Below are positions 1-64,000 of a DNA stretch of 64,000 nt, piece after piece. The stretch comes from Psammoneis japonica. Taxonomy: Eukaryota. The stretch spans positions 384,874 to 448,873 of the forward strand of contig QPGO01000029.1 in the NCBI GenBank assembly GCA_008632985.1, in the 5' to 3' direction. The first letter of the stretch is position 1, and the number at the start of each line of letters is the position of its first letter. The translations under genes were made by a program, and so were the position numbers. The notes beneath the pieces were generated by a model. The model had not been told where the DNA came from and did no database searches. It worked only from the letters and a program-made list of their open reading frames with translations.

Positions 1-1972
1 TGGCGCAAGTGGTTCACGCCCGACACAAGAGCTGTCTCTGCGTCTGTCCATTCCGCAAGGCTTTCGTTGGACGAGAGGGCGTCGCCAAGCAGAGTGATTT
101 TGGACCCCACCATATCGATAATCATTTGCTGATGCTTCTCAATCATATCTCCCATGCATCGATTGGCTAATTCACGAAAGGGTGGTACCATGTCGACAAA
201 CATGCAAGATTGCTGCAGCATTTGTCCGCGGACATCGTCCGCGTTGCTCTTGAGACGAAACTTCTCCTTGTACTCTAGCCCCAGTGTCAGGCACTCATGG
301 GCCAAAAAGACGCAATCATTGTGAAAGACGGCGGCGGTACGAGGACTGCTTTCAATGTCGCTTCCTTGTGTAGCGGGGATGAGTGCTCGAAACAGATCCA
401 GTAATTCTCGTGCCGTGCGTACAGAGTAGGAGCAAAATGCCAGCCGGCGAGTCCACGGCTTCGTCCATGGCGCCACGACACATGCCGAAGAGCCTAGACG
501 TTGGTTTGGAAATGGAGCACTTGTGCAACTTAAAAATGGCCAAGCCATCGTCTGGTTCGAAATCCTCCTTGGTTTTTTCATTGACGTCTTCTCCAACCTC
601 AATGGTGTTGTGATAGTCATTGTTTAGCAGCACGTCTCGCGCGTCTCCGAGAATTTCGGCCTTCGTTTCTCGGCATACTTCTTGTCAAAGTCTTTGCAGA
701 ATTCTGTGATTGGCGAGGGCGGATTGAGCAAGTGACGCTCCGCCATTTCCGTTTCAAACGACTGGCAAAACCGTGTAGCTTCTCAGCCATGGCTGGCAGC
801 TTGGCGATTTGGTCCTCGTCCAAGCGTTCACAGGGGATGCACTTATCCATTATGAGTTTTGTAATGGATCGAGTCAGTGCTCCGCCGTTGGAACCAAGCA
901 AGGCGCTTTCGAGACCAAAAGCCTTGAGATTGATTCCGTTGGGATCATCATCCGGTCCACCAAACAAACGGAGGCCCACAATCTCACAAAGCTCGGGTCG
1001 TTCGAGTAAGACGTGTTTCTCGAGAAACGTCATGACCTTTTGAATGAGCTTGAGAGTATCGCCCCAAGCAGCAACTTGATTCTCTTCGGTATCTTCCAGT
1101 GGCTTGGAGGACGAGTCTCGACGATTCGTCCAATTCAACATGTAAAGGACTCTCTGCCCGTTTGCTTCGCTACGAGTGTCTTCACGAAAGATCCAAGAGC
1201 CCGTAAAGGTTCCCTTGCGGTGATTTTCCAAGAGCGGTTCGAACACCACCTCCTGAAGCTCGTCTGCAATACGTTGCACCGCATCAAGAGGCGCTCCCAA
1301 GGCTTGCAGTACAGTAAGTGCTTCCCCCGGCGACCTGCCTCGATGGAATTGGGCCCAAATACACAGCAGTCACCAACAATAGACTCTGCACGATCCAATA
1401 AGTCGACACGCTTTCGTCTTAGCGGAATGCGAATCGAGTCCAACACAGAGTTTGCAGCCTCTAACCGCTTACGGTCCTCCTTTAGGCCTTCATTTTGTCG
1501 GTTGCCTTATCGAGAGCCGTTTGCACCTTGGCAACAAGTTTTGCCGATTCCACCCAATCCTCGTGTGTTGTAGCTTGATCTAGATACGTTCTCGCCAAAC
1601 TGCACTCCTTAAGAAAGGCAATTGCAATGTAAGTTCCTCTGCTTGGGCCTTGAGCATTTCTGGATCTGTTTCTTCTGTTTCATCATTTTTCATTGTGAGC
1701 TCCTTTAGTTCAGCCTCCATATCATTTAATTTTTCACGAGTCTCCTGCTCGACAAGAGCCGCGTCTTGCTCAAAGATCGCAAAGGCCTTGTCGTACGAAG
1801 CCTTGGGGCTGTCATTTTCTGACGCTGTCGGTGCCGTAAGAATGGGTTGCTCGTTTTGTGCTGTTGCCAAGGCTTCGCCTGCCGCCTTTTGTATCTTACG
1901 CTTCACTGCCGCGAGTCTCTTGTTCAAGTCATTTTCAGAAGCGGTATTTGACGGAACTTCCATCATTTTCAA
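1..1972 (-). CDS. ZW10: ZW10-like kinetochore/NRZ tethering subunit, 3'-truncated by the window edge and broken by several frameshifts
   Basis: Fragments 1580-1972, 617-1300 and 352-633 join across frameshifts. The reverse strand near 290-335 reads AAVFHNDCVFLAHEC and near 175-210 reads CMFVDMVPPFRELA, resembling ZW10 C-terminal motifs; N-terminal coiled coil. Confidence 0.7.
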
Positions 1973-2236
1973 CTGGGGTCAATCTCAAATGGGTAGGAGT
2001 TACAGTAGTTGCGGTTTTGTCGCGTTGAGGTGCCAGGAGCAGCGGCCTTTGGCGTGCCGCGCGCGACGCTGATGGCGATTGAATTGTGTTGAATGCGCAA
2101 ACATTCAAATTCAAAATGGCGCGACTTGCCATGGCTCGTAAATTAAAGATCTTGGGTACATTAGACCTACCGTATGATTGGGACCAACACCGGAAGCCAG
2201 ACTAGACCTACCACTCACAACTCGTAGACATCGGAA

Positions 2237-2600
2237 TAGTCGCAAACAACAGTCTACCGAAACAGGAGTACCTGGTGCTGTGCACACTCTCTATAATAGA
2301 TGTCTTCAAGTAGTTCCTACGATAGTTTGCTCTCTACTAGAGTTAGGCTACTAATAGTGATGAGGAGAGGAACGACCTAAGCGATCAAGCCGCAGCCAGC
2401 AGGGTTAGGCCCTAGGTAGTCGCAAACAACAGTCTACCGAAACAGGAGTACCTGTTGCAGTGCATACTCTCTATAATAGATGTCTTCAAGTAGTTCCTAC
2501 GATAGTTTGCTCTCTACTAGAGTCAGGCTCGCTACTAATAGTGATGAGGAGAGGAACGACCAAAGCGACGAAGCCACAGCCAGCAGGGTTAGGCCCTAGG
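2237..2600. repeat. Tandem duplication of two ~180-bp units (2237-2416 and 2417-2600)
   Basis: Both units start TAGTCGCAAACAACAGTCTACCG and end GGGTTAGGCCCTAGG; they differ by a few substitutions and one 4-nt indel. Confidence 0.95.
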
Positions 2601-2905
2601 GCCTGCCGGTACCTAGATTGTCTCAGATGTAAAACTCCGTTCAATTGATTGAGACGCTTTTTCTTCATACAATATAGGCCAGGGGCTAAGCTTGCGACAG
2701 ATTCTCGGCGCATTGTTGTTCAAGTCGCGTCCATCCAGCAGGAAACTGCCCTTCAACTCCTGCGAAGATGGCGGTTCAACACTGCGCCAAGACATAAGAA
2801 TGCCTGAAAAAGGATTCGAGCTACCAAAAGTCCAAAAAAAAGTTTTTCAAATAGCGCAAAATATGAACATCAAAAATGGTGCGGATGCAAAATTTAGGGG
2901 CAAAA

Positions 2906-4636
2906 CTAGCGACGACGAGTGCTGCCGAAAAGCTCAAAATGTGTCCGTCGAAAGGTCGCTCGAACTCCTTGCTCAATATCTGGAGCGGGATGAGACTCCG
3001 CCTCTCCATTCTCACCATCATGTTGTTGACACTCCTCAATATTATCCTCTAGCAGTATATCCGAAGATTTATCGTTGCTTGAAATTGCAACACTTTCGGC
3101 ATCGTTTCGGTCTTCGGAATCATTTTGTTTAAGATTCGTCCGACTTCCCGTCAAAATATCACCTGCTAGACCGACTCCAAAGATTGCGGACCGCTGTACA
3201 GCTTCACGATTCAACATTTCACCGACTTCGCTCAAAATCTTACCCGTTGGGTCTTCAAGGCAGTTGTGAAAATGGGGATCGGCTTGGTGGTCACCAGTAG
3301 CAATGTCGTAGCGGAGACCTCTTCTTGGATTACGCCATGTCCCACCAAAGCCGACTCCCATGAGATAGAAGAAAGGAAACATGGTCAAACATGACCATGC
3401 AATGACAACGGCGATTGCCAAAGACTGTAATCCAAACTGTGTCATGCCGCCGCCGTAAAAGAGGCCATCTCGTACGGTGATACCTGGGAGGTTGGAATCA
3501 GCAAACAAACCAACTGCGAGGAGGCCCCATATCGAAGCGCCGACGTGAACGCCGACTGCGCCCACCGGGTCATCAAGCTTGAGTTTCCTCAACATGATCC
3601 AATCATTGATGAAGCAAGCTACAACAGAACCAACAATACCAATAACCAAAGCGACGTACGTGTGAACAGAAGCGCACGTAGGAGTTATTGCAACGAGCGC
3701 TCCCAAAATACCATTGACAATATCTACCGGCCGCAAGAACTTGCCCCTGGTATAAAACTGTGAATAAGCCATTGCAGCGACTCCACCAGCAGCACTGCTG
3801 TTTATTGTGTTCACGCCAGCACGAGTTGCAACAACCCACTTATCGTTGCTGATTCCAAACGAAGATCCGCAATTGAAACCAATCCAGCCCCACCACAACA
3901 TGAACAATCCGAAAAGCATCGACGTTGGCGACCCTTCTGAGAAATCAGATGCAGGCCGCGTCCCATCGAAACGGCCCATTCGCGGACCAACCATAATTAT
4001 GCCGACAAGACCATTCATCCCTCCCAGGAGGTGAACCGGTCCACCTCCAGCAAAATCATGAACACCAAGCTGATTCAGCCATCCGTTGTCGGCCCAGAAC
4101 CAATGAGCCACAAATGAGTAAACGATAACTGCAAAAAAGGAAAAGATACAATAGATCGAGAACTTCAATCTCATTGCGACACAGCCGCTCACAATTGTCG
4201 TGGAGGTTGCCGCAAAGCTTAGCTGAAACACATACTTGGAATACAAGAGTCCTGACTCGACCGTGCTGTCTGAATTCCCGTCAGGAAGAAACCCTCCAAG
4301 ACCCATAAACGGGTTCGAAGGTTCTCCATAGGCAATTCCGTACCCGAAAAAGTAAAATGCTAGGGCACCATAAAGCACATCGACGACATTTTTGAGCATA
4401 ACATTAACTTCATTGCCAGGTGTCGTATTGCCAATCTCGAGTAGTCCAAAGCCGGATTGCATTGTGAGAATTACGAAGCTTGACGTGAGGATCCAAGTGG
4501 CATCGTCCGCATAGTCTTCTGCTTCTTCAACAAAGATTGGACATTCTGCAATCGTTTCGCAATTCATGTTCGAGTCCCAGCTGCAAATACTTGTACTTGT
4601 TTTACTGCTTGTATCCGTCAAGACCTGGATGGACAA
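2906..4636 (-). CDS. AMT: Ammonium transporter (Amt/Mep/Rh family)
   Basis: 576-aa multi-TM ORF with MQSGFGLLE, FQLSFAATSTTIVSG, HDFAGGGPVH, WWGWIGFN and DDPVGAVGVH motifs. True start uncertain. Confidence 0.97.
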   Translation of the reverse strand: MSIQVLTDTSSKTSTSICSWDSNMNCETIAECPIFVEEAEDYADDATWILTSSFVILTMQSGFGLLEIGNTTPGNEVNVMLKNVVDVLYGALAFYFFGYGIAYGEPSNPFMGLGGFLPDGNSDSTVESGLLYSKYVFQLSFAATSTTIVSGCVAMRLKFSIYCIFSFFAVIVYSFVAHWFWADNGWLNQLGVHDFAGGGPVHLLGGMNGLVGIIMVGPRMGRFDGTRPASDFSEGSPTSMLFGLFMLWWGWIGFNCGSSFGISNDKWVVATRAGVNTINSSAAGGVAAMAYSQFYTRGKFLRPVDIVNGILGALVAITPTCASVHTYVALVIGIVGSVVACFINDWIMLRKLKLDDPVGAVGVHVGASIWGLLAVGLFADSNLPGITVRDGLFYGGGMTQFGLQSLAIAVVIAWSCLTMFPFFYLMGVGFGGTWRNPRRGLRYDIATGDHQADPHFHNCLEDPTGKILSEVGEMLNREAVQRSAIFGVGLAGDILTGSRTNLKQNDSEDRNDAESVAISSNDKSSDILLEDNIEECQQHDGENGEAESHPAPDIEQGVRATFRRTHFELFGSTRRR

Positions 4637-4999
4637 GCAGGCTCCCTAGTCTCGTCATGTTCATACCGGTAGCTAGAATAGGAGACAACTTTGAGACGAC
4701 ATTGCGTGTGGCTTTTTTCAAAAGCAAAAATGAGAAATTCGGTGGGAAAGAACGGAACTTATGCGTGACTTCGGGACAGAGACAGCTAAATGGATAGCAC
4801 AACGCACAGTGACGTCAACTGCTTTTTTTGGCTTCCGCCCATCCACTGCTTTTTTCTTCCCCTCTTCCCCACCCGTGCGTGATGCAGACCTCCCATGCTC
4901 TCCAAAGCTGGCTTGCCCCTCTAATCAGTGTTTTGTGCTGAGGTCTTTTGTCTGAAGCACTTGCTCACAGAAGCTCAAGGCCCCAAGGCTGGGGGGAGG

Positions 5000-6650
5000 T
5001 CAGAAACCTTGTTTTGAGTTGGCCCTGGGACTGGCTCAGCTTGCCTCGAGCGCACACAATGCTGAAAATGTGAGGGGAGAGCAGAGCGATGAGAGGCGAG
5101 TTTGCGAGCTCACCCACCACCATTTCTTGCAGGAGATCAGCAGTGAGAGAAATTTGCATCAAAATCAAACCAATGCCAAGTGCCAGTTGTTGAACCAGCA
5201 AGTCAACATGTCACCAAAAAAAATGGAGTCCCACCGTCGGGGGCTTGTGCTTCCTGTCGACACACTTGCCTTGGTGAGCTGCTGTGGTGGCTGTGGGCTG
5301 CCAAAGGCATCAATGCAAACTACAAACCTGCACAATAACAGGTGCCTGCTGATGCCAAATGAAGAATTGTGCAAACCAAATGATTCACTCCAAAGGGTGA
5401 GATCATGAAACCGAGAGGTGAGAGAATGGCGACGGTGAGAAACCTCACTCACACCGAATGAGCTGCATCAGGTGTCAAAGCATCTTCTCTTCAATGCATC
5501 CAGGTTTCTTGCTCTTCCTGTGATCTGGATGTTCCAACACACTGCTGCTGCTCGCATCAATGTTCTGCTGGCCAGCTGGGGCCAGTTGGCATTCGGGAAA
5601 AACTGGCCTCTCTGTCGCGGAGATCAAATCATCACCAGGTGCACCTGTTGCTTTGCAGCCAATGTCCTGCAATTCACAGCAGCACAAGTTGGTGCACTGT
5701 CCATTGTCAGAACTGTCAACCACATCATTGAACAAGTGTGGCGCACCTTGCCCCCCCCCCCCCTCAAAAAAAAATGATCCGCCACTTGAGCACGATGAAT
5801 CCTCTCTCTCACAATTCCACAGCACGGGCCATTGGTCAGGTCCATGATCCAACCATTGACCATCTCAGGAGTCAAATCAAAGAACTCCATTTTGGGGCAA
5901 AACCACCTGCACATGGGGTCCGCATGTTCAACGTGTCATGGTGGAAGAAGAAAAACACTGGCTTCACGACAGCCGCATTGCAAATGATGCCATCTGCACC
6001 CATTGCGAGTCTGCAACAACTCATTTGAAATCCAGGATGATGACCAGTGTCAAGTTGCATGAGGGGACTGCACATCCCATTTTTGTCCACACCACAGACA
6101 GGACAATTGACCCTCAACTTCTTGCACAAATTGTCAACATTGTTCTTGTCCAGGGCCAGCTGCAACTCATTGCCCATTGACCCAATGGCACACTTGTCAT
6201 TCACATTCTCTTCACCATCTTTGTGTTGTCCAAAAAACAAACAACATGTTTTGCATTGCATCAAGGCTTGGCCTCCAACACATTCCCAAAATGCTTTGGT
6301 CCAGTGCAGTGCCTTCCAAGCATGCCGCACAATCTCAGAGATGATGCGCTGCAAAATTGTCATGGATGGACAACATCGGTGCAGCAGCAGACATGTGCTC
6401 AAGTGCTGCAGGACTCCACAGTTTGATGTCCTTGCATGCTTCTTTCATTGCATGGCATTTCCTGGTCCATGGTCCATGACACAGTTCCAGAGCTGATGGC
6501 AGCCCCTTGAGGCAGTGTGTGTGTTCCCACTTCTCACTTCTTCAACAACACTTGACATCGTGGCAGAGGTGTGGGTTGTCTGTCAACTGCCTTTCATTGC
6601 CATTGATCCACTGGACCATCTTTTTTCTTGGATTTCCAGTCATCTCTCAA
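5000..6650 (-). mobile_element. Degenerate unclassified dispersed repeat (family A), coding-like
   Basis: Shares recognisable sequence with 39500-39900, 46900-48330 and 49290-49400 (e.g. VLEHPDH / LLEHPDH / VLKHLDP peptides and GTTGAACCAGCAAGTCAA). TA- and CG-depleted. Boundaries approximate. Confidence 0.55.
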
Positions 6651-6989
6651 ACATCATCTTGGCAAGTTTTTCAAACTTGCCCCTGCACTTCCATGGCCAC
6701 TTCTGAGTTGTCATGTCATGTGGTGTGCTTGGCTCATGCACTTCAGTTTCATTCATGGTTGATGGTTGTTCTTAAGAACAGAGTGATGCCAGAACAAATT
6801 GTGGCTGGTTGCACCTCATGGCTCATGACATCTTCCAGATTTCAGGGATCTTTCACCCACATGGGTCAGAATTCTCATCTGACATCACAGACAGGAAATG
6901 CCTCTGTCATGCTTGAAGTCAAAACAGCCCACAATGGCCAGTGTAAACTTTCAAACTTCTCACCCTGCAGTGGTTCAGTTGTGAACTCT

Positions 6990-8113
6990 CCAAGCATGTC
7001 ATCAGTTGAACAATGCTGCCCTTCTTGATCTGGTCAGTGAAACAGAAATGCCGAGTGCCAATTGCTCTGTGGACTGCTTCCCAGCACTCCTGTGCCCATT
7101 CATTTCTAACAGCATGGCACTCTTGTTGTCCTGGCAAAAGACATTCTTGTCAATTGGACTCACCTGATGTTCCATGAACAACTTTGTGCACAGAATCATG
7201 GTCATTGCATCATTGACCCTGCAAGTTCAGCCTCTGTGCTGCTTCAGCAGGTGTGGAGCTTTTGGCACTTCAATGCAGCCTGCACTGCTCCATTGCCTGA
7301 GTCCACAATTCCTCCTGTGTGGCATTTAAAATCAGGGCACACTGCAAATGATGCACCCACATGTTCACACAACTTGAACACTTGGAGGTCCTTTGTGACT
7401 TCATTTCACATCTGGTTCAGGCACTCAATGCAACAGACTGGCTTTCCCCCCAGCCCTTCTTGGTTGGCTCTCTGACACATGTGCACAATGCTGCAACAGC
7501 AGGGTGTGCATCCATGCAGCCTCTCTTGGGTTCAAAAAGTCCATTGGACACCCACGCATAGAATGTTTTTGCTTCATCAGTCAGCAATCTTGTGCTGCCG
7601 GTGTCAAATGGGTTTTCTCCAGCTGGCATTGTGGCAGCATCTACACTCTTGATCTCTTCCAGGAGCTGGTTGATGATCTTGTGAATGCAGTCAGTCATGT
7701 CAACTTTCACCTTGCACTTGGTTGTGGCTCAAGTCCAGGGCCATTCTGAGGCAGTCGTGCTTTTCTTTCCTCATGTCACAACAACTTTGCAATGGCTTCC
7801 ACACATCTTGTTCAGCCAGCTTGGGAATTCGTTGTTTGCTTTTGGATTTGCATGGCTTGACAGAAGGTCATCCACATGGAAATGTGTGGTGTGCTGCTTG
7901 CCGTTGACCAGTCAATTGGCAACAAACAAATTGCGTGGGTTGAACTTAAACCCAATCTTCTCCAAGTCCTTGCAAATTGCTTGTGCCAGCACAGCAGAGC
8001 TGCAACCAACATGCCACACACAGCTCCAATGACTTGGACATGATGGAGGGCTCTCTTCTCCTTTTCCATGACCACACATGATGGTCCATGCAGGTTGGGA
8101 TCAATGCTCACCA
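6990..8113 (-). mobile_element. Degenerate Ty1/copia (CoDi-like) RT/RNase H relic
   Basis: Peptides CGMLVAALLCWHKQF, VKVDMTDCIHKII and QDNKSAMLLEMNGHRSAGK correspond to copia RT and RNase H motifs; many stops and frameshifts. Confidence 0.85.
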
Positions 8114-8114
8114 G

Positions 8115-10190
8115 TGCACCAGCAACCATGTTCCTGAAGTTGAAAGGAGCATTGAAACCATCAAAGAGCAAACTCAAGCCACTGCACACTGCCTGACATG
8201 CAAGAAGATGGTGCCAAAGTGGATGTGCAGGAATGCTGTGATCAAGAACACTGTCATGTCAATGTGTGCCCACAGCAAGAAGAAATTTCTGACATGTGCA
8301 ATCCACACACCATCATGCAATGAAGAAACCTCAACTGTGACAAGCACTTTGAGCTCACCTTTAGTGAATTTGTCCTTTCTCACATTGAGAACAACCCAAC
8401 AAACACCACAAACATGCATGGCATTGACAGCACACATCTGCAACCATGCTTTGATGTTCCCAAGGGTGGCCACCACCAGCCCACTGTGAACCTGCACATG
8501 GGCAAACTTCTGAATCTCTGTGCAAAGTGTGCTGCTGCACACCTGATTGACACACATGTGCAAGTGCTCAAGAAGATGGCCACAGCACAAGGCATCAAAG
8601 ATCATTTGAAATTTATGGGCAAATGCAGAGACAACCTGTGTGATGCTGGTTGGACTGCATGAGTGGAAAATGACAAAGACAAAAGCAATGGAGAAGATGC
8701 AAACAAAGACAAAGAAAACAAAGACTGTGCCAAAAATGTTGTGACCAACTCAGAAGATGACAACTGTGAAGACAAAGTGCTGGACTCTGGTGAAGAGTGC
8801 AAAGAAGCAAACAAGATCCTGGCCAATGGAAGATCCAGCCCTGATCAACAGCATGAGAGCAATGAAATCAAAGACACAATGACTGTGACAACACTGAAGA
8901 AAACAAGGACAGCATGGAGCCAGAAGAAGACACAAAGAAACCCAAGAGGAGACAAAAGATGGGAAGGAGAAAGACTGGCAGATGATTCAACAGCAATGAC
9001 TGGAAGAAGAGCCAGGTCCAGCAGTGCTTTTTTCATGCCACAACACACATTCAGAAGCACAAGAACACATCACAAGAGAAGAAAGTTTGATTTGCAGGAG
9101 TGGCAGAGACACTGCAAAAGAGAAGCACAAGCAGAACAGACTCAAACACTGTCACCATTTGCAAACAAATGTGAGCCCCAATCCAGAGGATGACATTGAG
9201 TGTGATGCAGAAACAGCAACGACACTGGCACAATTCATGTGCAAGCTTGACAACCAACTCCAATCAGGAAAGGGCATTTCCTTTGCCCAGCAGCATTTGC
9301 TGCACAGGGTCTGAAAGTGTTTGGCCAGAGTGTGACACCTCGGAGAAGGAGATTGGACAACTCCAGCCATGACAGTGTGTGTGTTTTGCACCAACATCAG
9401 TTGAAGACATGATTTTGACTGAGAGGGCCAAGGCTGTGATTGCCTTGATGTTCCCAATGGAGAAGCAGATGGTTGCACAAAATGACAAATGGTTCAAATG
9501 GAAAATTGAACAGAGAATGGCTGGATGAGGATGAATCAGCCAGTCCAATGGCATCATTGGAAGGAGTGCCAATGACATCCATTGTTGATGCTGTCAAAGA
9601 GCCTGATGTGATGAGCATGGATGTGCCAAACACGTTCATCTGGATGCTGGTCCTGGAACCCAACAAGGGTGAAACCTGGCTGGGCAATGACAAAGATTGC
9701 AGGAGTGATGTTTGACATGCCAGTGAGCATTGACTCCAACCTGCATGGACCATGTGTGGCCATTGAAAAGTGGAAGAGAGTTCTCCATGTCCAAGTCATT
9801 GAAGCCATGTGTGGCATGTTGGTTGCTGCACTGCTGTGGCACAAGCAATTCACAAGAACTTGGAGAAGATTGGGTTCAAGTTCAACTCATGCAATTTGTG
9901 CATCGCCAATTGACTGGACAATGGCAAGCAGCACACCACACATTTCCATGTGGATGACCTGCTGTTGAGGCATGCAAATCCAAAAGCAAACAACAAATTC
10001 TCAAGCTGACCAAACAAGATGTGTGCAAGCCTTGGTGAAGTCATCACAACATGAGGAAAGAAGCATGATTGCCTCAGAATGGTCCTGGACTTCAGCCACA
10101 AGCAAGGGCAAGGTGAAAGTTGACATGACTGGCTGCATTCACAAGATCATCAAACAGCTCCTGGAAGAGATCAAGAGTGTGGATTCTGCC
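8115..10190 (+). mobile_element. Degenerate Ty1/copia integrase-RT relic
   Basis: NHVPEVERSIETIKEQ (integrase), AQQHLLHRGLKVFG, SPMASLEGV...DVPNTFI and LHVQVIEAMCGMLVAALLWHKQF (RT). Confidence 0.85.
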
Positions 10191-10480
10191 ATGGTGCACA
10201 AAATCTTGAACAAAGCCATGTTGTGCTGTCAGATGATGTTGTCCAGTGTGCTGCATGCACTGACATGCTTCTTGGAATGCAGTCTCATGCTTGATTGACA
10301 CTTGATTGTCTTGTCAATTGCACACAGCATCTTAACTCAGAATGCCCAAACAATGTCAATGCAGAGGATTGCACCTTGTCTCTGTTCATTGTGTGTCTCA
10401 GGTGGAGTTGCTGTCATGTCGTTCCTCTCATGGGATTGGCACACATGTCTGGTGATGTCATTCCTTTCATGGGAGTGATG

Positions 10481-10577
10481 NNNNNNNNNNNNNNNNNNNN
10501 NNNNNNNNNNNNNNNNNNNNNNNNNNNNNNNNNNNNNNNNNNNNNNNNNNNNNNNNNNNNNNNNNNNNNNNNNNNNN
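10481..10577. other. Assembly gap (97 N)
   Basis: Run of N. Confidence 1.
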
Positions 10578-10599
10578 GACAAGCTTTTTGCCTGGTTTA

Positions 10600-12900
10600 A
10601 ATGCAAAAATGGCTTGAAATCCCTCATGTTGGGAATTCCAGCCTTGCAGCACAGTCTGAGTGCTTGCTCTGTGCTTGCAGCTTCCCTCTTGGTGCAGCCT
10701 GTGGCACCCTGTTCTGCCATTGGAGCCACAGCTCCAGATGATGCACTCTTGTGCTTCTTCTTTCTCTTTTTTTTTCTTCTTCTTCTTTGACAGCATGCTT
10801 GCATGTGATTTGCTTTCTTGATGTTCTTCAACACAAAGAATCTGGCTTGGTGCAAAAGCACACAGCCTGCTGACATCATTCACTCAAAACACTGTGACTT
10901 GTTTGCCAATCTTCTTGTCCAGCAGGCTGGGCTTCGCCCAGCACTTGGCCATCACATGTTGCACAGTGCTTGCTCTTAACATCCTTTAGACTGTGGATGT
11001 TTGCTGTTGTGTTCTCTGTTCCAAGCTTCACACACCCCATCCAGGCATGGTGCAGTCTTTGTCCAGGGTGTCCACTCCTGCATTTGTGAGCAGATTGAGC
11101 TTGGTCTTGGCTGGCCACACATTGCACACCAGCCTCCAGTTTGCTGCCATGCTGAGGGCAGAACCATTGTCAAGGATGATCTCATCCATCTCAATGTTGT
11201 TGTTGGCTTGGTTCATGCTTGTCTCTGGTCTTTCATTTGCCAGTTGCAACCTGTGGCATGCAGTGCTCCTGCTTTGGCTGGCATGGGTTGGTCAGTTAGA
11301 TCTGGCATTGTTGTTGATGGCTGCTCATGTTGTTGCCATCCACCAATGAGTTGTCATCATTGCCAACTTGTGTCTGTGCATGACTCTGTCTCTCAATGTC
11401 TGGCTTCCTTCCAGCAATCTTGAACCAACTGCTGTGCACAACGTCTTGTTTTTCATGCTTGCAGTCTGGGGACTTGTGATTGTTCAGTTCACCACAACAG
11501 CAACTCACCACATTTTCTCTGGTTGCTCTTCTGGGCATGGCTGTGGTCCTTTGAATTGTCAGACCAGTTGTTGCTGTTGTCGTCATTGCCACTTCTGTTC
11601 TTGTTGTCTTTTTGCTGATTGTTCTTCATCTTGCATTGGTTGCAAGGAGATTGTTGTCTTTTGGATGGCTCAACAGTGCATTGATTGCCTTCTTTAGAGT
11701 CTTTGGACAGGTGTCTTCACCCAGACCACATTCTCTCACAAAGATCTTCTTCAAGGCAGCTTGCAGCTCTTGCAGCAGCAACCATTGCTGTTCTCCATGA
11801 AAAGGCATGTCATCCATGTCTCAAACACTGACTCATTTAGTTCATCTTGAAGTGCAGAGTTTCCATCTTGGCACTCCTTGGCAGTGTGCACAAATCCATC
11901 TAACGCTCTGTCTTCCAGTCCTTCTTTTGTGGCATCTTGCTGATTCTTGATTCTTGAAAGGCAATTGTGTCTCATTCTCCTGTCACCTCACATCTAGAAT
12001 GTTTTTCTTCAGGGCCCCAGTGAGTGCATGGAACAGATGTCAACTTCTCATTGAGTTGGGTGTGAGGGATTGAATTGCTTTCAATGACATGATCAGATCA
12101 TCTCCAATGCTGGAGAAACTGGGATCAACTTGCATTCTCTGCTTTGTTTGCTTGATGTGCAGCAATTGTCAAAAATCTTTGCAAATGCAGGAGTTGTCTT
12201 GTTCTCTTTGAACTCTTTCACTGTTTCACAGTGCCTGCTTGGCTCTGCTTCATGCTTTTGTTCCAGCCATTTGTCCTTGCCCTCTTTCATTTGCAGTGTC
12301 ATTTGGTGTGTCCTGCAGCATCTTTTGCAGGCAGCATTGCCATGGACACTCTCATGGTGGGTTTCTTGGAAATGCAATCCTTGCATTCAATGTCCTCCAA
12401 AGACCTTGCCATGTGCATGCCTTGCTCACACTCCTTCTGTGTGTGGTGGATGAATGCAGCATTGCAAGCATCACTGTTTGGTGATGAAGGATGGAATTTC
12501 ATCTCAGGCTAAAAGTGCTTCTCAGTGTTGGTCTTCTTCTTTGGGTCAGAAGAGCTGTGACTCTTGTCACCTCTGCAACCACAACCTTGGCCTTGATTGC
12601 TTGTTCCACCACCTCCTCTCCCACTCATTGTGCAGGTGTTCAGCATTTCAACTGGCTGCATGCAAGCCATTGTTTGCAAGCACCAAATGCAGTGCTGGCA
12701 ATTCTTTGGAGTGAACATTGAACCGGCAAGCCATTGTCACCAAAAAGGAATCCTGCTGGGCTTTCTGTGCTGCTTGACACACTTGCTGTTCTTGTTTTGA
12801 CCAAAACCAGAGAACTCTTGTTTTCAGCAACTTTTTGTGTGATTTGCTCTCAATGACTTGTGGGCTTGGAGCCAGCTCTGTTGCTGCAGCCCACAGCAGC
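10600..12900 (-). mobile_element. Degenerate copia gag/protease relic
   Basis: Zn-knuckle-like SCCCGELNNHKSPDC and protease-like IILDNGSALSMAAN...LLTNAG. QKECEQGMHMARSLED is shared with the relic at ~40160. Confidence 0.75.
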
Positions 12901-13575
12901 TTCTCTTCTCTCACACTCCTTGTTGTTGCTCATTCTTGTGCTGCTTGTTGTTCTGTTCTTGACAGATTCTCACACCCTTGCAGCCACCAGACTCTAGACA
13001 CTGCACACCTCATGGTGGCTGGTCATTGTTGTCTTGTGCAAACATGCTCCCTCTGGCCTTTTTTGGAGCCTGGCTCAGGCCAACAACATGACTTGGCATT
13101 GCAGCTCATGGCAATTGGTTGTGGTGCACCTCATCTCAGACATCCCCTGGCCTGGGGCAACAGTTGGCAAAGCTGTGGCAAAGTTGAATCTGCCACTCAG
13201 CTTCATGCTTTTTCTAAGTTTTGGGGCCCAATCGAAAGCTGTTGACCAACAAAATGGAGATGCATGGCAAGTGGCTGCTCTCCTGGAGCATCTTGGTGAG
13301 ATTCGATTGCCGAAAACAACCAGAAAGTTGTGGAATGATTTTCATCCAGATTCAGGCAAGACTCTCATCGTCGTATGGTGAGCAGACTAGCTCGATCGCT
13401 TGTAGAACTGGGAACGTTTACAGATTGCGTTGCTCTAAAAGCGTTATCGCACAAGATCGTTTCAGAGTCTGCTTGTGATGTGCACTTTCCTTGCGGTTTA
13501 AACGACAGTTGTAAATGAATGGTCAGGCACGTGGGATAAGAACGGACGGAATGAAAAAATGACATGCTTGGAACA

Positions 13576-15432
13576 CTACTGGTTTACTGTGAAAACATAA
13601 GCGGATCCGGAATTATCGCCGTTTGCGTGACGTCGAAGGGCCCCAACTCCAACGACTCTTCCGTCTGCTGACAAGGCTACGGAATATCCAAATTCATCCC
13701 CTCCGGCTTCACCATTCAAAGGATCAAAAAGCTGATCCCACCTGTTTGTGTCACTGTAGTATCTAAAGATGTTAACTTGACCGGATTCCTTTAACCCGTT
13801 GGCATCATGCATGCTACTCCCGACAGCCAAGACATTTCCAGTTCCATTCAAAGATACCCGGATACCAAAGGCATCACCAGGCTGTTGCGTTAGTAGAGTT
13901 TGGCCGCGTTGGTTCCAAGTCGAAGTGGCCCGGTCAAGGTCATAAACCAAGACTCTCTCATCGATTCCATACGCACCTACAGCCATAACTAAACCACTGT
14001 CATCAAGAGAAACAGAAATTCCAAACTCCCCACCAATGATTTGCCCATTTATTGGATCGCCCAATGTATCCCAACTCGATGCAGAGCTGTATTCAAACAC
14101 TGACACCCTACCAGCGTTGCTTCCACTCAAGTATGCGCCAACGCAAACGATGTTGCCTGAGCTACTCAAAGAAACAGAGACGCCAAATCTTTCACCTTCA
14201 GCTTGACCATTTAGTCTCTGCCCGAGCTGGTTCCAAGATGAAGTACCGCGTTTGAATTGAAACAATTGAACAGAACCAGATTCAAGGCCGTGTTCAGTGT
14301 CATCCCTCCATGCTCCCACAGCAAGAATGTCGCCAGCATTCGACAGCGACACAGAAAAACCAAATTTACCCCAACGTTCTTGTCCTTCAAGGTCGCTGCC
14401 GAGTTGTGACCAATGGTCCGATGCAGAGTTGTACTCAAACACTCGAACATGACCCGCATTCTCTCCGCCACCGTCATTATCGTCGGCTCCAACAGCGAGT
14501 ATTGTGCCGTCGCCATTTAACGACAAGGATTCGCCAAATTGGTCACCAGGGGCTTGTCCAACCAATTCTTGCCCAATACGTGTCCATTTCTTGGTGGCTG
14601 GATTGTAACGATGGACGGAAACATAGCCAGGATTTGAAGAATTTGTAAACTGATTTGCGCCTACTGCCATGACATTTCCATCGCGCGACAGTGAGATGGA
14701 CCGGCTGAAATAGTCCTCAGCAGCCCTGCCATTCAAGACTTGACCGACGCGCTGCCACGGCAATACATCGGTGCCGCCCTTGCCACCTGAAGCTACTGCA
14801 AGCGAAACAGACACAACCACAGCAATAGCTACAATTACAATCCCAAGAACAATCAAAAGTTTGCAGAGATGCTTCCATTGCTCGTTGTTTGGTTGCGTTG
14901 CAATGATGTGAGCCACCGGAGCTTGGCGAAGATTGTCTTCGATGCGGGCAACTCGATCCTGAATTTCACCAAAATCGTCAGTGTTTGTGGACGGGGCTAG
15001 ACGAGCTTCCACGAGCCAGGTGTTGTCGTCACGGGGCACTGCATCTGAACTAGACTCTGCTGTTTCCGGTAAAGTAGAAATGTCTTCAGCATTCCCTCGG
15101 CGCTGAACTTCTCCATGACGGTTTCGTGCAAAAGCCCCAGGGACGACTTCTCCAGAGTGCGTGTTTGAGGCGGACTGTCGGCTGCGTCCTTCAGCTGCAC
15201 TCTGAAGCAGACTCAGGTTGCTCGAGTTCATCCTTGAAGAAGAGGCTTGATTTCGGGTTGGTATGGGGCGTGGTTGTTCTTCTCTTTCCACTCTGTCATC
15301 TTCTTGATCAGCAGTCTTCTTTCTCATCACGGCCAAAAATTTAACTAAGCGATTCATGTTTTCTCGGCACGATGTAACAACGCCGGCGTTATGGGCTATG
15401 CTCGAGTTTCGGTTTGTCGCGATGTGATTCAT
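13576..15432 (-). CDS. Single-pass membrane protein with an extracellular FG-GAP-like beta-propeller
   Basis: 618-aa ORF with a low-complexity N-terminus (VVPGAF, LVEA), one TM helix (LLIVLGIVIVAIAVVVSVSLAVA) and about seven repeats of FGxSVSLSxxGxxxAVGA. The start could be the Met at 15358. Confidence 0.9.
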   Translation of the reverse strand: MNHIATNRNSSIAHNAGVVTSCRENMNRLVKFLAVMRKKTADQEDDRVEREEQPRPIPTRNQASSSRMNSSNLSLLQSAAEGRSRQSASNTHSGEVVPGAFARNRHGEVQRRGNAEDISTLPETAESSSDAVPRDDNTWLVEARLAPSTNTDDFGEIQDRVARIEDNLRQAPVAHIIATQPNNEQWKHLCKLLIVLGIVIVAIAVVVSVSLAVASGGKGGTDVLPWQRVGQVLNGRAAEDYFSRSISLSRDGNVMAVGANQFTNSSNPGYVSVHRYNPATKKWTRIGQELVGQAPGDQFGESLSLNGDGTILAVGADDNDGGGENAGHVRVFEYNSASDHWSQLGSDLEGQERWGKFGFSVSLSNAGDILAVGAWRDDTEHGLESGSVQLFQFKRGTSSWNQLGQRLNGQAEGERFGVSVSLSSSGNIVCVGAYLSGSNAGRVSVFEYSSASSWDTLGDPINGQIIGGEFGISVSLDDSGLVMAVGAYGIDERVLVYDLDRATSTWNQRGQTLLTQQPGDAFGIRVSLNGTGNVLAVGSSMHDANGLKESGQVNIFRYYSDTNRWDQLFDPLNGEAGGDEFGYSVALSADGRVVGVGALRRHANGDNSGSAYVFTVNQ

Positions 15433-15899
15433 TCACTCATTCTGAGCTTCAACGCAAGATCACCATTGCCTCTCTTGTTTTCCGCTCACACGATTGATTT
15501 GATCCGCGGATACAACAGACGCACGCCTCATCGTTTTACACTGAAATAATTCGATCTCTAATTGGCTCGAAGACGTGCGCCGAGACGTCATTGTGTCACG
15601 CGATGGCAAACTTTGTGCGTTGATCGATCAAGCAAGCCACATCAAGCTTTGTCACATTTGCATGCATGCATGGTCGCTTTTGCTGCGGTATTTACTCGCA
15701 ACATCACACATCATGGTTCATGGTTCATGGTAAAGGCATTTTCAGCAATTTTCGGGCGGTTTGCGCCAATTTTACGACAGAGATTAAAACTGATTGTTCA
15801 AATTTGGAGATTTTGCATGCTGTGATCACGAGTCGCCTTGCGAGCTGCATTCATTTTTTTTGTTTCTCTGAATCTTGTCGTCGAGACACGACGCGTTTT

Positions 15900-17143
15900 T
15901 GCTGTGCTATGCTTTGAGCATTTTTGTCTCCCACCGACAGAGACGATGTTGCGTTCATCAAGACGGTGCCTCGGTGCCACAGTGAAATCGTCAAACAATG
16001 TAAATCAGCGCTCTTCATCCAGCAGCGAATCCACCATTGCATCAACTTGTTGATGATTCCACTGAACAATGGGACCATGGCAGGTGCCGGAGAAACTTGG
16101 CTGATTTTTTTTCGGCTGTGTGGTGATGCACTGGTGCGGTGGCATGAAGTCATTTTGCGTCCCGGTTCTGAGTCTGATCCAGGTGTTTCATTTCTTTCTA
16201 GTTTGCTTGGGTCACCTGAGAGCTCTTGTGAAAAGCTTTTGAGAACTTGTTGTGGTTTGTTGAAGATGAAATTCGCTCGCATGACTGGAGACAGAGGCGC
16301 CACTCCAAGGTTCATTCTCTGGAATTTGTGCATGACGAGGAAGACTTCATTCACAAAAAGAGCAAAAGCCTGGTGTGTCCCATTGCAAACAAAAAAGAAG
16401 TGGCCTTTGCTCATGCATCAGAGACAGAGGATGATGTTGGCAATGCAGCTCACATGCTGAGCTGTGCTTGGGAGCAAGTTCACAGATTTAGAAATTTTCA
16501 TCTCTTCACTTGAAGAGTGTTCTCACTGACTCATTTGCATCATCAAATGCCATGTCCCTCAAACACACAATTGGCAATCCCAAGCAAACCTGCTTTTGGA
16601 TTTGTCACTTTTTTGCATGAAGCAGCACCAAGTGGCTGAAGACATCGAAGCACCCAAGGCTGTCACAACGAGTTTCAAACTCCAGTGATGGGCATTGGCC
16701 GCATTGTTTGCATGACATTGCCGTGGGAGAAAACCCAGTCTGCCTTTGTCAAGTGTGGCGCATCTTTGAAATTGCATCTCCAGTTTAAAAGGGAAATGGC
16801 TGCGATGTGAACAGCCACGCTGCCGCATCAAAAAGAGCATCTCTTGCATCAGTTGATGGTTGCGGCAAAAGATGTCAGGTCTGTTGACATGCTCTCTGCA
16901 CAAGCTCAGTTCTTTTGTTCTGTCACTTTCTTCTTGACATGTGATTTTGACCAGTTGCTCCTTGACAACTGATTTTGACCAGCTTGCATCTTTTGAATGA
17001 TGACAAAAATTCATGGCTCTGTTTGCACCTGCAATGCTCTCTCCTTGACAACTGAATCATCCTGGATGGAAGTGGCTGCAGCAGCGGACATTGTGAGCAA
17101 CAAATGACTCTGTGTCAAACAGCACTTGACATGACAAACAATG
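15900..17143. mobile_element. Degenerate unclassified repeat DNA interrupted by the young copia element (continues after 24257)
   Basis: TA-depleted sequence with broken ORFs, continuous across the GGAAA target-site duplication. Confidence 0.45.
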
Positions 17144-17148
17144 GGAAA

Positions 17149-17424
17149 TGACAGGATTTGAACAGGATTTGGATGCGCGCGAAGCATCGCGCGCTGTTTA
17201 GTTTACCGCGCACAGTTTTGTGTGCTTTAGTTCCGCGCGTTCACGCGCGATGTAGTTTGCTTTCGAGCCACAAGGCTCACAAGAATAATAACAGTAGCCC
17301 GATTATACCGACTTACACGTCTTTCGGCTCCTGTAACGGTCTCTGAGCGGAGACTCATCTGCTATTTAGACAGCAGTAAGGAGTTATTGTTTGAATTCTT
17401 GCCATTTGCCTTCATTTTCTGTCA
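17149..17424 (+). repeat. 5' LTR (276 bp)
   Basis: TGACAG...CTGTCA inverted termini; differs from 23978-24252 by 8 substitutions and 1 indel. Confidence 0.98.
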
Positions 17425-17438
17425 GATTAACAGTCTTG
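17425..17438 (+). promoter_or_regulatory. Putative primer-binding site complementary to a tRNA-Asn(GUU) anticodon arm
   Basis: GATTAACAGTCTTG directly follows the LTR. Its reverse complement CAAGA-CT-GTT-AA-TC has anticodon stem-loop geometry. Confidence 0.65.
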
Positions 17439-18363
17439 CTCATTGTCAACCCATTGAGCAACCGCCATCGTCGTCGTTGATTTACCAACGACGCTATTTC
17501 AATTCTACGTGGACCTCCGTATATATTCTACATACATCGGCAAGTCTACGCGCATTCAATACCAGGGCATCGGCAGGAAGTTAACGTCACCGTCAAGTCT
17601 CCTTACCGCTGGATATCTGGATTGATTATACTACCTTTGATCGCTGAAGACATACATTCAACGGTCATATCCAAGTCTATCCTTGATCCTCATCCCTTGA
17701 TATACCTATTCATCGGTCAACGGTCAAGAACCCTGCATATTCAAGGATCTTCGTCGCTGAAGACACACATATATATACATATCTTCACGGCCAAGAACCT
17801 GTACCCACTCTTCGGACCACGGTTTTGCTGCCACTCTACAAGCACACCGAGTCCATTGTACCTGATCTACCCCGGACCACTGGTGCTCTACAGTTCTGCC
17901 AGGTCCACGAGGACGACTGTGAGAGCAAGCAGCCGTGATTGCAGCCTGCGTTGGGGCGAGGGTGCTTTCCCGCGTTTGTTCGTTCGTCCACAGCGCCCAA
18001 CGCCTGCGTCAACTGGCCAGCCTGATCGGGAAATCCAACCGACATAAAACAAGAACGGTTCGGGGGTCTTGTCCACCTCTAGTCAGCTTGCCTGCAGGGG
18101 TTTGCAACCCGCTGCTCCGCTCGCAAGCAACCCAAAGCGCCGCTGGCTGCGGGTTCGGACGTGCCGGCACAACTCTGCGGACCGGACAGGAAGTTTAGCA
18201 CTTGACAACGAACGGGATAACAAAGCCCGGCGACTTCTGATTTTAAGACAGTTCAAGATTTCAAGTCAAGTCTGTTTCAAGTCAAGTCTGTTCTCACCCA
18301 AGTTTCGAGTCCACCTTCGCTTCCCAACCAGAATTGATTGTCCTGACACCATTTTTGTCTGCC

Positions 18364-21300
18364 ATGGTTCTCACTCGTCAGCAACAAACCGATGGTTTCG
18401 AGCACGTGGTTGGAACCGTGCTTGCCCAAGGTGCTGGGAGTCCTCTTCGTTTGGCTTTGGCCCAAGACGGCACGGACTCATGTCAGGAACTGTTCACGTT
18501 CATGCCGTCCCAAATCGACTCGCTTGAGTGCAACAACGGCACCAATGCAATCCCTTTGCCCCGTGGTTGTAAGAACATGTTAGCAGCACTGGTCAGTCTG
18601 TACATTGTCAAAGCACACAAAGGTCTTGACGTTGCCAACGACTCCTCTTTGTTCACGCATGACGAGTTCCTTGCCCACCGCCTCAGCCCCGACTGCATGT
18701 CTTCTGTGTCCATCGGCAGCTCACCCCTTGCACCTCCACATGTCACCAACCCGACCAAGGCACGCGACCCGGTGCGAGACTTCAAGCGAGGCATCAAGCG
18801 TGATCCCACCGCTTTCACGGCTCTCAAATCCGACAAGCAGTGGCACACTTGGCACACCTCACTTGTGGCACAAGCCCGTGCCCAAGACGTCGAGTGCATT
18901 CTAGACTCGTCGTACAAACCGACCAGCCCCGAAGACAAACTGCTCTTTGCCGAACAGCAAAAGTGCATGTTCGCCGTCTTCGAACGCATCCTTCTCACCG
19001 ACAAGGGCAAGGCTCTCATTCGCGAAAATGTGGGGTCCTCTGACGCACAGACCGTCCACCGCTCCTTGTCTGCATGCGCGCTTGCCTCCACCCGTGCATC
19101 TGTCGAGTCCTCCACCCTGCTCACGCACCTCACCACCGCACGTCTTGGTGATGGCACTTGGAAAGGTCCGACCCACGGGTTCATCCTTCATTGGCAAGAT
19201 CAGTTGCGCAAGTGCGAGGCACTCATCCCCGCCAGCGACCACTTCTCTGAAGGACAGAAGCGCGTCATGCTCGAGAATGCCGTGCATCCTGTCGAGGAAC
19301 TCCGTGCTGTCAAGAACCAAGCTGATCAGCATCGTACGCAGAGTGGCAAGAGCCTCACATGCGATCAATGCTGTGGCTTGCTCCTCTCCGCGGCAGCTCA
19401 GTGCGACAGCACGTTTCAACCCAAGACGACACCTCGAGCTCCCCGACGCGCCATGTGCGCACACGACGTCTGCTCCGAGGAACCGTCCGACGATGTGTTC
19501 TACGACATTGACAGCGACGTTGACGTCCTTCAAGCCAATGCTGCCTGCACTCGTGGTCCCAGCCTCACCGGTGTCCAATGGAGACGTCTCCCTCCCGACC
19601 ACCAACGGCTCTGGGATTCGTTGCCCGATTCCTCCAAGGCGATCATCCTTGAGCACTCTCGTCCGCCTCCCCGCAACCCGCGAGCCAGCAACCACCATGA
19701 GTCTGTTACGGCCAACCTTCACGACCAACACCTTGGGAGTGACGGTGATGTCAACTTGTCCAACACGACTCCTGCTGACTGTGGTGACCCCGCTGCACAT
19801 GTGGACGCCACTTCGGACAATCCCATCCTGGCGCACCTCACCAAGCGCAAGCCACTGCCACCCGGTGATCTGCAACGTCTGTTGTCTCCTAACCAAGCCC
19901 CCAATGCCAGTCGACCGGGGCCATCCGCCGCTTCCTCTACCCCGCCAGCTTCTGCAGATGACACAGAACTCAACGGCCGCACTTGCCGCCGCGTTGACAA
20001 CCACAATGTCATTTGCTCTGCCTCTGCTCATCGCTCCACACGCACTGGCGCTCTAGTCGATCGTGGGGCCAACGGCGGCATTGCTGGCGATGACGTTCGC
20101 GTCATTGCACGAACCTCCCGCCAAGTCGACGTTCAGGGCATCGACGATCATCAATTGGTGGACATCCCCATTGTCACCGCTGGTGCCGTCATTGAGACCC
20201 AGCGTGGTCCCGTCATCGCCATCCTCCATCAGCACGCATGCACGGGAAAGGGCAAGACCATCCATTCCTGCGGCCAGCTCGAATGGCACAAACAGGATGT
20301 CAACGATCGCTCTGTCAAGGTGCCCAACGGCTTGCAACGCATTGCCACTCCTGATGGCTGTGTCATCCCCATTGACATCAAGGCTGGCCTGCCTCATGTT
20401 GCCATGCGACCTCCACACTGACGCCGAATGGGACACCCTGCCCCATGTCATCCTTGCCGGTGATGACACATGGGACCCTTCCGTCCTCGATCACTCTGTC
20501 ACTGACGACGACCAGTGGTACGACGCGATCTCTGATCTACAGGACGATCCCACTGCCAACCTGTTTGACGAATGCGGCAACTACCGTCACCGTGTCGTTG
20601 TCAACGAGACCATCTTGTCCGCTTCCTTGTCTGCCGATCACGCATCCGCCCTCGATGATCACCTCATTCCGAACGACGACGTGTTCTACGAGTGTCATCT
20701 GCATGCGATTGACCCCACGGGCGATGACGTTCCACCTCCGGAGCGCACTGTAAAGCCCAAGGACCCCCCCTTCGAGTCTCTTCGGCCTTGCTTTGGCTTC
20801 CTACCTGCCGATGCGGTCCGTCGTACTTTTGACTGCACCACGCAGTGCGCCCGCATGCCCGCCGGTACACACCTTCGCAAGGCCTGCAAATCACCCAACC
20901 CCGCCCTTAATGTGCACCGCCGCAACGAGCCCATCGCCACTGACACCGTTCATGCCGACACCCCGGCCGTCGACTCTGGTTGCACCAGCGCCCAACTGTT
21001 TGTTGGCACCGAGTCTACCGTCACTGACGTCTGCGGCACCAAGACGGACAAAGAGTTTGTCAACACACTCGAGGATCAGATCCGTGAACGTGGTGCACCA
21101 TCCAAACTCATTGGCGACCGTGCTCAAGTTGAGATCAGCAACAAAGTGCTCGGGATCCTGCGCCCTCTTCATCTCCAGCTGGCAAAGTGAGCCTCACCAG
21201 CAACACCAAAACTTTGCCGAGCGTCGATGCCAGACTGTGAAGCGCATGGCGAACACTGTCATGGACCGTTTTGGTTCGCCCGCCCACACATGGCTGCTGG

Positions 21301-23960
21301 CGCTCATGCACGTGTGCTTCATGCTCAACCACACAGCGTCCCCATGTCTCCACTGGCGCACGCCCTTCGAGACTCTCACTGGATCCACCCCGGACATCAG
21401 CCCATTGCTTCGCTTTCACTGGTGGGAACCAGTGCACTTCCACCTCGATGACTCCGATTGGCCGTCCGAATCTCGTGAGTTGCGTGGACGCTTCGTTGGC
21501 ATTGCTGAGCACGTCGGCCACCAGATGACCTTCAAGATTCTATCTGACGAGACTCAGAAGATCCTCTGCCGGTCCAACGTTCGCTCCGCCACCCCCGATC
21601 CTGCCGTTCGAAACCTGCGTCTTGATCCTCCTGATGGGGAGCCACCTGAACCCATCATCAAATCTCGCCATGACGACAACCCCGTCGATTCTCCTGATGG
21701 GGAGATCAGGACACCCAAGATGCCAGTTTTCGATCCGCAAGACATCATTGGACGTACCTTCCTCATGCAGCCACAAGAGGACGGACAACGCCACAGAGCT
21801 CGTTCGTCAAGGCCGTCGAAGACCACGAATGGAAAGTGAACGGCAATCCTGAGCTCACTAAGTTCGTCTGCTCTGTCAACAATGACGAATACGAGGAAGT
21901 CCTTGCCTGCAATGACATCATGAATCACATTGAGCAAGAAGACGAAGACACCACTGTTTGGAAATTTCGACGCATCGTGTCACACGAAGGCCCTCTGAAG
22001 CCTCACGACCCAACCTGGAAAGGCTCAAGCTACAACATCATGCTTGAATGGGAAAGTGGGGAGATCACGTCCGAGCCTCTTGCCATCATCGCCAAGGACG
22101 ACCCCGTCACCTGTGCCATCTATGCACGAGAGAACGGACTCCTCGACACGGATGGATGGAAGCGGTTCCGCACCATCGCGAGGCGCCAAAAGAAGCTATT
22201 TCGCATGGCCAACCAAGCCAAGCTTCGCTCCTTCCGCACTGCACCTCGCTACAAGTACGGATACGAAGTTCCCCGGAACTACAAACACGCCATGTCACTA
22301 GACGAACGCAACGGCAACCGCAAGTGGGGAGACGCAACTAATCTCGAGATGGACCAACTCGACGAATACGAAGTCTTCCATGACTGCGGGCCCTTCAAGT
22401 CTTCCACTCCTCCTGCGGGACACAAGAAGATCCGAGTCCACCTGGTGTACGACGTGAAACACGACGGTCGCCACAAGGCACGACTCGTAGCCGACGGGCA
22501 CCTCACGGACGTACCTGTCGACAGTGTCTACTCCGGAGTAGTCTCCCTTCGTGGCCTTCGGCTGATGATTTTCCTGGCCGAACTCAACGAGCTGGAGACA
22601 TGGGCCACCGACATTGGCAATGCCTGCCTTGAAGCCACCACCAAGGAGAAGCTTTACATTGTAGCTGGACCCGAATTTGGCAAACTCGAAGGACACATCC
22701 TTGTCATCCACAAGGCACTGTATGGACTCCGCAGCTCCGGTCTCCGCTGGCACGAGCGCTTCGCCGACTGCCTGCGAGCTGAAGGCTTCTTCCCCTGCCG
22801 CGCCGAACCCGACATTTGGATGCGCAGGAACGGCGACCACTGTGAATACATTGCCGTTTATGTGGATGACCTCGCCATTGCCATGAAGGACCCTCAATCT
22901 TTCGTCGACACTCTCACGGAAAAGCACAAGTTCAAGCTCAAGGGTGCGGGACCCATTGAGTTCCATCTGGGTTGCGACTTTTCCCGGGACCCCGACGGAA
23001 CCTTGTGCCTGTCTCCGCGCAAGTACATCGAGCGCATGGTCGACAGCTGCGCCCGACTGTTTGGGGAGAAACCTGCCACCAACGCCCTGTCACCTCTGGA
23101 GAAGGGTGACCACCCCGAACTGGACACTTCCGAACTGCTGGGACCCGATGGCATTCACAAGTTCCAGTCTCTTGTTGGTTCACTCCAATGGGCAGTGTCC
23201 CTTGGTCGAATTGACATTGCCACGGCCGTCATGTCACTCTCTAGCTTCCGAGCTGCGCCCCGTCAAGGCCACTTGGATCGTGCCAAACGCGTCTGTGGGT
23301 GCCTCTCCAAGATGCGACACGGTGCTCTCCGCGTTCGCACGGAAGAGCCCGACCATTCGGATCTCCCTGCTCCGGCCTGCGAATGGATGCATTCCGTGAT
23401 GGTGAAGCAGAAGAGATGATCCCGAAGGACGCTCCATTGCCCCTTGGCAAGTTCGTCACTGCCACCCACTGCGTCGATGCAAACTTGTGCCATTGCATGC
23501 TCACCGGACGCTCTGTCATGGGAATGCTCCACTTCCTCAACAAATTCCCGGCTGATTGGTTCTCCAAGAAACAAGCCACCGTGGAGACTGCAACCTGCGG
23601 ATCTGAATTTGTTGCCGCAAGGAATTGTGTTGAGCAGATTGTCAACCTGCGCATCACCCTGCGCCACCTTGGCGTCCCGATCCGCAATGTCAGTCACATG
23701 TTCGGTGACAACAAGTCGGTTGTAGACAGTGCCACCATCCCGCACTCCAAGTTACACAAGCGACACACCGCACTGTCGTTCCACCGTGTGCGTGAGGCAA
23801 TTGCCTCTGGTTGCCTTGAGTTCCACTTCATCGAAGGCTCCCGCAACCCTGCTGACATTCTCAGCAAGCATTGGGGCCACTCCCAAATCTGGGACCTTCT
23901 CCGCCCCCTCATGTTCTGGAACTTCATTCCATCCGAAGTCGAATCTGTTTCTGTGGCTCC
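18364..23960 (+). pseudogene. gag-pol polyprotein of the copia element, frameshifted near 20410, 21160, 21800 and 23390 and with many Tyr->Cys/His changes
   Basis: DFKRGIKRDP (gag), LVDRGANGG (protease), WQSEPHQQHQNFAERR (integrase), HKARLVADGH / KALYGL / YVDD (RT) and ADILSKHW (RNase H). Confidence 0.93.
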
Positions 23961-23966
23961 TCAAGC

Positions 23967-23977
23967 AAACTGGGGAG
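23967..23977 (+). promoter_or_regulatory. Polypurine tract
   Basis: AAACTGGGGAG immediately upstream of the 3' LTR. Confidence 0.7.
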
Positions 23978-24252
23978 TGACAGGATTTGAACAGGATTTG
24001 GATGCGCGCGAAGCATCGCGCGCTGTTTAGTTTACCGCGCACAGTTTTGTGTGCTTTAGTTCCGCGCGTTCACGCGCGATGTAGTTTGCTTTCGAGCCAC
24101 AAGGCTCACAAGAATAATGACAGCAGCCCGATCACACCGGCTTACACGTCTTTCGGCTCCTGTGACGGTCTCTGAGCGGAGACTCATCTGCTTTTAGACA
24201 GCAGCAAGGAGTTGTTGTTTGAATTCTTGCCATTTGCCTTCATTTTCTGTCA
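23978..24252 (+). repeat. 3' LTR (275 bp)
   Basis: Direct repeat of 17149-17424, followed by the TSD GGAAA. Confidence 0.98.
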
Positions 24253-24615
24253 GGAAAGCTTGGCATTTGTTGTTGATTGTTGCTTGCACAGCACTTGGTC
24301 TCTCTCCACTCTGCAGCAGCTGTTCATCATTCACAGTCGTGAGTGCAAGGCAGCAAAGTCTGCGCATCACACACACTTGGTCACAGCAAAATTGCCATGA
24401 TGCATGTCTGTCTGTGTCCCACCTGGTCTGGAGGAATGCAACACAGCTGTCCATTGTTTGCACTGCCTTGCAGTTGCTCATCAGTCATCCACACATTGGC
24501 CAGTCATGTGACATGTGGCAGCAAGCAAGCTTCTCATCTGCTGCAGCAAAGTTGGTGCACCACCCAATCTGGGCAGCGGGACAGGAGAATGGGTGGGAGG
24601 GTTGTTTTGGCAGTG

Positions 24616-25449
24616 CTGTGCAACTGTTGTGATGCTGCAGCCTGTGCATGGGCACCACCCCATGCAGTTGCTCACAGTGTCAATGCAACTGCTCCCACAT
24701 TGGATCCACTCTTGGCCCCTGATTTTTTGTCTTCCTTTTGCCAACACAAAAAGAGTGAAAGGCTCCTTCAAACTTTTCATGTTGAAACAACCAGTTTTTT
24801 CAAATGAGTGGATGGAAAGGTGTCAATCTGTTCAGCCTGTCCACCCTCCTCTTGTCCACATCACAACAGCAATTTGCACCACCTTGGTCACTCTTCAGTC
24901 ATCAAAGTTGGTGCACAACCCAATTTGGATGGCGGGAATCCAGAACCTTTCATGCACCTCCTCCACCGTGACGTGGTCGCATGCCACAAAAAAAACATTG
25001 AGAAGGGTGGGTTGGACTGACTGGGATGTGCTGTTGCAATGCAATGAGGGGAAGAGTGATTGCTGCCTGACAAGATGAAAGGGAGAAGAAAGTGGAAAGT
25101 CAAAAGGAAACCTTGAACAAAGGTGAGGCAAAGGCATCAAAAAAGGGTCAAGCGGTGTCCCACTAAAAACCCAGCCTGTGCCCACCAACTTGCTTCCAGT
25201 CTGTGCAATTGCTGCGATGCTGCAGCCTGTGGGTGGGTGCCACCCCATGCAGTGGCTCACAGTGTTGGTGCAGCTGCTCCTGCATTGAGTCCACTCTTGG
25301 CCCCTGATTCTTTGTGTTTCTCCAACCAAAAAGAGTGAGAGGATCCTTCAAGATCTTCACATCAAAGCAGTCAGTTTCTTCAAACAAGTGGATGGAAAGG
25401 TGTCAATCTGCTCAGCATGTCTGTCCTCCTTCTGCCCACATCATGACAG
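24616..25449. repeat. Diverged direct repeat of ~250 bp (24616-24869 and 25201-25449)
   Basis: Collinear alignment by eye, e.g. shared TCCACTCTTGGCCCCTGATT and AGTGGATGGAAAGGTGTCAATCTG. Confidence 0.9.
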
Positions 25450-25531
25450 TGTGCAGGGTGGGCGGCTGGGTGGGTGATGGAAAACAAGCAAATTGAAAAT
25501 GACAGCTGGTCCGTTTTTTGCACATTCTTGA

Positions 25532-26028
25532 CCCTTCAACCACCAGGGGAGCAAATCTCCATGGGTGGAGATTTGCTCTGCTCAAGGATGTGTGACGTGT
25601 CATGCACTTTTGTGATGATAGAATGCACACAGTGAAAAAATGTCATGTCGTGTGCAATCTGCACAAAGCACACCACGTGCATTTGCTTGTTGGGAGCAAA
25701 TCTCCACCGGTGGAGATTTGCTCCCAGGGTGTGGCATTGTGCTCTGTTTGTGATGGCAGTTCATGACAAGCTGCATTGTTGTGGGTTGAGATTTAGTTCC
25801 TCTCCACACACAGATGAAGCTTGCAAAAAACCTGGTGTTAAAAGTCGACATTGAACTTTCTAAATTGCAAAAAGGGTGCCTCCAGATTTTCGGCGAATGT
25901 GCGTTCCAGAACAAAATCGCGCGAACAAAACATTGTGTGTGTCTGAAATTACTTCATTTGCCACATTTGTGATGCAAGCGAGCAAATCTCCACCCGTGGA
26001 GATTTGCTCAAGTCCGGTGGTTGAAGGG
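25532..26028. mobile_element. Non-autonomous piggyBac-like element (MITE, 497 bp)
   Basis: Perfect 13-bp TIR CCCTTCAACCACC / GGTGGTTGAAGGG that extends imperfectly to ~48 bp. Flanked by TTGA (25528-25531) and TTAA (26029-26032). Three internal GAGCAAATCTCCA...TGGAGATTTGCTC palindromes. Confidence 0.85.
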
Positions 26029-26899
26029 TTAAGAATTTTGCCATTTTCTGTTGTTTTGTGGTGTTTTGTGATGTCACATTCTGCCATGCATGTCCAGTGG
26101 AATGTGGGTGGGTGTGTGAGATCCCACAAAGGATGGACAAAACACCTCAACGGCACTGCATGTGCCGGCCAGCTGGTGGCTGGTTGCCCCCCTTGCAACA
26201 CAAGAGCAATGAAAACGATTTGTCATTGCCAGTGCAACCTCTCACCTGCAGCGCTTTTTGAACTGAGCTGCAAATTTAGCACATCAACACTTGCAGTGTT
26301 TTGACAATCAAAACTGAAGGAGTGTGTTGCTCCAAATGCAATTTTTAGCTGGTGTCACATTCTTCATGAAAAATGCTCTCTGCACACTTGCTTTTTCATT
26401 TTTTGGAGCTTGTGTTTGTGATCTACTTTAACTCAACTGATGTCCAAACATGCCCTGTTTCTCCAGACACCAGACAGTCAGTTTGCACTGAGAGTGCTGC
26501 AAAACAATGTCCTCTCACCTCTCACCCATCTCATCCACCAGCCCTCTTTTTGTGCACACTTTTCACTCAAATCTCCACATGTCATGGTCAAGAAGAAAAA
26601 GCAAACTGGAGTTGGCCATGAACCATCAACACAAATCAGGAACTGGCAACAGCAAAAACAGAAAGTGTTCCAAAGGGCTGTCCTTTCCAAGACAATTCCC
26701 CACCCACCCCAATTGATGCTGAAGGAGCAACAGCCACTCCCTCCAACCTCACCTCTGACAATGCCATCATCACTCTCTCCATCACTCCCACTGACCAAAA
26801 TCCTGTCAGCCTGAAACCCTCCTCAGAGCACTTCACTTTTAACCCCAATGCCTTTGACAAAAACCACAAAGTCTCCAACAAGCACTGCATCATGCAGTG

Positions 26900-29880
26900 G
26901 TGAAGAGGAGGGATGGCATCTCATCTTGCACCACCACTCAGGAGCAACAAGCTTGCACCTTGATGTGTGCATTGCAAATGCCCAACATGGCTTGCCCCAT
27001 TGTGAGGTTTGTGGTTTGTGTAAATGACCAAGAAGCAGTTGGGCAAAATGTGGGGAAATGCCAACAACAAAAGCAATGGTCAATGCCACACTGACAACAC
27101 AAATCTTTTGTCTCTTTAGCAGCAATTGGGGTCTCCAGTTCTCCAGAAAAACCTGCTGACAAACCCAAATCATTTTCCAAGGACTGTGCCAATGCACACT
27201 TGGCCTAAATCCAAAAACTGTTTGTTGACAAACAAAGCAGGGAAAGATTGCCAGAGTGGCCTTTGTTGAGAACAAAGAAGATTGCAACCCCGCTGGTGTC
27301 CTCATAATTTTTTTCCTCTGAGATCTGCAAAGCCTTTGTGCTGCATTGGTTGGGAAAACATCCTGACACAGTGCAGTCATCCAACTCAAGAGACATGACT
27401 CTCTTGTCAAAGATGAGCAAAGATGGAAGCAAAAAATGAGCAAACAAATGGTTGTGCAACACGTCTGTGTGTGAGCTCCACAATTGCATGCTGGCAGATT
27501 TGACTTTGCTTGTGGTGCCAATGGCAAGACCCTCATTGGCGACACCAGGTTTCAGCACTTTTCAATTTCCATGCAATGACAAAAATTTAACAGCAGTCAA
27601 CACAGCATGTGTCAATGCAGCAAGATTGCATGAGTGCACACTTTCTACAAGACAAATTAAGCAGCTTTCAAAGAAGGCTTTTAAAAGAAATGCAGGTGGA
27701 GCAGAAATGGTTGAAGGTTGTGAACAATGACCCTGGAAACTCTGAGAGCCATGACAGTGAAACTGGCAATTTGGAGAATCAAGTTGTCCATTGTCAAGAG
27801 GAAGCATTTGGCTCCAACTTCAATCACCTTCATTCTAAAGCTCAAGATGCAATTGTGACCATTGCTTGTGGCAACATGAATGGTCAGGATCATCCTCACT
27901 GCAGCCACATTTTAGGTGAATGCAAGAATTGCCCATCCCATCTAACTCCATTCTTGTTGGAACAGAGTGAAAGTTCCAATGCACCCCAAGTTTTGTTTCA
28001 AAGAGATTTGACTGTCAAATGTTGTTCCAAGCATGGCATGTTCAGTGTTCACAAAGCATGTCCTGTTTGTCAGGCAAATCCAGATGGAACAAGGACACAA
28101 AGGTCAAATGAAAAACCTTGTTGACAAGGTTCCCCAAACCAATTGGGTGTTCACAAAAGAGCACCACATTCAAAAGTTTGAAGCTGCATCATCATCTTTC
28201 TCATGCAGCCGTTCTTGGGAACAATTGCTGCATGTGGAAATGTGTTGCAAGGCAATTGAGTTAATGCTCAACAGCATTTTCACACAAGCTGACTGCTCTG
28301 AGTGTCTTCTGTCTGAGTTTGACAACCAAATTCATGACGGGGGTTGTTGTGGCAACAACTGAACAATGTCCATTGAAGGCAGAGTTTGCAATGTGACAAT
28401 TGACAACGAGGCTGAGAAAACATGTTTTGTGCATCTCTCTGATTCTTCCAAGCAAGATGATGCTGCAACTCACACTCACTTAAAGAAGTTGGTCACATGA
28501 TCAAAGAACTGGGGACTGCATCAGGCGTGACTTGTGATTTGGAATCACACCAATGGTTGTGCCAAACAGCATCACATGCTTTTTGTGCTGTGCTTGTTGT
28601 CTCTGTGTTTGCCCACAAATGCAAAGTTGTCTTTGATTGTGATGTTGGAGCACCTGGACTTGGCAAAAAAGAATGCTGGAGCCTGCATTGAATCACTTGC
28701 ATGCCAAAAAATGCAGTCCACAACTGTTGCAGAAGTCAATTGTGAGGACGGGAAAAATTTGATCTGATGCTTTGGTCAAGGATGTTGTGGCAGAGCACAG
28801 TTGCTCATGGGAATGTTGAAAATTTCTTGAAAAGAAAGAGAGCACCAATGACACAATTGGTGACAGCAAACATGCTTTGAGGAAATCTCTTTGAAAGTTG
28901 AATTAAAGGGTGTGTCATCTGTGGGAAGCAGACAAAGTTCTTGGTTCTTCAATTGAAGTCAAGTTGCCTGGATTGGCACAAGTGCACATGTGCCATTGCG
29001 GCATTGGCGCTGTGCACCAGCTTCAATTTGAACCCCTTTTCCCATTGGTTGGGTTGCCATGCAATGCATTCCTTGTGCTTGTGATGGCTGCCTGGGTCAG
29101 CTCAAACAACCTTGGACAAACAACATGTCAGCCCAACCAAGCACCTTTGACATGCAACTGGCAACCAAGCTTTTGCAAACTGTGGCCCATCTTCTTTGAG
29201 AGACTGAATGACTGGCAAGTTTGTCAGGTGTTCTGAACAACTGAGAGTGACAAAAACATGGTGCAGTTGGTTCACAAATGTGTGTTGGATGTTTTGACTG
29301 AGCAAATGGCAGAGAAAATTGTTGTGAACTGCTGCACCACCTTGTCTTGTGAATCTGAAGAGGGCTTCCATCTGCTGCAATGGGGATGAGCTGCCCCACA
29401 AAGCATGGGAAGATGCAGTGTGGAATGAGTTTGACTCAAATGGGTTTGCAAAGGAATGCATCCAAGCCATGTTTCAAGCCAGAGGATGGCGCACTCCTGG
29501 AGATGCTGAACGCTGTTAGAGAAGAGTGTTGTTTGAGCAAATTGTGGTTGCAAATCTTGAGCTGAATGAGCTGTCAGCCTCTCTGCAACTTCCAAGGATG
29601 TGCAACAGGAATGAGGCTTCACTTCTTAATCCACATCATTTGACTGAGGATGAGCATGAAGCCATTCTTGATGCAGTCCACCAGCGTGAGTCACTGGATT
29701 ATTTTGAGGATTGTTTGGAGGAGGAGGAGGACAGTGAAAGTGATGAGCCTGAGGAAGAGAATGATGATGACAGGGAGGAGGTCAGCATGGGAATGGACTG
29801 CAAAAGTGATGAGCCCAAGGAACAAAATGGCAATGGGAAAATGAATGAGCACAGTGGTTGTCACTTTGCATCATGCAACT
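26900..29880 (+). mobile_element. Degenerate DNA-transposon transposase relic (DDE/D type, tentatively Sola-like)
   Basis: Ordered decayed motifs QADCSECLLSEFDNQI, HLSDSSKQD, HTNGCAKQH and VGAPGLGK, comparable to DYxE...SD...TDGCxxQY...GHGK; upstream Cys cluster and acidic tail. Confidence 0.6.
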
Positions 29881-29899
29881 AGATGGACCATCTGACACA

Positions 29900-32800
29900 A
29901 ACACACATTTCTCAAGTCACAACTCACAAGCTTTCCTTTTGCCACCCCACTTTGCTGCCTTAAGAGTTTTAAACCAGTGCACAGCAGCCACTTGTTTTCT
30001 TGCTTGACCACACATTTTGCCTCATGTTCCTCATTTCCAAGACACCAATTCAAGCACTTGACACGTCACTTGCTGGCAATGCAAGATGGCAATCAGAGTC
30101 AAAGATCCACCCACAGTGTGAGTTGGCTCTCAATGCATTGGTTGTTCACTGGACTTTACAAAGTCATGCAGTCATTGTTGCATGGTTGTCACATCAAATT
30201 CACCACCCACTTCCAGTCCAAGGAAATGGTTTGATCCAAAGTGCCACAAAACTTCATCTTGGAGTTCTCTGGTGAGAACTTTTCCTTCAAACAGCCGCTC
30301 AGCATTTCCTTGCAAATGACGTGCAATTGTTGTCAGCTTTGATCTGTTTGGCAGATGCTTCAATGTGAGATGCAATGGTGCAATCTCTCATTTCCCAAGT
30401 TGCCAACACAATGAAGAACACTGGCCAGGGACAAAAACACACAAGCATCTTTGTTTCCTTGCAAGAATTTCACAGGTGGGCCACTCATCAGCAAGCCCAT
30501 CTCCATTGTGACAGTGCATTCCTTCTGGCAATGAGTGAAAACCATCCTCTGGCTTCCCACTTTTTAATTCCTCCCAAACATGTGAAAAGCAAGTCTTGAA
30601 ACTGCACCCAGTCCAATCTGGAGTCAAACGGCATTCATGGCAGTTGCTCTCTAGAGTGCAGCCAACAAAATGAACAACCTGCGGGTTCTTTGGAAGACAG
30701 CCAATCTCCCCCTGAATCAATCTCTCAACTTTCACAATCTGCGCTGAGCTGCAAATCAAATGCACGTTCTGCTCAATCTCATCTCTGCCTTTTAGATTTG
30801 TGACCTGGACTCTGTTGGGTTTGTGTTTGGCACATGTGATGAGGCAACACATGTTTTTGTGGGATGCCCCCCTGAATTTGTTGGTGCTGTTGGCAAACCA
30901 TTTTTCAAACAACATGAAGCAAGAGTTGGGTTCTTTAAAGCAACCAAGCAAGTGAGGATCTGCTCCTGCTGAAGAATCACGAGGGTGCATTTTCCCAGTG
31001 TCCCATGAACTCAGCTAAATCCAAACAAATTTTGCAACCTCCAACATTGCTTGAACATCATTGTGCATTTTCTTGTTCACCTCTCTTTCTTTTTGGTGAC
31101 AGCACTTGTCTTTGCTCAACTGACAAACTGACATTGCTTGCTCTTGGTGCTCTTGGTTGTCTTGGCTTTGAGGTGTGAAGGCCAATGAGATCATTGTCAT
31201 TGCTTGCTCCTGTGATGTCTTTCAACATCTCGGCCTCCTTCTGGTGTTTGCAGCAAGCATGTCCCAGTCTCTTTTTCTTCTCTTCTTTTTTGTCTCCAGG
31301 TTCTGGGTTTTCTGCAGCCTTGCCCAGCTTCAGCCATGCAATGATGACAATGCATCCTTTTACAAAACAAGCACCACTGCAGTTGGGGAGCTGCCTTGCA
31401 CCAAACAGCAATGTGAGTCAGTGGAGCATTGAAAAAGTCCTTCTTCTTTTTGTCACTTGAGAATTTTTGCAGCAACAACTTTTTGTCATTGGCAACAGCT
31501 TGCACCATCCTGGAGGACCACTTGGGGGAAAAATGACCTGCACAAATGCTTGCACCTCAATCCAGATTTTGTCTGACCATCCCTGTCAGTTGTGAGAACT
31601 TGCAACACATGGTTGTGCCATCAACCAACAACATTGTGCAATGCCCATGACAGTGATGTCTCTTCAGAGTTGCATGGGCCAAATGGGAAAATTTTTCAAC
31701 AACCATGACTGCCGGAACAACACATCAGTGCTCTGCATTCTGCATTGGTGGGAAGCCTGTGAGTGAAAGGATTCTTTTGCATGTCATCATCCAAATCTTC
31801 AGGGCTCTTCCTCTTGCAATGCTCATTGTGAAGAACACAATCATTGTTGTTGCACAGACTGGACTTTCACAACTTGTGATGTTTGACACCTGGAACAAGA
31901 TGCAGCTTTTTGTCCACCTGCTTCCTCTGAGCAACTTCTGATGTGATGGACCAACAGTTGTGTCTTTCACACCACAGCCCTTTTGAAGATAAAATGGCAC
32001 ACTTTGTGTCATGTTCAAACTTGAAGCGCAATCCCTTCAATGCCAAAATGTCAAATTTGTTCTTTCCCAACAGGGTCTTCACTCGCCAACAACTGTCAAA
32101 CACAATCTTGCCAAAAGGCAGCCACACAGTCTTTTTTAGACCACTGCTTGAAGTTTGAAGTTTGCACTTTTTCTGAATGACCAATGTTGACCTGGCTTTC
32201 TTTGTAAATTTTGCACTTGGGACTGCTGAAAAAACTGTCAGGTGGTGCCACCACCCAAAAGTCAGGGTCATTGCTTGTCTCAGTGGCACAAGTGACAACC
32301 CCTTTGCTGGAACACGACAATGCCCATCCCTTTTGCTGGAACAAGGCAATGCCAGAACAACTCCAGAGCTCATTGGAGCAACCAACTCAAGGTGCTGCAA
32401 GAGCATTTTTCATGAGATTCTCCCACTCCCAGTGCTTTTGCACTGCTTTCAAGTCTGAACATTGAGGCATTGCATTGACAATGTTCTCAGAACCCAGCAC
32501 TTCCTTGCAACAAGGTGACAGCATCTTCTGACAACAAAGATGTGCCTCCCACTTGTTGTGCAAGCTAAAAGGAACTTGAACAAGTCCAGTCAAAAAAGAC
32601 AAGCACTGCAGTTGGATGGGACAATCATCTGTTCATCAGCACCCTCCCCCCCAATCATCACAACTGAAGAATTTTTCACATGGACACAATCAACAAGCCC
32701 CCCAGCTCTGCTGTTGACATGGCACAACAAAACAGCAGCCACGTGTTCCTTCACAGCATCCCTGGTCAATGTTTCCAATGGCGCCACAACCAACCTCAAC

Positions 32801-35800
32801 ATGTCTGGTGGTTTTGAACCCATCCACACCATTTTTGCAACGAACAAGGTGAAACAGAAGGCTGGTCTCCTGGGTTTTACAGTCTTCAATGATCAAGCAG
32901 ATCAACTCTGCACAAGACCTTGTCTGGGAATGAATTGCAGTTTGGAGAGGTTGCTTGTGCCAAGTTTCAAAACACACTCCTTTGAACAATGTTTGTCTGT
33001 TGAATCAACAAACCTCTTGACTTGGGGGGAAACCTTGAGCTGGCTGGAAAAATTGTTTGCTTGAAGGGTGGCTGCCACCACCAATCATGGAAGGCTCTGC
33101 CAATCCTTCTCTTTCCTTGCCTGCTGCTTTGGCCAATGCATCCATTGTGGTTGCACTGAGTGCACTTGTGTTTGTGTGACAAATGCACTCCAGAGAGGGG
33201 GCCAACATCAGTTGCCCAAAATTTGACATGGATGAACCAAGGCAGCCTCTGAGGGGCAGTTCCAGATGATTGGTGCAAAGTGGCAAGCATCACAGCAATC
33301 AAACCAAAGCAGAAATGCAGCTGGCACACTGATTGTGTGCTTTGTTCATGCAACAAATGCACTCTAACTCTTGACTCTCCTTGGCAAGCTCTTGGCTCTT
33401 GGCTTTGGCAGTGGCCTCCCTGACATGCATGGACTTGGCCAGGACAAGATGCTTGTCTTGAAGAGCATGAGCCATGTTGGCATCAAGGCTGTCACATGTC
33501 TTTTCAAAGGCTCCCAGCTCTTGGTGAGCTTGGTCAACCTTGAGCTTCTTGGCTTGGAGTTGCCCAGATTTCTCCTTCAGCACCTTTTTGTGTTTGGCCG
33601 TTTGGGTGTTTGAGAATGATGGTCTGAATGGAGAGCAAAACAACAATGCATGCAGCAGTTGGGCACACCCTGTCACATGAGAAACGTGGCACAAAAGAGC
33701 TCCAATGGATGCTCACATTTTTGTCAATGTGCTCTTGATGCTCATTGCACATGTCCTGTTCTGCCTTCAGCTTTTCCTCCTCTTGCTCACACCTGCTCTT
33801 CCAGTCATCAACGCAAGCTTCAGGGGATTCAATTTCTTGTGATTCTGCTTGGCAGCCTTTCCCAACTCTGAACATTGCTTGGAGAGATTCTTGGTGTGTT
33901 CCAAGACTTTCTCCTTGGCCTCACACAACTCCTCCCAAATTGCCAGTCACAACAAGGTCATGATCCAGCATGGCATTGCACCGTGACTGCAGTTGCTCAT
34001 GAGTGTTCACCATTTGTGTGTCATCCACCATGCCACCGCCCAACTGAGACATTTCTTTCTGTGTGAGAAACAAGTCTTGATGGACTTGATGCTGAGCTTG
34101 CTCTGCAGCACCAATCTTTGTTTCTGCCTTGCGCAGATCTGGTGTGCAAATTCTGCATGGAGCACCTTCCATCTCGCATGCTGGCATCATGGTCTCCAAT
34201 TTTCATGCCATGTTGTTTCACTCATGCAGCGGCGTTTCCATTGCATGAGGCAACCCAGTCATTGCTTTGTCTCAAACCGCCATGGCAATCAGTGAGCAAC
34301 AGGTTGCATTTTAATGCAGCATGCACCATCATTGATTGCATTGCACGCAAGCCTGCATGATGCTTGCCGGCACGGCAAAAGGCACTCTCACTCTAACGAC
34401 GATTTCACGTGCGTGCGCACATGGGGACCCTGTGCACAGGGTGTCTGGTGCCAAGCTGATGAGTGCCAAATCTCTCTGTGCATTTCTACACAGTGACGAT
34501 GTCTCACAAATCCAGAGAATCAAATGGCTCAAGCCGGAAGCCAGAAGATGTGTGCTGTCACAATGCAACGGCACTTCCTTTGCACTGGAATCATTGCAGC
34601 GGCCTTTGTCAACCACAAAATCCAAACAAAAGGAAGAAAGGTGGAACACAAAGAAACTTTGTTGTTTTGCACACTTTCATTCAATTCAACCTTTCAGTTC
34701 TTCTCATCCTCCACAGACTGCAGATGTGCGGGTTGCTTGCCTGCAACTTTGCCTCCAATTCTTTGTTGATGGACTTTGTTTCTTCCAGCCATTTCTCAGT
34801 TCATGCCAATTCCACCTTGAGACATGCAATGTTCTTCATCATTTCAGCTTGCAGTCCTTCAATGAGAGCAGGGGTCTCATCTTTGTGCTTCCTTGACACC
34901 GCAAGCTCCACTGCCTCTTTCATTTCTGTTTCAAAAAGAACTGGGTTAAGTGATGAGAACAAAGACAACTGAAATGAAAAGAAGCAAAATTGCAGCCACA
35001 CAACTCACCTCATCAAACACATCTTGAAAGAACAGGATAATTTTTGCATCATGTGAAGCTCTTGGTGTCAACAGCTGAGTTTGATGTCCACTTGATGCTC
35101 CAATGATGGCACCAATTCCAGCAACAGGAATGTTGGCAAGCACCAGCTAAATGCACTCATCGAAACCCGGTTTTTTGCACTCATTCATGCACTGAAACTG
35201 GCTGCGTGCATTCTGCGTAGATGCAGCACTGATGGATGACGTCACAGCCTCCCTCCAACCCTGCGTGCACTGTCTGCGCACTGCCACGAGCTTCACAACT
35301 GTGACTGAGATTCTGTGTGACATTCTTGAGATCTGCATGTTTGAACAACTGAACAGCAAGCACTGTCACTTGCTTGAGCAGGTGACAGCTGCAAATGCAT
35401 GCAACAGTGAGTTTCATGACTGTCGCTTCTTGTCTCTAGAGGGCCAGTTGCTTCTGTTGCAGTTGCAAGCTCATCACGAGTGCGCTGCAATGTTCAGGTG
35501 TGACACCACACAGAATCCTGGTGTGTTTCTACACAGCAGCACATTTTTGCACATTTGGCACAAAATGAGACCCAAAAACTCAAAAATGTGCACTGCGCAT
35601 TTAGCCGGTCCTTAAACGTCGGACAAAAAAAGCTCTCGTGACAGCATCATCCGGCATTCCAGCAGCCAGAAGATCGTGCGTTGTGACAAGGGCAATGCAA
35701 GCATGTGGCGAACAAAGTAAATCAAGCACTCTGGGCTGAAAAAGAAGACTGAAGCATGGAAATGGAAGATGAATCTACCGTCACCCTGGTGAGGACCAAG

Positions 35801-36580
35801 AGTGCTGGGAACAGACTCAGTGCGGAGCTGGTCAAATCCTCCTCTTCCCACAATGGCAGCTCTCCCTGACACAGTGCTTTTGCTGCGCAAAAGAAAAAAT
35901 GTCAATGCAGGGCATTGCTGCATTGTTTGTTGGCATTGCAACAAGAGCATGATCTCCTTGAAGCTCCACTTGCCTGCCACTGAACACAGTGGTTTTGAGT
36001 CAGAGAATCGGCGCGGTGACTTTGATCGATTCAACCCATGCAGCCACAAGTCATGTTGTTTTGCTTCCAAGGAGAATCTTCGACAGTTCATAAAATCCAG
36101 CAAAAATCTCTCATTGTGCAATCCCGTGTTTTTTGTTTGACTCTTTGATCTCCACTTGCCCCTTTTTGACCACTGATGCTTCGGCACATCTTGAGTTGTC
36201 TCCTTGAAAGGGGCAAGTGGAGGCCATTGGCCGGTTCTCTGAGATGGCATTTCATCCGACGGTGCCAGTCATGGTTGTCAGCGTTTTTCATTTTGTGCGC
36301 TGCTTCCTTTTGTGTGCAACATGCTAAATTTTTTGACGGAGATCGCTGCCGACGTCAGAGTGCGCAATGTGTCCCACAGACATCGCGCCATGCAAAACAT
36401 CCGCAGGCGCAGAAAAGATGCTGCTGGGTGCGCATGCGGTCCATTGAAACCACCGTGATGTCTCGCGGTCTCTGCTGGCCCCACCAGTCTCTGCCGCACT
36501 CTGCTCTCTGCTGGAGCAGAGAGCGTGGAGCTCTTGCACCAGAGCGGAGCAGCTGGAGAGACGAGAGGGCCCTGACAGCA
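29900..36580. mobile_element. Degenerate unclassified repeat-derived DNA with decayed coding sequence
   Basis: TA/CG-depleted. 33195-33270 is homologous to 52008-52078 (ATCAGTTGCC...AGGCAGCCTCTGAGG...CCAGATGA). Confidence 0.45.
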
Positions 36581-36958
36581 GAGCCACTCTACTCCACTAG
36601 CTGGAGCAGAGAGTAGAGTGGCTCTACTCTCCACTACTCTCTAAGTGCAGCTGCTCTAGTAGAGATGGTAGTGGGGCCTCTCTCTAGAGCAGAGCTAGCC
36701 AATGACTAAACTAACTAACTTAGTTAACTCCAGGGCCTACAGTAACAGCACACCAGCAATCTGATCCGCGAACTGCAAAAGTGATGCTTGATCAAAGCTG
36801 ACATGCCGCAATGCACTGCACTCCAAAGCACAAGCGAAAATGACGATACGTGGCAATACTGTAACTGTTTTCGTAAGCAAATCCCTCGTGAACTGGCCTT
36901 TGAGCTTGGCTTTGAAATGGTTTCATAGAATTCAAAAGCGTTTCACGCACGAGACAAG

Positions 36959-38212
36959 ATGAAGACCATTTACAGCAATCTCGCGGTGGTCTCCACGTTG
37001 CTGTTGATCGTCGCTCCGTTCGTTATTGCAAACGTAGAGCCAACATGTGGTGAACCAGAGTATAACAAGCGAAAGGATAGGGCCGTTTTTCTCTGGCGAG
37101 CGTGCTTCTCCAATCAGTGGTACGTACAAGCCTCGGGGGGAAAGCTGCCTGTGGCAGTCAATGGCACTCTGGTGGCTGATACATCCGACATTGCGATTAG
37201 CAAGAAGGCCGTCGGGGTTGAGTTGAACAAGAACTTCACCATCAACATCGCAAAGAAAAAGAAGGATGGCTTCAAATTCCTTTTGAAGGACGAAGGGAGT
37301 GGATGTTTGAACATTAAGACTCCAGAAGACATTCCCCTGTATGTTGGTAAGAACCGCGTGGAGCATGCTACCAAGTCCATCAGTGTCCCTGGATTGAGGC
37401 CGTGCGATGGACCGATTCTCGAATACCGCTTTGATACTTCTCGTACCCTCTTCAAGGACACGGGTGCGAATGGATGGGACGGCTCAACTGCGCCAGGAAG
37501 AGACAGGCTAGGTCACACTGAACTGGGTCGTTCCGGGTTTGGAGCCAGCTTTGTTGGGAGGGGTGTTCAAATGGTTATCCGAGAAGCCAAAGACCTCAGC
37601 ATGGACAAGTATACCATGATGGCATGGGTTCGGTACTCTCAAACCTCTTTTGGTACAATCGGAGCCTGCTGTTTTCCAGATTTCCCTGGTATATGCGGAA
37701 TCGCTTCTGAATCGGAATGCTTGGAGGCTGGTGGAAAGTTCCAGGGACATCGCACAGAATGCTTTGATGATGCGTGTCCCACGGACACGACGCCGGCCCC
37801 GAAGACTGAGTTGGCGTCTGTGATTGCTCTGAAGACGTCAGCTATTTGGCTCACCATCAACGAGGACACCCGTACTGTCAGGTTCGGTGGCTTTTTCGGC
37901 GGTTGTGCTCGCAAAAACCGTACTTTACTAAAAGGCTCCAGACCAATTCTAACAGAGACGTGGACTCACATCGCAGCAACCAACGATGGCAATTCACTGA
38001 AGGTCTATATCAATGGAGAATTGGACTCAGAGATTGAACTTGTGACCAAAGGAACCTTTTGTTCCAATAAGGCACCGCTTAACATTGGCTCCTACTTGGG
38101 AGAGACGAGGGCGGAAGATCGGAATTTCTTTCGGGGATACATGGACACGTTCCGCGTCTACAACAAGAATCTCAGTCATGATGAAATCCGTTCCGAAATG
38201 TTTCGCCACTAG
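36959..38212 (+). CDS. Secreted LamG/concanavalin A-like domain protein with a GACC cysteine-rich insert
   Basis: 417-aa intact ORF with a signal peptide and LamG motifs YTMMAWV, WTHIAATNDG..LKVYING and FFRGYMDTFRVYNKNLS. Confidence 0.88.
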   Translation: MKTIYSNLAVVSTLLLIVAPFVIANVEPTCGEPEYNKRKDRAVFLWRACFSNQWYVQASGGKLPVAVNGTLVADTSDIAISKKAVGVELNKNFTINIAKKKKDGFKFLLKDEGSGCLNIKTPEDIPLYVGKNRVEHATKSISVPGLRPCDGPILEYRFDTSRTLFKDTGANGWDGSTAPGRDRLGHTELGRSGFGASFVGRGVQMVIREAKDLSMDKYTMMAWVRYSQTSFGTIGACCFPDFPGICGIASESECLEAGGKFQGHRTECFDDACPTDTTPAPKTELASVIALKTSAIWLTINEDTRTVRFGGFFGGCARKNRTLLKGSRPILTETWTHIAATNDGNSLKVYINGELDSEIELVTKGTFCSNKAPLNIGSYLGETRAEDRNFFRGYMDTFRVYNKNLSHDEIRSEMFRH

Positions 38213-38499
38213 TTTCGGATCGGTGGATTGATTCGAGCGTAAGGCAATGTGAGGACGGAGGACAAGGCTACCACAGTCGATTCCGAAGCTTGGAGATGCC
38301 ATGAGTTTTGCCCATTTTTTGAAATATTTAGAGAACGTTTGTTGTGTGCATGTGTGCCTGATGCTGTCATTCGTACCGGTACATGGTCAATCAAATGTGG
38401 TTGATTCTTGTGATGCGTAAGTTCACGCGGTCTTTTGACAACCAGGCACCCAAATTTGGAGGAGCTTTGTTGGCGCTCTGATCCTCTACCTTACCTGCA

Positions 38500-39950
38500 G
38501 ACAGAGTCTGCATGATTCACCAACATGGGTCAAAACCAACGGTCAGTGCAATGCCCTGTTGATGAAAGGAAACAAAAACCAACCTGAACAACCACTTGCC
38601 ACTGTAAAAAAAGAAACACCACCATGTCAAATTATGAGGAAGGGCCAGTTTTCTTTTTTTTTTTTAGAAGGAAAGTCCTTTGCAGAAGAACTCTGCTTCT
38701 GAGATCTGCTTGTGAGAATCAGAAGAGGCCACACACAGAGATGGTGTCATCCTCTTGTTCTCTTTGCCCTCTCCAGCAACCAAGGTTGTGAATCTTCTCC
38801 CCACTCTCTGTTGCTCAAGCAAGTGCCCTCTTGGGAAGCTGAATTCCAAGAACTGTGTGCCACCCTGCCACCTCTGTTCATCCACCCCCTGGCTTCCCAT
38901 GCCTGCCTTGCTGTTGATGTCAGCACTGTTCCAGACTGTTGCCACCTTTTTCCAGCTCACCCCTGTGCCAAAACACCATGCTGCAAAATTGCTGCCAAGA
39001 AAAAATTCACAACGGCAACACTGTGAGCAGCTCAGTGCAACCCTGCCATGGTGAATTGCCTTTGCTGCATGCTGGCATTGTGCTGGCATGTGCATGCATG
39101 GACACAGTGCCAGCCAGACTCAGCCTCAGTCATTGCCTCTTGTCATGATGGTGCTCCAGCATTTGTGGCAATTGAAGCATTGCCATGTGATTGGTTTTTG
39201 CAAGTGGATTTTCATTTCTTGCTGCATTTGGTTTTTGAAGATTTGTCAAGTCCCTGATGAAGATTCTCTTTTGCAACTTTCTTGGCAGTGTCCTGTTGGC
39301 ATCAAGCCCCTTGTTCTCTGTGGACCATTTGTGTTTGTCGTTGTTTTGCAAACCAAACACAACAAAGATTTCTTCCACACAAGGGGGTTGCAGTTTTGTT
39401 CACCTGTTTTGTTTTTGTCAGACCATGTTTTGATCAAGAAAGAGTGTTGGTGCACCCACAACACAGAATTCCAGATCTCACAAACAAAAAAATCCTTGAT
39501 GAGAGACTCTTCTCACTTCTTCTGGACACTGCACATTGCCATTGTGCTTTTGTTGGAGCACCCAGATCATTGGAATGTAGAGAACCCAAACACGTTGAAA
39601 AGAAGATGTTCTTGAAGATCTCAATGTGGTGGATTTGGCAACTCATGCATTTGGAGTGCATTGTCACCAACCCCATTCAGATTTCTTTCCAGTGAGTCAT
39701 CAGGTTCACATGAATTGCACATTGTGGCATCAGCAGGCACATGTTTTTCACATTGCAAGTTTGAAGTTTGTTGAGAACTTTTGGGCAAACCACAGCCACC
39801 AAAATGGCCAGGGCAAGTGCAATGAGTGGCACAGGAAGCCTTGTTGAATTCCCTTTTGGCAACATTGACTTGAGGGTTCAACATTCACTCCAAAGAGTCA
39901 CAAGCACAGCATTCAGTGCTTGTTCTAGCTGGCCTTCACACAGTCATTCA
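38500..39950 (+). mobile_element. Degenerate repeat DNA including a family A fragment (~39500-39900)
   Basis: CACAGCCACCAAAATGGCCAGGGCAAGTGCA is shared with ~48285-48312. Confidence 0.5.
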
Positions 39951-39999
39951 ATGTTGGAACTCTGCATTGTGTGATCAACAGAGGAGGAGGTAGAACAAG

Positions 40000-42900
40000 C
40001 AAGTGGCAGAGGCCAAGGACACAACCAAGGCAACAAGAAGAAGACTGACCTGAAGAAAAGCTTTCAGCCTGAGATGAAGTTTCATCCTTTGTTGCTGAAC
40101 AGCAACACTGGCAATGCAACATGCAAAGACAGCATCAAGGCAAAAGTTGTCAGCTGTGCTCAGAAAGAATGTGAACAAGGTGCACATCCAGCAAGATCTT
40201 TGGAAGACACAAAGTGCAAGAATTTCATTGCCAAGAAACCTGCATTGGGCATTCCCAAGTCAGAACTGCCACAACTGACTGATCCTAGACAGACTGTCGC
40301 ACTGTGAGACAGAAACAAGACATCAAGAATGAAAAGAACTTGAACATCAGCACAATGCCAACACAATTTTGATGACAAAGTAAAGAAGCTCCTTGAAGAG
40401 AACAAGACTGCTGCACTTGCTGAGATCCCAGACAACTGCTGCACCAAGACAGAGAGTGCAAGGTGACCAAAGGTGCCACATTTGACTCAATGAGAGGTTG
40501 ACACCTGTTCCACACACTTGCCAAGCCCCTGAAGAAAATGCCAGAAGCAAAGCAACAAGAGAACAAACAGCCAAATTACTTCCTGTCAAGATTCAAGAAT
40601 CAGCCAGATGCCACAAGCAACAGTCTGGGAGAGAAGATGCCAGGCAAGTTCATTTTGAGAACACCAAGGAATGCAAAAATGGTGATTCAACAGTCCAGTC
40701 TGACCCAAAGGCAGAATCACACAATGCGCCTGGCTCAAGAAAGCAGATGCCAAGGGACAGAGCCATGCACAGATGCAAGATGAAGATGACTCATTGGTGG
40801 ATGGCAACAGTGCAAGTGTTGACACCACCAGATCCAACAAAAATTGAGCCACACCCAAAGCAGCAAGAAGCATGCATGGCACAGACACCAGCCGGACACA
40901 GAGATTTGAGAAACAAGACTGAGCCAAGCCGATGCAGGCATTGAGTTGGATGAGCTCATCCTTGACAAGCAGCAATGGATCTGCTCTCAATGCAGCAGGA
41001 AGCCAGAGACCAGCACACAATGTGTCTCCAGCAAAGGTCAAGGTTGACCTGTCCACCAGTGCAGGAGTGGATGCCTCAGATGAGGACTGCACCACGCCTG
41101 GATGGGGAGACACAAAGCTTGGATTGCAGAATGCAGTGGTGAACATCCTGAGTTTGTGGGGTGTAAAAAACAAGTGCAAGACTCCTGAGGTCCAAGAAAC
41201 ATGATGACATGTGCGAAGCATTGGATGCTGTTCTCCAGCAGCACAACAAATCCCCGTTTGAGTTTGACTTTGTTGTGTGCAATCATAAATTCAAGAAAAT
41301 GCCAGTGAAAGTTGCTGATGACATAAATTTGAAGCTGATTTCCGTGAACACAAAAGACCACAATGTGACCAAAAATGAGCAGAGCATGCAGACCATCAAG
41401 GAGCAAATTCAAGCAACCATGCACCATGTGCCACACAAGACAATGCCCAAGATGATGTGCAAGCAAGCCATGATCAACAGTGCTTTCATGTCAAATGTGT
41501 GCTCACAGAAGGAAGGGATCTCTGACACTCTGAGACCACACACCATTCTGCAATGAAAGAACCTTGACTCTGTGACAAACACTTCCTGCTTGGGTTCAGA
41601 GAATTTGTGATTTCTCATGTTGAGAATGACCCAACAAACTTTGTGGAAGCACATGGCAGTGACAGTGTGCAATTGCAACCACATTTTGACCTGCCCAAGG
41701 GTGAACACTGTGGCACAAATCCACACACAGGAAAGCCACTGAGCCCCTGCAAGTGCACCTCTGCACCCCTGACCAACATGCACACACAGGTGGTCAAGAA
41801 GATGGCAAACATAGAGAGACAATCTGCATGATGCTGATTGGACTGCAGACATGGACATCAACAAAAGCAACAGCAACAAAAGCAGTGAGGGCAAACATGA
41901 AAATGATCATGAGGATGTTGAATGCATGACCGAGTCCAACAATGAAGAAAGCATCCACCATCCACCATCCCCCATCCCCCATCTGCCATCCGCCATCCTC
42001 TGTCTGCCATCCAGCATCCACCATCCACCATCCTCCATCCACCATGCAGCATCAACCATCTGCCATCTGCCACCCACCATCAGCATCCACCATCCGCCAT
42101 CCGCAATCCACCATCTGACATGCAGCATCTGCCATCCAACATCTGCCAACCACCATCAGCATCCACCATCCACCACCCAGCATCTGCCATCAACCATCCA
42201 CCATCTGCCATCCACCATCTGCCATCCATCGTCAACCATCCACCATTGCCACCCGGCCACCACCTGCCATCCAGAATCCACCATCCACCATCCACCATCT
42301 GCCATCCAGCATCCAGCATCCAGCATTGGATTGATGCTGACTGGGCTGCAGGCATGGACATCAACAAAAGCAACAGCAACAAAAGCAGCGAGGGCAAACA
42401 TGAAAATGATCATGAGGATGTTGAGCGCATGGCCGAGTCCAACAATGAAGAAAGCATCCACCATCCACCATCCACCATCCCCCATCTGCCATCTGCCATC
42501 TGCCATCCAGCATCCAGCATCCAGCATCCAGCGTCCAGCATCCAGCATCCAGCATCCACCAACCACCATCCACCATCCACCATCCAACATCCAACATCCG
42601 CCACCCTCCATCCACCATCCAGCATCTGCCATCTGCCATCTGCCATCTGCCATCCACCATCCACCATCCACCATCCCCCACCCACCATCCGCCATCCGCC
42701 ATCCACCATCTGCCACCAGCCTTCAGCCATCCACCATCCACCATCCACCATCCACCATCCACCATCAGCCATCAGCCATCAGCCATCCACCATCCATCAT
42801 CCACCACCCACCATCCACCATCCGCCATCCATCACCAACCTTCCGCCATTGTCATCCACCACCTGCCATCCAGAATTCAGCATCCAGCATCTGCCATCTG

Positions 42901-45900
42901 CTGCCCAGCATCCACCATCCTGCATCCGCCATGCAGCAATGACCACCTGCCATCCGCCATCTGCCATCCACCATCAGCACCCACCATCCACAATCCGTTG
43001 TCCGCCATCCAACAACCACCATCTGCCATCAGCCACCAGCCATCCACCACCAGCCATTTGCTGTCTGCCATCCACCATCCACCATCTGCTGTCCACCATC
43101 CACCATCCGCCATCCACTGTCCACCATCTGCCATCCGCCATCCGCCATCCGCCATCCGCCATCCACCATCTTGCACCCAGCACCCAGCATCTGCCATCAG
43201 CAATCAGCCATCCACCACCCGCCATCCGCCATCCGCCATCCGCCATCCATCACCAACCATCAAACACCACCATCCGCCATCCGCCACCCAGCATTCAGCA
43301 TCCACCATCTGCCATCCACCATCCAGCATCCATCCTCCATCTGCCGCGCAGCATCAACCAACCACCATCTGCCATCCCATCCATCATCCGCCATCCATCA
43401 TCCATCACCCATCATCCACCATCCATCATCCACCACCCAGCATCCAGCATCCATCATCCATCATCCACCAACCATCATCCATTGTCCGTCATCCATCATC
43501 CACCATCCACCATCCACCATCCACCATCCACCATCCACCATCCACCATCCACCGCCCACCATCCGTCATCTGCCAAACATCACCCACCATCCATCATCCA
43601 CCACCCACCATCCATCAGCCATCAGCCAGCATCCGCCATGCACCATCCACCATCCACCACCCATCATCCATCATCTGCCACCCATCAAACACCACCCATC
43701 ATCCTCCATCCATCATCCACCATCTGCCATCCACCATCCATCATCCATCATCCATCATCCATCATCCTCCATCCATCATCCATCATCCATCATCCCTTGT
43801 CCCTCATCCATCATCCATCATCCGCCACCCATCAAACATCGTCCATCATCCATCGTTCATCATCCGCCATCCACCACCCACCATCCATCATCCATCATCC
43901 GCCATCCATCAAACACCATCCATCATTCACCACCCATCATCCATCATCCATCACCCTCCATCCATCATCCATCATCCGCCATCCATCATCCGCCACCCAT
44001 CATCCATCATCCGCCATCCATCAAACACCATCCATCATCCATCATCCACCATCCATCATCCATCATCCGCCACCCGCCACCCGCCATCCACCATTTGCCA
44101 TCCACCACCCGCCATCCATCACCCATCATCTGCCATCCACCCTCCTCCGTCCATCGTCCGCCATCCACCATCCATCATCCGTCGTCCATCATCCACCAAC
44201 CATCACCCATCATCCATCTCTGCCATCCATCAAACACCACCCATCACTCATCATCCGCCATCCACCACCCATCATCCATCATCCGCCACCCACCATCCAT
44301 CATCCACCATCCACCATCCATTGTCCATCATCCGCCATCCATCAAACACCATCCATCACCCATCATCCGCCACCCACCAAACACCATCCATCATCCATCA
44401 CCCGCCATCCACCGCCCATCATCCATCATCCATCATCCATCATCTGCGATCCACCACCCACCACCCATCATCCATCATCCGTCGTCTGCCACCCACCTTC
44501 CATCATCCTCCACCCATCATCCGTCGCCCGCCATCCATCAAACACCGCCCATCATCCATCATCCACACCATCCATCATCCGCCATCCACCATCCATCACC
44601 CACCATCCACCATCCACCATCCATCATCCATCATCTGTCACCCGCCACCCACCTTCCATCATCCTCCACCCATCATCCATCATCTGCCACCCATCAAACA
44701 CCACCCATCATCCGCCACTCATCACCCACCATCCACCATCCACCGCCCATCATCCGCACAATCCATCATCCGCCATCCACCATCCATCAAACACCACCCA
44801 TCATCCATCATCCGCCACCCATCAAACACCATCCATCATCCACCATCCATCATCTGCCACCCTTCACCCATCATCTGCTGTCCATCATCCACCATCCACC
44901 GCCCATCGTCCATCATCCATCACCTGCCATCCACCTTCCATCATCCTCCACCCATCATCCATCATCCGCCATCCATCGCCCGCCACCCATCATCCATCAT
45001 TTGCCACCCATCACCCGCCATCCACCACCCATCATCTGGTCCACCTTCCATCATCCTCCACAGATCATCCATCATCCGCCATCCATCAAACACCATCCAT
45101 CATCCATCATCCACACCACCCATCATCTGCCATCCACACCCGCCATCCACCATCCATCATCCATCATCCGCCACCCGCCACCCGCCACCCACCATCCGTC
45201 ACCCATCATCCGTCATCCTCCACCCATCATCCATCACCCGCCATCCATCAAACACCATCCATCGTCCATCATCCATGCCATCCATCATCCACCATCCACC
45301 GTCAAACACCATCCATCATCCACCATGCACCATCCGCCATCCACCACCCACCATCCACCATCCATCCTCCATCATCCGCCACCCACCAGCCATCACCCAT
45401 CATGCACCGTCCATCATCTGCCAGCCATCAAACACCGCCCATCATCCATCACCCGCCACCCATCATCCATCATCCATCATCCGCCATCCACCATCCACCA
45501 TCCATCCTCCATCCTCCATCACCCGCCACCCACCAACCATGGCCCATCGTGCATCATCCATCATCTGCCAGCCATCAAACGCCATCCATCATCCATCATC
45601 CGCCACCCACCATCCATCATCCATCATCCACCATCTGTCATCCACCATCCGCCAAACACCACCCATCATCCATCATCCATCATCCACTGTCCACTTGCCA
45701 TCATCCATCATCCGCCATCCATCAAACACCATCCATCATCTGTCATCCGCCACCCATCAAACACCACCCATCATCCATCATCCATCATCTGCCATCCATC
45801 AAACACCGTCCATCATCCGTCATCCATCATCCGCCATCCACCACCACCCACCATCCACCATCTGTCATCCATCATTTGCCACCCACCATCCACCATCCAT

Positions 45901-46730
45901 CATCATCCACCCATCATCCATCATCCATCATCCGCCATCCATCAAACGCCATCCATCATCCACAATCCATCATCCATCATCTGCCATCCATCAAACACCA
46001 TCCATCATTCATCATCCGCCATCCACCATCCACCATCCATTGTCCATCATCCGCCATCCACCACCCATCATCCACCATCCATCATCCACCATCCATCAAA
46101 CACCACCCATCATCCACCGCGCACCACGCACCATCCATCATCCATCATCTGCCACCCGCCATCCATCGTCCATCATCCATCATCCACCAACCACCTGCCA
46201 CCTGCCACCTGCCACCTGCCACCTGCCATCTGCCATCCACTGTCCACTGTCAGCATCTGCCATCTGACGTCCACCATCTGTCATCTGCCATCCAGCATCT
46301 GCCATCCACCATCCACCATTTGCCACCCAGTGTCCACCATCTGCCATCTGCCATCCACCATCACAGGCCACATGTGAGCATCAGAAGCTCAACACCCCAA
46401 GCAGCACAGAAGCTCAACTCATTCAAGTTGATGGCGCCATGACCACATGCTGTGGGTGAAGCTGTTCGTGGAGCACCAAGGCTGTCAGACTGACAAGAAC
46501 ATCCCACATCAGGGCAACAAGAGCACTGTGCTGCTGGAAGCTGATGGTGGGTGCAAGAGTGCCTGCAAGCAGTCAAGAGCATTTGACAATCGGCACTTCT
46601 TTGTTGCTGATCAGATCACAAAGGGCAGCCCAAGAGTGCAGCATTGTCCTGCCAATGAATGACGTGCGTTGAGACTTCACAACCAACAAACCACTGCAGG
46701 GCAAGAAGTTTCAAAAGTTGAGTGGTTGAC
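40000..46730 (+). mobile_element. Degenerate copia relic (gag-PR-IN at 40000-41950, RNase H end at 46370-46730) interrupted by a satellite; no RT motif recognised
   Basis: QKECEQGAHPARSLED, NGSALNAAG, EQSMQTIKEQ, then HQGNKSTVLLE, FFVADQITKG and KPLQGKKF. Same family as the 7-13 kb relics. Confidence 0.75.
41953..46363. repeat. ~4.4-kb degenerate simple satellite (CCATCCA / CCATCTG / CCATCCG / CCATCAT units)
   Basis: Direct inspection. Almost entirely C, A and T on the plus strand; I saw no TA dinucleotide. Confidence 0.97.
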
Positions 46731-46739
46731 TTCAAGCAT

Positions 46740-49700
46740 GACAGGAGCATTTCCTGTTCTTTGTGATGATGTCAGACAAGAGCTCTGATGCAAGTGGGTG
46801 AATGATCACTGATGTGAAACCAGAAAGGGCATTTTCAACCAAGCAGCGGCTCAACCAGCCACAATTTGTAGCTGCAAACAAATGTCGACCATTTGCAATG
46901 ATGATTTGTGTGAACCATGTGTGGGTTGCAACACAACGACAAATTTGTGGCCACCAAACTGCTGGTTGGATCACCAAGAGTGACTCGTGGGTCCATGCAA
47001 TGCAAGAGTGATGGGCACAGATTGCATCAGAGCATTGGAAGAGTGAAAGAGGTGGATTGGGAGCAACTGGAAGACACCAACTTTCAATCCACACATGCAC
47101 CAAGAAACCCTGGATTTGCAGGAGGTGTTGTTCACCATCAAGGAAATGAAGACAGCAGATCTTGGGGGAAGCCAGAGCTGTTGGGCCTGTGGTGGGGCCC
47201 ATGGCTGGGCAGACACAAGTCAATGGCACAAGCAAATGAAATGCCACAGTGGACTTTTGAAACAGTGGAGCACATGTGCACTGCTGCACCAATGCTCTCC
47301 ATCCATGATGATTGGAGACTGGCATGTAAAATTAAGAGATGAGCCAGCTGAGCTCCCAAAACCAAAGAATGTTGGCCAGCAATTGGAGGCCAAGCCTCAA
47401 GGCAAAGTAAAATGTGCTGTGATCAACAGAGTGACCCGGCAATGATGAGCACCTCAAGGACAGATGTGTTGCCAGATCACTGGGCAACAAATTGCTGTTG
47501 GCCCCAAGTGAGAGCAATGTTCATGCCCAAGTGAAAAGTCAAATGTTTGCCTGCCTGCTGCTGCACATGGCATGGACAAGAATGGGGCATGTGGTGCCCT
47601 CAGAAGCTCGTCAAGTGCCCCACTCCTGACATTGTCATGACTCATTGTGGGCTCATGAGGGACAATGATGGCATCATTTGTGATGTGAAGAACTTGGCAT
47701 CATTCTTCCACTGTGAATTTGTGCTTGCATTGAGATTGCAGGTGGTGCTGCAGAGAGATTCAGTTCTTTTGTTTGACTCCAGAGGCAACCAACAATTGGA
47801 CAATGGATCCGGTCAAGGATCAGGACAGTGAGCATAAAACAGAGAGACTCCATTGCAGCTGCATGGAGAATTTTGGTTTTGTGGAGTGCATTCATGATGC
47901 AACACACTTGTTTGATGACATGATCAATTGCTCTGACAATGGATGATGTGCTGGCTTTGGCATTGACTGTTTGACAGATGATTGCAAAGAGGTGGATTGG
48001 AAGCACATTGTTGCAAGCAACAGGAGTGTGTTGAAGCATCTGGATCCTGGGAATGCAGAGAACCCAGACGTGTTGAAGAGAAGATGTTGAAGATCATGAT
48101 GTGGTGGATTTGGTGACTCTTTTGTGTTCAAAATACACCATCACTGACCTCACTCAACTTTCAATTTGTCTCACTCTTTGAAGTGAATCATCTGGTTTGC
48201 ATGAACTGCATTTTGGCATTGGCAGGCACCTGTTTTGCATTGCAAGTTTGAAGTTCATTGAGGACTTCTGGACAAGCAAACCACAGCCACCAAAATGGCC
48301 AGGGCAAGTGCACTTCCTGACATCAGCTGCCCACCAGCAGCCCCTGCGTGTGTTTCTACACACCATGCTCTTGCGCTGATGTTGCCCTTTTCAGATGGCA
48401 TTTTGCTGGGTCCCTTGACACCCTTTTGGCCACTTCTGTTGTTGGCACACCTCATTTCAGCATGATGCACAACAATTTTTAGTGGAAAATGACTGGCATT
48501 GATGCCTCATGGCTCACATGCTTGTTGTCTTGTTTGGTGATTTTTTGCAGATTCAGTGCATTTTCTACACAGGATCCAGTTCAAATTCCATGCACTTCAG
48601 AAATGTCCACCAGAATGATCACAACATCTTTGATGCAAACAACTTCCATCTGCACCTGTCAGCCCACAGCGACTTCTTTTTCTCCTGCCAGCTGCTCTTG
48701 GGCATCCCTTGACAAAGACCATTCATTTGCTGCATGGGCCAGCATTTCTGCACAAGATTTGGTGTCAATTCCATGTGAGAATGACATTTCTTCCAACGTC
48801 CTTCTCATCACATCATTGAGTCTCCTTGTTTCATGCCTGCAAGTCCTGAACAACCCCTCTTGTCCTCACCAGCCTGCCAACCTCCCTCTGCTCTGAGTGG
48901 CGAGTGGTTTGTTTTCGTTCCTGCACATGCAAATGTGAAACCCAGCCATTCTTTGTTGAAGACAAGACCCATCCTTGGAAGCAAGGTTTTTCTTTTAGAG
49001 TTTGCGGTGACTTTGTGTCCTCTTCTTAACATGATTGTGCTTTGCTGTGGCAGTTTGGGTGCTTTGCATCCTGTCCAAAAGAAAGCAACAACATTTGTTG
49101 TTTCTGTGCAATTTCATCTCAACCACTTGTCTCTGCCAGTGCGCATGGCTGCAAAGTGGCATGTTGACTGGCTGATCACATGAACTTCTGCCACACCCCT
49201 TGCAGGGTGTGCCAGTGTGCCAGAAATGTGGATTGGCTGGTGCCAGTGTTGCTGGGCAAAGGTGCAACAGCACAATCAGGTTTGAGGCTTTTTTTGGGCC
49301 AGGGCAAGTGCAGCAAGTGGCACAGCAGGAAGCCTTGCAGGATTTCCCTTTGGCAACATTGACTTGCTGGTTCAACAACTTTGGGCACCTCTTTGCAGGT
49401 GCATCTGGTGACAGAACAACAACTGCTGACAATTCCCTGCTGAGCATCTGACATGCCAGTCAGTTGACAAACACCCACATCAAAGCAGAAGAGACATGTC
49501 TGCAAGGAGCATGAGTGCTGGTTCATTCAAGTCAAAGTGCAAACACAGCCAACACCCAGCATGATAAAAGGAGTCAGCAACAGATGACCCCCAAAACAAA
49601 AAAATGGGTGACATTGCAATCAACAATTGAAGTTGACATTGGGGGCAACATTGTGACATTTTGTGGCACCACAACAAATGTCTGTGCTGTTGCTGTTCAA

Positions 49701-52700
49701 CACTCATTGTCAGCAAGGACAAAAAGCATCTCTCTCAATTTCTTGCTGCTGCAGTTCACTCAAGTGTTGAGTGAAGAAATGGAGTCATGACTGCAACCAC
49801 AATGAGCAGAAAAAGAAATGAAGCATGTTGTTGTCATGCTCTCTTGAGAACCACTCCATTGCTCTTCACTCTTTCCATGTTTTCTCATGCCAGTGAGATG
49901 CTTTTTTGAGTCTTTCCAAGCAACTTGTTTGGTGCTGCCTGTTCAAAACCCGGCATTGTGGGTTGGAATTCTAAAAATTGGGCTCCGTGCACCATGGTGC
50001 CAGGAGCCATGAGTGTCACAGATGGAGCACTCATTTCTGATTTACCTGCAAACTTGACTGGGTGCTTCATGATGGGATTGGCACCGGGTGGCTGAAGCAA
50101 CAATGTCCAACATTTGGCTGTGGTGTCCATTGTGTTTTTGCCATGAAACTGTTGGTTCCAAAAGTGGCTGTTGATTCGTTCTTGCACACAAGCAGTTTTT
50201 TACAGTGTGCTCACAATGTTTGCATCATGGAGTGCACAAATGGTTGCCATCATTTTTGCCAGGGATGGGACAAAGTTTGAATGATCAACGGGTGTCGGCA
50301 ATGTTTGGACACATTGTTGGTTGGATGGCTTCCATCATGGGACTTTGTCATGGGATGGGATCTGCCATGGGGTTGCATTGGCTGACCACCAATCCACAAT
50401 TGAAATGAGAATGAGCAGGCATGGTGGAGGGAATTGTGGTGAGTCATGCCTTGCCAGATTTTGAATGACACTTTTTGCACAATTTGCACAAAAGCAAGGA
50501 AGTCAAGGATGAAAAGAGCCTTGTGCATCAGGCAACTCTTGCCAAATTGCTGTTGTGCCAATGGCTGTCAGCACATTGGACAACCCAGAAAACAGAAACA
50601 AGAAGAGAATGATCAACAGCAACAAAGACAACAGCTGCCCTGAAGCAACCACCCAAAATGATGGACAAAGCAACCATTTCCTTGTTTTACAAAGTGCCAT
50701 TTTGAGCATGAACCCAAGTCATTTGAGTGCATCTCCAAGAATGGAAAGAATCCACAAAGGAGTTCTGACAGACACACACCAATGCAGAGAGGACTTGCAC
50801 CTCATCAAACAGCACATTTTGGTGGACAGCACCAAAATGCCACAAAACTTCATGGACCTGCACAGCACCATCTTGAATGGGATGTGGAGGCTCTCAAGAA
50901 TTTGAAAAACTCTGCAGTGCAAGAAACAAGTGAGCCACAAGAAGGGTTCAAAATTTGAGCTTGCCCCTCTTTGCCACAGCTGTTTTGCTTTTGGGAATGA
51001 CAGCCATGGTTGTTTGGGTTGTGTTCAACCAATTCTGATCAGACCCCACATCCATCAACAATTGAAACATGGCTGTGTCCACCTTGTTTTCTCCACTGGG
51101 AGTTGTTGTTTGATGGCAACTCTCAAAATTGAAGTCCATCAAGAAGAGATGGAGGTGGTTTCCACTGGGGACCTTTCTTGCCATCATGTTTGCATGTGCC
51201 ATTGCACCCCTCTTGTTCTTGGGCACTTTGCTCCATGTCAATTGCAAGTGATGCACTTGTTTTCAATGGCCATCACCAAGACAGGGTTTGTGGGAAGCCT
51301 CAGAGCATGCTGTCCTTTTGGGCTGCTTGTTGGGTGTCATGTTGCATGTTTGGGCAGCATGAATGCTGTGACTTGCACTGTGCAGGGATCATTGCTCAAG
51401 TTTGATGGCAGTGGAAGCTTTGCCACATGTGTGTGGGACTCCTCATGTTGCAGGAAGATGTTTGGTTGACATGGCTGCCATTTGCTGGCCAGCCAACAAA
51501 CACATTGCTGTGCAAACATGCTGCCTCAGTGGCACAAGACCCCCCCAAGAATGCATGGATGCTGTGAACATGACAGATTGTGCATCAACCAGCACTGTTG
51601 GTGCACGTTGCAATGTTTTGCAGATGTGACATCTCACTTGCTGCAGAGCTGTTGCTTGTGCAGTCCAACAGACATGCATGACTGACAACCAGTGGTGAGT
51701 TCTTTGTTGTTGCAGCATCTCAAAATGTGCTGCAAAGACAAACAACTGTGGGTTTCAAGCTTGGTCACCAATCAAATGCTCAAGCATCGCACTGGGTGCC
51801 AAAGCCACCTCTGCAAGTTTCTTCCAGATTTTGCTGCAAGTGGCAGGCATTTTGCTCTCAACTGTGATCAATGCCCCTCTTGTGTTCAATTTTGTTGGCC
51901 AATTCAGGACTCATGCAGTGCACACTTTTAAAAAAGATGGTTTCATTCAAATGGGGCATTCATCCATTGCTTGCAAAGTTTTTTGAGGCATGACCCCATC
52001 CACAGAAGGAGGACCAAAATCAGTTGCCGCAAAATTGAAACAGATCAACAGAGGCAGCCTCTGAGGCAGCTCCAGATGACAAATGTCAAAATGGCAGCCA
52101 TCACTGCAATCAAAAGAATTGTTGTTCAAGGTGGTGGCAACTCTTGTTTGGAGACCCTTGGGGTGAACAAGAGCTTGGCAGAAATTCAGAAAGAACATGG
52201 AAGCAACCAAAAAACAAGGCACATGAAGTGACTGAAAAAAACACACACGGTGTCTCTCCCATGAATGACAGCACACAAAATTGACAGCACCAAAGCACAA
52301 ACAAGAAAACACACAAAGAGATGGGGTTGTCCACAATGAAAGTGACTGTGCGAAGCCACAATCATCTTGTGATGAAACCAAACAACTTTCAAATGAAAAA
52401 AGAAAAACAGATGGTTCCATGCAACTGCAAAGTCAAAGAGGGCGTTGCGGAGCGGCAACAGTGGTGTGCTGCACTGTGGTGCTGATGTTGTGCATGGGCT
52501 GCACATGCATGCTTGAGTCAGCATTGATCGACGCATTGCCAGAACAACATCAAATGCCAGCTGATGTTGTTCCTCTTGTGACAAAATGCACCCCTTTGTG
52601 ATTGGAGACATGTGCTCTTGTCACAATTCTGTGTCATCATTGAAACATTTAACATTCACTGAAAGCCCAAAAATTTGAGCTCTGCCGGGTGGAGACAGAA

Positions 52701-54040
52701 TTGCCTGGTGCAAAAAACTGCACAGAAAATCTTGCTGGATGGATTGCAAATCACCCTTGGCTGGAACAGGCCTGAAGTTGGTCTTGCAGGCCACATCACA
52801 TGCACTGTGGTGATCGCACAGAAAGCACACAAATTGTCATTTTCTTGCATTTTGCCAAAAAATCATCTTTTCTTCACTGCTGGGGTTGCTGTGGGGGTCA
52901 CACAGGTGTGTGGGGTGCACAGCATTGGTGCATGGGCAGGCCACATTGACCAGGGGCACAGAGCACAGGACAGATGGAATGACTCAAACAAGTGCAAGCA
53001 CAGGGCACATGCAAGGTGGAAAGGGGGTGGTGGTTTGCAGCAAATTTTCAGGGCATGTCAGCAAAGCTGGTCTGCTTGAGATGTTCTGCTGGTGACAGCA
53101 CAGCTGATGCTGTGGAGACCTTCCAGCCACACTGCTGGGAGGAGATTCCCCAAAACCAAACACTTGCCTTTGACCAGCCCCCAAAACAAGCTCCTCTTCT
53201 GTTTGCACACCAACAGCACAGTCCATTTGGCAATTTGGTGGTGTGATGGACAGAGGTGCTCAGATGAGGTGGATTGGCTGGGTCAAGGATGGGCTCACAA
53301 GTGGTTGTCCACTTCCTGCTCTTTTCTTGCTTCCTTTTTGTCTGACGTGGTGAGCTGTGTGGCACTGCCTTGGCCCCGAATGGCATGTGTGGTCATCTCA
53401 GCATCTCATGATGCTGCAATCATGTGGCACTGCATTGCTCTTTGTTTTCTCCTCCTCTTTCCATTGGCACACAAAGCCAGAACAGGAACTTCTTCTTGTT
53501 TCCACTTTGTTTCTGTGCACTCTTGCCACATGTGTTTTTGCTGCTCTTTCTCAGGTTTCTCTGCTCTTTTGTTGAGAAGTTTGTGGGAGGTCTGCACTGA
53601 CTAAAAAAAAAACACAGAGTGCTGCTGGCACATGTCAAAGAAGGGTGTGTCCCTTGGGGTGTCCCTTGGCTCTGGGAGAGAGCTCCAAAAGGGGGACAGA
53701 AATTGTGGCAGAGCCATCTTCAGTCTGCTGCAAGCAGCTGCCTCCTCGAGAGCCAACATCTCTGCTCTGGGCCTCAAATCAGGTGGCTTGAAAAGAGAAA
53801 CCTGAGATTTTGATCCAAAGAGAGCACAAGCACCATTTCAACTGTTGCATGATGACACCACCAGAGAAAATGGGTGGAAAGGGCAGAAGCAACAAAGCTG
53901 GAGGTGGCACGCTCGTCTTTGCCAAAAAATTCTTTTCCCACAAGAACAAAAGAGCTCCATGTTCCCCTTGCCTCATTGCCATTGCAGCACTTGACTGCTG
54001 CATTGAGCTTGTGAGTGGCAAGCCCATCAGGGAGACACAT
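46740..54040. mobile_element. Degenerate unclassified repeat-derived block (family A copy at 46900-48330 and others)
   Basis: TA/CG-depleted, with homology to 5000-6650 and to ~33200; no intact ORF. Confidence 0.5.
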
Positions 54041-54440
54041 TTAGGTGTAAGTCCTAATCAAGACCGACCGGGCGCACAATGTGTGTGTGGCGCAAGTCTG
54101 AAAAATGCTGAGAAAAATGGCGCGCATTTCGCAGGACAGCATCATAAATATATTCGTGTTTTTATGTTATTTCAATTTCAATGATATAAACAAATCTGTT
54201 GAAACGAAATGATCACCAAAGACACTTGGGTTGAAAGACAGACACAACGTCGTTGACGCCAGCCAGTGGCCCACTTTTGCATCCGACACGGCATCAATTT
54301 TTTGTTCTGGCGCACGTCCTACATCATTGTGCTTGTTCTTAGGACATTGCAACAGAGTGTGCAGAGAACAAAAAGACGTGTGTGTCATATGAAAACAACA
54401 ACTGCAACAACAACAACAAGACTGAATCAATAGAGTAACA

Positions 54441-57302
54441 ATGGCGAGAAATCGAAAAGCGTCCTTTGACTCTGCCGCCATGGCGAATTCACTCCTGGAT
54501 GCGTCCTCCGAAAACAGCGCACAACAACATGACCCCGGCACTCTGGGAATTGGCAGTAGTAGTAAATCCGTTGATAGCAGAATATCGGGTTCCAGCGTGC
54601 AGCAGTTGGGAGGAACGTCTGCGTTGGATCACTTGGATGCACTCGGACGAGAAGATGATGCCATCAAGAGTACAGCAGGAACATCAACGACAATACCAAA
54701 ACAAAATGACGATGTTGATTTGTCTTTCAAAACAGACGATCACAGCGAGAGCGGCGGAACATTGGCGTCAAGCAATCAAAGACTCTTACTAGAAGCCTTG
54801 ATGGGTGTCACACACAGCAGTGGAAGTGCCGGAGGCAGTCTGAATAAACGAGATCGATTTGAATCCTGGGGCGGCATGTCCGACTTGAGTGCAGCAGGCA
54901 TTGGTGATGCGGCTGGATCGACGGGTCATGCCGCAGCGGCACTGGCAGCTTCAGCCTTGCATCACACGGGTCTGATTGACGATGTGACAAATGCTGCAGC
55001 CGCCATTGACTTGCCGATTGTCAATCTGGGTCGCCCGTGTCGCATTCTTGCAATGCATCCGCTGCCGGTTCGTCCGTGTCGGATCATAAGGTGCCTACCA
55101 AAATATCGCTCACGTCGGAACGAAAGTACTCGGTGGCGTCCTTGTCGGATGCGTCGGCTCCGTCGAATGCAACTGAAAACACAAAAGAAGTTGCACCAGA
55201 TATTCATGCATTTGTAGCTGCAGCCATGGCTACAGTGGGAGAACAATTGAAGGAACTCAATGAAGCTTCTTGTGCCGAGGAGTCTGTCGCGTCGGAAAAG
55301 TCAGAAGCATCGCAAAAATTGGGTTCTGCTACCGCATCCATTGACACTGGTACCAGACCGCGCTCATTGTCTACATGTCTATCCATAGGGTCGGCTTCGA
55401 AACCTATTGCGGTGGACTTTGATGCCGTTGAGGCAGCCGTCAATGCGGCACAGGCTGCTACCGGAGCTATAGATCTCGAAACCATTGCCAGCATGACGCC
55501 ACCACCACCAACAACACCCGCTTCAACTGCTGCTGTTGCTTCAACTGCACCATCAACTATTGTACCTGTGAAACGAAAAGCAAGAAAACCCAAACCACTC
55601 CCTCTAGCTGCAAAATCCTCGTCCACCACTTCTACAAAGTTTCCACCCATTCCAAAAAGTACGATGAGTCCTCGAGATATGGAAGAAATTCGAGCTCGTG
55701 CACGACAAGCCGCAGGTTATGTTCCACCGTCCGCCGATGGAACGATAAACAACAACAACAAGAGACCCCTGTCGTCGGCGCACAAGCCACTCAAGAAACG
55801 TGCCAAACGACTCTCTCCTCCACAACAACCCGACAAGAGCATAATGTCTATAAACGGAGGCGGCGGCGAAAACTTGTCCAAGACACGATTGGCGCCACCA
55901 CAAGAAACATCCGAACCCAAGGGACAATCCAATCAAAAATGGAATGACATGTATGACTGTTTATTGGAATTTGTCGAGCATCGTCGACAAGTAGAAAACA
56001 AGGGCAAGACGGAAGAGGAAAAGAAAGCGTGGGTGTGGGATGGCAATGTGCCAACCACGTACAAGGTGAGTATAATGGTATTCATGAAAAGTTTTGTTGC
56101 GCAGTGGCTCAAAACACACGCTCTGTACTATCCTTGTCACGACAGACCAAAGACGGAAAGAATTTAGGACGATGGATCAACAACCAACGCCACGCCAAGA
56201 GCAAGGACGCCTTGAAGGACGATCGGGAAGAACGACTTGTCGCGACGGGGTTGAAATGGAGTGTCTTGTCCGTCAATGCTTGGTCCGATATGTTGGGTGA
56301 ATTAAAGAAATATATTAAACAACAGGTAAGGATGATGATAATGTATCGTTGGAGAAACGAGAGAGAATTTGCATCCTTATGGTTGTTTATCTCTCTACAA
56401 AATCCAGACAAAGGCGGGAAGAAATGGGACGGCAACGTACCGACCAACTACAGAATAAAGCGCAACAACAACACTGCAGCAGCTGCAGCGAATGATGATG
56501 AAGACAAGAATCTGGGCCGATGGATCAATCGACAACGAAGTTTATTCCAGGCCGGCAAGCTCAAAAGGGAACGTCAATTGGTACGTGTGCTCGCAATGAT
56601 TTGTTCGTCTCGCTCTGCGTATGCGTGCGACACCATTTCAAACTCACGTGATTGATAATTTGTGCTCAGGAATTGGAAAAGGTTGGTTTGAAATGGTCGG
56701 TGCTTGCCACAACGTCGTGGCAAACCATGTTTGACTCGCTGGTACAATATGCCAATGAACGAAAGGAAGTTGATCCAAAAGGAAAGTGGGACGGCAATGT
56801 TCCTGCCAATTACAAGACGCAAGACGTCCCTCCCAAGAGTTTGGGTCGATGGGTCAATCGACAGCGATCTGCTTATGCAAAGCAAAAGCTGAAAAAGGAA
56901 TTTGTCGATAAACTTAATGAGATTGGACTTCGGTGGGCGGTTCATGAACGACGATCTTACGATACTTCGGCCGAAGGAGAGGGGAGTACTTCAAGCCAAG
57001 GTACTCCAGCTATGGTGTCTGAAGGCGATGCAAAGAAAGAGGCTCCAGCAAACTCGAATGGCGACAAGGAGAATGGAATACCCAAGGGCACGGGAGAGAC
57101 TGGGAAGGTCAATAGCAAAGAGGAGGAGCCCGCCTCAAAAGCAGAGAATGACAAGGCAAAGAGCGCGACAGATAAGCCCGATCGGGAAAGCGACCAAGGG
57201 ACTGTGCATGCAGAGGACTCAAAGGAGCAGAAGGACAGTGGAAATGTGAAAGGCGAGGAAGGTCAATCGGGCAACTTGGAACGCAAAATAGTAGCGGTTT
57301 GA
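54441..57302 (+). CDS. Helicase-associated (HA) domain repeat protein, probable DNA-binding regulator
   Basis: Three repeats of W..M...L.....WDGNVP.NY.....LGRW(I/V)N.QR. GT-AG introns at 56066-56145, 56326-56407 and 56581-56669; apparent 1-nt frameshifts near 55037 and 56416. Confidence 0.85.
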
Positions 57303-57589
57303 GGGCGTGGGTAGGAAGCTCTGGAACGGCGGGTTGCTTCTCTTGCCGTTTCCTCTTGGCGTGCCAACAGCTCGAAAGGCACCAAAAGTAACTGCTAGAC
57401 TATATAACAACGGAAGCTGATGTCAAGTTTCTCGAGGTGAATATTTATGCAGTTAGATAGTATTTTCTAGTTTCCGAACATCGTCGCACATTTGTTCATC
57501 TTCATGTAGCATGCGTCTTATTTGTATGTCACTTAGCTCACTTCCCCGCTTCTTCCACGCGCAACATCCCGGGATTACCATCAATATAT

Positions 57590-58129
57590 CTAAAGGTTGT
57601 TGACGGCCCAGATACCGAAAGCAATCGTAGCAAGAACTCCACCAAACGAAAAGATCAAGATTGGAGCATCGCCACCGTCAAGCGTTGTTCCTACGCGATC
57701 CCCGACCTTTTTCGCATAACGACGGCGAGGTCCGGAGCACTGAGGGCAACGGAAACCGGGTCCCTGCTCTTCAAAGTACAAACCAGCGCATTCAGCCTAC
57801 AGTTCAAAAAAAATTAGATGATAGAAGTTAGACACGACAAAAGGCGAATCCATTTCCAAATTCCAAAACACCCATTGTGCGCACGTACTCGGTTGTAAAT
57901 GTAGCCACAATCCTTGCAGACCCATTCACCCTGCCAGTACTTTTCCGGCAGCCTCCTTCTCAGCCGCCTTTTGGGCTGCCGACTTTTTGTTACCAAACAC
58001 CATGTTGAGGCTGGTGCTTGCGGTCCGGGTGGAGAGAGCTGCCCGGGGCACCATGGCTGGGCCAGTAAAGGCATTGGTCGCGCCAAGGAGCATCAAGGCA
58101 GAAAGGAGAAAGGCAATAACAGACTTCAT
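57590..58129 (-). CDS. Plastid-targeted rubredoxin-like protein with a C-terminal TM helix
   Basis: Signal peptide ending ATNA-F (ASAF-like), WVCKDCGYIY and FRCPQCS. Intron 57797-57888; one frameshift near 57945. Confidence 0.88.
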
Positions 58130-58424
58130 CTTGGCTGGAACGGTAAAATGAGAGGCTCACTGGTTAAGGATTGCAACAGAATGTGAGTCAACTTCGTTCA
58201 CAGTGTTGGCATGAGATGCAACAGAGGATGAATGACACGAAATACGACGAGATGGCCACGATTGTCCGCTGATGTCATTCGCTGATGAGAGTTTTTCGCG
58301 CCACATTTTTGGTTCGCGCGCGGGAAACTCGTCGTCCGATCACCGCGCGAGTATCGCGCGAACTTGCTGCGACCACACAAAAAATTGAAAATCCAAAAAA
58401 TCCGACGTTTCAACAGCATTGACA

Positions 58425-60745
58425 ATGAGAAAACTTCTTCTTGCTCGATCCCGTGTCGGATTGAACCGTCGCAGTCCATTATCCGCCTCTAATGGAAACA
58501 TATGGACCAATAGATGGAATATAACTGGAGTTTCGTGGAGAACGACAGCCCAAGTCGTTTCCCGACAGAAATCTTTTCCGCGCATCGTGTCTCGTTGTTT
58601 TCTTCCGACTCGTCTTCCGACGACAAAGTAGAGCGTTACGATGAACGATTTTCAGAAAATCTTGGAGGGAAGTCACTCGAGTCAAGCTTGTTCGTAGTGA
58701 TCCTCTTTTTGATAAAGTCAGTCGCATGTTGGACGTTCCCGTTGGCTCTCTGCACGAGTTGGATATTGTCTTTACATGTGTCGAACTCATGATCAACTGC
58801 TGCAAGTTGCAGACCCTAGAAGGGATGAAGTACGCAAGAGATTTGCTCGATCGTATGTTGACTGAAAAGAAGTTTGTCAACAAGGATCGATTGTTATCGG
58901 GGAACCACCCATTGTCATCCCGGCCAAGGTATTTGAGAAGTACTCTTTGGTTGGGCAAAACTCGCCAAACACCTGAAAGTAGCCGTACCACGAATGAAAG
59001 AAGTAATTGATCTCATGGATGCGGAAAACGAATACGACAAAAGTTTCGAGCTGAAAACGAGGATTTATTCTTACTGAAGTAGAGAAATCGTGTGAACCCA
59101 CTGTCTACACATACAATGTGATGCTGAGAGGTTTCGCCGAGGCTGCTCTTTTGGGCTCCAATGCTGCAATAGAGGCAGAATCAATGCTCGACACAATGAT
59201 GAAGCGACACAATGACAGAGGTTGGTATACCAAGCCAAACACGCGTAGCTACACTCATGTTTTATCGGCATTTGCCAACAGCTCCACTCCCCACGCCGCA
59301 GAGCAGGCTGAACAATTATTGGAACGTATGAAGGAGGTGCACCGTGTTGAAAAGGAAAAGTATCTAGACATGTTTGGATCTCCATACAACACCTGGATCC
59401 TAAAGCCAATATCATTCAAATTGTCACTCCGGATCACTATGTTTATTCTGCTGTTATCAGAGCCATCGCCAAGGGTGGTGGACGTGGGTCAGCCGAAAAA
59501 GCACACGCCCTATTGCTGGAACTTGTGGAAAGCAAAGAAACACAAATCAAGCCTGACGCTGTTCTCTTTACTAGTACCATCAGTGCATTGGCCAGTGCTT
59601 TGAGCAGATGGAAGAGTCCAAAACGTCGATTTGAAGAAGCGGAACGTGTCGAAGGAATCCTGTGGCTAATGCACGACCTTGCAAAAGAGGACACCGTCGA
59701 AACCGTCTCTTCCAGCAGTGACGACGAATTGGAGTTTGACGAAGATGAAGAAGAAGAACATGAGAATGGCGTCGGACCACCAAAAGGCACAACCACCATG
59801 CCACTGGCTCCTACTGTCATGACCTACAACACTGTCATTAAGGCTTGGGCGAACTCCGACACGAGAGAGGCAGCTCCTCGAGCCGAAGCCTTGTTGCAAC
59901 GAATGCTGCAAGACACGAAGTCTGTGTCACCCGATTGTGTAAGTTTCAATTCCGTGTTGAATGCTTGGGCACGGTATTTCAAGTACGATAACAAGGCTCA
60001 TGAAAAGGCTGAAGAGTTGTTGAATCTCCAGTACGACTTGTACCATTCTGGACGACTCGACGAGAGTGCCAAGCCCAATGCCACCACGTATTCGTCCGTG
60101 ATGAACGCGTGGGCAAGGAGCGATTCGAATGACAAGGTAGAAAACACGAGACGCTTGTTGGATGTCATGCTGGACAAGTACCAAGCCGGAGAACACGACA
60201 TGAAACCCACCGTTGTGGCCTTTACGACCGTCTTGAATGCCGCGGCACACTCCATACCGAAATCATCAGAAACCAAAACAGAACAAGAACTGGCCTTTTC
60301 CAGTGACACGTTGGAGCAATCAGATCCGTATTCCATTGCACTGCAAACTTATGAAGAAATGTGGCACGACGTGTTTGATCTGAGAATTGAACCGGACCAT
60401 TTAACATTTGCCACCATGCTAAACGTGGTGGGCGCACACACAAATGTCGTTTCAAACGAAAGACGACAAATGGTGGAACGTGTGTTTGATGAAGCTTGTT
60501 CTTGTGGACAGGCAAGCGCTCAGGTGGTCAAGGCGCTGCAAGCCGTGTGCCCAACAAATGACTTGTTGGAACGCGTGCTGGGTAGTCGTCAATTGGCAAA
60601 GAGTATTAGGAGCATTGACCAATTACCAAAAGATTGGACAAGACGCGTTGGTGGAGCGAGACGACTTCGAGTCATTCAAAGCAACGAATCAAAAGAAAAG
60701 AGATATCGAAAGAAACGCCAAGGCGCAAAAGGTAGGGTCGCCTGA
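58425..60745 (+). CDS. Pentatricopeptide repeat (PPR) protein, frameshifted in this assembly
   Basis: PPR motifs PTVMTYNTVIKAWA, PDCVSFNSVLNAWA, PNATTYSSVMNAWA and PNTRSYTHVLSAFA across ORF fragments. Confidence 0.88.
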
Positions 60746-60999
60746 GCAAAAACAGCAATGTTGAGGTTGCTATTTTGGATCCCACCAGCAAGAAGCAAAG
60801 TCGTACTTGTAATGCTAATGAAGAATGTGATAGGCGGCTACATTGCTGCAGGCTCTAGCACCACACGCGCGTTGCATTCGTAGCCCCTACTGTTCTCTCA
60901 CAGGAGTACTAGCGCCCCTTTGATTATTCGAGAGAGATTTGAGATTGGTAGCCCTACTAAAAAAATATTACTCCCAACTACTACAATGTACAATTCTCT

Positions 61000-62878
61000 C
61001 TATGCACACTGATACGACTCGGGCACAAAGGACTTGGTCATGTTGTTGGCAATGGCCGCTCCGGTTGCGGACGATGTGACACTCGTCACTTCAATGGGAC
61101 ACAACAAATTGTCGCTCGCAAACATGACTTGAACGGGAAAGAACGCGTCCGTGTTGTTTCCCGGAATGGAAAATTCCAAGGACCCCGAAGCATGACTGTC
61201 ATTGACGACATCAAAATGCCAACACAACATTCCCGCTGCAGGATCGTGCTTGTATTGTCCATCAATCGCTTCAATGACGGGCGGATCCGTCGTGCCCAAT
61301 GGCAAGAGGATGTTGACATCGCGCAACGAAACGCCCGGTTTGACCAATTCCATTTCGATATTGACATTGATGGAGCCGCTGCCCTCGTCTTCGGGCCAAC
61401 AATTAATGGTAATGGGAGCCATGTCTTCGCCACTGCAACTCCAACGCAAAATACCAACCGGACGGTTGACGGGAAAGCCGCCCTTTTTCAAAACCAACGT
61501 TCCTTGCTTTTCGTATTCTGCCTTGTTCACCTTGGGATGCGTCGCAAAGGTCCATCCTCCCGATAGAGATGCGAGTGCCGCCTTGTTGACGGCGCAAATG
61601 GCAGCCGAACCCGCTTCGGTATTGGCCGTGAGGGACAGGGTGCCCTTGACTTCGCATCCCTCAATGCCGCCTTCGCGGTTCATGCTGACGGAAATCTTTT
61701 CTTCGAGTGCCAGCGTCAAAGGCGTCGACGGTGCGGCCGCTTGCTTGGGAGCCGCCGCCGCGGCAAGACCAAAGGGATCGGCCGATTTGCCCGAGAGAGC
61801 CAAATTGTCCTCGGCGGCAAGTGCTTGCAAGAGCGAGTCTTTTTTGCCACTCTTGAGTCCGCCGGAACCACCGAGCTTCATGCCACTGGCAATCACCTTG
61901 GGTGGTTCCGGTTCCGGTTCGGGTTGTGGATCCCACGTATTCTGTCCTTGTTGATAGGCATTGTACGGATCGCCACCAGCACCACCACCGCCACCATACT
62001 GATCAAACATGCCACCCTGTTGTTGCGGTCCCCCTCCACCAAATCCAACCATCCCACTCGATGGTCCCGCCGTTCCGAGTGCTTGTCCGGAAACCAAATT
62101 CTGTCGCATTTGCGCAATCTTACCATCGGTAATTTTTTTGGCTTGAAGTTGCGCTTCCTTCTTGGCGGCATCCATCTTGCTCGCTTGCAAGGCGAGATGG
62201 ACCTTTTCTTCGTGCGATTCCGCTTGCAAATTGGTATGAATCAACGATAAAGACGCTTCCTCCTTGTACCCACCCGCCGTCAAGACTTCGTCCATGGCAA
62301 AAATCAAATCAAACGCCGCCTCGTGAATGGCGATTCGTGCAAATTGCCCGCCACGTCGGGAACGACTTTGCTAAAGTCGCAACGTGCCCAAATCTTGTAC
62401 GATATTGGAAGCCTTGGTAGTAATGAGCAACAAATACATTTGTCCCTCGAGGGGTTGATAGACATAACGAACGGAATCCGTCTCGACAAAGGTGTGTTGC
62501 TTGGCGTGTCCCACCAATTTGGGAAAGGCCGCGAGTAAACCCTCGACGCGAAGACGGTTCATTTCGACAAATTGACGAGACACCAACGGTTTGCCCGCGC
62601 GGGTGCAAATCGAAGCCGATAAGACAGCCTGAGGGGTGAGTGGGTGAATTTATATGAGTGATGTGATGTACCGTATTATAGCAACAACAACATCAATAAC
62701 AACAGTTTTCACAGCCACAGAGGCACACAAACAAGCCGTGTGTGACTGACGGCACAATGACGACGACCATCCCATCACTTGTATTTTCGTCTCGTTCGTT
62801 CTGACAACCATCTAAATGAACTTCTTTTCAAATCAACAACATCAATGACAATACAACGCAACGAAAAAGCCTCACCAT
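61000..62878 (-). CDS. ARCN1: Coatomer subunit delta (delta-COP)
   Basis: ATG-only first coding exon (62876-62878), intron 62629-62875, then [48 protein letters not shown] and a C-terminal mu-homology domain (ITINCWP). Frameshifts near 62310-62375. Confidence 0.95.
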
Positions 62879-63376
62879 GGTTGTTTACACACAGCGACAG
62901 CACCGACAGCAACAAGGATACTGTTTTTGCGGTGTGAATGTCCGCAATGTCCTTTTTTGTTTTTGGGCCGTGGTTTGTGGTTCTGTGCGTAGGATTTGTA
63001 TAGGATCGTACGCAACGGATGGTGAAGTACTGGGTAGATCGTAGAATCTTGTGCATGTAGAAAGGTACATAACTTTTGTACTGATTTTGCGTTATACGTT
63101 CAATGGACAGATTGAATTGATAAACCACGAAAATGGCCAGGAAAAATGGGTGAAAGTCACTCAGTTTTTTGTTTTCGGACTTTTCTATTATCGACTATAT
63201 TCAGATCTGTATGTATGTATAATACAAAATTTCAGAAATTACAAAAAATTCGAAAAAAGTGCTTCAAGATTTCCTGTAGATTCCTACAGAGATTTTGTAC
63301 CAAGCTCCTCTCCCCTTTTTATGGCGCGACCCAAGCAAAATCGTCTCACTTTTGTTGTCGCACAACAACAACAACC

Positions 63377-64000
63377 ATGTCGTCGTCAACTCTTATGGAC
63401 ATGGATCTCGACAAGGACGAGGATCATCCTCGTCGTCTCGTGTCGTTATCTCATCACATCTTGGCCTATGGAGGAGACAATGGCACCATTTCCATGCTTA
63501 CTTCTTCCAATAAATTCCAAACGGTGCGTCGGTTTGATGATGCGGTACGGGCCGTGGCCGTATCACACGACGCCAAACGAATTGCGGTGGGATTTGAGGA
63601 TGGATCGACCACCGTATTTTGTTATGATGACTATATCGACAAGACAGAGCCACACCCCTTTTGCTCTTCAACAAGCAATGACGACGATGACATTGCCGAC
63701 GCGTTTTTATCGCAACCCGACGACGAAACTCACGAAACATCCTTTCCGGGACCCCGTTTCGATTGTCCTGTACGGTGTTTGGAATTTGATCCACGCAATT
63801 ATCACTTGGCGATTGCATCCGAGTCAGGCTTTTGCATTGTGGATGCCACTTCTGCCCAAGCCTTGCAAGCCTTTGGCCGTCAACTTGCCGACGTGGGTGA
63901 TCAAGAACACGCATCGTGTGGTATACGAGGCTTGGCGTATACGACTACCACTGACAAGATGGTCTTGTTGTTTACACTGGACATGGACGGCCGTCTCTGT
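63377..64000 (+). CDS. WD40-repeat protein, 5' part only and frameshifted (possibly WDHD1/Ctf4-like)
   Basis: Manual translation gives VRRFDDAVRAVAVS, KRIAVGFEDGST, FDCPVRCLEFDP and HLAIASESG. Confidence 0.55.
   Translation, partial: MSSSTLMDMDLDKDEDHPRRLVSLSHHILAYGGDNGTISMLTSSNKFQTVRRFDDAVRAVAVSHDAKRIAVGFEDGSTTVFCYDDYIDKTEPHPFCSSTSNDDDDIADAFLSQPDDETHETSFPGPRFDCPVRCLEFDPRNYHLAIASESGFCIVDATSAQALQAFGRQLADVGDQEHASCGIRGLAYTTTTDKMVLLFTLDMDGRLC

Follow-up and report, generated by a model that had tools for sequence, protein, structure and literature searches.

A TpA-directed transition signature in repeat blocks of the diatom Psammoneis japonica and its relation to known hypermutation systems

Introduction

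Among the systems that rewrite mobile or foreign sequence, fungal RIP depends on enzymes resembling cytosine methyltransferases, and a step of this kind cannot give A:T>G:C changes. Adenine is edited in other settings: ADAR has double-stranded RNA as its substrate, edits adenines after A as well, and prefers a 3′ G; the tRNA A34 deaminases work in the fixed context U33-A34, E. coli TadA editing U-A-C; and the early TadA-derived base editors preferred YAC. The closest described system is that of the chlorarachniophyte Bigelowiella natans, where a spectrum restricted to TpA was reported on integrated viral DNA and arose de novo in mutation-accumulation lines (Mettrop et al., bioRxiv 10.64898/2026.01.13.699255). 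The accessible text of this preprint also describes RT and DDE domains as enriched among TpA-depleted coding sequences, and cites DNA activity for a few ADAT2 proteins. Regarding diatoms, the accessible part of another report states that their transposons are methylated by DNMT5 (PMC9998398).

Here, we analyzed a stretch of 64,000 nucleotides from the diatom P. japonica (contig QPGO01000029.1), hereafter the window, in which repeat blocks are almost devoid of TA. A preliminary description of this DNA had proposed a mutator acting on TpA and knew of no earlier account of one; that part of it has been overtaken by the TpA-only A:T>G:C hypermutation reported, in the accessible text of the preprint, for B. 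natans (bioRxiv 10.64898/2026.01.13.699255). A literature search for a TpA-directed process, with most subscription journals outside its coverage, returned only this preprint and no report from a diatom.

Results

Extent, borders, and reality of the TA depletion

Four blocks (5001-13250, 24251-36250, 38501-41950, and 46363-54000; 31,241 bp) were pooled, and they contained 115 TA dinucleotides where base composition predicts 2,209, an observed/expected ratio (o/e) of 0.052. CG was likewise scarce (217 versus 1,711 expected; o/e 0.127), and TG (3,583; o/e 1.88) and CA (3,634; o/e 1.83) were abundant. In the host stretches, likewise pooled (19,700 bp), the o/e values were 0.50 for TA, 1.00 for CG, 1.24 for TG, and 1.19 for CA. 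The preliminary description had noted TA as nearly absent and TG/CA as abundant in the blocks, with normal host genes, and this observation is borne out (TA o/e 0.05 versus 0.50, TG plus CA doubled). Pyrimidine-purine steps accounted for equal shares of the blocks and the host stretches (0.242 versus 0.244), which is what pure transitions at such steps predict. Two host genes served as controls, namely an ammonium transporter gene (2909-4645, minus strand), in which TA and Tyr are used normally and from which the organism was also placed among the diatoms, and an FG-GAP repeat gene between the blocks (13579-15432, minus strand; contig depth 66) with normal TA and CG. The outer borders were sharp, the last dense TA lying at 4795 and the first to reappear at 54042, in agreement with the span of 4810-54040 given earlier; inner borders were located near 13370, 15900, 36590, and 38500, and at the borders TA changed from block to host level within tens of bases.

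Repeat block 1 (4800-13370; like the other blocks, an unstranded feature) is nearly TA-free throughout and nearly CG-free from about 5460, while its margin at 4800-5460 lacks TA and retains CG. It encloses an N gap (10481-10577) and an inverted duplicate whose left arm (7632-8111, plus strand) and right arm (9723-10191, minus strand) are 86% identical, CA opposing TG at 9 of their 12 adjacent double mismatches. In five pairs of paralogues that touch the blocks, the same pairing was found at 48 of the 92 adjacent double mismatches. An ORF relic at 8177-8749 (minus strand) translates to a stretch with the RT-like motif FHVDDLL; no relative was found for it among longer proteins, and the Atlas gave no usable match. 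Farther along, a TA-poor single-copy stretch (15900-17134, unstranded) adjoins a Copia element on its left, retains CG in part, and has three TA between 15908 and 17134. Repeat block 2 (24254-36590) is nearly free of TA and CG, apart from a margin (36000-36590) without TA and rich in CG, and a 30-nt palindrome occurs three times in it between 25549 and 26009. Repeat block 3a (38500-41951), also nearly free of TA and CG, has diverged repeats in common with block 1. It is followed by a tandem array of the heptamer CATCCAC (41952-46362, plus strand; about 630 copies, 4.4 kb) with no TA at all, and then by repeat block 3b (46363-54040), again nearly free of TA and CG, with a sharp end at 54040.

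The depletion was compared with contigs of one sequencing run (X1) built from exact 31-mers; the four runs available derive from one sample, which may also be the source of the window's own assembly. Contigs at k-mer depths of 66-81 (66 for the host-gene contig) agreed with the TA-free blocks in the seven pieces listed, with 0-2 differences. For instance, contigs at depths of 68-81 matched 11226-13725 with 0-1 differences, those at depths of 66-76 matched block 2 with none, and 15939-16955 was covered by a contig at depth 67. The recovery of TA-free sequence at single-copy depth argues against a base-calling artefact, for which a check had been proposed; the reads agree with the assembly. A sequencing or assembly artefact, in which modified bases of heterochromatin are miscalled, might appeal to a run platform that is off record and to the possible identity of the runs with the assembly's own data. 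However, we give this reading next to no credence: the exact 31-mer contigs (depth 66-81) reproduce the blocks, the same signature recurs in contigs from a number of unrelated metagenome assemblies, strand-specific miscalls would give a mixed consensus rather than clean TG or CA, and the Tyr to Cys/His replacements described below are coherent in protein frames.

Identity of the old blocks

The blocks are repeats, as seen from dispersed similarity and raised summed read depth, and the same two features suggest that the old blocks are of transposon origin. The retrotransposons, DNA transposons, and mutated target-site duplication previously assigned to them could not be confirmed. Pfam recognized a transposon domain in none of the 208 ORFs of at least 75 aa from the TA-poor blocks (27 of 45 in one set, plus 150 and 31), the sub-threshold matches being CFAP47 (E 0.009) and zf-C2H2_2 (E 0.001). 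A tblastn search with 43 Copia polyproteins gave no match in the window outside the Copia element, and an HMM of 16 Copia polyproteins gave none outside it except at 10770-11003 (E 0.57, negative score). Additionally, the inverted-repeat search returned no terminal inverted repeats defining DNA transposons, and no target-site duplication was found around the Copia element. If the process proposed below holds, the rewriting of Tyr and other TA-bearing codons would explain why transposon annotation by homology misses old repeats in diatoms.

The Copia element

Between the blocks lies a Copia element (17135-24253). Its 5′ LTR (17135-17425, plus strand; 15 TA, 21 CG) appears untouched, and its 3′ LTR (23966-24253, plus strand) has 7 TA and 21 CG. 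The interior (17426-23965, plus strand) encodes gag, protease, integrase, RT, and RNase H in five shifted frames, with an RVT_2 match of E 5.5e-29, and an HMM from 16 homologues aligns over 18376-23934. TA is depleted in the interior (o/e 0.28) and CpG is normal (o/e 0.95). The TA profile is uneven: the first 450 bp or so are normal, the o/e is 0-0.3 from about 17885, and a patch at 22135-22885 is partly spared.

Ten substitutions separate the two LTRs, all of them transitions with A/T in the 5′ LTR and G/C in the 3′ LTR. Seven are TA in the 5′ LTR versus TG/CA in the 3′ LTR, and none is the opposite; thus 7 of 15 TA sites changed, versus none of 21 CG sites (p 8e-4). The polarity, read here by parsimony and from the overall direction of the signature rather than from an outgroup, is taken as TA to TG/CA. 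Because LTRs are identical at birth and these now differ 7:0 at TA, the change took place after insertion, as had been supposed.

The protein sequence tells of the same direction. In the 38 columns with a Tyr majority (at least five homologues), the element has Tyr in 11, Cys in 11, His in 7, Phe in 7, and other residues in 2, so that conserved Tyr became Cys or His in 18 of 38. Non-Tyr majority residues were retained in 625 of 780 columns (Arg in 49 of 61), versus 11 of 38 for Tyr (p 6e-11). The base preceding the 18 Tyr>Cys/His codons was uninformative on the flank rule treated below. Among read variants of the family, there were four rows in which the window has CA/TG and 57-89% of the depth has TA, and three in which the window has TA and 79-90% of the depth has TG.

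An independent Copia family

The signature is also present in independent data. An unrelated Copia family was represented by 80 loci on contigs that come from different, mutually unrelated metagenome assemblies. TA o/e in this family ranges from 0.77 down to 0.01, and the most mutated copies have lost TA and retained CG (o/e 0.55-0.64). In five copies none of 30-36 consensus TpA positions was changed, and little-mutated members have TA o/e values of 0.5-0.77. A check on family consensus sequences had been suggested earlier; the members with few mutations retain TA, which speaks against a family TA-free by origin. The same values bear on inherited composition or selection, under which the families would always have been TA-poor, or TA would have been selected against by a TA-cutting nuclease or by stop-codon avoidance. 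The Copia interior of the window is indeed GC-rich (0.565) and coding, and some TG states are common to most of the family depth. Nevertheless, this account appears highly improbable, given the little-mutated members and five unchanged copies just mentioned, the loss of TA from one LTR and its persistence in the twin, the conversion of conserved Tyr to Cys/His, which breaks proteins, and the frameshifts carried by the elements.

Two copies, L048 and L077, were compared directly. They have 60 versus 3 TA and 104 versus 112 CG, and among their 180 differences 46 are TA>TG/CA and none is the reverse. The earlier statement of polarity is sustained by the LTRs (7:0), the Tyr to Cys/His replacements (18/38), and this pair (46:0). 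CpG decay as the sole cause was rejected, since TA was lost without CG loss both in the Copia element of the window (0.28 versus 0.95) and in L077 (TA 3, CG 112); the separation from 5mC/CpG decay drawn previously also agrees with that element and with its LTRs, which show seven TA changes versus none at CpG.

L048 and L077 agree in outcome at each of the first 19 ancestral TA sites, which indicates that a partly mutated element was copied. This agreement is in keeping with editing during retrotransposition, whereby the element RNA or cDNA would be hyper-edited A>I after U, reverse-transcribed, and inserted, the copies being born TA-free. The TG shared by 79-90% of the family depth at three sites points the same way, or may reflect inheritance from a mutated master. 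Several observations, however, make such editing very unlikely. The LTRs of a single insertion differ 7:0 at TA despite their identity at birth, the TA-free state extends to the heptamer satellite, to single-copy relic DNA, and to the margins, and the borders are sharp regardless of element type. ApA is not raised, the 3′ preference is for a pyrimidine, and the mutations of B. natans appear in DNA already resident while the alga grows vegetatively, according to the accessible text of the preprint (bioRxiv 10.64898/2026.01.13.699255).

With both strands taken together, A>G changes in the two most mutated copies affected 84 of 168 adenines after T versus 39 of 1241 after A, C, or G, and in seven intermediate copies 142 of 524 versus 100 of 4033 after other bases; p-values counted over copies are inflated, as the copies of a family share ancestry. 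The polarised spectrum called for earlier thereby yields a 12- to 30-fold excess of A>G at TpA. In these copies the changes are restricted to TpA with TpG or CpA as the product, and in the window blocks TG equals CA. The rate after A (0.026-0.036) is not above that after C or G, versus 0.27-0.50 after T, which excludes the WA motif and with it the Pol eta candidate put forward in the preliminary description. Heterochromatin might instead undergo error-prone synthesis or biased repair, by a Pol eta-like enzyme, GC-biased gene conversion, or a mismatch-repair bias. Explanations of this group would fit A:T>G:C changes confined to repeats, which pair and recombine, and three of the 10 differences between the LTRs are A>G changes at sites other than TpA. 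Yet gene conversion would favor every weak-to-strong change and not TpA alone, and near-saturation in tracts is hard to attain at polymerase error rates; together with the missing WA motif, this leaves the group marginally less probable than editing during retrotransposition.

Sequence context, tracts, and the base affected

The TA dinucleotides that survive in the window (n = 114) are distributed as YTAR 68, mixed 45, and RTAY 1, in contrast to 107, 329, and 205 in the host (p 2e-25), and TTAA reaches 0.80 of the host density in the blocks. In the metagenome family, conversion depended on the 3′ base (TAC 0.415, TAT 0.414, TAG 0.19, TAA 0.13; pyrimidine versus purine, p 7e-10), giving the order C = T > G > A. 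Change is thus two- to three-fold likelier in 5′-TAY-3′, and TTAA is nearly immune. ADAR-type RNA editing was rejected on this order, on the 7:0 difference of the LTRs, and on an after-A rate at the C/G level. The outcome ratio TG:CA in the family was 88:53 at YTAY and 16:39 at RTAR; in the window, the corresponding flank rule (YTGY+RCAR versus YCAY+RTGR) was not significant (OR 1.11, p 0.08). The changes occur in tracts and independently of CpG decay. A search for strand-coordinated clusters, by a runs test of TG/CA order in four blocks, gave z values of -1.5 to +1.0 and no hint of single-strand tracts.

TpA is its own complement, so that A to G is not distinguishable from T to C by sequence. 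Likewise, an A>G change at T-A-Y, read from the opposite strand, is a T>C change at R-T-A, which makes adenine and thymine chemistry inseparable here. A thymine-directed route would have a TET/JBP-type or other modifier mark the T of R-T-A in silenced repeats, after which 5-hydroxymethyl- or 5-formyl-uracil would mispair with G at replication and produce T>C. 5-Formyluracil is mutagenic towards A:T>G:C, and the hydroxymethyluracil of dinoflagellates is enriched at TpA. The strand symmetry of the signature (TG 3,583 versus CA 3,634; no strand runs, z -1.5 to +1.0) suits such a route, and all context results can be read equally well as T>C favored after a purine. On the other side, the TAY rule finds a ready match in the tRNA adenine deaminases, and a thymine oxidase that favors R-T-A is, to our knowledge, without precedent. 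Additionally, the sole paper on the phenomenon favors adenine deamination, in its accessible text also without proof (bioRxiv 10.64898/2026.01.13.699255). We therefore regard thymine chemistry as unlikely, although it is the strongest of the alternatives to adenine deamination.

Discussion

The signature, with its polarity and context rule, is restricted to repeats: the confinement to repeat blocks with normal adjacent genes, as first described, holds with TA o/e values of 0.05 versus 0.50 and sharp borders. We are highly confident that the underlying process is real, post-insertional, and repeat-targeted. The explanation that we favor, with moderate confidence in it as a whole, is a DNA-level mutation of TpA to TpG or CpA in the inserted repeats of this diatom that spares adjacent genes. 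A single transition would occur at each TA step, on either strand, and conversion would run nearly to completion within tracts of roughly one kilobase or longer, with a preference for 5′-T-A-Y-3′ and with TTAA largely spared. TpA would be lost much faster than CpG decays and without depending on that decay, and old islands would end up without some 95% of the TA expected from composition (o/e 0.05; adjacent genes 0.50). A slower 5mC deamination of CpG, with the same TG/CA products, would later remove CG from those islands.

As to the agent, an adenine deaminase is the best-fitting, though tentative, candidate, suggested by analogy with enzymes of the tRNA-A34 (ADAT2/TadA) type. Such a zinc-dependent enzyme might act on the DNA of silenced chromatin and convert A to inosine, which would be read as G. 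Its role may be genome defence through the destruction of Tyr codons and other TA-bearing signals. No deaminase-fold gene was found within the window.

If our explanation holds, the targeting of invading DNA by A:T>G:C hypermutation goes beyond one rhizarian alga and is present in diatoms, which are major marine primary producers, as well as in an environmental Copia family. It would provide a second and far more saturated example from which to read the tracts, the independence from cytosine methylation, and the rule of target choice (TAY, TTAA being spared), and it would point to an enzyme editing adenine (or thymine) in chromosomal DNA, of interest for both genome defence and base editing. 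A broader and rather doubtful possibility is an ancient, SAR-wide defence enzyme common to diatoms and chlorarachniophytes, a natural adenine deaminase of chromosomal DNA with a taste for 5′-TAY-3′ that would be directed at integrated viruses and silenced repeats, whose TA steps it would erase in kilobase tracts. Were this true, such an enzyme would stand beside fungal RIP and APOBEC as their A:T>G:C equivalent, and the laboratory adenine base editors would have in it a natural relative.

Comparison with known systems

Deamination of 5mC at CpG generates the same TG/CA products and has taken place in the old blocks (CG o/e 0.13). However, it cannot remove TA and is separable from the TpA process. 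Fungal RIP has in common with this locus repeat-targeted transitions that follow insertion, wrecked transposon genes, a dinucleotide signature, and sharp borders. In contrast, RIP turns CpA into TpA and renders repeats TA-rich and AT-rich, whereas here TpA is destroyed and TG/CA are made. RIP was ruled out by the 20-fold depletion of TpA and by the polarised changes from TA to TG/CA; with CpA/TpG doubled, the process is the opposite of RIP, as the preliminary description had it. The deaminases ADAR and APOBEC of animals likewise cause hypermutation that disables mobile elements through clustered transitions, but APOBEC makes C>T/G>A changes, whereas those found here are A:T>G:C, follow insertion, and extend to DNA other than retroelements.

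The tRNA wobble deaminases (TadA, ADAT2/ADAT3) resemble the present case in that the edited A follows U or T. The 3′-pyrimidine preference (TAC and TAT above TAG and TAA) recalls the U-A-C of TadA and the YAC of early editors, as a resemblance only. Natural TadA/ADAT enzymes edit tRNA, DNA activity being reported only from evolved editors and from the few ADAT2 proteins cited in the accessible text of the B. natans preprint.

The nearest parallel is B. natans itself, as far as the accessible text of the preprint describes it. In both cases the changes are almost solely A:T>G:C, all at TpA, and yield TpG or CpA depending on the strand, and in both only inserted or foreign DNA is affected, the rates in adjacent sequence being normal. 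The hosts differ, being a diatom (a stramenopile) here and a chlorarachniophyte (a rhizarian) there. The depletion is near complete over islands of 8-15 kb in the diatom, versus 1.8-fold in the NCLDV region of B. natans, and the evidence is comparative here, versus de novo mutations in accumulation lines in B. natans. Finally, the words "TTAA", "flanking", "context", "trinucleotide", and "diatom" do not occur in the accessible main text of the preprint, which does not address the 3′-pyrimidine preference, the tracts, or CpG decay; these are worked out here.

TA depletion in the repeat blocks

Three long blocks of the window (4800-13370, 24254-36590 and a third in two parts, 38500-41951 and 46363-54040) were nearly devoid of TA, with abrupt borders at which dense TA ended (4795) and resumed (54042), in agreement with the preliminary description. 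When pooled over 31,241 bp (5001-13250, 24251-36250, 38501-41950 and 46363-54000), the blocks contained 115 TA against 2,209 expected from base composition (observed/expected, o/e, 0.052) and 217 CG against 1,711 expected (o/e 0.127), while TG (3,583) and CA (3,634) were each almost doubled. The adjoining host genes had been described as normal, and the host stretches (19,700 bp) indeed showed a TA o/e of 0.50 and a CG o/e of 1.00. The share of pyrimidine-purine steps was equal in blocks (0.242) and host DNA (0.244), as expected if transitions alone turned TA and CG into TG/CA. Both outcomes were intermixed without strand runs, in the blocks as well as in the metagenome copies described below.

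A possible base-calling artefact was examined with reads from four runs of a single sample. Contigs of one run (X1), placed on 10600-30599, reproduced the TA-free blocks at a k-mer depth of 66-81 with 0 to 2 differences (11226-12443, 12417-13725, 15939-16955, 24225-25555, 26006-26745, 27224-28395 and 29053-29651), their depth equalling that of the host-gene contig 13697-15965 (66). This support is not fully independent, since the sample may be the source of the window's own assembly; independent support for the TA-free signature is provided by the metagenome contigs. Position 13585, at the terminus of the host FG-GAP ORF, lies in a TA step and varies between T (TA, as in the window) and C (CA); the variant was carried by 43% of X1 depth and by the one contig of a second run, X2, and may represent an allelic difference of the TA>CA kind within genic DNA.

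The blocks are repeats, having diverged dispersed repeats in common, with summed depth raised in places and an inverted duplicate inside block 1 (7632-8111 and 9723-10191). A run of 97 N (10481-10577) separates the arms of this duplicate from the next relic. The blocks had been presented as transposons; their repeat character held, while a transposon origin, and the class of each block, is presumptive, with no transposon domain in 208 ORFs of at least 75 aa (27 + 150 + 31 scanned) and two sub-threshold matches, neither to such a domain. Beyond the Copia element, tblastn with 43 Copia polyproteins gave no match in the window, and the only match of a profile built from 16 of them, located in block 1, was not significant (E 0.57 with a negative score). 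A search for relatives of a relic ORF from a TA-free block found none, and the proposed DNA transposons and mutated target-site duplication could not be verified. A 30-nt palindrome with a perfect stem (GAGCAAATCTCCACC.GGTGGAGATTTGCTC type) occurs in three copies within 460 bp (25549-26009), where the summed read depth of 1,600-3,600, against 66 for single-copy DNA, is consistent with a family of miniature hairpin repeats. Within the third block, a 4.4 kb array of the heptamer CATCCAC (41952-46362, ~630 copies, 69% matches) has no TA and a CG o/e of 0.76; it also gives rise to artefactual open frames as long as 1,498 codons.

Among the host genes, the ammonium transporter (2909-4645) was closest, of all named relatives, to those of diatoms (61% for Bacillariaceae sp., followed by Pseudictyota and Thalassiosira), and its best unnamed relatives reached 70%. 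The others encode ZW10, FG-GAP, a Laminin_G_3 protein, HA-domain proteins, PPR and an AP mu subunit. The source organism is taken to be a diatom rather than Bigelowiella. Upstream of the transporter region, a tandem duplication of ~180 bp, 93% identical (2237-2600), sits in TA-rich intergenic DNA (26 TA per 250 bp).

Direction of change within the window

A Copia element situated between the blocks (17135-24253, + strand) has an RVT_2 domain and an LTR pair of 291 and 288 bp (17135-17425 and 23966-24253; identity 95.5%); its interior (17426-23965) was matched by the profile of 16 homologous polyproteins at 18376-23934 in five shifted frames. The summed read depth of the element (22,000-132,000 vs. 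66 in single-copy DNA) indicates a very abundant family and suggests that its members number at least in the hundreds, the summed contig depth not itself being a copy number.

When an element inserts, its two LTRs start out identical. All ten substitutions in this pair were transitions, and seven showed TA in the 5′ LTR and TG/CA in the 3′ LTR, with none in the opposite direction (7:0, p 0.016). With 15 TA and 21 CG in the 5′ LTR and 7 TA and 21 CG in the 3′ LTR, 7/15 TA sites had changed vs. 0/21 CG sites (p 8e-4). The coding region bore the same polarity, which upholds the TA->TG/CA direction claimed earlier. At 38 columns where most of at least five homologues carry Tyr (43 polyproteins of at least 1000 aa), the element encodes Tyr in 11, Cys in 11, His in 7, Phe in 7 and other residues in 2, whereas 625/780 non-Tyr majority residues were retained (p 6e-11). 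Arg was retained in 49/61, with only three changes to Gln or His; thus, TAY became TGY/CAY and CpG codons stayed nearly intact.

Family variants in the reads (40 rows examined out of 656) included four with CA/TG in the window and TA in 57-89% of family depth, three with TA retained in the window and TG in 79-90% of family depth, and six adjacent pairs with CA opposite TG. Likewise, five paralogue pairs touching the blocks had CA vs. TG in 48/92 adjacent double mismatches (9/12, 7/19, 8/15, 8/13 and 16/33), as would be produced if an ancestral TA or CG had been resolved separately in the two copies.

A separate Copia family in metagenomes

Some fragments among the 150 best reverse transcriptase (RT) relatives, originating from metagenome assemblies, lacked Tyr and contained 8-12% Cys+His; when aligned, C or H replaced the conserved Tyr in DSVYSG, IGNAYLE, KALYGL and YVDD. 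Four predicted proteins in public collections (P0154, P0205, P0201 and P0153) are hypermutated Copia RT fragments with Tyr absent or nearly so, and such entries could give a cheap metagenome-wide screen for the signature. A scan of metagenome contigs yielded 80 Copia loci with a DNA identity of only 64-70% to the window's element. Their TA o/e ranged from 0.77 down to 0.01 (<0.1 in four, 0.1-0.3 in ten), TG+CA increased as TA decreased, and the TA-free loci had a CG o/e of 0.55-0.64.

Over 2,900 bp, loci L048 and L077 had 60 and 3 TA, respectively, with 46 TA>TG/CA changes and no reverse change, and 104 vs. 112 CG; L049 vs. L048 showed 21 such changes, again with no reverse. Against a consensus of 32 copies of this family, L077 had changed at 17/36 TpA positions, i.e., 17/18 TA steps, and at 8/643 other A/T positions, its CpG changes (6/91) being the same as in unmutated copies. 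The family members were not equally TA-free, since five copies had no changed TpA position (of 30-36 each). Pooled counts were 133/1048 for TpA and 331/17497 for other A/T positions. An inherited TA-poor composition fails because TA is retained in sister copies.

When A>G was counted on both strands relative to 14 little-mutated copies, the excess in TpA over other contexts was present: the two most mutated copies had changed at 84/168 adenines after T, vs. 14/392 after A, 17/405 after C and 8/444 after G, and seven intermediate copies at 142/524 after T vs. 100/4033 after other bases. Outgroup-polarised sites (TpA 18/20 vs. 22/70, 21/53 and 24/77) agreed with these counts. The copies share ancestry, so p-values overstate independence. 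A Pol eta-like WA signature, which the preliminary description had listed as a candidate, and GC-biased conversion both fail here because ApA and other A/T sites were not raised.

Tracts and relation to CpG decay

The process is patchy with abrupt inner borders: TA o/e along the Copia element was 0.86-0.93 in the first 750 bp and 0-0.3 thereafter, except for 22135-22885, which was partly spared. In L048, the first 19 ancestral TA sites were all changed with outcomes identical to L077; past site 19, L048 was mostly intact, while L077 was changed there too. The pattern suggests that hypermutation advanced step by step and tract by tract, with intervening rounds of copying; the alternative is a chimeric assembly. 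What L048 and L077 share shows the copying of partly mutated elements, a point in favor of editing at the level of RNA or cDNA; the asymmetry of the LTRs and the TA-free satellite and single-copy DNA contradict that reading.

Loss of TA without loss of CG was found in five places, with CG wholly or partly retained: the Copia interior (TA o/e 0.28, CG o/e 0.95), the LTR pair, the mutated metagenome copies, the block margins at 4800-5460 and 36000-36590 (30 CG in 36000-36562), and the TA-poor stretch 15900-17134. The TpA process therefore outpaces CpG decay and is independent of it; both have acted on the old blocks. The margins are either younger inserts or an extension of the TpA process a few hundred bases hostward past the CpG-depleted zone. 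Diatom transposons are known to carry cytosine methylation (PMC9998398).

Target context and candidate mechanism

The surviving TA in the window (n = 114) comprised 68 YTAR, 45 mixed and 1 RTAY, vs. 107, 329 and 205 in host DNA (p 2e-25). Densities relative to host were 0.80 for TTAA, 0.47 for TTAG and 0.35 for CTAA, and GTAC, GTAT, ATAT and CTAT did not survive. In the metagenome family, TA loss was 0.77 for RTAY, 0.59 for YTAY, 0.47 for RTAR and 0.40 for YTAR, being lowest for TTAA (0.30). The outcome varied with the flank (TG:CA of 88:53 in YTAY and 16:39 in RTAR, OR 4.0), a test not significant in the window (OR 1.11, p 0.08). By 3′ neighbor, adenines of the seven intermediate copies, which share ancestry, had changed at 0.415 before C, 0.414 before T, 0.19 before G and 0.13 before A (Y 90/217 vs. 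R 52/307, p 7e-10).

These rates define the preferred site as 5′-T-A-Y-3′, or equally as 5′-R-T-A-3′ with thymine as the target. Thymine modification followed by mispairing would make TpA transitions and suits the latter description equally well, but we consider it less likely than adenine deamination. Judging from the sequence context, the agent would be a candidate adenine deaminase of the tRNA-A34 kind working on DNA. In known tRNA substrates, U33 always precedes the edited A34; the E. coli enzyme TadA acts on U-A-C, and YAC was favored by the early editors derived from it.

Comparison with known systems

The observation of the preliminary description is confirmed: transitions arise after insertion, confined to repeats, specifically at TpA and preferentially at TAY, in tracts and independently of CpG decay. 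Its reading was right in substance; the process, however, is no longer undescribed. Full-text searches, with most subscription journals outside coverage, yielded a single publication describing a process directed at TpA (bioRxiv 10.64898/2026.01.13.699255) and no diatom report. According to this preprint, 231/302 new substitutions in Bigelowiella natans accumulation lines fell within integrated NCLDV and virophage; all but one of them were A>G or T>C, these were 100% on TpA, and the TpA mutations were restricted to some lines. As the agent, its authors suggest an adenine deaminase similar to ADAT2. None of the terms "diatom", "TTAA", "flanking", "context" and "trinucleotide" occurs in its main text. 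Compared with the process described there, the window case is much more saturated and lies in a different eukaryotic supergroup lineage, and it adds detail on the target context, on the tracts and on how the process relates to methylation decay.

Follow-up and report, generated by a model that had tools for sequence, protein, structure and literature searches.

A Ty1/copia retrotransposon in a diatom genome points to a probable DNA-level mutator acting on TpA after integration

Introduction

In mammals, the host deaminase APOBEC3 attacks cytosines in the minus-strand cDNA of retroelements before integration and leaves clustered, context-specific transitions, which are strand-specific (G to A) and accompanied by identical LTRs. 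RIP of ascomycete fungi acts after integration, on repeats and on both strands; it makes only dinucleotide-specific transitions (C to T, CpA to TpA), creating TpA, lowering GC, ruining transposon genes and inflating divergence. Its machinery is fungal and RID/Dim-2 cytosine methyltransferase-like. ADAR and ADAT are mainly RNA editors, whose A-to-I product is read as G and which prefer a 5′ U/T. In diatoms, transposons carry CG methylation; decay of methyl-CpG also produces an excess of TG and CA but leaves TpA untouched.

The closest described system is that of the chlorarachniophyte Bigelowiella natans, in whose mutation-accumulation lines integrated virus DNA undergoes de novo TpA to TpG/CpA changes at a rate of ~6e-7 per site per generation (Mettrop et al., bioRxiv 10.64898/2026.01.13.699255). 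According to the available part of this 2026 preprint, the targets are integrated giant-virus and virophage DNA, TpA-poor coding sequences are enriched in reverse-transcriptase and DDE domains, the de novo rate is raised by orders of magnitude, the process appears episodic between lines, and an ADAT2-like candidate is proposed, DNA editing by ADAT2 being cited (bioRxiv 10.64898/2026.01.13.699255). Our literature search on diatom or retrotransposon hypermutation, TpA, RIP-like processes and adenosine deaminase, outside which most subscription journals lay, returned this preprint only and nothing in diatoms.

The present study describes a diatom retrotransposon with a similar pattern. As far as the available text of the preprint goes, both systems have A to G/T to C changes almost exclusively (here 8/8 LTR substitutions, with the polarity we infer, and 9/22 conserved tyrosine columns). 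The changes are described there as falling on TpA only, giving TpG or CpA by strand (here 7/8 LTR substitutions and 95/234 double mismatches between old repeats), and as confined to foreign or integrated DNA (here 76/128 bins are TA-poor with host ORFs spared, in one window). Long-term TpA depletion with CpA and TpG enrichment is also common to both, as in our depleted blocks. The same text differs from our case in the host (Rhizaria there, a diatom here), in the main targets (viral insertions there, a dated LTR retrotransposon here), in the milder depletion (odds 0.45 in the viral region and a cluster threshold of 0.43, versus 0.00 to 0.07 here), and in having a rate measured in mutation-accumulation lines, whereas we have footprints only. 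A link with CpG loss is not discussed in that text, where “CpG” and “diatom” each occur zero times.

RIP shares the features listed above with our locus, but TpA is destroyed and GC raised here; as the direction is opposite and the host is a diatom, fungal RIP was rejected. The A-to-I chemistry of ADAR and ADAT is the one we think most likely, although the changes here appear heritable, on both DNA strands and post-integration. Editing before integration of the ADAR or APOBEC type, which goes with a single-strand bias and identical LTRs, was likewise rejected: here the changes fall on both strands and the two LTRs are not identical. Methyl-CpG decay is present in the older blocks here, but the element itself is still CpG-intact (CG odds 0.93).

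Results

The window, that is, the whole 64-kb stretch of diatom DNA that was analysed, contains an element with the following features.

17144..17148, + strand: left copy of the target-site duplication, GGAAA, a 5-mer identical outside both LTRs
17149..17424, + strand: 5′ LTR, 276 bp, TG...CA, with 15 TA and 21 CG, TA odds ratio 0.81 (repeat finder and MAFFT)
17425..17900, + strand: leader, with TA at the expected density, 15 to 21 per 250 bp (fine map)
17718 and 17735, + strand: two private TA losses in the leader, where sister contigs read TA at 89% and 57%, respectively
17901..23977, + strand: TA-poor interior, 0 to 8 TA per 250 bp versus 9 to 15 expected (fine map)
18247..20418, + strand: 724-codon open frame, presumably gag plus protease, without a Pfam match
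21041..23922, + strand: pol region, in which relatives' copia polyproteins align as four pieces spread over three frames (tblastn of P0006)
22409..23047, + strand: reverse transcriptase (RT) domain RVT_2 of Ty1/copia type (PF07727, E 5.5e-29)
23978..24252, + strand: 3′ LTR, 275 bp, TG...CA, with 7 TA and 21 CG (scripted global alignment)
24253..24257, + strand: right copy of the target-site duplication, GGAAA, the same 5-mer outside both LTRs

The element (17149 to 24252, 7,104 bp) has the TG...CA LTR ends, the 5-bp duplication and the RVT_2 domain of Ty1/copia elements. The RVT_2 match spans residues 238 to 450 of frame 21698 to 23416 (Pfam), and 2,417 RT homologues were found at E ≤ 1e-10 among 8,000 candidates scored, with PF07727 in 120/120 of those listed. 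Integrase (rve), gag and protease gave no Pfam match in any frame at E ≤ 1; upstream of the RT, the polyproteins of relatives align from 21041. The pol frame breaks near 21165, 21800 and 23390, and sister contigs have one or two additional bases at 21159/21161, 21802/21803 and 23398 to 23400. By eye only, a protease-like D-x-G stretch is seen in the open frame at 18247..20418. A purine run, GGGGAG (23972 to 23977), abuts the 3′ LTR on its upstream side.

Summed contig depth is 60,000 to 228,000 over the element and 63 to 145 on its flanks, a measure that is not a copy number. Within the 64-kb window, BLAST with the LTR and the interior returned the element itself only, and tblastn with seven copia polyproteins found no further copia coding outside it. 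For sister LTRs, public metagenome, viral and genome contig collections were searched with one exact 26-base word of the LTR, with 0 matches. Our preferred reading, which we consider probable, combines a post-integration TpA mutator with an element that belongs to a very abundant Ty1/copia LTR retrotransposon family and that landed in old repeat DNA of a diatom genome.

In a retrotransposon, one set of U3, R and U5 templates gives rise to both LTRs, which are thus identical at the start. Here they differ by eight substitutions and one single-base indel, and scripted global alignment recovered exactly the differences listed in the original prediction. TA in the 5′ LTR faces TG in the 3′ LTR at 17290, 17335 and 17386, and CA at 17295, 17304, 17306 and 17377; at 17311, outside TA, A faces G, and opposite 17364 the 3′ LTR lacks the A of one TA. 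All eight substitutions are transitions, and in each the 5′ LTR has the A/T and the 3′ LTR the G/C. Seven of the eight lie at TA (three to TG, four to CA) and no CpG is lost, both as had been predicted. The dinucleotide counts in the 5′ and 3′ LTR are 15 and 7 for TA, 18 and 22 for CA, 18 and 21 for TG, and 21 and 21 for CG. In other words, 8/15 TA are gone from the 3′ LTR (three to TG, four to CA, one by deletion), all within LTR positions 142 to 238.

Since 30/276 LTR bases lie inside a TA, at least 7/8 substitutions would fall there with a probability of 1.3e-6 under equal chances for every base, or of 1e-4 when changes are limited to A/T bases. In the RIP-like direction, the eligible positions (C in CA, G in TG) make up 43/138 C/G bases (P = 1.7e-3). 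With two equally exposed LTRs, the 8:0 split has a two-sided P of ~0.008 (hand arithmetic). The claim that only one LTR was hit agrees with this split; the implied picture of an isolated LTR does not stand, because the 3′ LTR ends a TA-poor stretch that begins at ~17.7 to 17.9 kb, and the signature of TA loss also extends across the whole neighbourhood of the element. The LTRs differ at 8/275 sites (2.9%) overall versus 1/275 (0.36%) outside TA, so that LTR dating is inflated here, as had been anticipated. The changes also affect both strands, with 3 TG versus 4 CA in the LTR and 7 Cys versus 2 His among conserved tyrosines, which makes sense-strand RNA editing or minus-strand cDNA editing hard to reconcile with the data.

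Four indirect lines of comparison (tyrosines, sister contigs, the TA density of the 5′ LTR and leader, and the TA odds of relatives) identify TA as the ancestral state in the interior of the element and make it the likely ancestral state at the eight LTR sites. For the first line, columns with Tyr in at least 80% of 50 relatives were taken from frames P0004 and P0005. P0002 was left out for its poor alignment (114/179 “conserved” columns differ), as was P0003 (25 columns only, with Tyr in none). At the resulting 22 conserved Tyr columns (TAY) of RT/RNase H, the element has Tyr 10, Cys 7, His 2 and other residues 3. Cys or His thus occupies 9/22 columns in the element versus 0/126 in six control relatives (Fisher P 7e-9), and the reverse change, Cys/His to Tyr, occurs 0 times in the element.

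The sister copies are contigs from four runs of one sample, compared at interior sites and the LTR indel site, among those listed; one caveat is that the best-covered run may have supplied the data for the window assembly and would then not be independent. Among the sites listed, the sisters have TA at 57 to 89% at 17718, 17735, 18177, 18187, 18548 and 18569, where this copy reads CA or TG, and at nine further sites some sister copies read CA and others TG. In run X1, 347/397 variable places are transitions. Facing the LTR indel, sister contigs have either TG or CA, both a single step from the TA of the 5′ LTR. Some CA/TG sites are 93 to 100% of a single state among sister contigs; the interior TA loss may in part have been inherited from a source copy that was already mutated.

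The TA odds ratio is 0.81 in the 5′ LTR and 0.82 at 17425 to 18246, versus 0.19 at 18247 to 23977 and 0.43 in the 3′ LTR. The interior (17901..23977) has at most 5 TA per 250 bp outside 22251 to 22750, with CpG at expectation and GC of ~57%; GC is 44% in the two spared 250-bp bins at 17251 to 17750. TA odds are 0.50 to 1.00 in 78/80 related elements from metagenomes, and the RT region here has 15 TA/kb versus a median of 47.7 in relatives, with a lower value in only 1/80. We read the 5′ LTR as the unmutated state. A T-A-pyrimidine context rule, under which a 3′ purine protects, is suggested by the surviving TAs (61/111 versus 91/583) but was rejected: the seven LTR events do not fit it, and 3/7 strike the adenine having a 3′ A.

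The same signature was seen in only 2/80 environmental relatives. In L080 (TA odds 0.02), the conserved tyrosines have become His 8, Cys 3 and Phe 5, with Tyr 1 remaining, and in L037 (TA odds 0.31) they are Cys 4, His 3 and Tyr 10. The search itself selects against mutated copies because one of its two patterns included a Tyr.

Beyond the element, the window contains the following older blocks.

5001..13000, no strand assigned: older repeat block, nearly without TA throughout and nearly without CG from ~6001
24258..35000, no strand assigned: older block nearly without TA and CG, abutting the element on its downstream side
38501..54000, no strand assigned: older TA-free block

Among the 128 bins of 500 bp, 54 are TA-poor and CG-poor, 22 TA-poor only, 2 CG-poor only and 50 normal; the 76 TA-poor bins are nearly TA-free with CA/TG in excess. 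Depleted blocks have TA odds of 0.00 to 0.1 and CA/TG of 1.6 to 2.4, and 2-kb windows across 6001 to 12000 have TA odds of 0.01 to 0.07, CG of 0.04 to 0.11 and CA/TG of 1.8 to 2.4. The first block has diverged inverted copies at 39.8 to 48.3 kb, and a C-rich short-period array inside the third (41.8 to 46.4 kb) has kept its CpG. Host genes are spared: in seven host ORFs that carry Pfam domains, TA odds range from 0.27 to 0.54 and CG from 0.89 to 1.19, and TA loss is restricted to non-genic DNA in this one 64-kb window. In 12 old repeat pairs, CA versus TG accounts for 95/234 double mismatches and is the commonest class in 10/12 pairs; such mismatches apparently represent independent hits on the copies. 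The CG odds are 0.93 in the element versus 0.04 to 0.1 in the older blocks, and TA loss precedes CpG loss.

A Pfam scan of 140/150 stop-to-stop ORFs of at least 90 codons in the erased blocks found 0 families; the other 10, in the 41.8 to 46.4 kb array, were left out, and one of them, scanned separately, was also without a match. No deaminase was found among the window ORFs. Each test that was run points the same way, and the proposal that TA was lost in DNA after integration is supported.

Discussion

A DNA-level, post-integration mutator converting TpA to TpG or CpA probably explains both the element and the window. After integration, such a mutator would turn A into G on either strand. Its action would have begun at ~17.7 to 17.9 kb and reached the far end of the 3′ LTR, with the 5′ LTR and leader nearly spared, and 7/8 LTR substitutions would then be its footprints and not clock-like divergence; the single-base LTR deletion is probably another. 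In the older repeats, which occupy most of the window, the same process would have almost run its course, with CpG decaying there later. We infer an enzymatic process whose targets are repeated or foreign DNA. By analogy with the proposal for B. natans, the most likely agent would be a deaminase acting on adenines in exposed DNA, from the ADAT/TadA family or a similar one. The mutator presumably works in bursts or tracts, the 8:0 LTR split being only a hint of bursts.

The sparing of the first 0.6 to 0.75 kb could also mean that both LTRs or the whole copy were mutated and that this part was then overwritten by gene conversion from an unmutated sister. The TA density flips abruptly from expected to depleted near 17.9 kb, a sharpness that conversion could yield, and donors would be plentiful as the family is very abundant in the sample. 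The evidence against this is indirect: the “spared” part itself contains two private TA losses, at 17718 and 17735, which a gradient fits at least as well as a conversion tract. We judge conversion unlikely, though worth keeping in view. With it, the mutator would be real but the statement that only one LTR was hit would be false.

It is less probable still, and we consider it quite improbable, that an assembly or polishing artefact or a chimera mixed reads of other copies into the consensus and made the LTR differences and small deletions unreal. Consensus callers can fail at TA/CA/TG-variable sites, where 3/5 small indels relative to the sisters are 1-base losses (21802/3, 23398 and 24192), and the window has a scaffold gap at 10481 to 10577. 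Against this, the matching 5-bp target duplication binds both ends to a single insertion, and polishing with reads of many copies would raise the likeness of the LTRs, not lower it. Furthermore, run X1 contigs reproduce the TA-free flanks (24225 to 24800 with 0 differences and 16600 to 16955 with 2), and the independent metagenome assemblies L080 and L037 carry the same signature.

Editing before integration, either ADAR-like A-to-I editing of element RNA or deamination of cDNA, could have been fixed by integration, and part of the interior TA loss could have passed through transposition cycles in this way. According to the part of the preprint available, ADARs favour a 5′ U and attack repeat-derived double-stranded RNA (bioRxiv 10.64898/2026.01.13.699255). 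Yet LTRs that start identical differ here, both strands are hit in the LTR (3 TG versus 4 CA), in the element's tyrosines (Cys 7 versus His 2) and in L080 (His 8 versus Cys 3), and old repeats without detectable retroelement coding show the same erasure. This explanation is accordingly very unlikely.

The polarity could in principle be reversed, with the 3′ LTR ancestral and CpA/TpG turned into TpA in the 5′ LTR, since the pair of sequences alone gives no polarity and CpA to TpA is the classic context of fungal RIP. However, the TA density of the 5′ LTR and leader is ordinary and without excess, conserved tyrosines are lost and never gained, and the family majority has TA where this copy reads CA or TG. 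Besides, the window has TA erasure, CA/TG excess and raised GC in the mutated part, the reverse of RIP, and we hold this direction to be highly improbable. Selection against TpA/UpA or a plain compositional bias, in keeping with the scarcity of TpA in most genomes and with the host ORFs here (0.27 to 0.54), has next to no likelihood, given odds of 0.00 to 0.07 in decayed non-coding repeats, the ruin of invariant tyrosines and reading frames, and the difference between LTRs of a single insertion.

If the post-integration TpA mutator is real, an ecologically dominant eukaryotic supergroup would be the second with a mutator destroying TpA in mobile DNA, the sole earlier report being the chlorarachniophyte preprint. 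The LTR pair would then be a naturally dated substrate, recording DNA changes that followed integration, affected both strands, formed a tract and preceded CpG decay, which goes beyond mutation-accumulation data. Ages from LTR divergence would be inflated in such genomes, as in the contrast of 2.9% with 0.36% here, and transposons with erased TA would escape repeat libraries and homology searches. As TAA and TAG stops vanish in erased DNA, spurious long ORFs would arise. A natural TpA-specific DNA adenine-editing activity would also be worth isolating.

Tentatively, and with more doubt than confidence, we suggest that diatoms, or this lineage together with the hosts of L080 and L037, may possess an “inverse RIP”. 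As a dedicated defence, an adenine deaminase acting on DNA would recognise repeated or foreign sequence and erase TpA from it in kilobase tracts, quickly enough to ruin a retrotransposon before its LTRs diverge otherwise. It would precede methyl-CpG decay and be strong enough to leave most intergenic DNA TA-free. If so, transposon lineages would evolve TA avoidance, as hinted by the change of Tyr to Phe in L080, which is nearly open. Were Rhizaria and stramenopiles to share such a system, an old and widespread eukaryotic genome-defence pathway would be indicated.

TpA differences between the two LTRs

A direct repeat pair in the window, with copies 6.8 kb apart, resolves on alignment into the LTRs of a Ty1/copia retrotransposon (17149-24252):

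17149-17424, 5′ LTR, 276 bp, TG...CA ends
23978-24252, 3′ LTR, 275 bp, TG...CA ends
17144-17148 and 24253-24257, flanking 5-mer GGAAA, the same on both sides

A scripted alignment returned exactly the list of LTR differences given in the original prediction. The 5′ LTR reads TA where the 3′ LTR reads TG at 17290, 17335, and 17386, and where it reads CA at 17295, 17304, 17306, and 17377. At 17311, A in the 5′ LTR faces G in the 3′ LTR outside any TA, and opposite 17364 the 3′ LTR is without the A of a TA (a 1-base indel). Each of the eight substitutions is a transition, and in every case the 5′ LTR has the A/T base and the 3′ LTR the G/C base. The TA count falls from 15 to 7 and the CG count is 21 in both LTRs, confirming the claim that no CpG was lost. 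TA dinucleotides cover 30 of 276 bases; the probability that at least seven of eight substitutions fall on them is 1.3e-6, rising to 1e-4 if mutation is restricted to A/T bases.

The LTRs of one insertion are identical at the start. Since they now differ, the differences arose in the chromosome, in line with the predicted change in DNA after integration. Furthermore, losses to TG and to CA occur in similar numbers: 3 vs 4 in the LTR, and, as strand products at conserved tyrosines, Cys 7 vs His 2 in the element and His 8 vs Cys 3 in a metagenome relative, L080. Thus, both strands were hit, as had also been proposed; this speaks against sense-RNA or minus-strand cDNA editing as the source of the changes. 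Overall, the earlier interpretation of the LTR pair is supported.

TA as the older state

Because two sequences alone cannot show the older state, we used four further sources: conserved tyrosines, sister copies at sites elsewhere in the element, the LTR indel site, and the TA baseline of relatives. Together, these sequence comparisons indirectly suggest that TA is the older state at the eight LTR sites.

One element frame carries RVT_2, the Ty1/copia reverse transcriptase (RT) domain (Pfam E 5.5e-29); integrase, gag, and protease were not found in the Pfam scan of the element. When 8,000 candidates from a protein collection were scored, 2,417 qualified as relatives at E <= 1e-10; the best of them are 60-73% identical and derive almost entirely from metagenomes. 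Polyproteins of relatives match the element as four pieces in three frames, interrupted near 21165, 21800, and 23390. At 21802-21803, 23398, and 24192, one base is missing inside a TA in this copy, where sisters read TA, CA, or TG. Two of these three losses break the pol frame, and such losses constitute 3/5 of the small indels of this copy. They could be side effects of lesion repair, or errors of the consensus where copies differ.

For the tyrosine test, we took columns of the RT and RNase H frames with Tyr (codons TAY) in at least 80% of 50 relatives, leaving out two upstream frames, one misaligned and one without conserved Tyr. The element has Tyr in 10 of the 22 columns, Cys in 7, His in 2, and other residues in 3. 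Six control relatives treated alike have Cys/His in 0/126 such columns (Fisher P 7e-9), and no change from Cys/His to Tyr was found at conserved element positions.

Sister copies were contigs from four runs of one sample, matched at 85% likeness. Their summed depth, which is not a copy number, was 60,000-228,000 on the element vs 63-145 on the flanks. Polarizing with sisters, the check proposed in the original prediction, gave TA as the family majority at six sites outside the eight LTR substitutions; among the 40 best-supported variable places listed, these six are CA or TG here and TA in the family at 57-89% of depth. The same 40 places include nine adjacent double differences at which the copies are split between CA and TG, a pattern expected from independent loss of an ancestral TA. 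In run X1, transitions make up 347/397 variable places. At the LTR indel site, the sisters read TG (with an extra G) or CA and the 5′ LTR reads TA; TG and CA are each one step from TA and two from each other.

Separately, 18951, 20142, and 23380 are CG in this copy and TG in 99-100% of sister-contig depth, and 18532 and 20091 show the reverse pattern (TG here, CG in sister-contig depth). Therefore, CpG-type differences also separate copies or subfamilies.

TA odds (dinucleotide odds ratio, here and below) are 0.50-1.00 in 78/80 related elements from metagenomes, whose TA-poor bins (5/882) all lie within one locus. The RT region has 15.0 TA per kb in the element vs a median of 47.7 in the 80 relatives. 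By this baseline, the 5′ LTR (0.81) and leader (0.82) look normal, and the remainder of the copy is depleted.

Extent of TA loss along the element and the window

The 5′ LTR and leader, to ~17.9 kb, hold 15-21 TA per 250 bp, equal to expectation; from there to 23977, the count is 0-8, with 9-15 expected. CpG stays at the expected level along the whole element, and both flanks are almost without TA. The loss is comparable in the 3′ LTR (8/15 TA) and the RT region (15 vs a typical 48 TA per kb), which fits one post-integration tract. Part of the interior loss may be inherited, as at a few CA/TG sites one state accounts for 93-100% among sisters. The spared stretch at the start of the copy (0.6-0.75 kb) could mark the edge of a mutation tract, have been overwritten by a fresh copy through gene conversion, or have been shaped in the source lineage by selection on cis sequences.

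TA loss in the window extends far beyond the LTR pair, which makes up only a small part of it. TA odds are 0.21 for the whole window and 0.00-0.16 in 2-kb windows within 6-12 kb, 24-36 kb, and 38-54 kb, most of which also have CG at 0.04-0.16 and CA and TG up to 1.6-2.4. Among the 128 500-bp bins, TA and CG are both scarce in 54, TA alone in 22, and CG alone in 2; the other 50 are normal. In seven host ORFs that carry Pfam domains, the odds are 0.27-0.54 for TA and 0.89-1.19 for CG. Therefore, TA erasure affects non-genic DNA and seems to precede CpG loss. TA-normal DNA borders TA-erased DNA near 13.0, 17.9, 36, and 54 kb, among other places.

The host is a diatom:

2906-4642, minus strand, intron-free ammonium-transporter ORF; best named relatives are diatoms
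61000-62367, minus strand, coatomer-delta ORF; all organism-named matches are diatoms

ORFs with helicase-associated and FG-GAP_2 domains are consistent with this host, and best identities of the host ORFs are 64-79%. A tandem duplication of ~180 bp (2237-2600, 93% identical) adjoins the 3′ side of the ammonium-transporter ORF.

Across 12 pairs of old repeats in the window, 95/234 double mismatches are CA vs TG, the leading class in 10/12 pairs; older repeat copies were likewise hit independently of one another. The TA/CG-free blocks 5285-12770 and 39829-48312 are inverted copies, 64-73% identical; 140 ORFs of such old-repeat blocks matched no Pfam family, and the repeat type was not recognized. 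An inverted repeat (7632-8111 / 9723-10191, 86%) lies just before a 97-base N run (10481-10577, scaffold gap). At 41800-46400 is a degenerate, C-rich, short-period array (GC skew -0.7 to -0.8; self-matches 70-76% identical), in which TA is absent altogether and CpG is kept; its three plus-strand frames stay open, for as many as 1,498 codons, and gave no Pfam match.

Surviving TAs in depleted 500-bp bins are, window-wide, mostly TTAA, CTAA, or TTAG. They more often have a preceding T or a following A (81/111 vs 200/583), and both 3′ neighbors are purines in 61/111 vs 91/583 in normal bins. This context could reflect a neighbor preference of the mutator or TAs newly arisen from CA/TG. Contrary to it, an adenine with a 3′ A was struck in 3/7 LTR TA events.

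Proposed mutator and its precedent

An assembly artefact is an unlikely source of the LTR substitutions: the target duplication matches at both ends, polishing with multi-copy reads would reduce the differences between the LTRs, not add to them, and contigs reproduce the TA-free flanks, although the runs may be the very data used for the assembly. The phenomenon is real and far larger than the LTR pair. We consider a targeted mutator acting on DNA its probable cause; that the enzyme is an adenine deaminase at TpA is a tentative suggestion. Chromosomal DNA recognized as repeated or foreign would be targeted, the adenine at TpA would be deaminated enzymatically in that DNA, and deamination would act in bursts or tracts.

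A full-text literature search returned a sole relevant report, a 2026 preprint on Bigelowiella natans. According to the preprint, two integrated viral regions mutate ~1000-fold faster than the remaining genome in mutation-accumulation lines, with changes that are nearly all A->G/T->C and confined to TpA, yielding TpG or CpA; TpA-poor coding sequences are enriched for reverse-transcriptase and DDE domains, and the authors put forward an ADAT2-like DNA adenine deaminase as candidate (10.64898/2026.01.13.699255). Neither diatoms nor CpG are mentioned in it (10.64898/2026.01.13.699255). The diatom footprint shares its chemistry, context, strand symmetry, and type of target with that of B. natans, but differs in host supergroup, in near-total erasure, and in CpG decay as a sequel. 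In contrast, fungal RIP creates TpA, the reverse direction.

The same signature appears in 2/80 environmental relatives, L080 (TA odds 0.02) and L037 (0.31), in a search that selects against mutated copies because one of its two patterns has a tyrosine. The RT of L080 (464-2068) has one TA in 1.6 kb and 2 stops, and at its conserved Tyr columns His occurs 8 times, Phe 5 times, Cys 3 times, and Tyr once. Tyr to Phe is not a mutator-type transition; selection for TA avoidance, in a lineage still mobile, may account for it. A mutator of this kind was first described in 2026, and the window adds a new example from a diatom, recorded on a dated retrotransposon.

Follow-up and report, generated by a model that had tools for sequence, protein, structure and literature searches.

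An LTR retrotransposon in a 64,000-nucleotide stretch of Psammoneis japonica DNA (here called the window) encodes Cys or His at many positions where related proteins have Tyr, which raises the question of what changed these codons, in which direction, and at what level. We consider it likely, with a probability of roughly 0.8, that the element is a young, dead Ty1/copia-type LTR retrotransposon of a diatom-like stramenopile host and that the replacement of Tyr by Cys or His is the trace left in coding sequence by a process that acts on DNA and turns TpA into CpA or TpG.

The element occupies positions 17149 to 24252 of the window, and the region 18364 to 23960, where the replacements had been noticed, falls in its coding body. 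Paired LTRs with TG...CA ends, a short target-site duplication, and a copia-type reverse transcriptase (RVT_2) identify it as Ty1/copia; it may belong to CoDi, as proposed in the earlier note on this DNA. All parts of the element lie on the forward strand. The left copy of the duplication (GGAAA, 5 bp; 17144 to 17148) precedes a 276-bp 5' LTR (17149 to 17424) with the terminal inverted repeat TGACAG/CTGTCA and 15 intact TA dinucleotides. An untranslated leader follows (17425 to 18363), in which TA is at expectation to ~17800 and lower beyond. The 3' LTR (23978 to 24252) has 275 bp and 7 TA and is followed directly by the identical five bases (24253 to 24257). Searches with tblastn and blastn found no further copies of the element within the window.

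The coding body is colinear with residues 1 to 1848 of P0003, a homologue of 1,859 aa, and is broken by four frameshifts in this copy. The gag-protease piece (18364 to 20412; P0003 residues 1 to 692 by tblastn) comprises 683 codons with 3 Tyr, 21 Cys, and 31 His and had no match in a Pfam search; the earlier count of 3 Tyr was reproduced, but the reported length of 695 aa was not, as the ORF from Met to stop has 685 aa. The second and third frame pieces (20414 to 21175, residues 693 to 925; 21162 to 21812, residues 922 to 1140) correspond to the N and C parts of an integrase-like region, with frameshifts at ~20413, ~21160 to 21175, and ~21800. Comparison of a homologue profile with retroviral integrase chains gave weak matches upstream of the reverse transcriptase (E = 0.004 to 0.006, profile positions 907 to 1008), and the Pfam search detected integrase neither in the element nor in two homologues that are intact. 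The reverse transcriptase piece (21794 to 23398; residues 1135 to 1669, 73% identity) matched Pfam RVT_2 with an E value of 5.5e-29 and 101.9 bits (cut-off, 31.6). After a frameshift at ~23399 comes a C-terminal piece in the RNase H position of the polyprotein (23401 to 23934; residues 1671 to 1848, 75% identity), for which the Pfam search gave no match. Other copies in sequencing reads differ at these junctions, by 1 nt in length at 20413 to 20415, by two additional letters at 21159, and by one additional letter each at 21802/21803 and 23398/23399.

The loss of Tyr was quantified at 875 alignment columns in which 70% or more of 79 homologues (1,780 to 2,000 aa, drawn from 120 listed) agree. 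Only 14 of 47 conserved Tyr columns are kept in the element, with Cys in 15, His in 13, Phe in 4, and Trp in 1, while 77 of 828 non-Tyr columns differ and every other residue is 79 to 100% retained. Change is concentrated at Tyr (33/47 versus 77/828; Fisher test odds ratio of 23, P = 1.5e-21). Over the 1,855 codons of the element, Tyr makes up 1.13% (homologue median, 3.82%), Cys 2.86% (0.97%), and His 4.91% (3.57%). The pattern was absent from all 120 listed homologues, in which Cys and His together reach at most 5 of 25 conserved Tyr columns. Among 57 proteins returned for the gag-protease piece there was no same-family copy; the best were 45 to 51% identical, and the 57 have a normal share of Tyr (median 3.74%, minimum 2.3%).

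The 13 peptide strings on which the earlier note had based its claim were all present in translations of 18247 to 24030. Its statement that the affected residues are normally Tyr was borne out in the consensus of a 21-sequence alignment of the window translation with intact homologues (DIGNAYL, TATYGSEF, THYVDANL, LRYLGVP, SYMFGDN, HWGY, ERRYQT, DTVY, TDVYG, TTQYAR, HQYA, DGYVIP, and LxYxxY), except for the second Tyr of ANLYH and of HQYAY, which fall in variable columns. As proposed, a single transition at the TA of a Tyr codon gives one of two products, a Cys codon or a His codon. No stop codon can arise from a change of TA to CA or TG, so affected elements lose conserved Tyr while their frames remain free of stops; the 1,855 codons contain no in-frame stop. 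The further proposal that elements are inactivated by this missense change is not supported by these data, as this copy also carries four frameshifts and most copies of the abundant family seem to be TA-poor as well.

The depletion is not a property of Tyr codons. Across 18250 to 24030, TA observed/expected is 0.19, with 21 TA observed and 88.9 expected within TAN codons, 15 and 57.4 within NTA codons, and 13 and 90.4 across codon boundaries. Per 100 codons these are 1.13, 0.81, and 0.70 TA, compared with medians of 3.88, 3.97, and 6.94 in 79 relatives. NTA and codon-spanning sites are therefore depleted as well, and the loss extends to noncoding LTR DNA, which points to a DNA-level process directed at TpA. 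A Tyr-specific or tRNA-level effect was rejected on the same grounds. Mutagenesis of the polymerase eta type at WA was also rejected, because AA observed/expected is 1.07 to 1.23 and shows no depletion. CpG is not depleted in the element (observed/expected, 0.94). Its GC content is 57.5% (median in relatives, 48.5%), an excess larger than the rise of ~3 to 4 points that we estimate from TA loss alone.

Loss of TA is uneven along the element. The bins at 17200 to 17799 (~650 bp) keep their TA, with 43 observed versus 45.3 expected, whereas the body is at 0.1 to 0.2, and the change from spared to depleted DNA is step-like with no gradient. Within the reverse transcriptase piece, the block map shows a partly spared zone at ~22100 to 22850 with a ratio of 0.54. 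The untouched 5' LTR and leader and this half-spared zone fall outside our present explanation.

The LTRs, which belong to one insertion with its duplication intact, differ by 8 substitutions and 1 indel. Seven of the 8 substitutions lie at TA of the 5' LTR (4 are CA and 3 are TG in the 3' LTR), the indel is the loss of A from a TA, and no TA in the 3' LTR faces CA or TG in the 5' LTR. TA losses therefore number 0 of 15 in the 5' LTR and 8 of 15 in the 3' LTR, all changes being in the second half of the latter (alignment columns 141 to 238). Changes affect 7 of 30 TA nucleotides and 1 of 246 others (odds ratio of 75, P = 7e-7). Each LTR has 21 CpG, and none of the 21 is lost in the 3' LTR. The loss of TA is thus at least partly a postintegration event, as demonstrated solely for 7 to 8 sites of the 3' LTR.

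Tyr in the homologues, the one-way differences between the LTRs, and CA/TG alternates among copies all establish TA as the ancestral state and TA to CA or TG as the direction of change. The opposite possibility, that a process resembling repeat-induced point mutation (RIP) added TA to the 5' LTR, is contradicted by the Tyr of the homologues and by the alternates. The conserved columns hold 110 differences, of which 34 are transitions that destroy a TA (28 affect Tyr; the others are 2 Thr to Ala, 1 Ser to Gly, 2 Ile to Val, and 1 Ile to Met). Only 5 A:T to G:C transitions lie at sites other than TA, and 7 transitions are G:C to A:T. Both strands are affected similarly, with 30 TG and 22 CA outcomes (P = 0.33) that show no clustering in order (runs test, z = 1.04). 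No clear preference emerged at 52 sites for a neighboring-base rule that would predict which strand is changed.

Sequencing reads contain other copies of this very abundant family. In run X1, 223 of 248 variant places are transitions. The best-supported 40 of 252 variant places include 8 adjacent CA/TG alternates, 4 places with a mutated site in the window and TA in other copies, and 2 with the reverse arrangement; the alternates go both ways, with CA elsewhere opposite TG in the window and vice versa. Majority contigs from low-coverage runs differ from the window by only ~1 to 3.5%; at 18806 to 19707, for example, 19 letters differ in 902 bp, a region that would have lost ~20 to 30 TA. At this divergence, most TA losses must be common to other copies. 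The losses in common are either older than this insertion or recurrent with a site-specific outcome. These data suggest that most copies of the family are similarly TA-poor, so that depletion either came after amplification or failed to block it. The runs containing the stretch come from a single sample, which is probably the source of the assembly itself, and are therefore not independent of it; the sequence may be a mosaic assembly of a high-copy repeat. No RNA runs containing the stretch were listed.

The element lies among ~28 kb of nongenic DNA that is nearly without TA and CpG (CpG observed/expected, 0.05 to 0.1) and has sharp borders. The flanking block at 6101 to 13251 has ratios of 0.04 for TA and 0.06 for CpG, and the block map shows similar blocks at ~24351 to 35101, 38651 to 42301, and 46851 to 53951. 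In old repeat pairs within these blocks, CA/TG alternates make up 80 of 178 double mismatches at adjacent positions, the next class numbering 4; an inverted pair and a tandem pair show such alternates. The blocks contain 209 ORFs with 75 aa or more, and a Pfam scan of the longest 80 gave no match above a curated cut-off and two weak sub-threshold matches. Host ORFs of 427 to 618 aa run without interruption in the same window, with TA observed/expected of 0.38 to 0.51 and CpG of 0.91 to 1.07 in all codon phases. As CpG is near 1 even at their silent positions, CpG loss is regional. The host genes include an ammonium transporter, whose named relatives make the host look like a diatom, and one has coatomer delta as its match in a protein atlas, with no informative taxon.

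Of 80 related metagenome loci, none has a TA ratio as low as that of the element (median 0.72, minimum 0.31). The Tyr-to-Cys/His footprint occurs independently in L078, an unrelated metagenome contig with 14 Tyr, 8 Cys, and 6 His at 28 conserved Tyr columns and a TA ratio of 0.31. An intact-looking relative, L030, retains normal Tyr codons while silent TA is nearly absent (0.75, 0.09, and 0.04 by phase). A viral contig collection gave 45 pattern matches but no relative.

Could these observations reflect a genome-wide neutral bias, in which TpA and CpG are hypermutable everywhere, purifying selection preserves genes, and nothing is targeted? All nongenic DNA of the window is poor in both dinucleotides, TA in host ORFs is lowish in every phase, and L030 looks like the product of mutation pressure plus selection. 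We nevertheless consider this explanation improbable: CpG is near expectation in host ORFs in every phase, silent positions included, ~650 bp of the same young element keep TA while the rest has lost it, one LTR was hit and the other was not, and the borders of the depleted blocks are sharp. Editing coupled to reverse transcription, by an adenosine deaminase with a preference for 5' T or U that acts on RNA or cDNA before integration in the manner of APOBEC, would deliver each new copy already mutated and would account for a footprint seen in retroelements whose many copies differ in their mutations. In our model of such editing, a spared 5' LTR and leader with an affected 3' LTR would also fit a late single-stranded intermediate. 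One-sided change would be expected, but T to C (22) and A to G (30) on the plus strand are interleaved, the LTR differences include both types, the transition from spared to depleted DNA is a step, and the same CA/TG alternates are seen in ~28 kb of single-copy DNA, in an inverted pair, and in a tandem pair. Such editing is therefore quite unlikely. Least credible of all, with only the slightest chance of being right, is a sequencing or assembly artifact in which modified TpA (and CpG) bases of silenced DNA were miscalled and the true sequence is TA. The runs that reproduce the flanks, of unrecorded platform, are probably the assembly's own data, which leaves room for this view, but L078 shows the same footprint, host ORFs in the window are uninterrupted, read contigs match the window with 0 differences at 24225 to 25500 and 2 at 16000 to 16955, and ratios of 0.00 to 0.04 over tens of kilobases are, in our judgment, too complete for miscalling.

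A process acting on the DNA itself would change the TpA palindrome to CpA or TpG through A:T to G:C transitions on either strand. It would act in place on chromosomal DNA, with regional targeting to silenced or repeat DNA, and would render TA sites ~100-fold more mutable than others, as CpG is under methyl-CpG decay. We tentatively propose, at odds clearly below even, that the bases of TpA are symmetrically modified or enzymatically deaminated on silent chromatin; oxidized thymine mispairing with G and adenine converted to inosine are candidates. The same TA purge is nearly complete in the neighboring ~28 kb, accompanied there by CpG to TpG/CpA change. The normal CpG of the element makes the TA and CpG purges separable and possibly unrelated. 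A bolder reading, possible but doubtful, is that diatoms, or at minimum this lineage and the source of L078, possess a dedicated TpA mutator that is targeted through chromatin and mirrors fungal RIP. A heritable, symmetric mark or an enzyme attack would then drive A:T to G:C transitions at TpA in silenced DNA at ~100 times background; with CpG decay, both palindromic pyrimidine-purine steps would be stripped from repeats, and elements would be disabled without any stop codon.

If true, a TpA-specific, strand-symmetric A:T to G:C process in DNA would be a new mutational signature, and probably the mark of a novel activity that modifies or edits DNA in a major marine algal group. Repeat annotation in diatoms would be affected, in that long ORFs look intact to gene callers but carry Cys or His at Tyr of catalytic motifs. 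TA-type differences between LTRs would serve as an internal clock by which insertions can be dated, and as a marker of polarity, and the process would account for large TA- and CpG-free "dark" blocks without a family match.

To our knowledge, all well-described repeat-directed hypermutation is cytosine deamination (RIP, methyl-CpG decay, APOBEC) or RNA editing (ADAR). Hypermutation directed at TpA, whether in diatoms or in other organisms, did not appear in a literature search with subscription journals outside its coverage. The passages of PMC2806351 retrieved by term look-up contained no mutation patterns, and those of PMC9998398 and PMC9258296 contained no description of TpA-directed hypermutation. 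Fungal RIP, in Neurospora and others, resembles the present case in that transitions at a preferred dinucleotide accumulate in the DNA of transposon copies at a very high rate, while genes are spared. RIP converts C:G to T:A, mainly CpA to TpA, and hence creates TA and stop codons. The polarity here is opposite, from TpA to CpA or TpG by A:T to G:C change, so that no stops are possible; the rise in TpA from C:G to T:A transitions that marks RIP was not found, and the 5' LTR, equally repeated, is untouched. Passages of PMC9998398 describe diatom DNMT4 enzymes as related to the RIP factor RID and of function not known.

Methyl-CpG decay is similar in its site-by-site, strand-symmetric loss of a palindromic dinucleotide from silent DNA with CA/TG end products, but the present process targets TpA and proceeds by A:T to G:C change. 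CpG loss was seen in the flanking blocks and not in the element, where TA stands at 0.19 and CpG at 0.94; as the 3' LTR lost 8 of 15 TA and 0 of 21 CpG, TA loss is no by-product of CpG decay. G-to-A editing by APOBEC3 and A-to-G editing by ADAR, which favors a 5' U ahead of the edited A, likewise cripple retroelement copies through transitions. They leave one-strand clusters of a single transition type before integration, whereas here both strands are changed without runs, the two LTRs differ, and DNA other than retroelements is affected too. The depletion of CTAG in enterobacteria, ascribed to very-short-patch repair with its context-bound bias from T:G toward C:G, also erodes TA-containing words into CA/TG. 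That process is bacterial, tetranucleotide-specific, genome-wide, and slow, whereas the one described here would affect any TA, only in certain regions, at ~100 times background.

The tyrosine-to-cysteine and tyrosine-to-histidine changes lie in the interior of a Ty1/copia-type LTR retrotransposon (17149-24252). Its 5' LTR (17149-17424) and 3' LTR (23978-24252) both have TG...CA ends and the terminal inverted repeat TGACAG/CTGTCA, and the identical 5 bases GGAAA stand on both outer sides of the LTR pair. By alignment to P0003, the closest intact homologue protein (1859 aa), residues 1-1848 are colinear with the element in five frame pieces (18364-20412, 20414-21175, 21162-21812, 21794-23398, and 23401-23934), and this copy therefore contains four frameshifts. 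All four frameshift sites show length variants among copies in reads, so some copies lack these frameshifts. The reading frames contain no in-frame stops in 1855 codons. The sole Pfam match is a copia-type reverse transcriptase (RVT_2, E 5.5e-29); two intact homologues likewise yield reverse transcriptase alone, and a homologue profile matches retroviral integrases weakly upstream of it (E 0.004-0.006). The GC content of 18364-23934 is 57.5%, higher than in all 80 best relatives (median 48.5%); we estimate that TA loss by itself adds ~3-4 points, and the excess is larger.

An earlier note had quoted 13 peptides from copia motifs as having exchanged Tyr for Cys or His. All 13 are present, and the homologue consensus has Tyr at each. 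The gag-protease ORF does retain 3 Tyr, as claimed, but is 685 aa long from its Met, not 695 aa. A homologue search returned 1928 proteins at E <= 1e-10; of the best 120 of these, the 79 of 1780-2000 aa were aligned, giving 875 conserved columns. Counting consensus Tyr against other residues, as had been proposed, showed that Tyr survives in the element at 14 of 47 conserved Tyr columns, the others carrying Cys (15), His (13), Phe (4), or Trp (1); residues other than Tyr are 79 to 100% retained (odds ratio 23 by Fisher test, P = 1.5e-21). Among its 1855 codons, Tyr accounts for 1.13% (homologue median 3.82%), Cys for 2.86% (0.97%), and His for 4.91% (3.57%). This pattern was absent from all 120 best homologues of the 1928.

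The loss of Tyr is a DNA effect, and a codon effect is rejected. When NTA codons and codon-spanning T/A were also considered, TA proved depleted in all three phases, with 21 observed versus 88.9 expected in TAN codons, 15 versus 57.4 in NTA codons, and 13 versus 90.4 across codon boundaries. Per 100 codons, these values are 1.13, 0.81, and 0.70, compared to medians of 3.88, 3.97, and 6.94 in the coding parts of 79 related metagenome loci; silent TAs are thus depleted no less strongly than Tyr codons. TA-destroying transitions make up 34 of the 110 differences at conserved columns, 28 at Tyr and six at third positions or codon junctions. Outside TA, A:T to G:C transitions number only 5, and this disparity indicates that the process is TpA specific and leads us to reject a general AT-to-GC drift. 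Another 7 are G:C to A:T transitions, and the remainder (37 transversion-type and 27 multistep) are scattered over many kinds.

Three independent lines of evidence, from homologues, the LTR pair, and copies in reads, show that TA is the ancestral state. The homologues have Tyr at the changed positions. Between the two LTRs of this one insertion there are 8 substitutions and a single indel; in 7 of the substitutions the 5' LTR has TA and the 3' LTR has CA (4) or TG (3), the indel deletes the A of a TA, and only one substitution falls outside TA. No site has TA in the 3' LTR against CA or TG in the 5' LTR, and each LTR has 21 CpGs. Change is thus concentrated at TA relative to other LTR nucleotides (odds ratio 75, P = 7e-7).

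Copies in reads were compared over 16000-25500 in public runs of one sample. Word depth was 65.6-93.9 in the single-copy flanks, while the summed depth of the element was 44,485-226,704, a sign of a very abundant family, with the caveat that summed depth does not equal copy number. Among the best-supported 40 of 252 variant places, 8 are CA/TG alternates, in which this copy carries one of the two and others carry the other, most simply explained as two independent outcomes from one ancestral TA. In the same 40, the window is mutated and TA holds 55-84% of depth at 4, the window has TA and others are mutated at 2, and about 7 are CpG versus TpG/CpA; the CA:TG shares listed run from 7:93 to 90:10. 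Transitions account for 223 of 248 variant places in X1, one public run that contains the stretch. Between the window and the majority contigs of low-coverage runs, the difference is only about 1-3.5%; at 18806-19707, for example, 19 letters differ in 902 bp, where by our estimate ~20-30 TAs have been lost. Other copies therefore share most of the losses: either amplification started from an element that was already depleted, or outcomes are strongly site determined. The reads are probably the assembly's own source and hence not independent of it, and this copy is possibly a mosaic assembly of the repeat.

Both strands are affected, one site at a time. The 52 inferred sites comprise 30 TG and 22 CA (P = 0.33), and along the element the two outcomes are not clustered (30 runs observed versus 26.4 expected, z = 1.04). 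The effect is uneven: TA is near expectation at 17200-17799, where most of the 5' LTR and the first part of the leader lie (43 observed versus 45.3 expected), falls to 0.1-0.2 of expected in the body, and stands at 0.54 in a partly spared zone at ~22100-22850; the 8 TA losses of the 3' LTR are all in its second half. The body has lost ~80% of its TAs, and only one of 246 LTR positions outside TA has changed; by our estimate this makes TA sites, to an order of magnitude, ~100-fold more mutable than others, and a similar ratio is suggested by the near-equilibrium TA of 0.04 in old blocks.

In the best 80 of 299 metagenome relatives, the median TA observed/expected is 0.72 and the lowest value is 0.31, compared to 0.19 in the window's coding region. 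Locus L078, from an unrelated assembly, bears the same footprint: its 28 conserved Tyr columns read 14 Tyr, 8 Cys, and 6 His, and TA is evenly low throughout. The intact-looking coding part of L030 keeps its Tyr codons (TA observed/expected 0.75), and its silent TA is nearly gone (0.09 in NTA codons, 0.04 at codon boundaries), as an active lineage under the same TA pressure and selection would look. The classical CpG counterpart is seen in L003 and L005, where CpG is 0.00-0.06 at silent codon phases and retained in phase 1.

The window itself is a mosaic of normal and depleted blocks. In blocks that carry genes, TA is 0.41-0.56 and CpG 0.77-1.17 of expected, and eight host ORFs have TA at 0.38-0.51 and CpG at 0.91-1.07 over all codon phases. 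Among the host genes is an ammonium transporter (2909-4645, minus strand), whose named relatives are Bacillariaceae, Pseudictyota, and Thalassiosira (57-61% identity), with Durusdinium similar; by these relatives the host, a eukaryote, resembles a diatom. Other host genes, in normal blocks, are a gene with KNLGRWINRQR-type motif repeats (55957-57299), a repeat-rich 464-aa ORF (59351-60742), and the coatomer delta subunit (61003-62370, atlas score 0.97). A tandem duplication (2237-2600, unit ~184 bp, 93% identity) lies in a normal block just downstream of the transporter ORF. In about 28 kb of single-copy nongenic DNA (6101-13251, 24351-35101, 38651-42301, and 46851-53951), where the 80 longest of 209 ORFs matched no protein family above cut-off, TA is 0.00-0.06 and CpG 0.05-0.15 of expected, with CA and TG near 2; the copia body and narrow border zones have lost TA but not CpG. 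Old repeat pairs in these blocks have CA/TG alternates in 80 of 178 adjacent double mismatches (next class, 4). Among these pairs, 7632-8111 and 9723-10191 are inverted copies (480 bp at 86% identity) with such alternates in 9 of 12 adjacent double mismatches, next to a 97-N gap (10481-10577), and 24611-24869 and 25197-25449 are a tandem pair with such alternates. Of the 88 TAs left in depleted blocks, 72 stand in TTA/TAA context, versus 49% expected (P = 3e-10), and 23 are TTAA. TAs with a 5' T or 3' A seem relatively resistant; this bias is absent from the young element (15 of 54). A 4.4-kb satellite at 41952-46362 (degenerate 7-bp unit CATCCAC, about 630 copies) has extreme strand asymmetry (C 49%, G 7%), no TA, and near-normal CpG. 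In the unique left flank, the assembly and read contig differ only at 16787 and 16818, as TA against TG and CG against TG.

The change is thus TpA specific, strand symmetric, at the DNA level, from ancestral TA, regionally uneven, and partly postintegration. Such a process would work in situ on silent or repeated DNA, probably as steady site-specific hypermutability rather than one burst. We tentatively favor a symmetric mark at TpA or an enzyme that attacks this dinucleotide, a reading to which we give roughly one chance in three; the chemistry might involve oxidized thymine forms that mispair with G or deamination of adenine to inosine. The literature searched contained no description of a TpA-directed process of this kind, and there is a real chance that this repeat-directed hypermutation represents a novel type of system for modifying or editing DNA. 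In passages of one paper, diatom DNMT4 enzymes are described as related to RID and of unknown function (PMC9998398). RIP is similar in effect, but the element's change lacks its defining polarity, and the one-strand pattern of APOBEC and ADAR editing is likewise not seen. Methyl-CpG decay is also similar in effect, but the element does not show its CpG loss (CpG observed/expected 0.94, not depleted); the favored reading is modeled on it, and three features suit that analogy: the target is palindromic, a promoter-proximal zone is spared, and CpG decay occurs in the same location.
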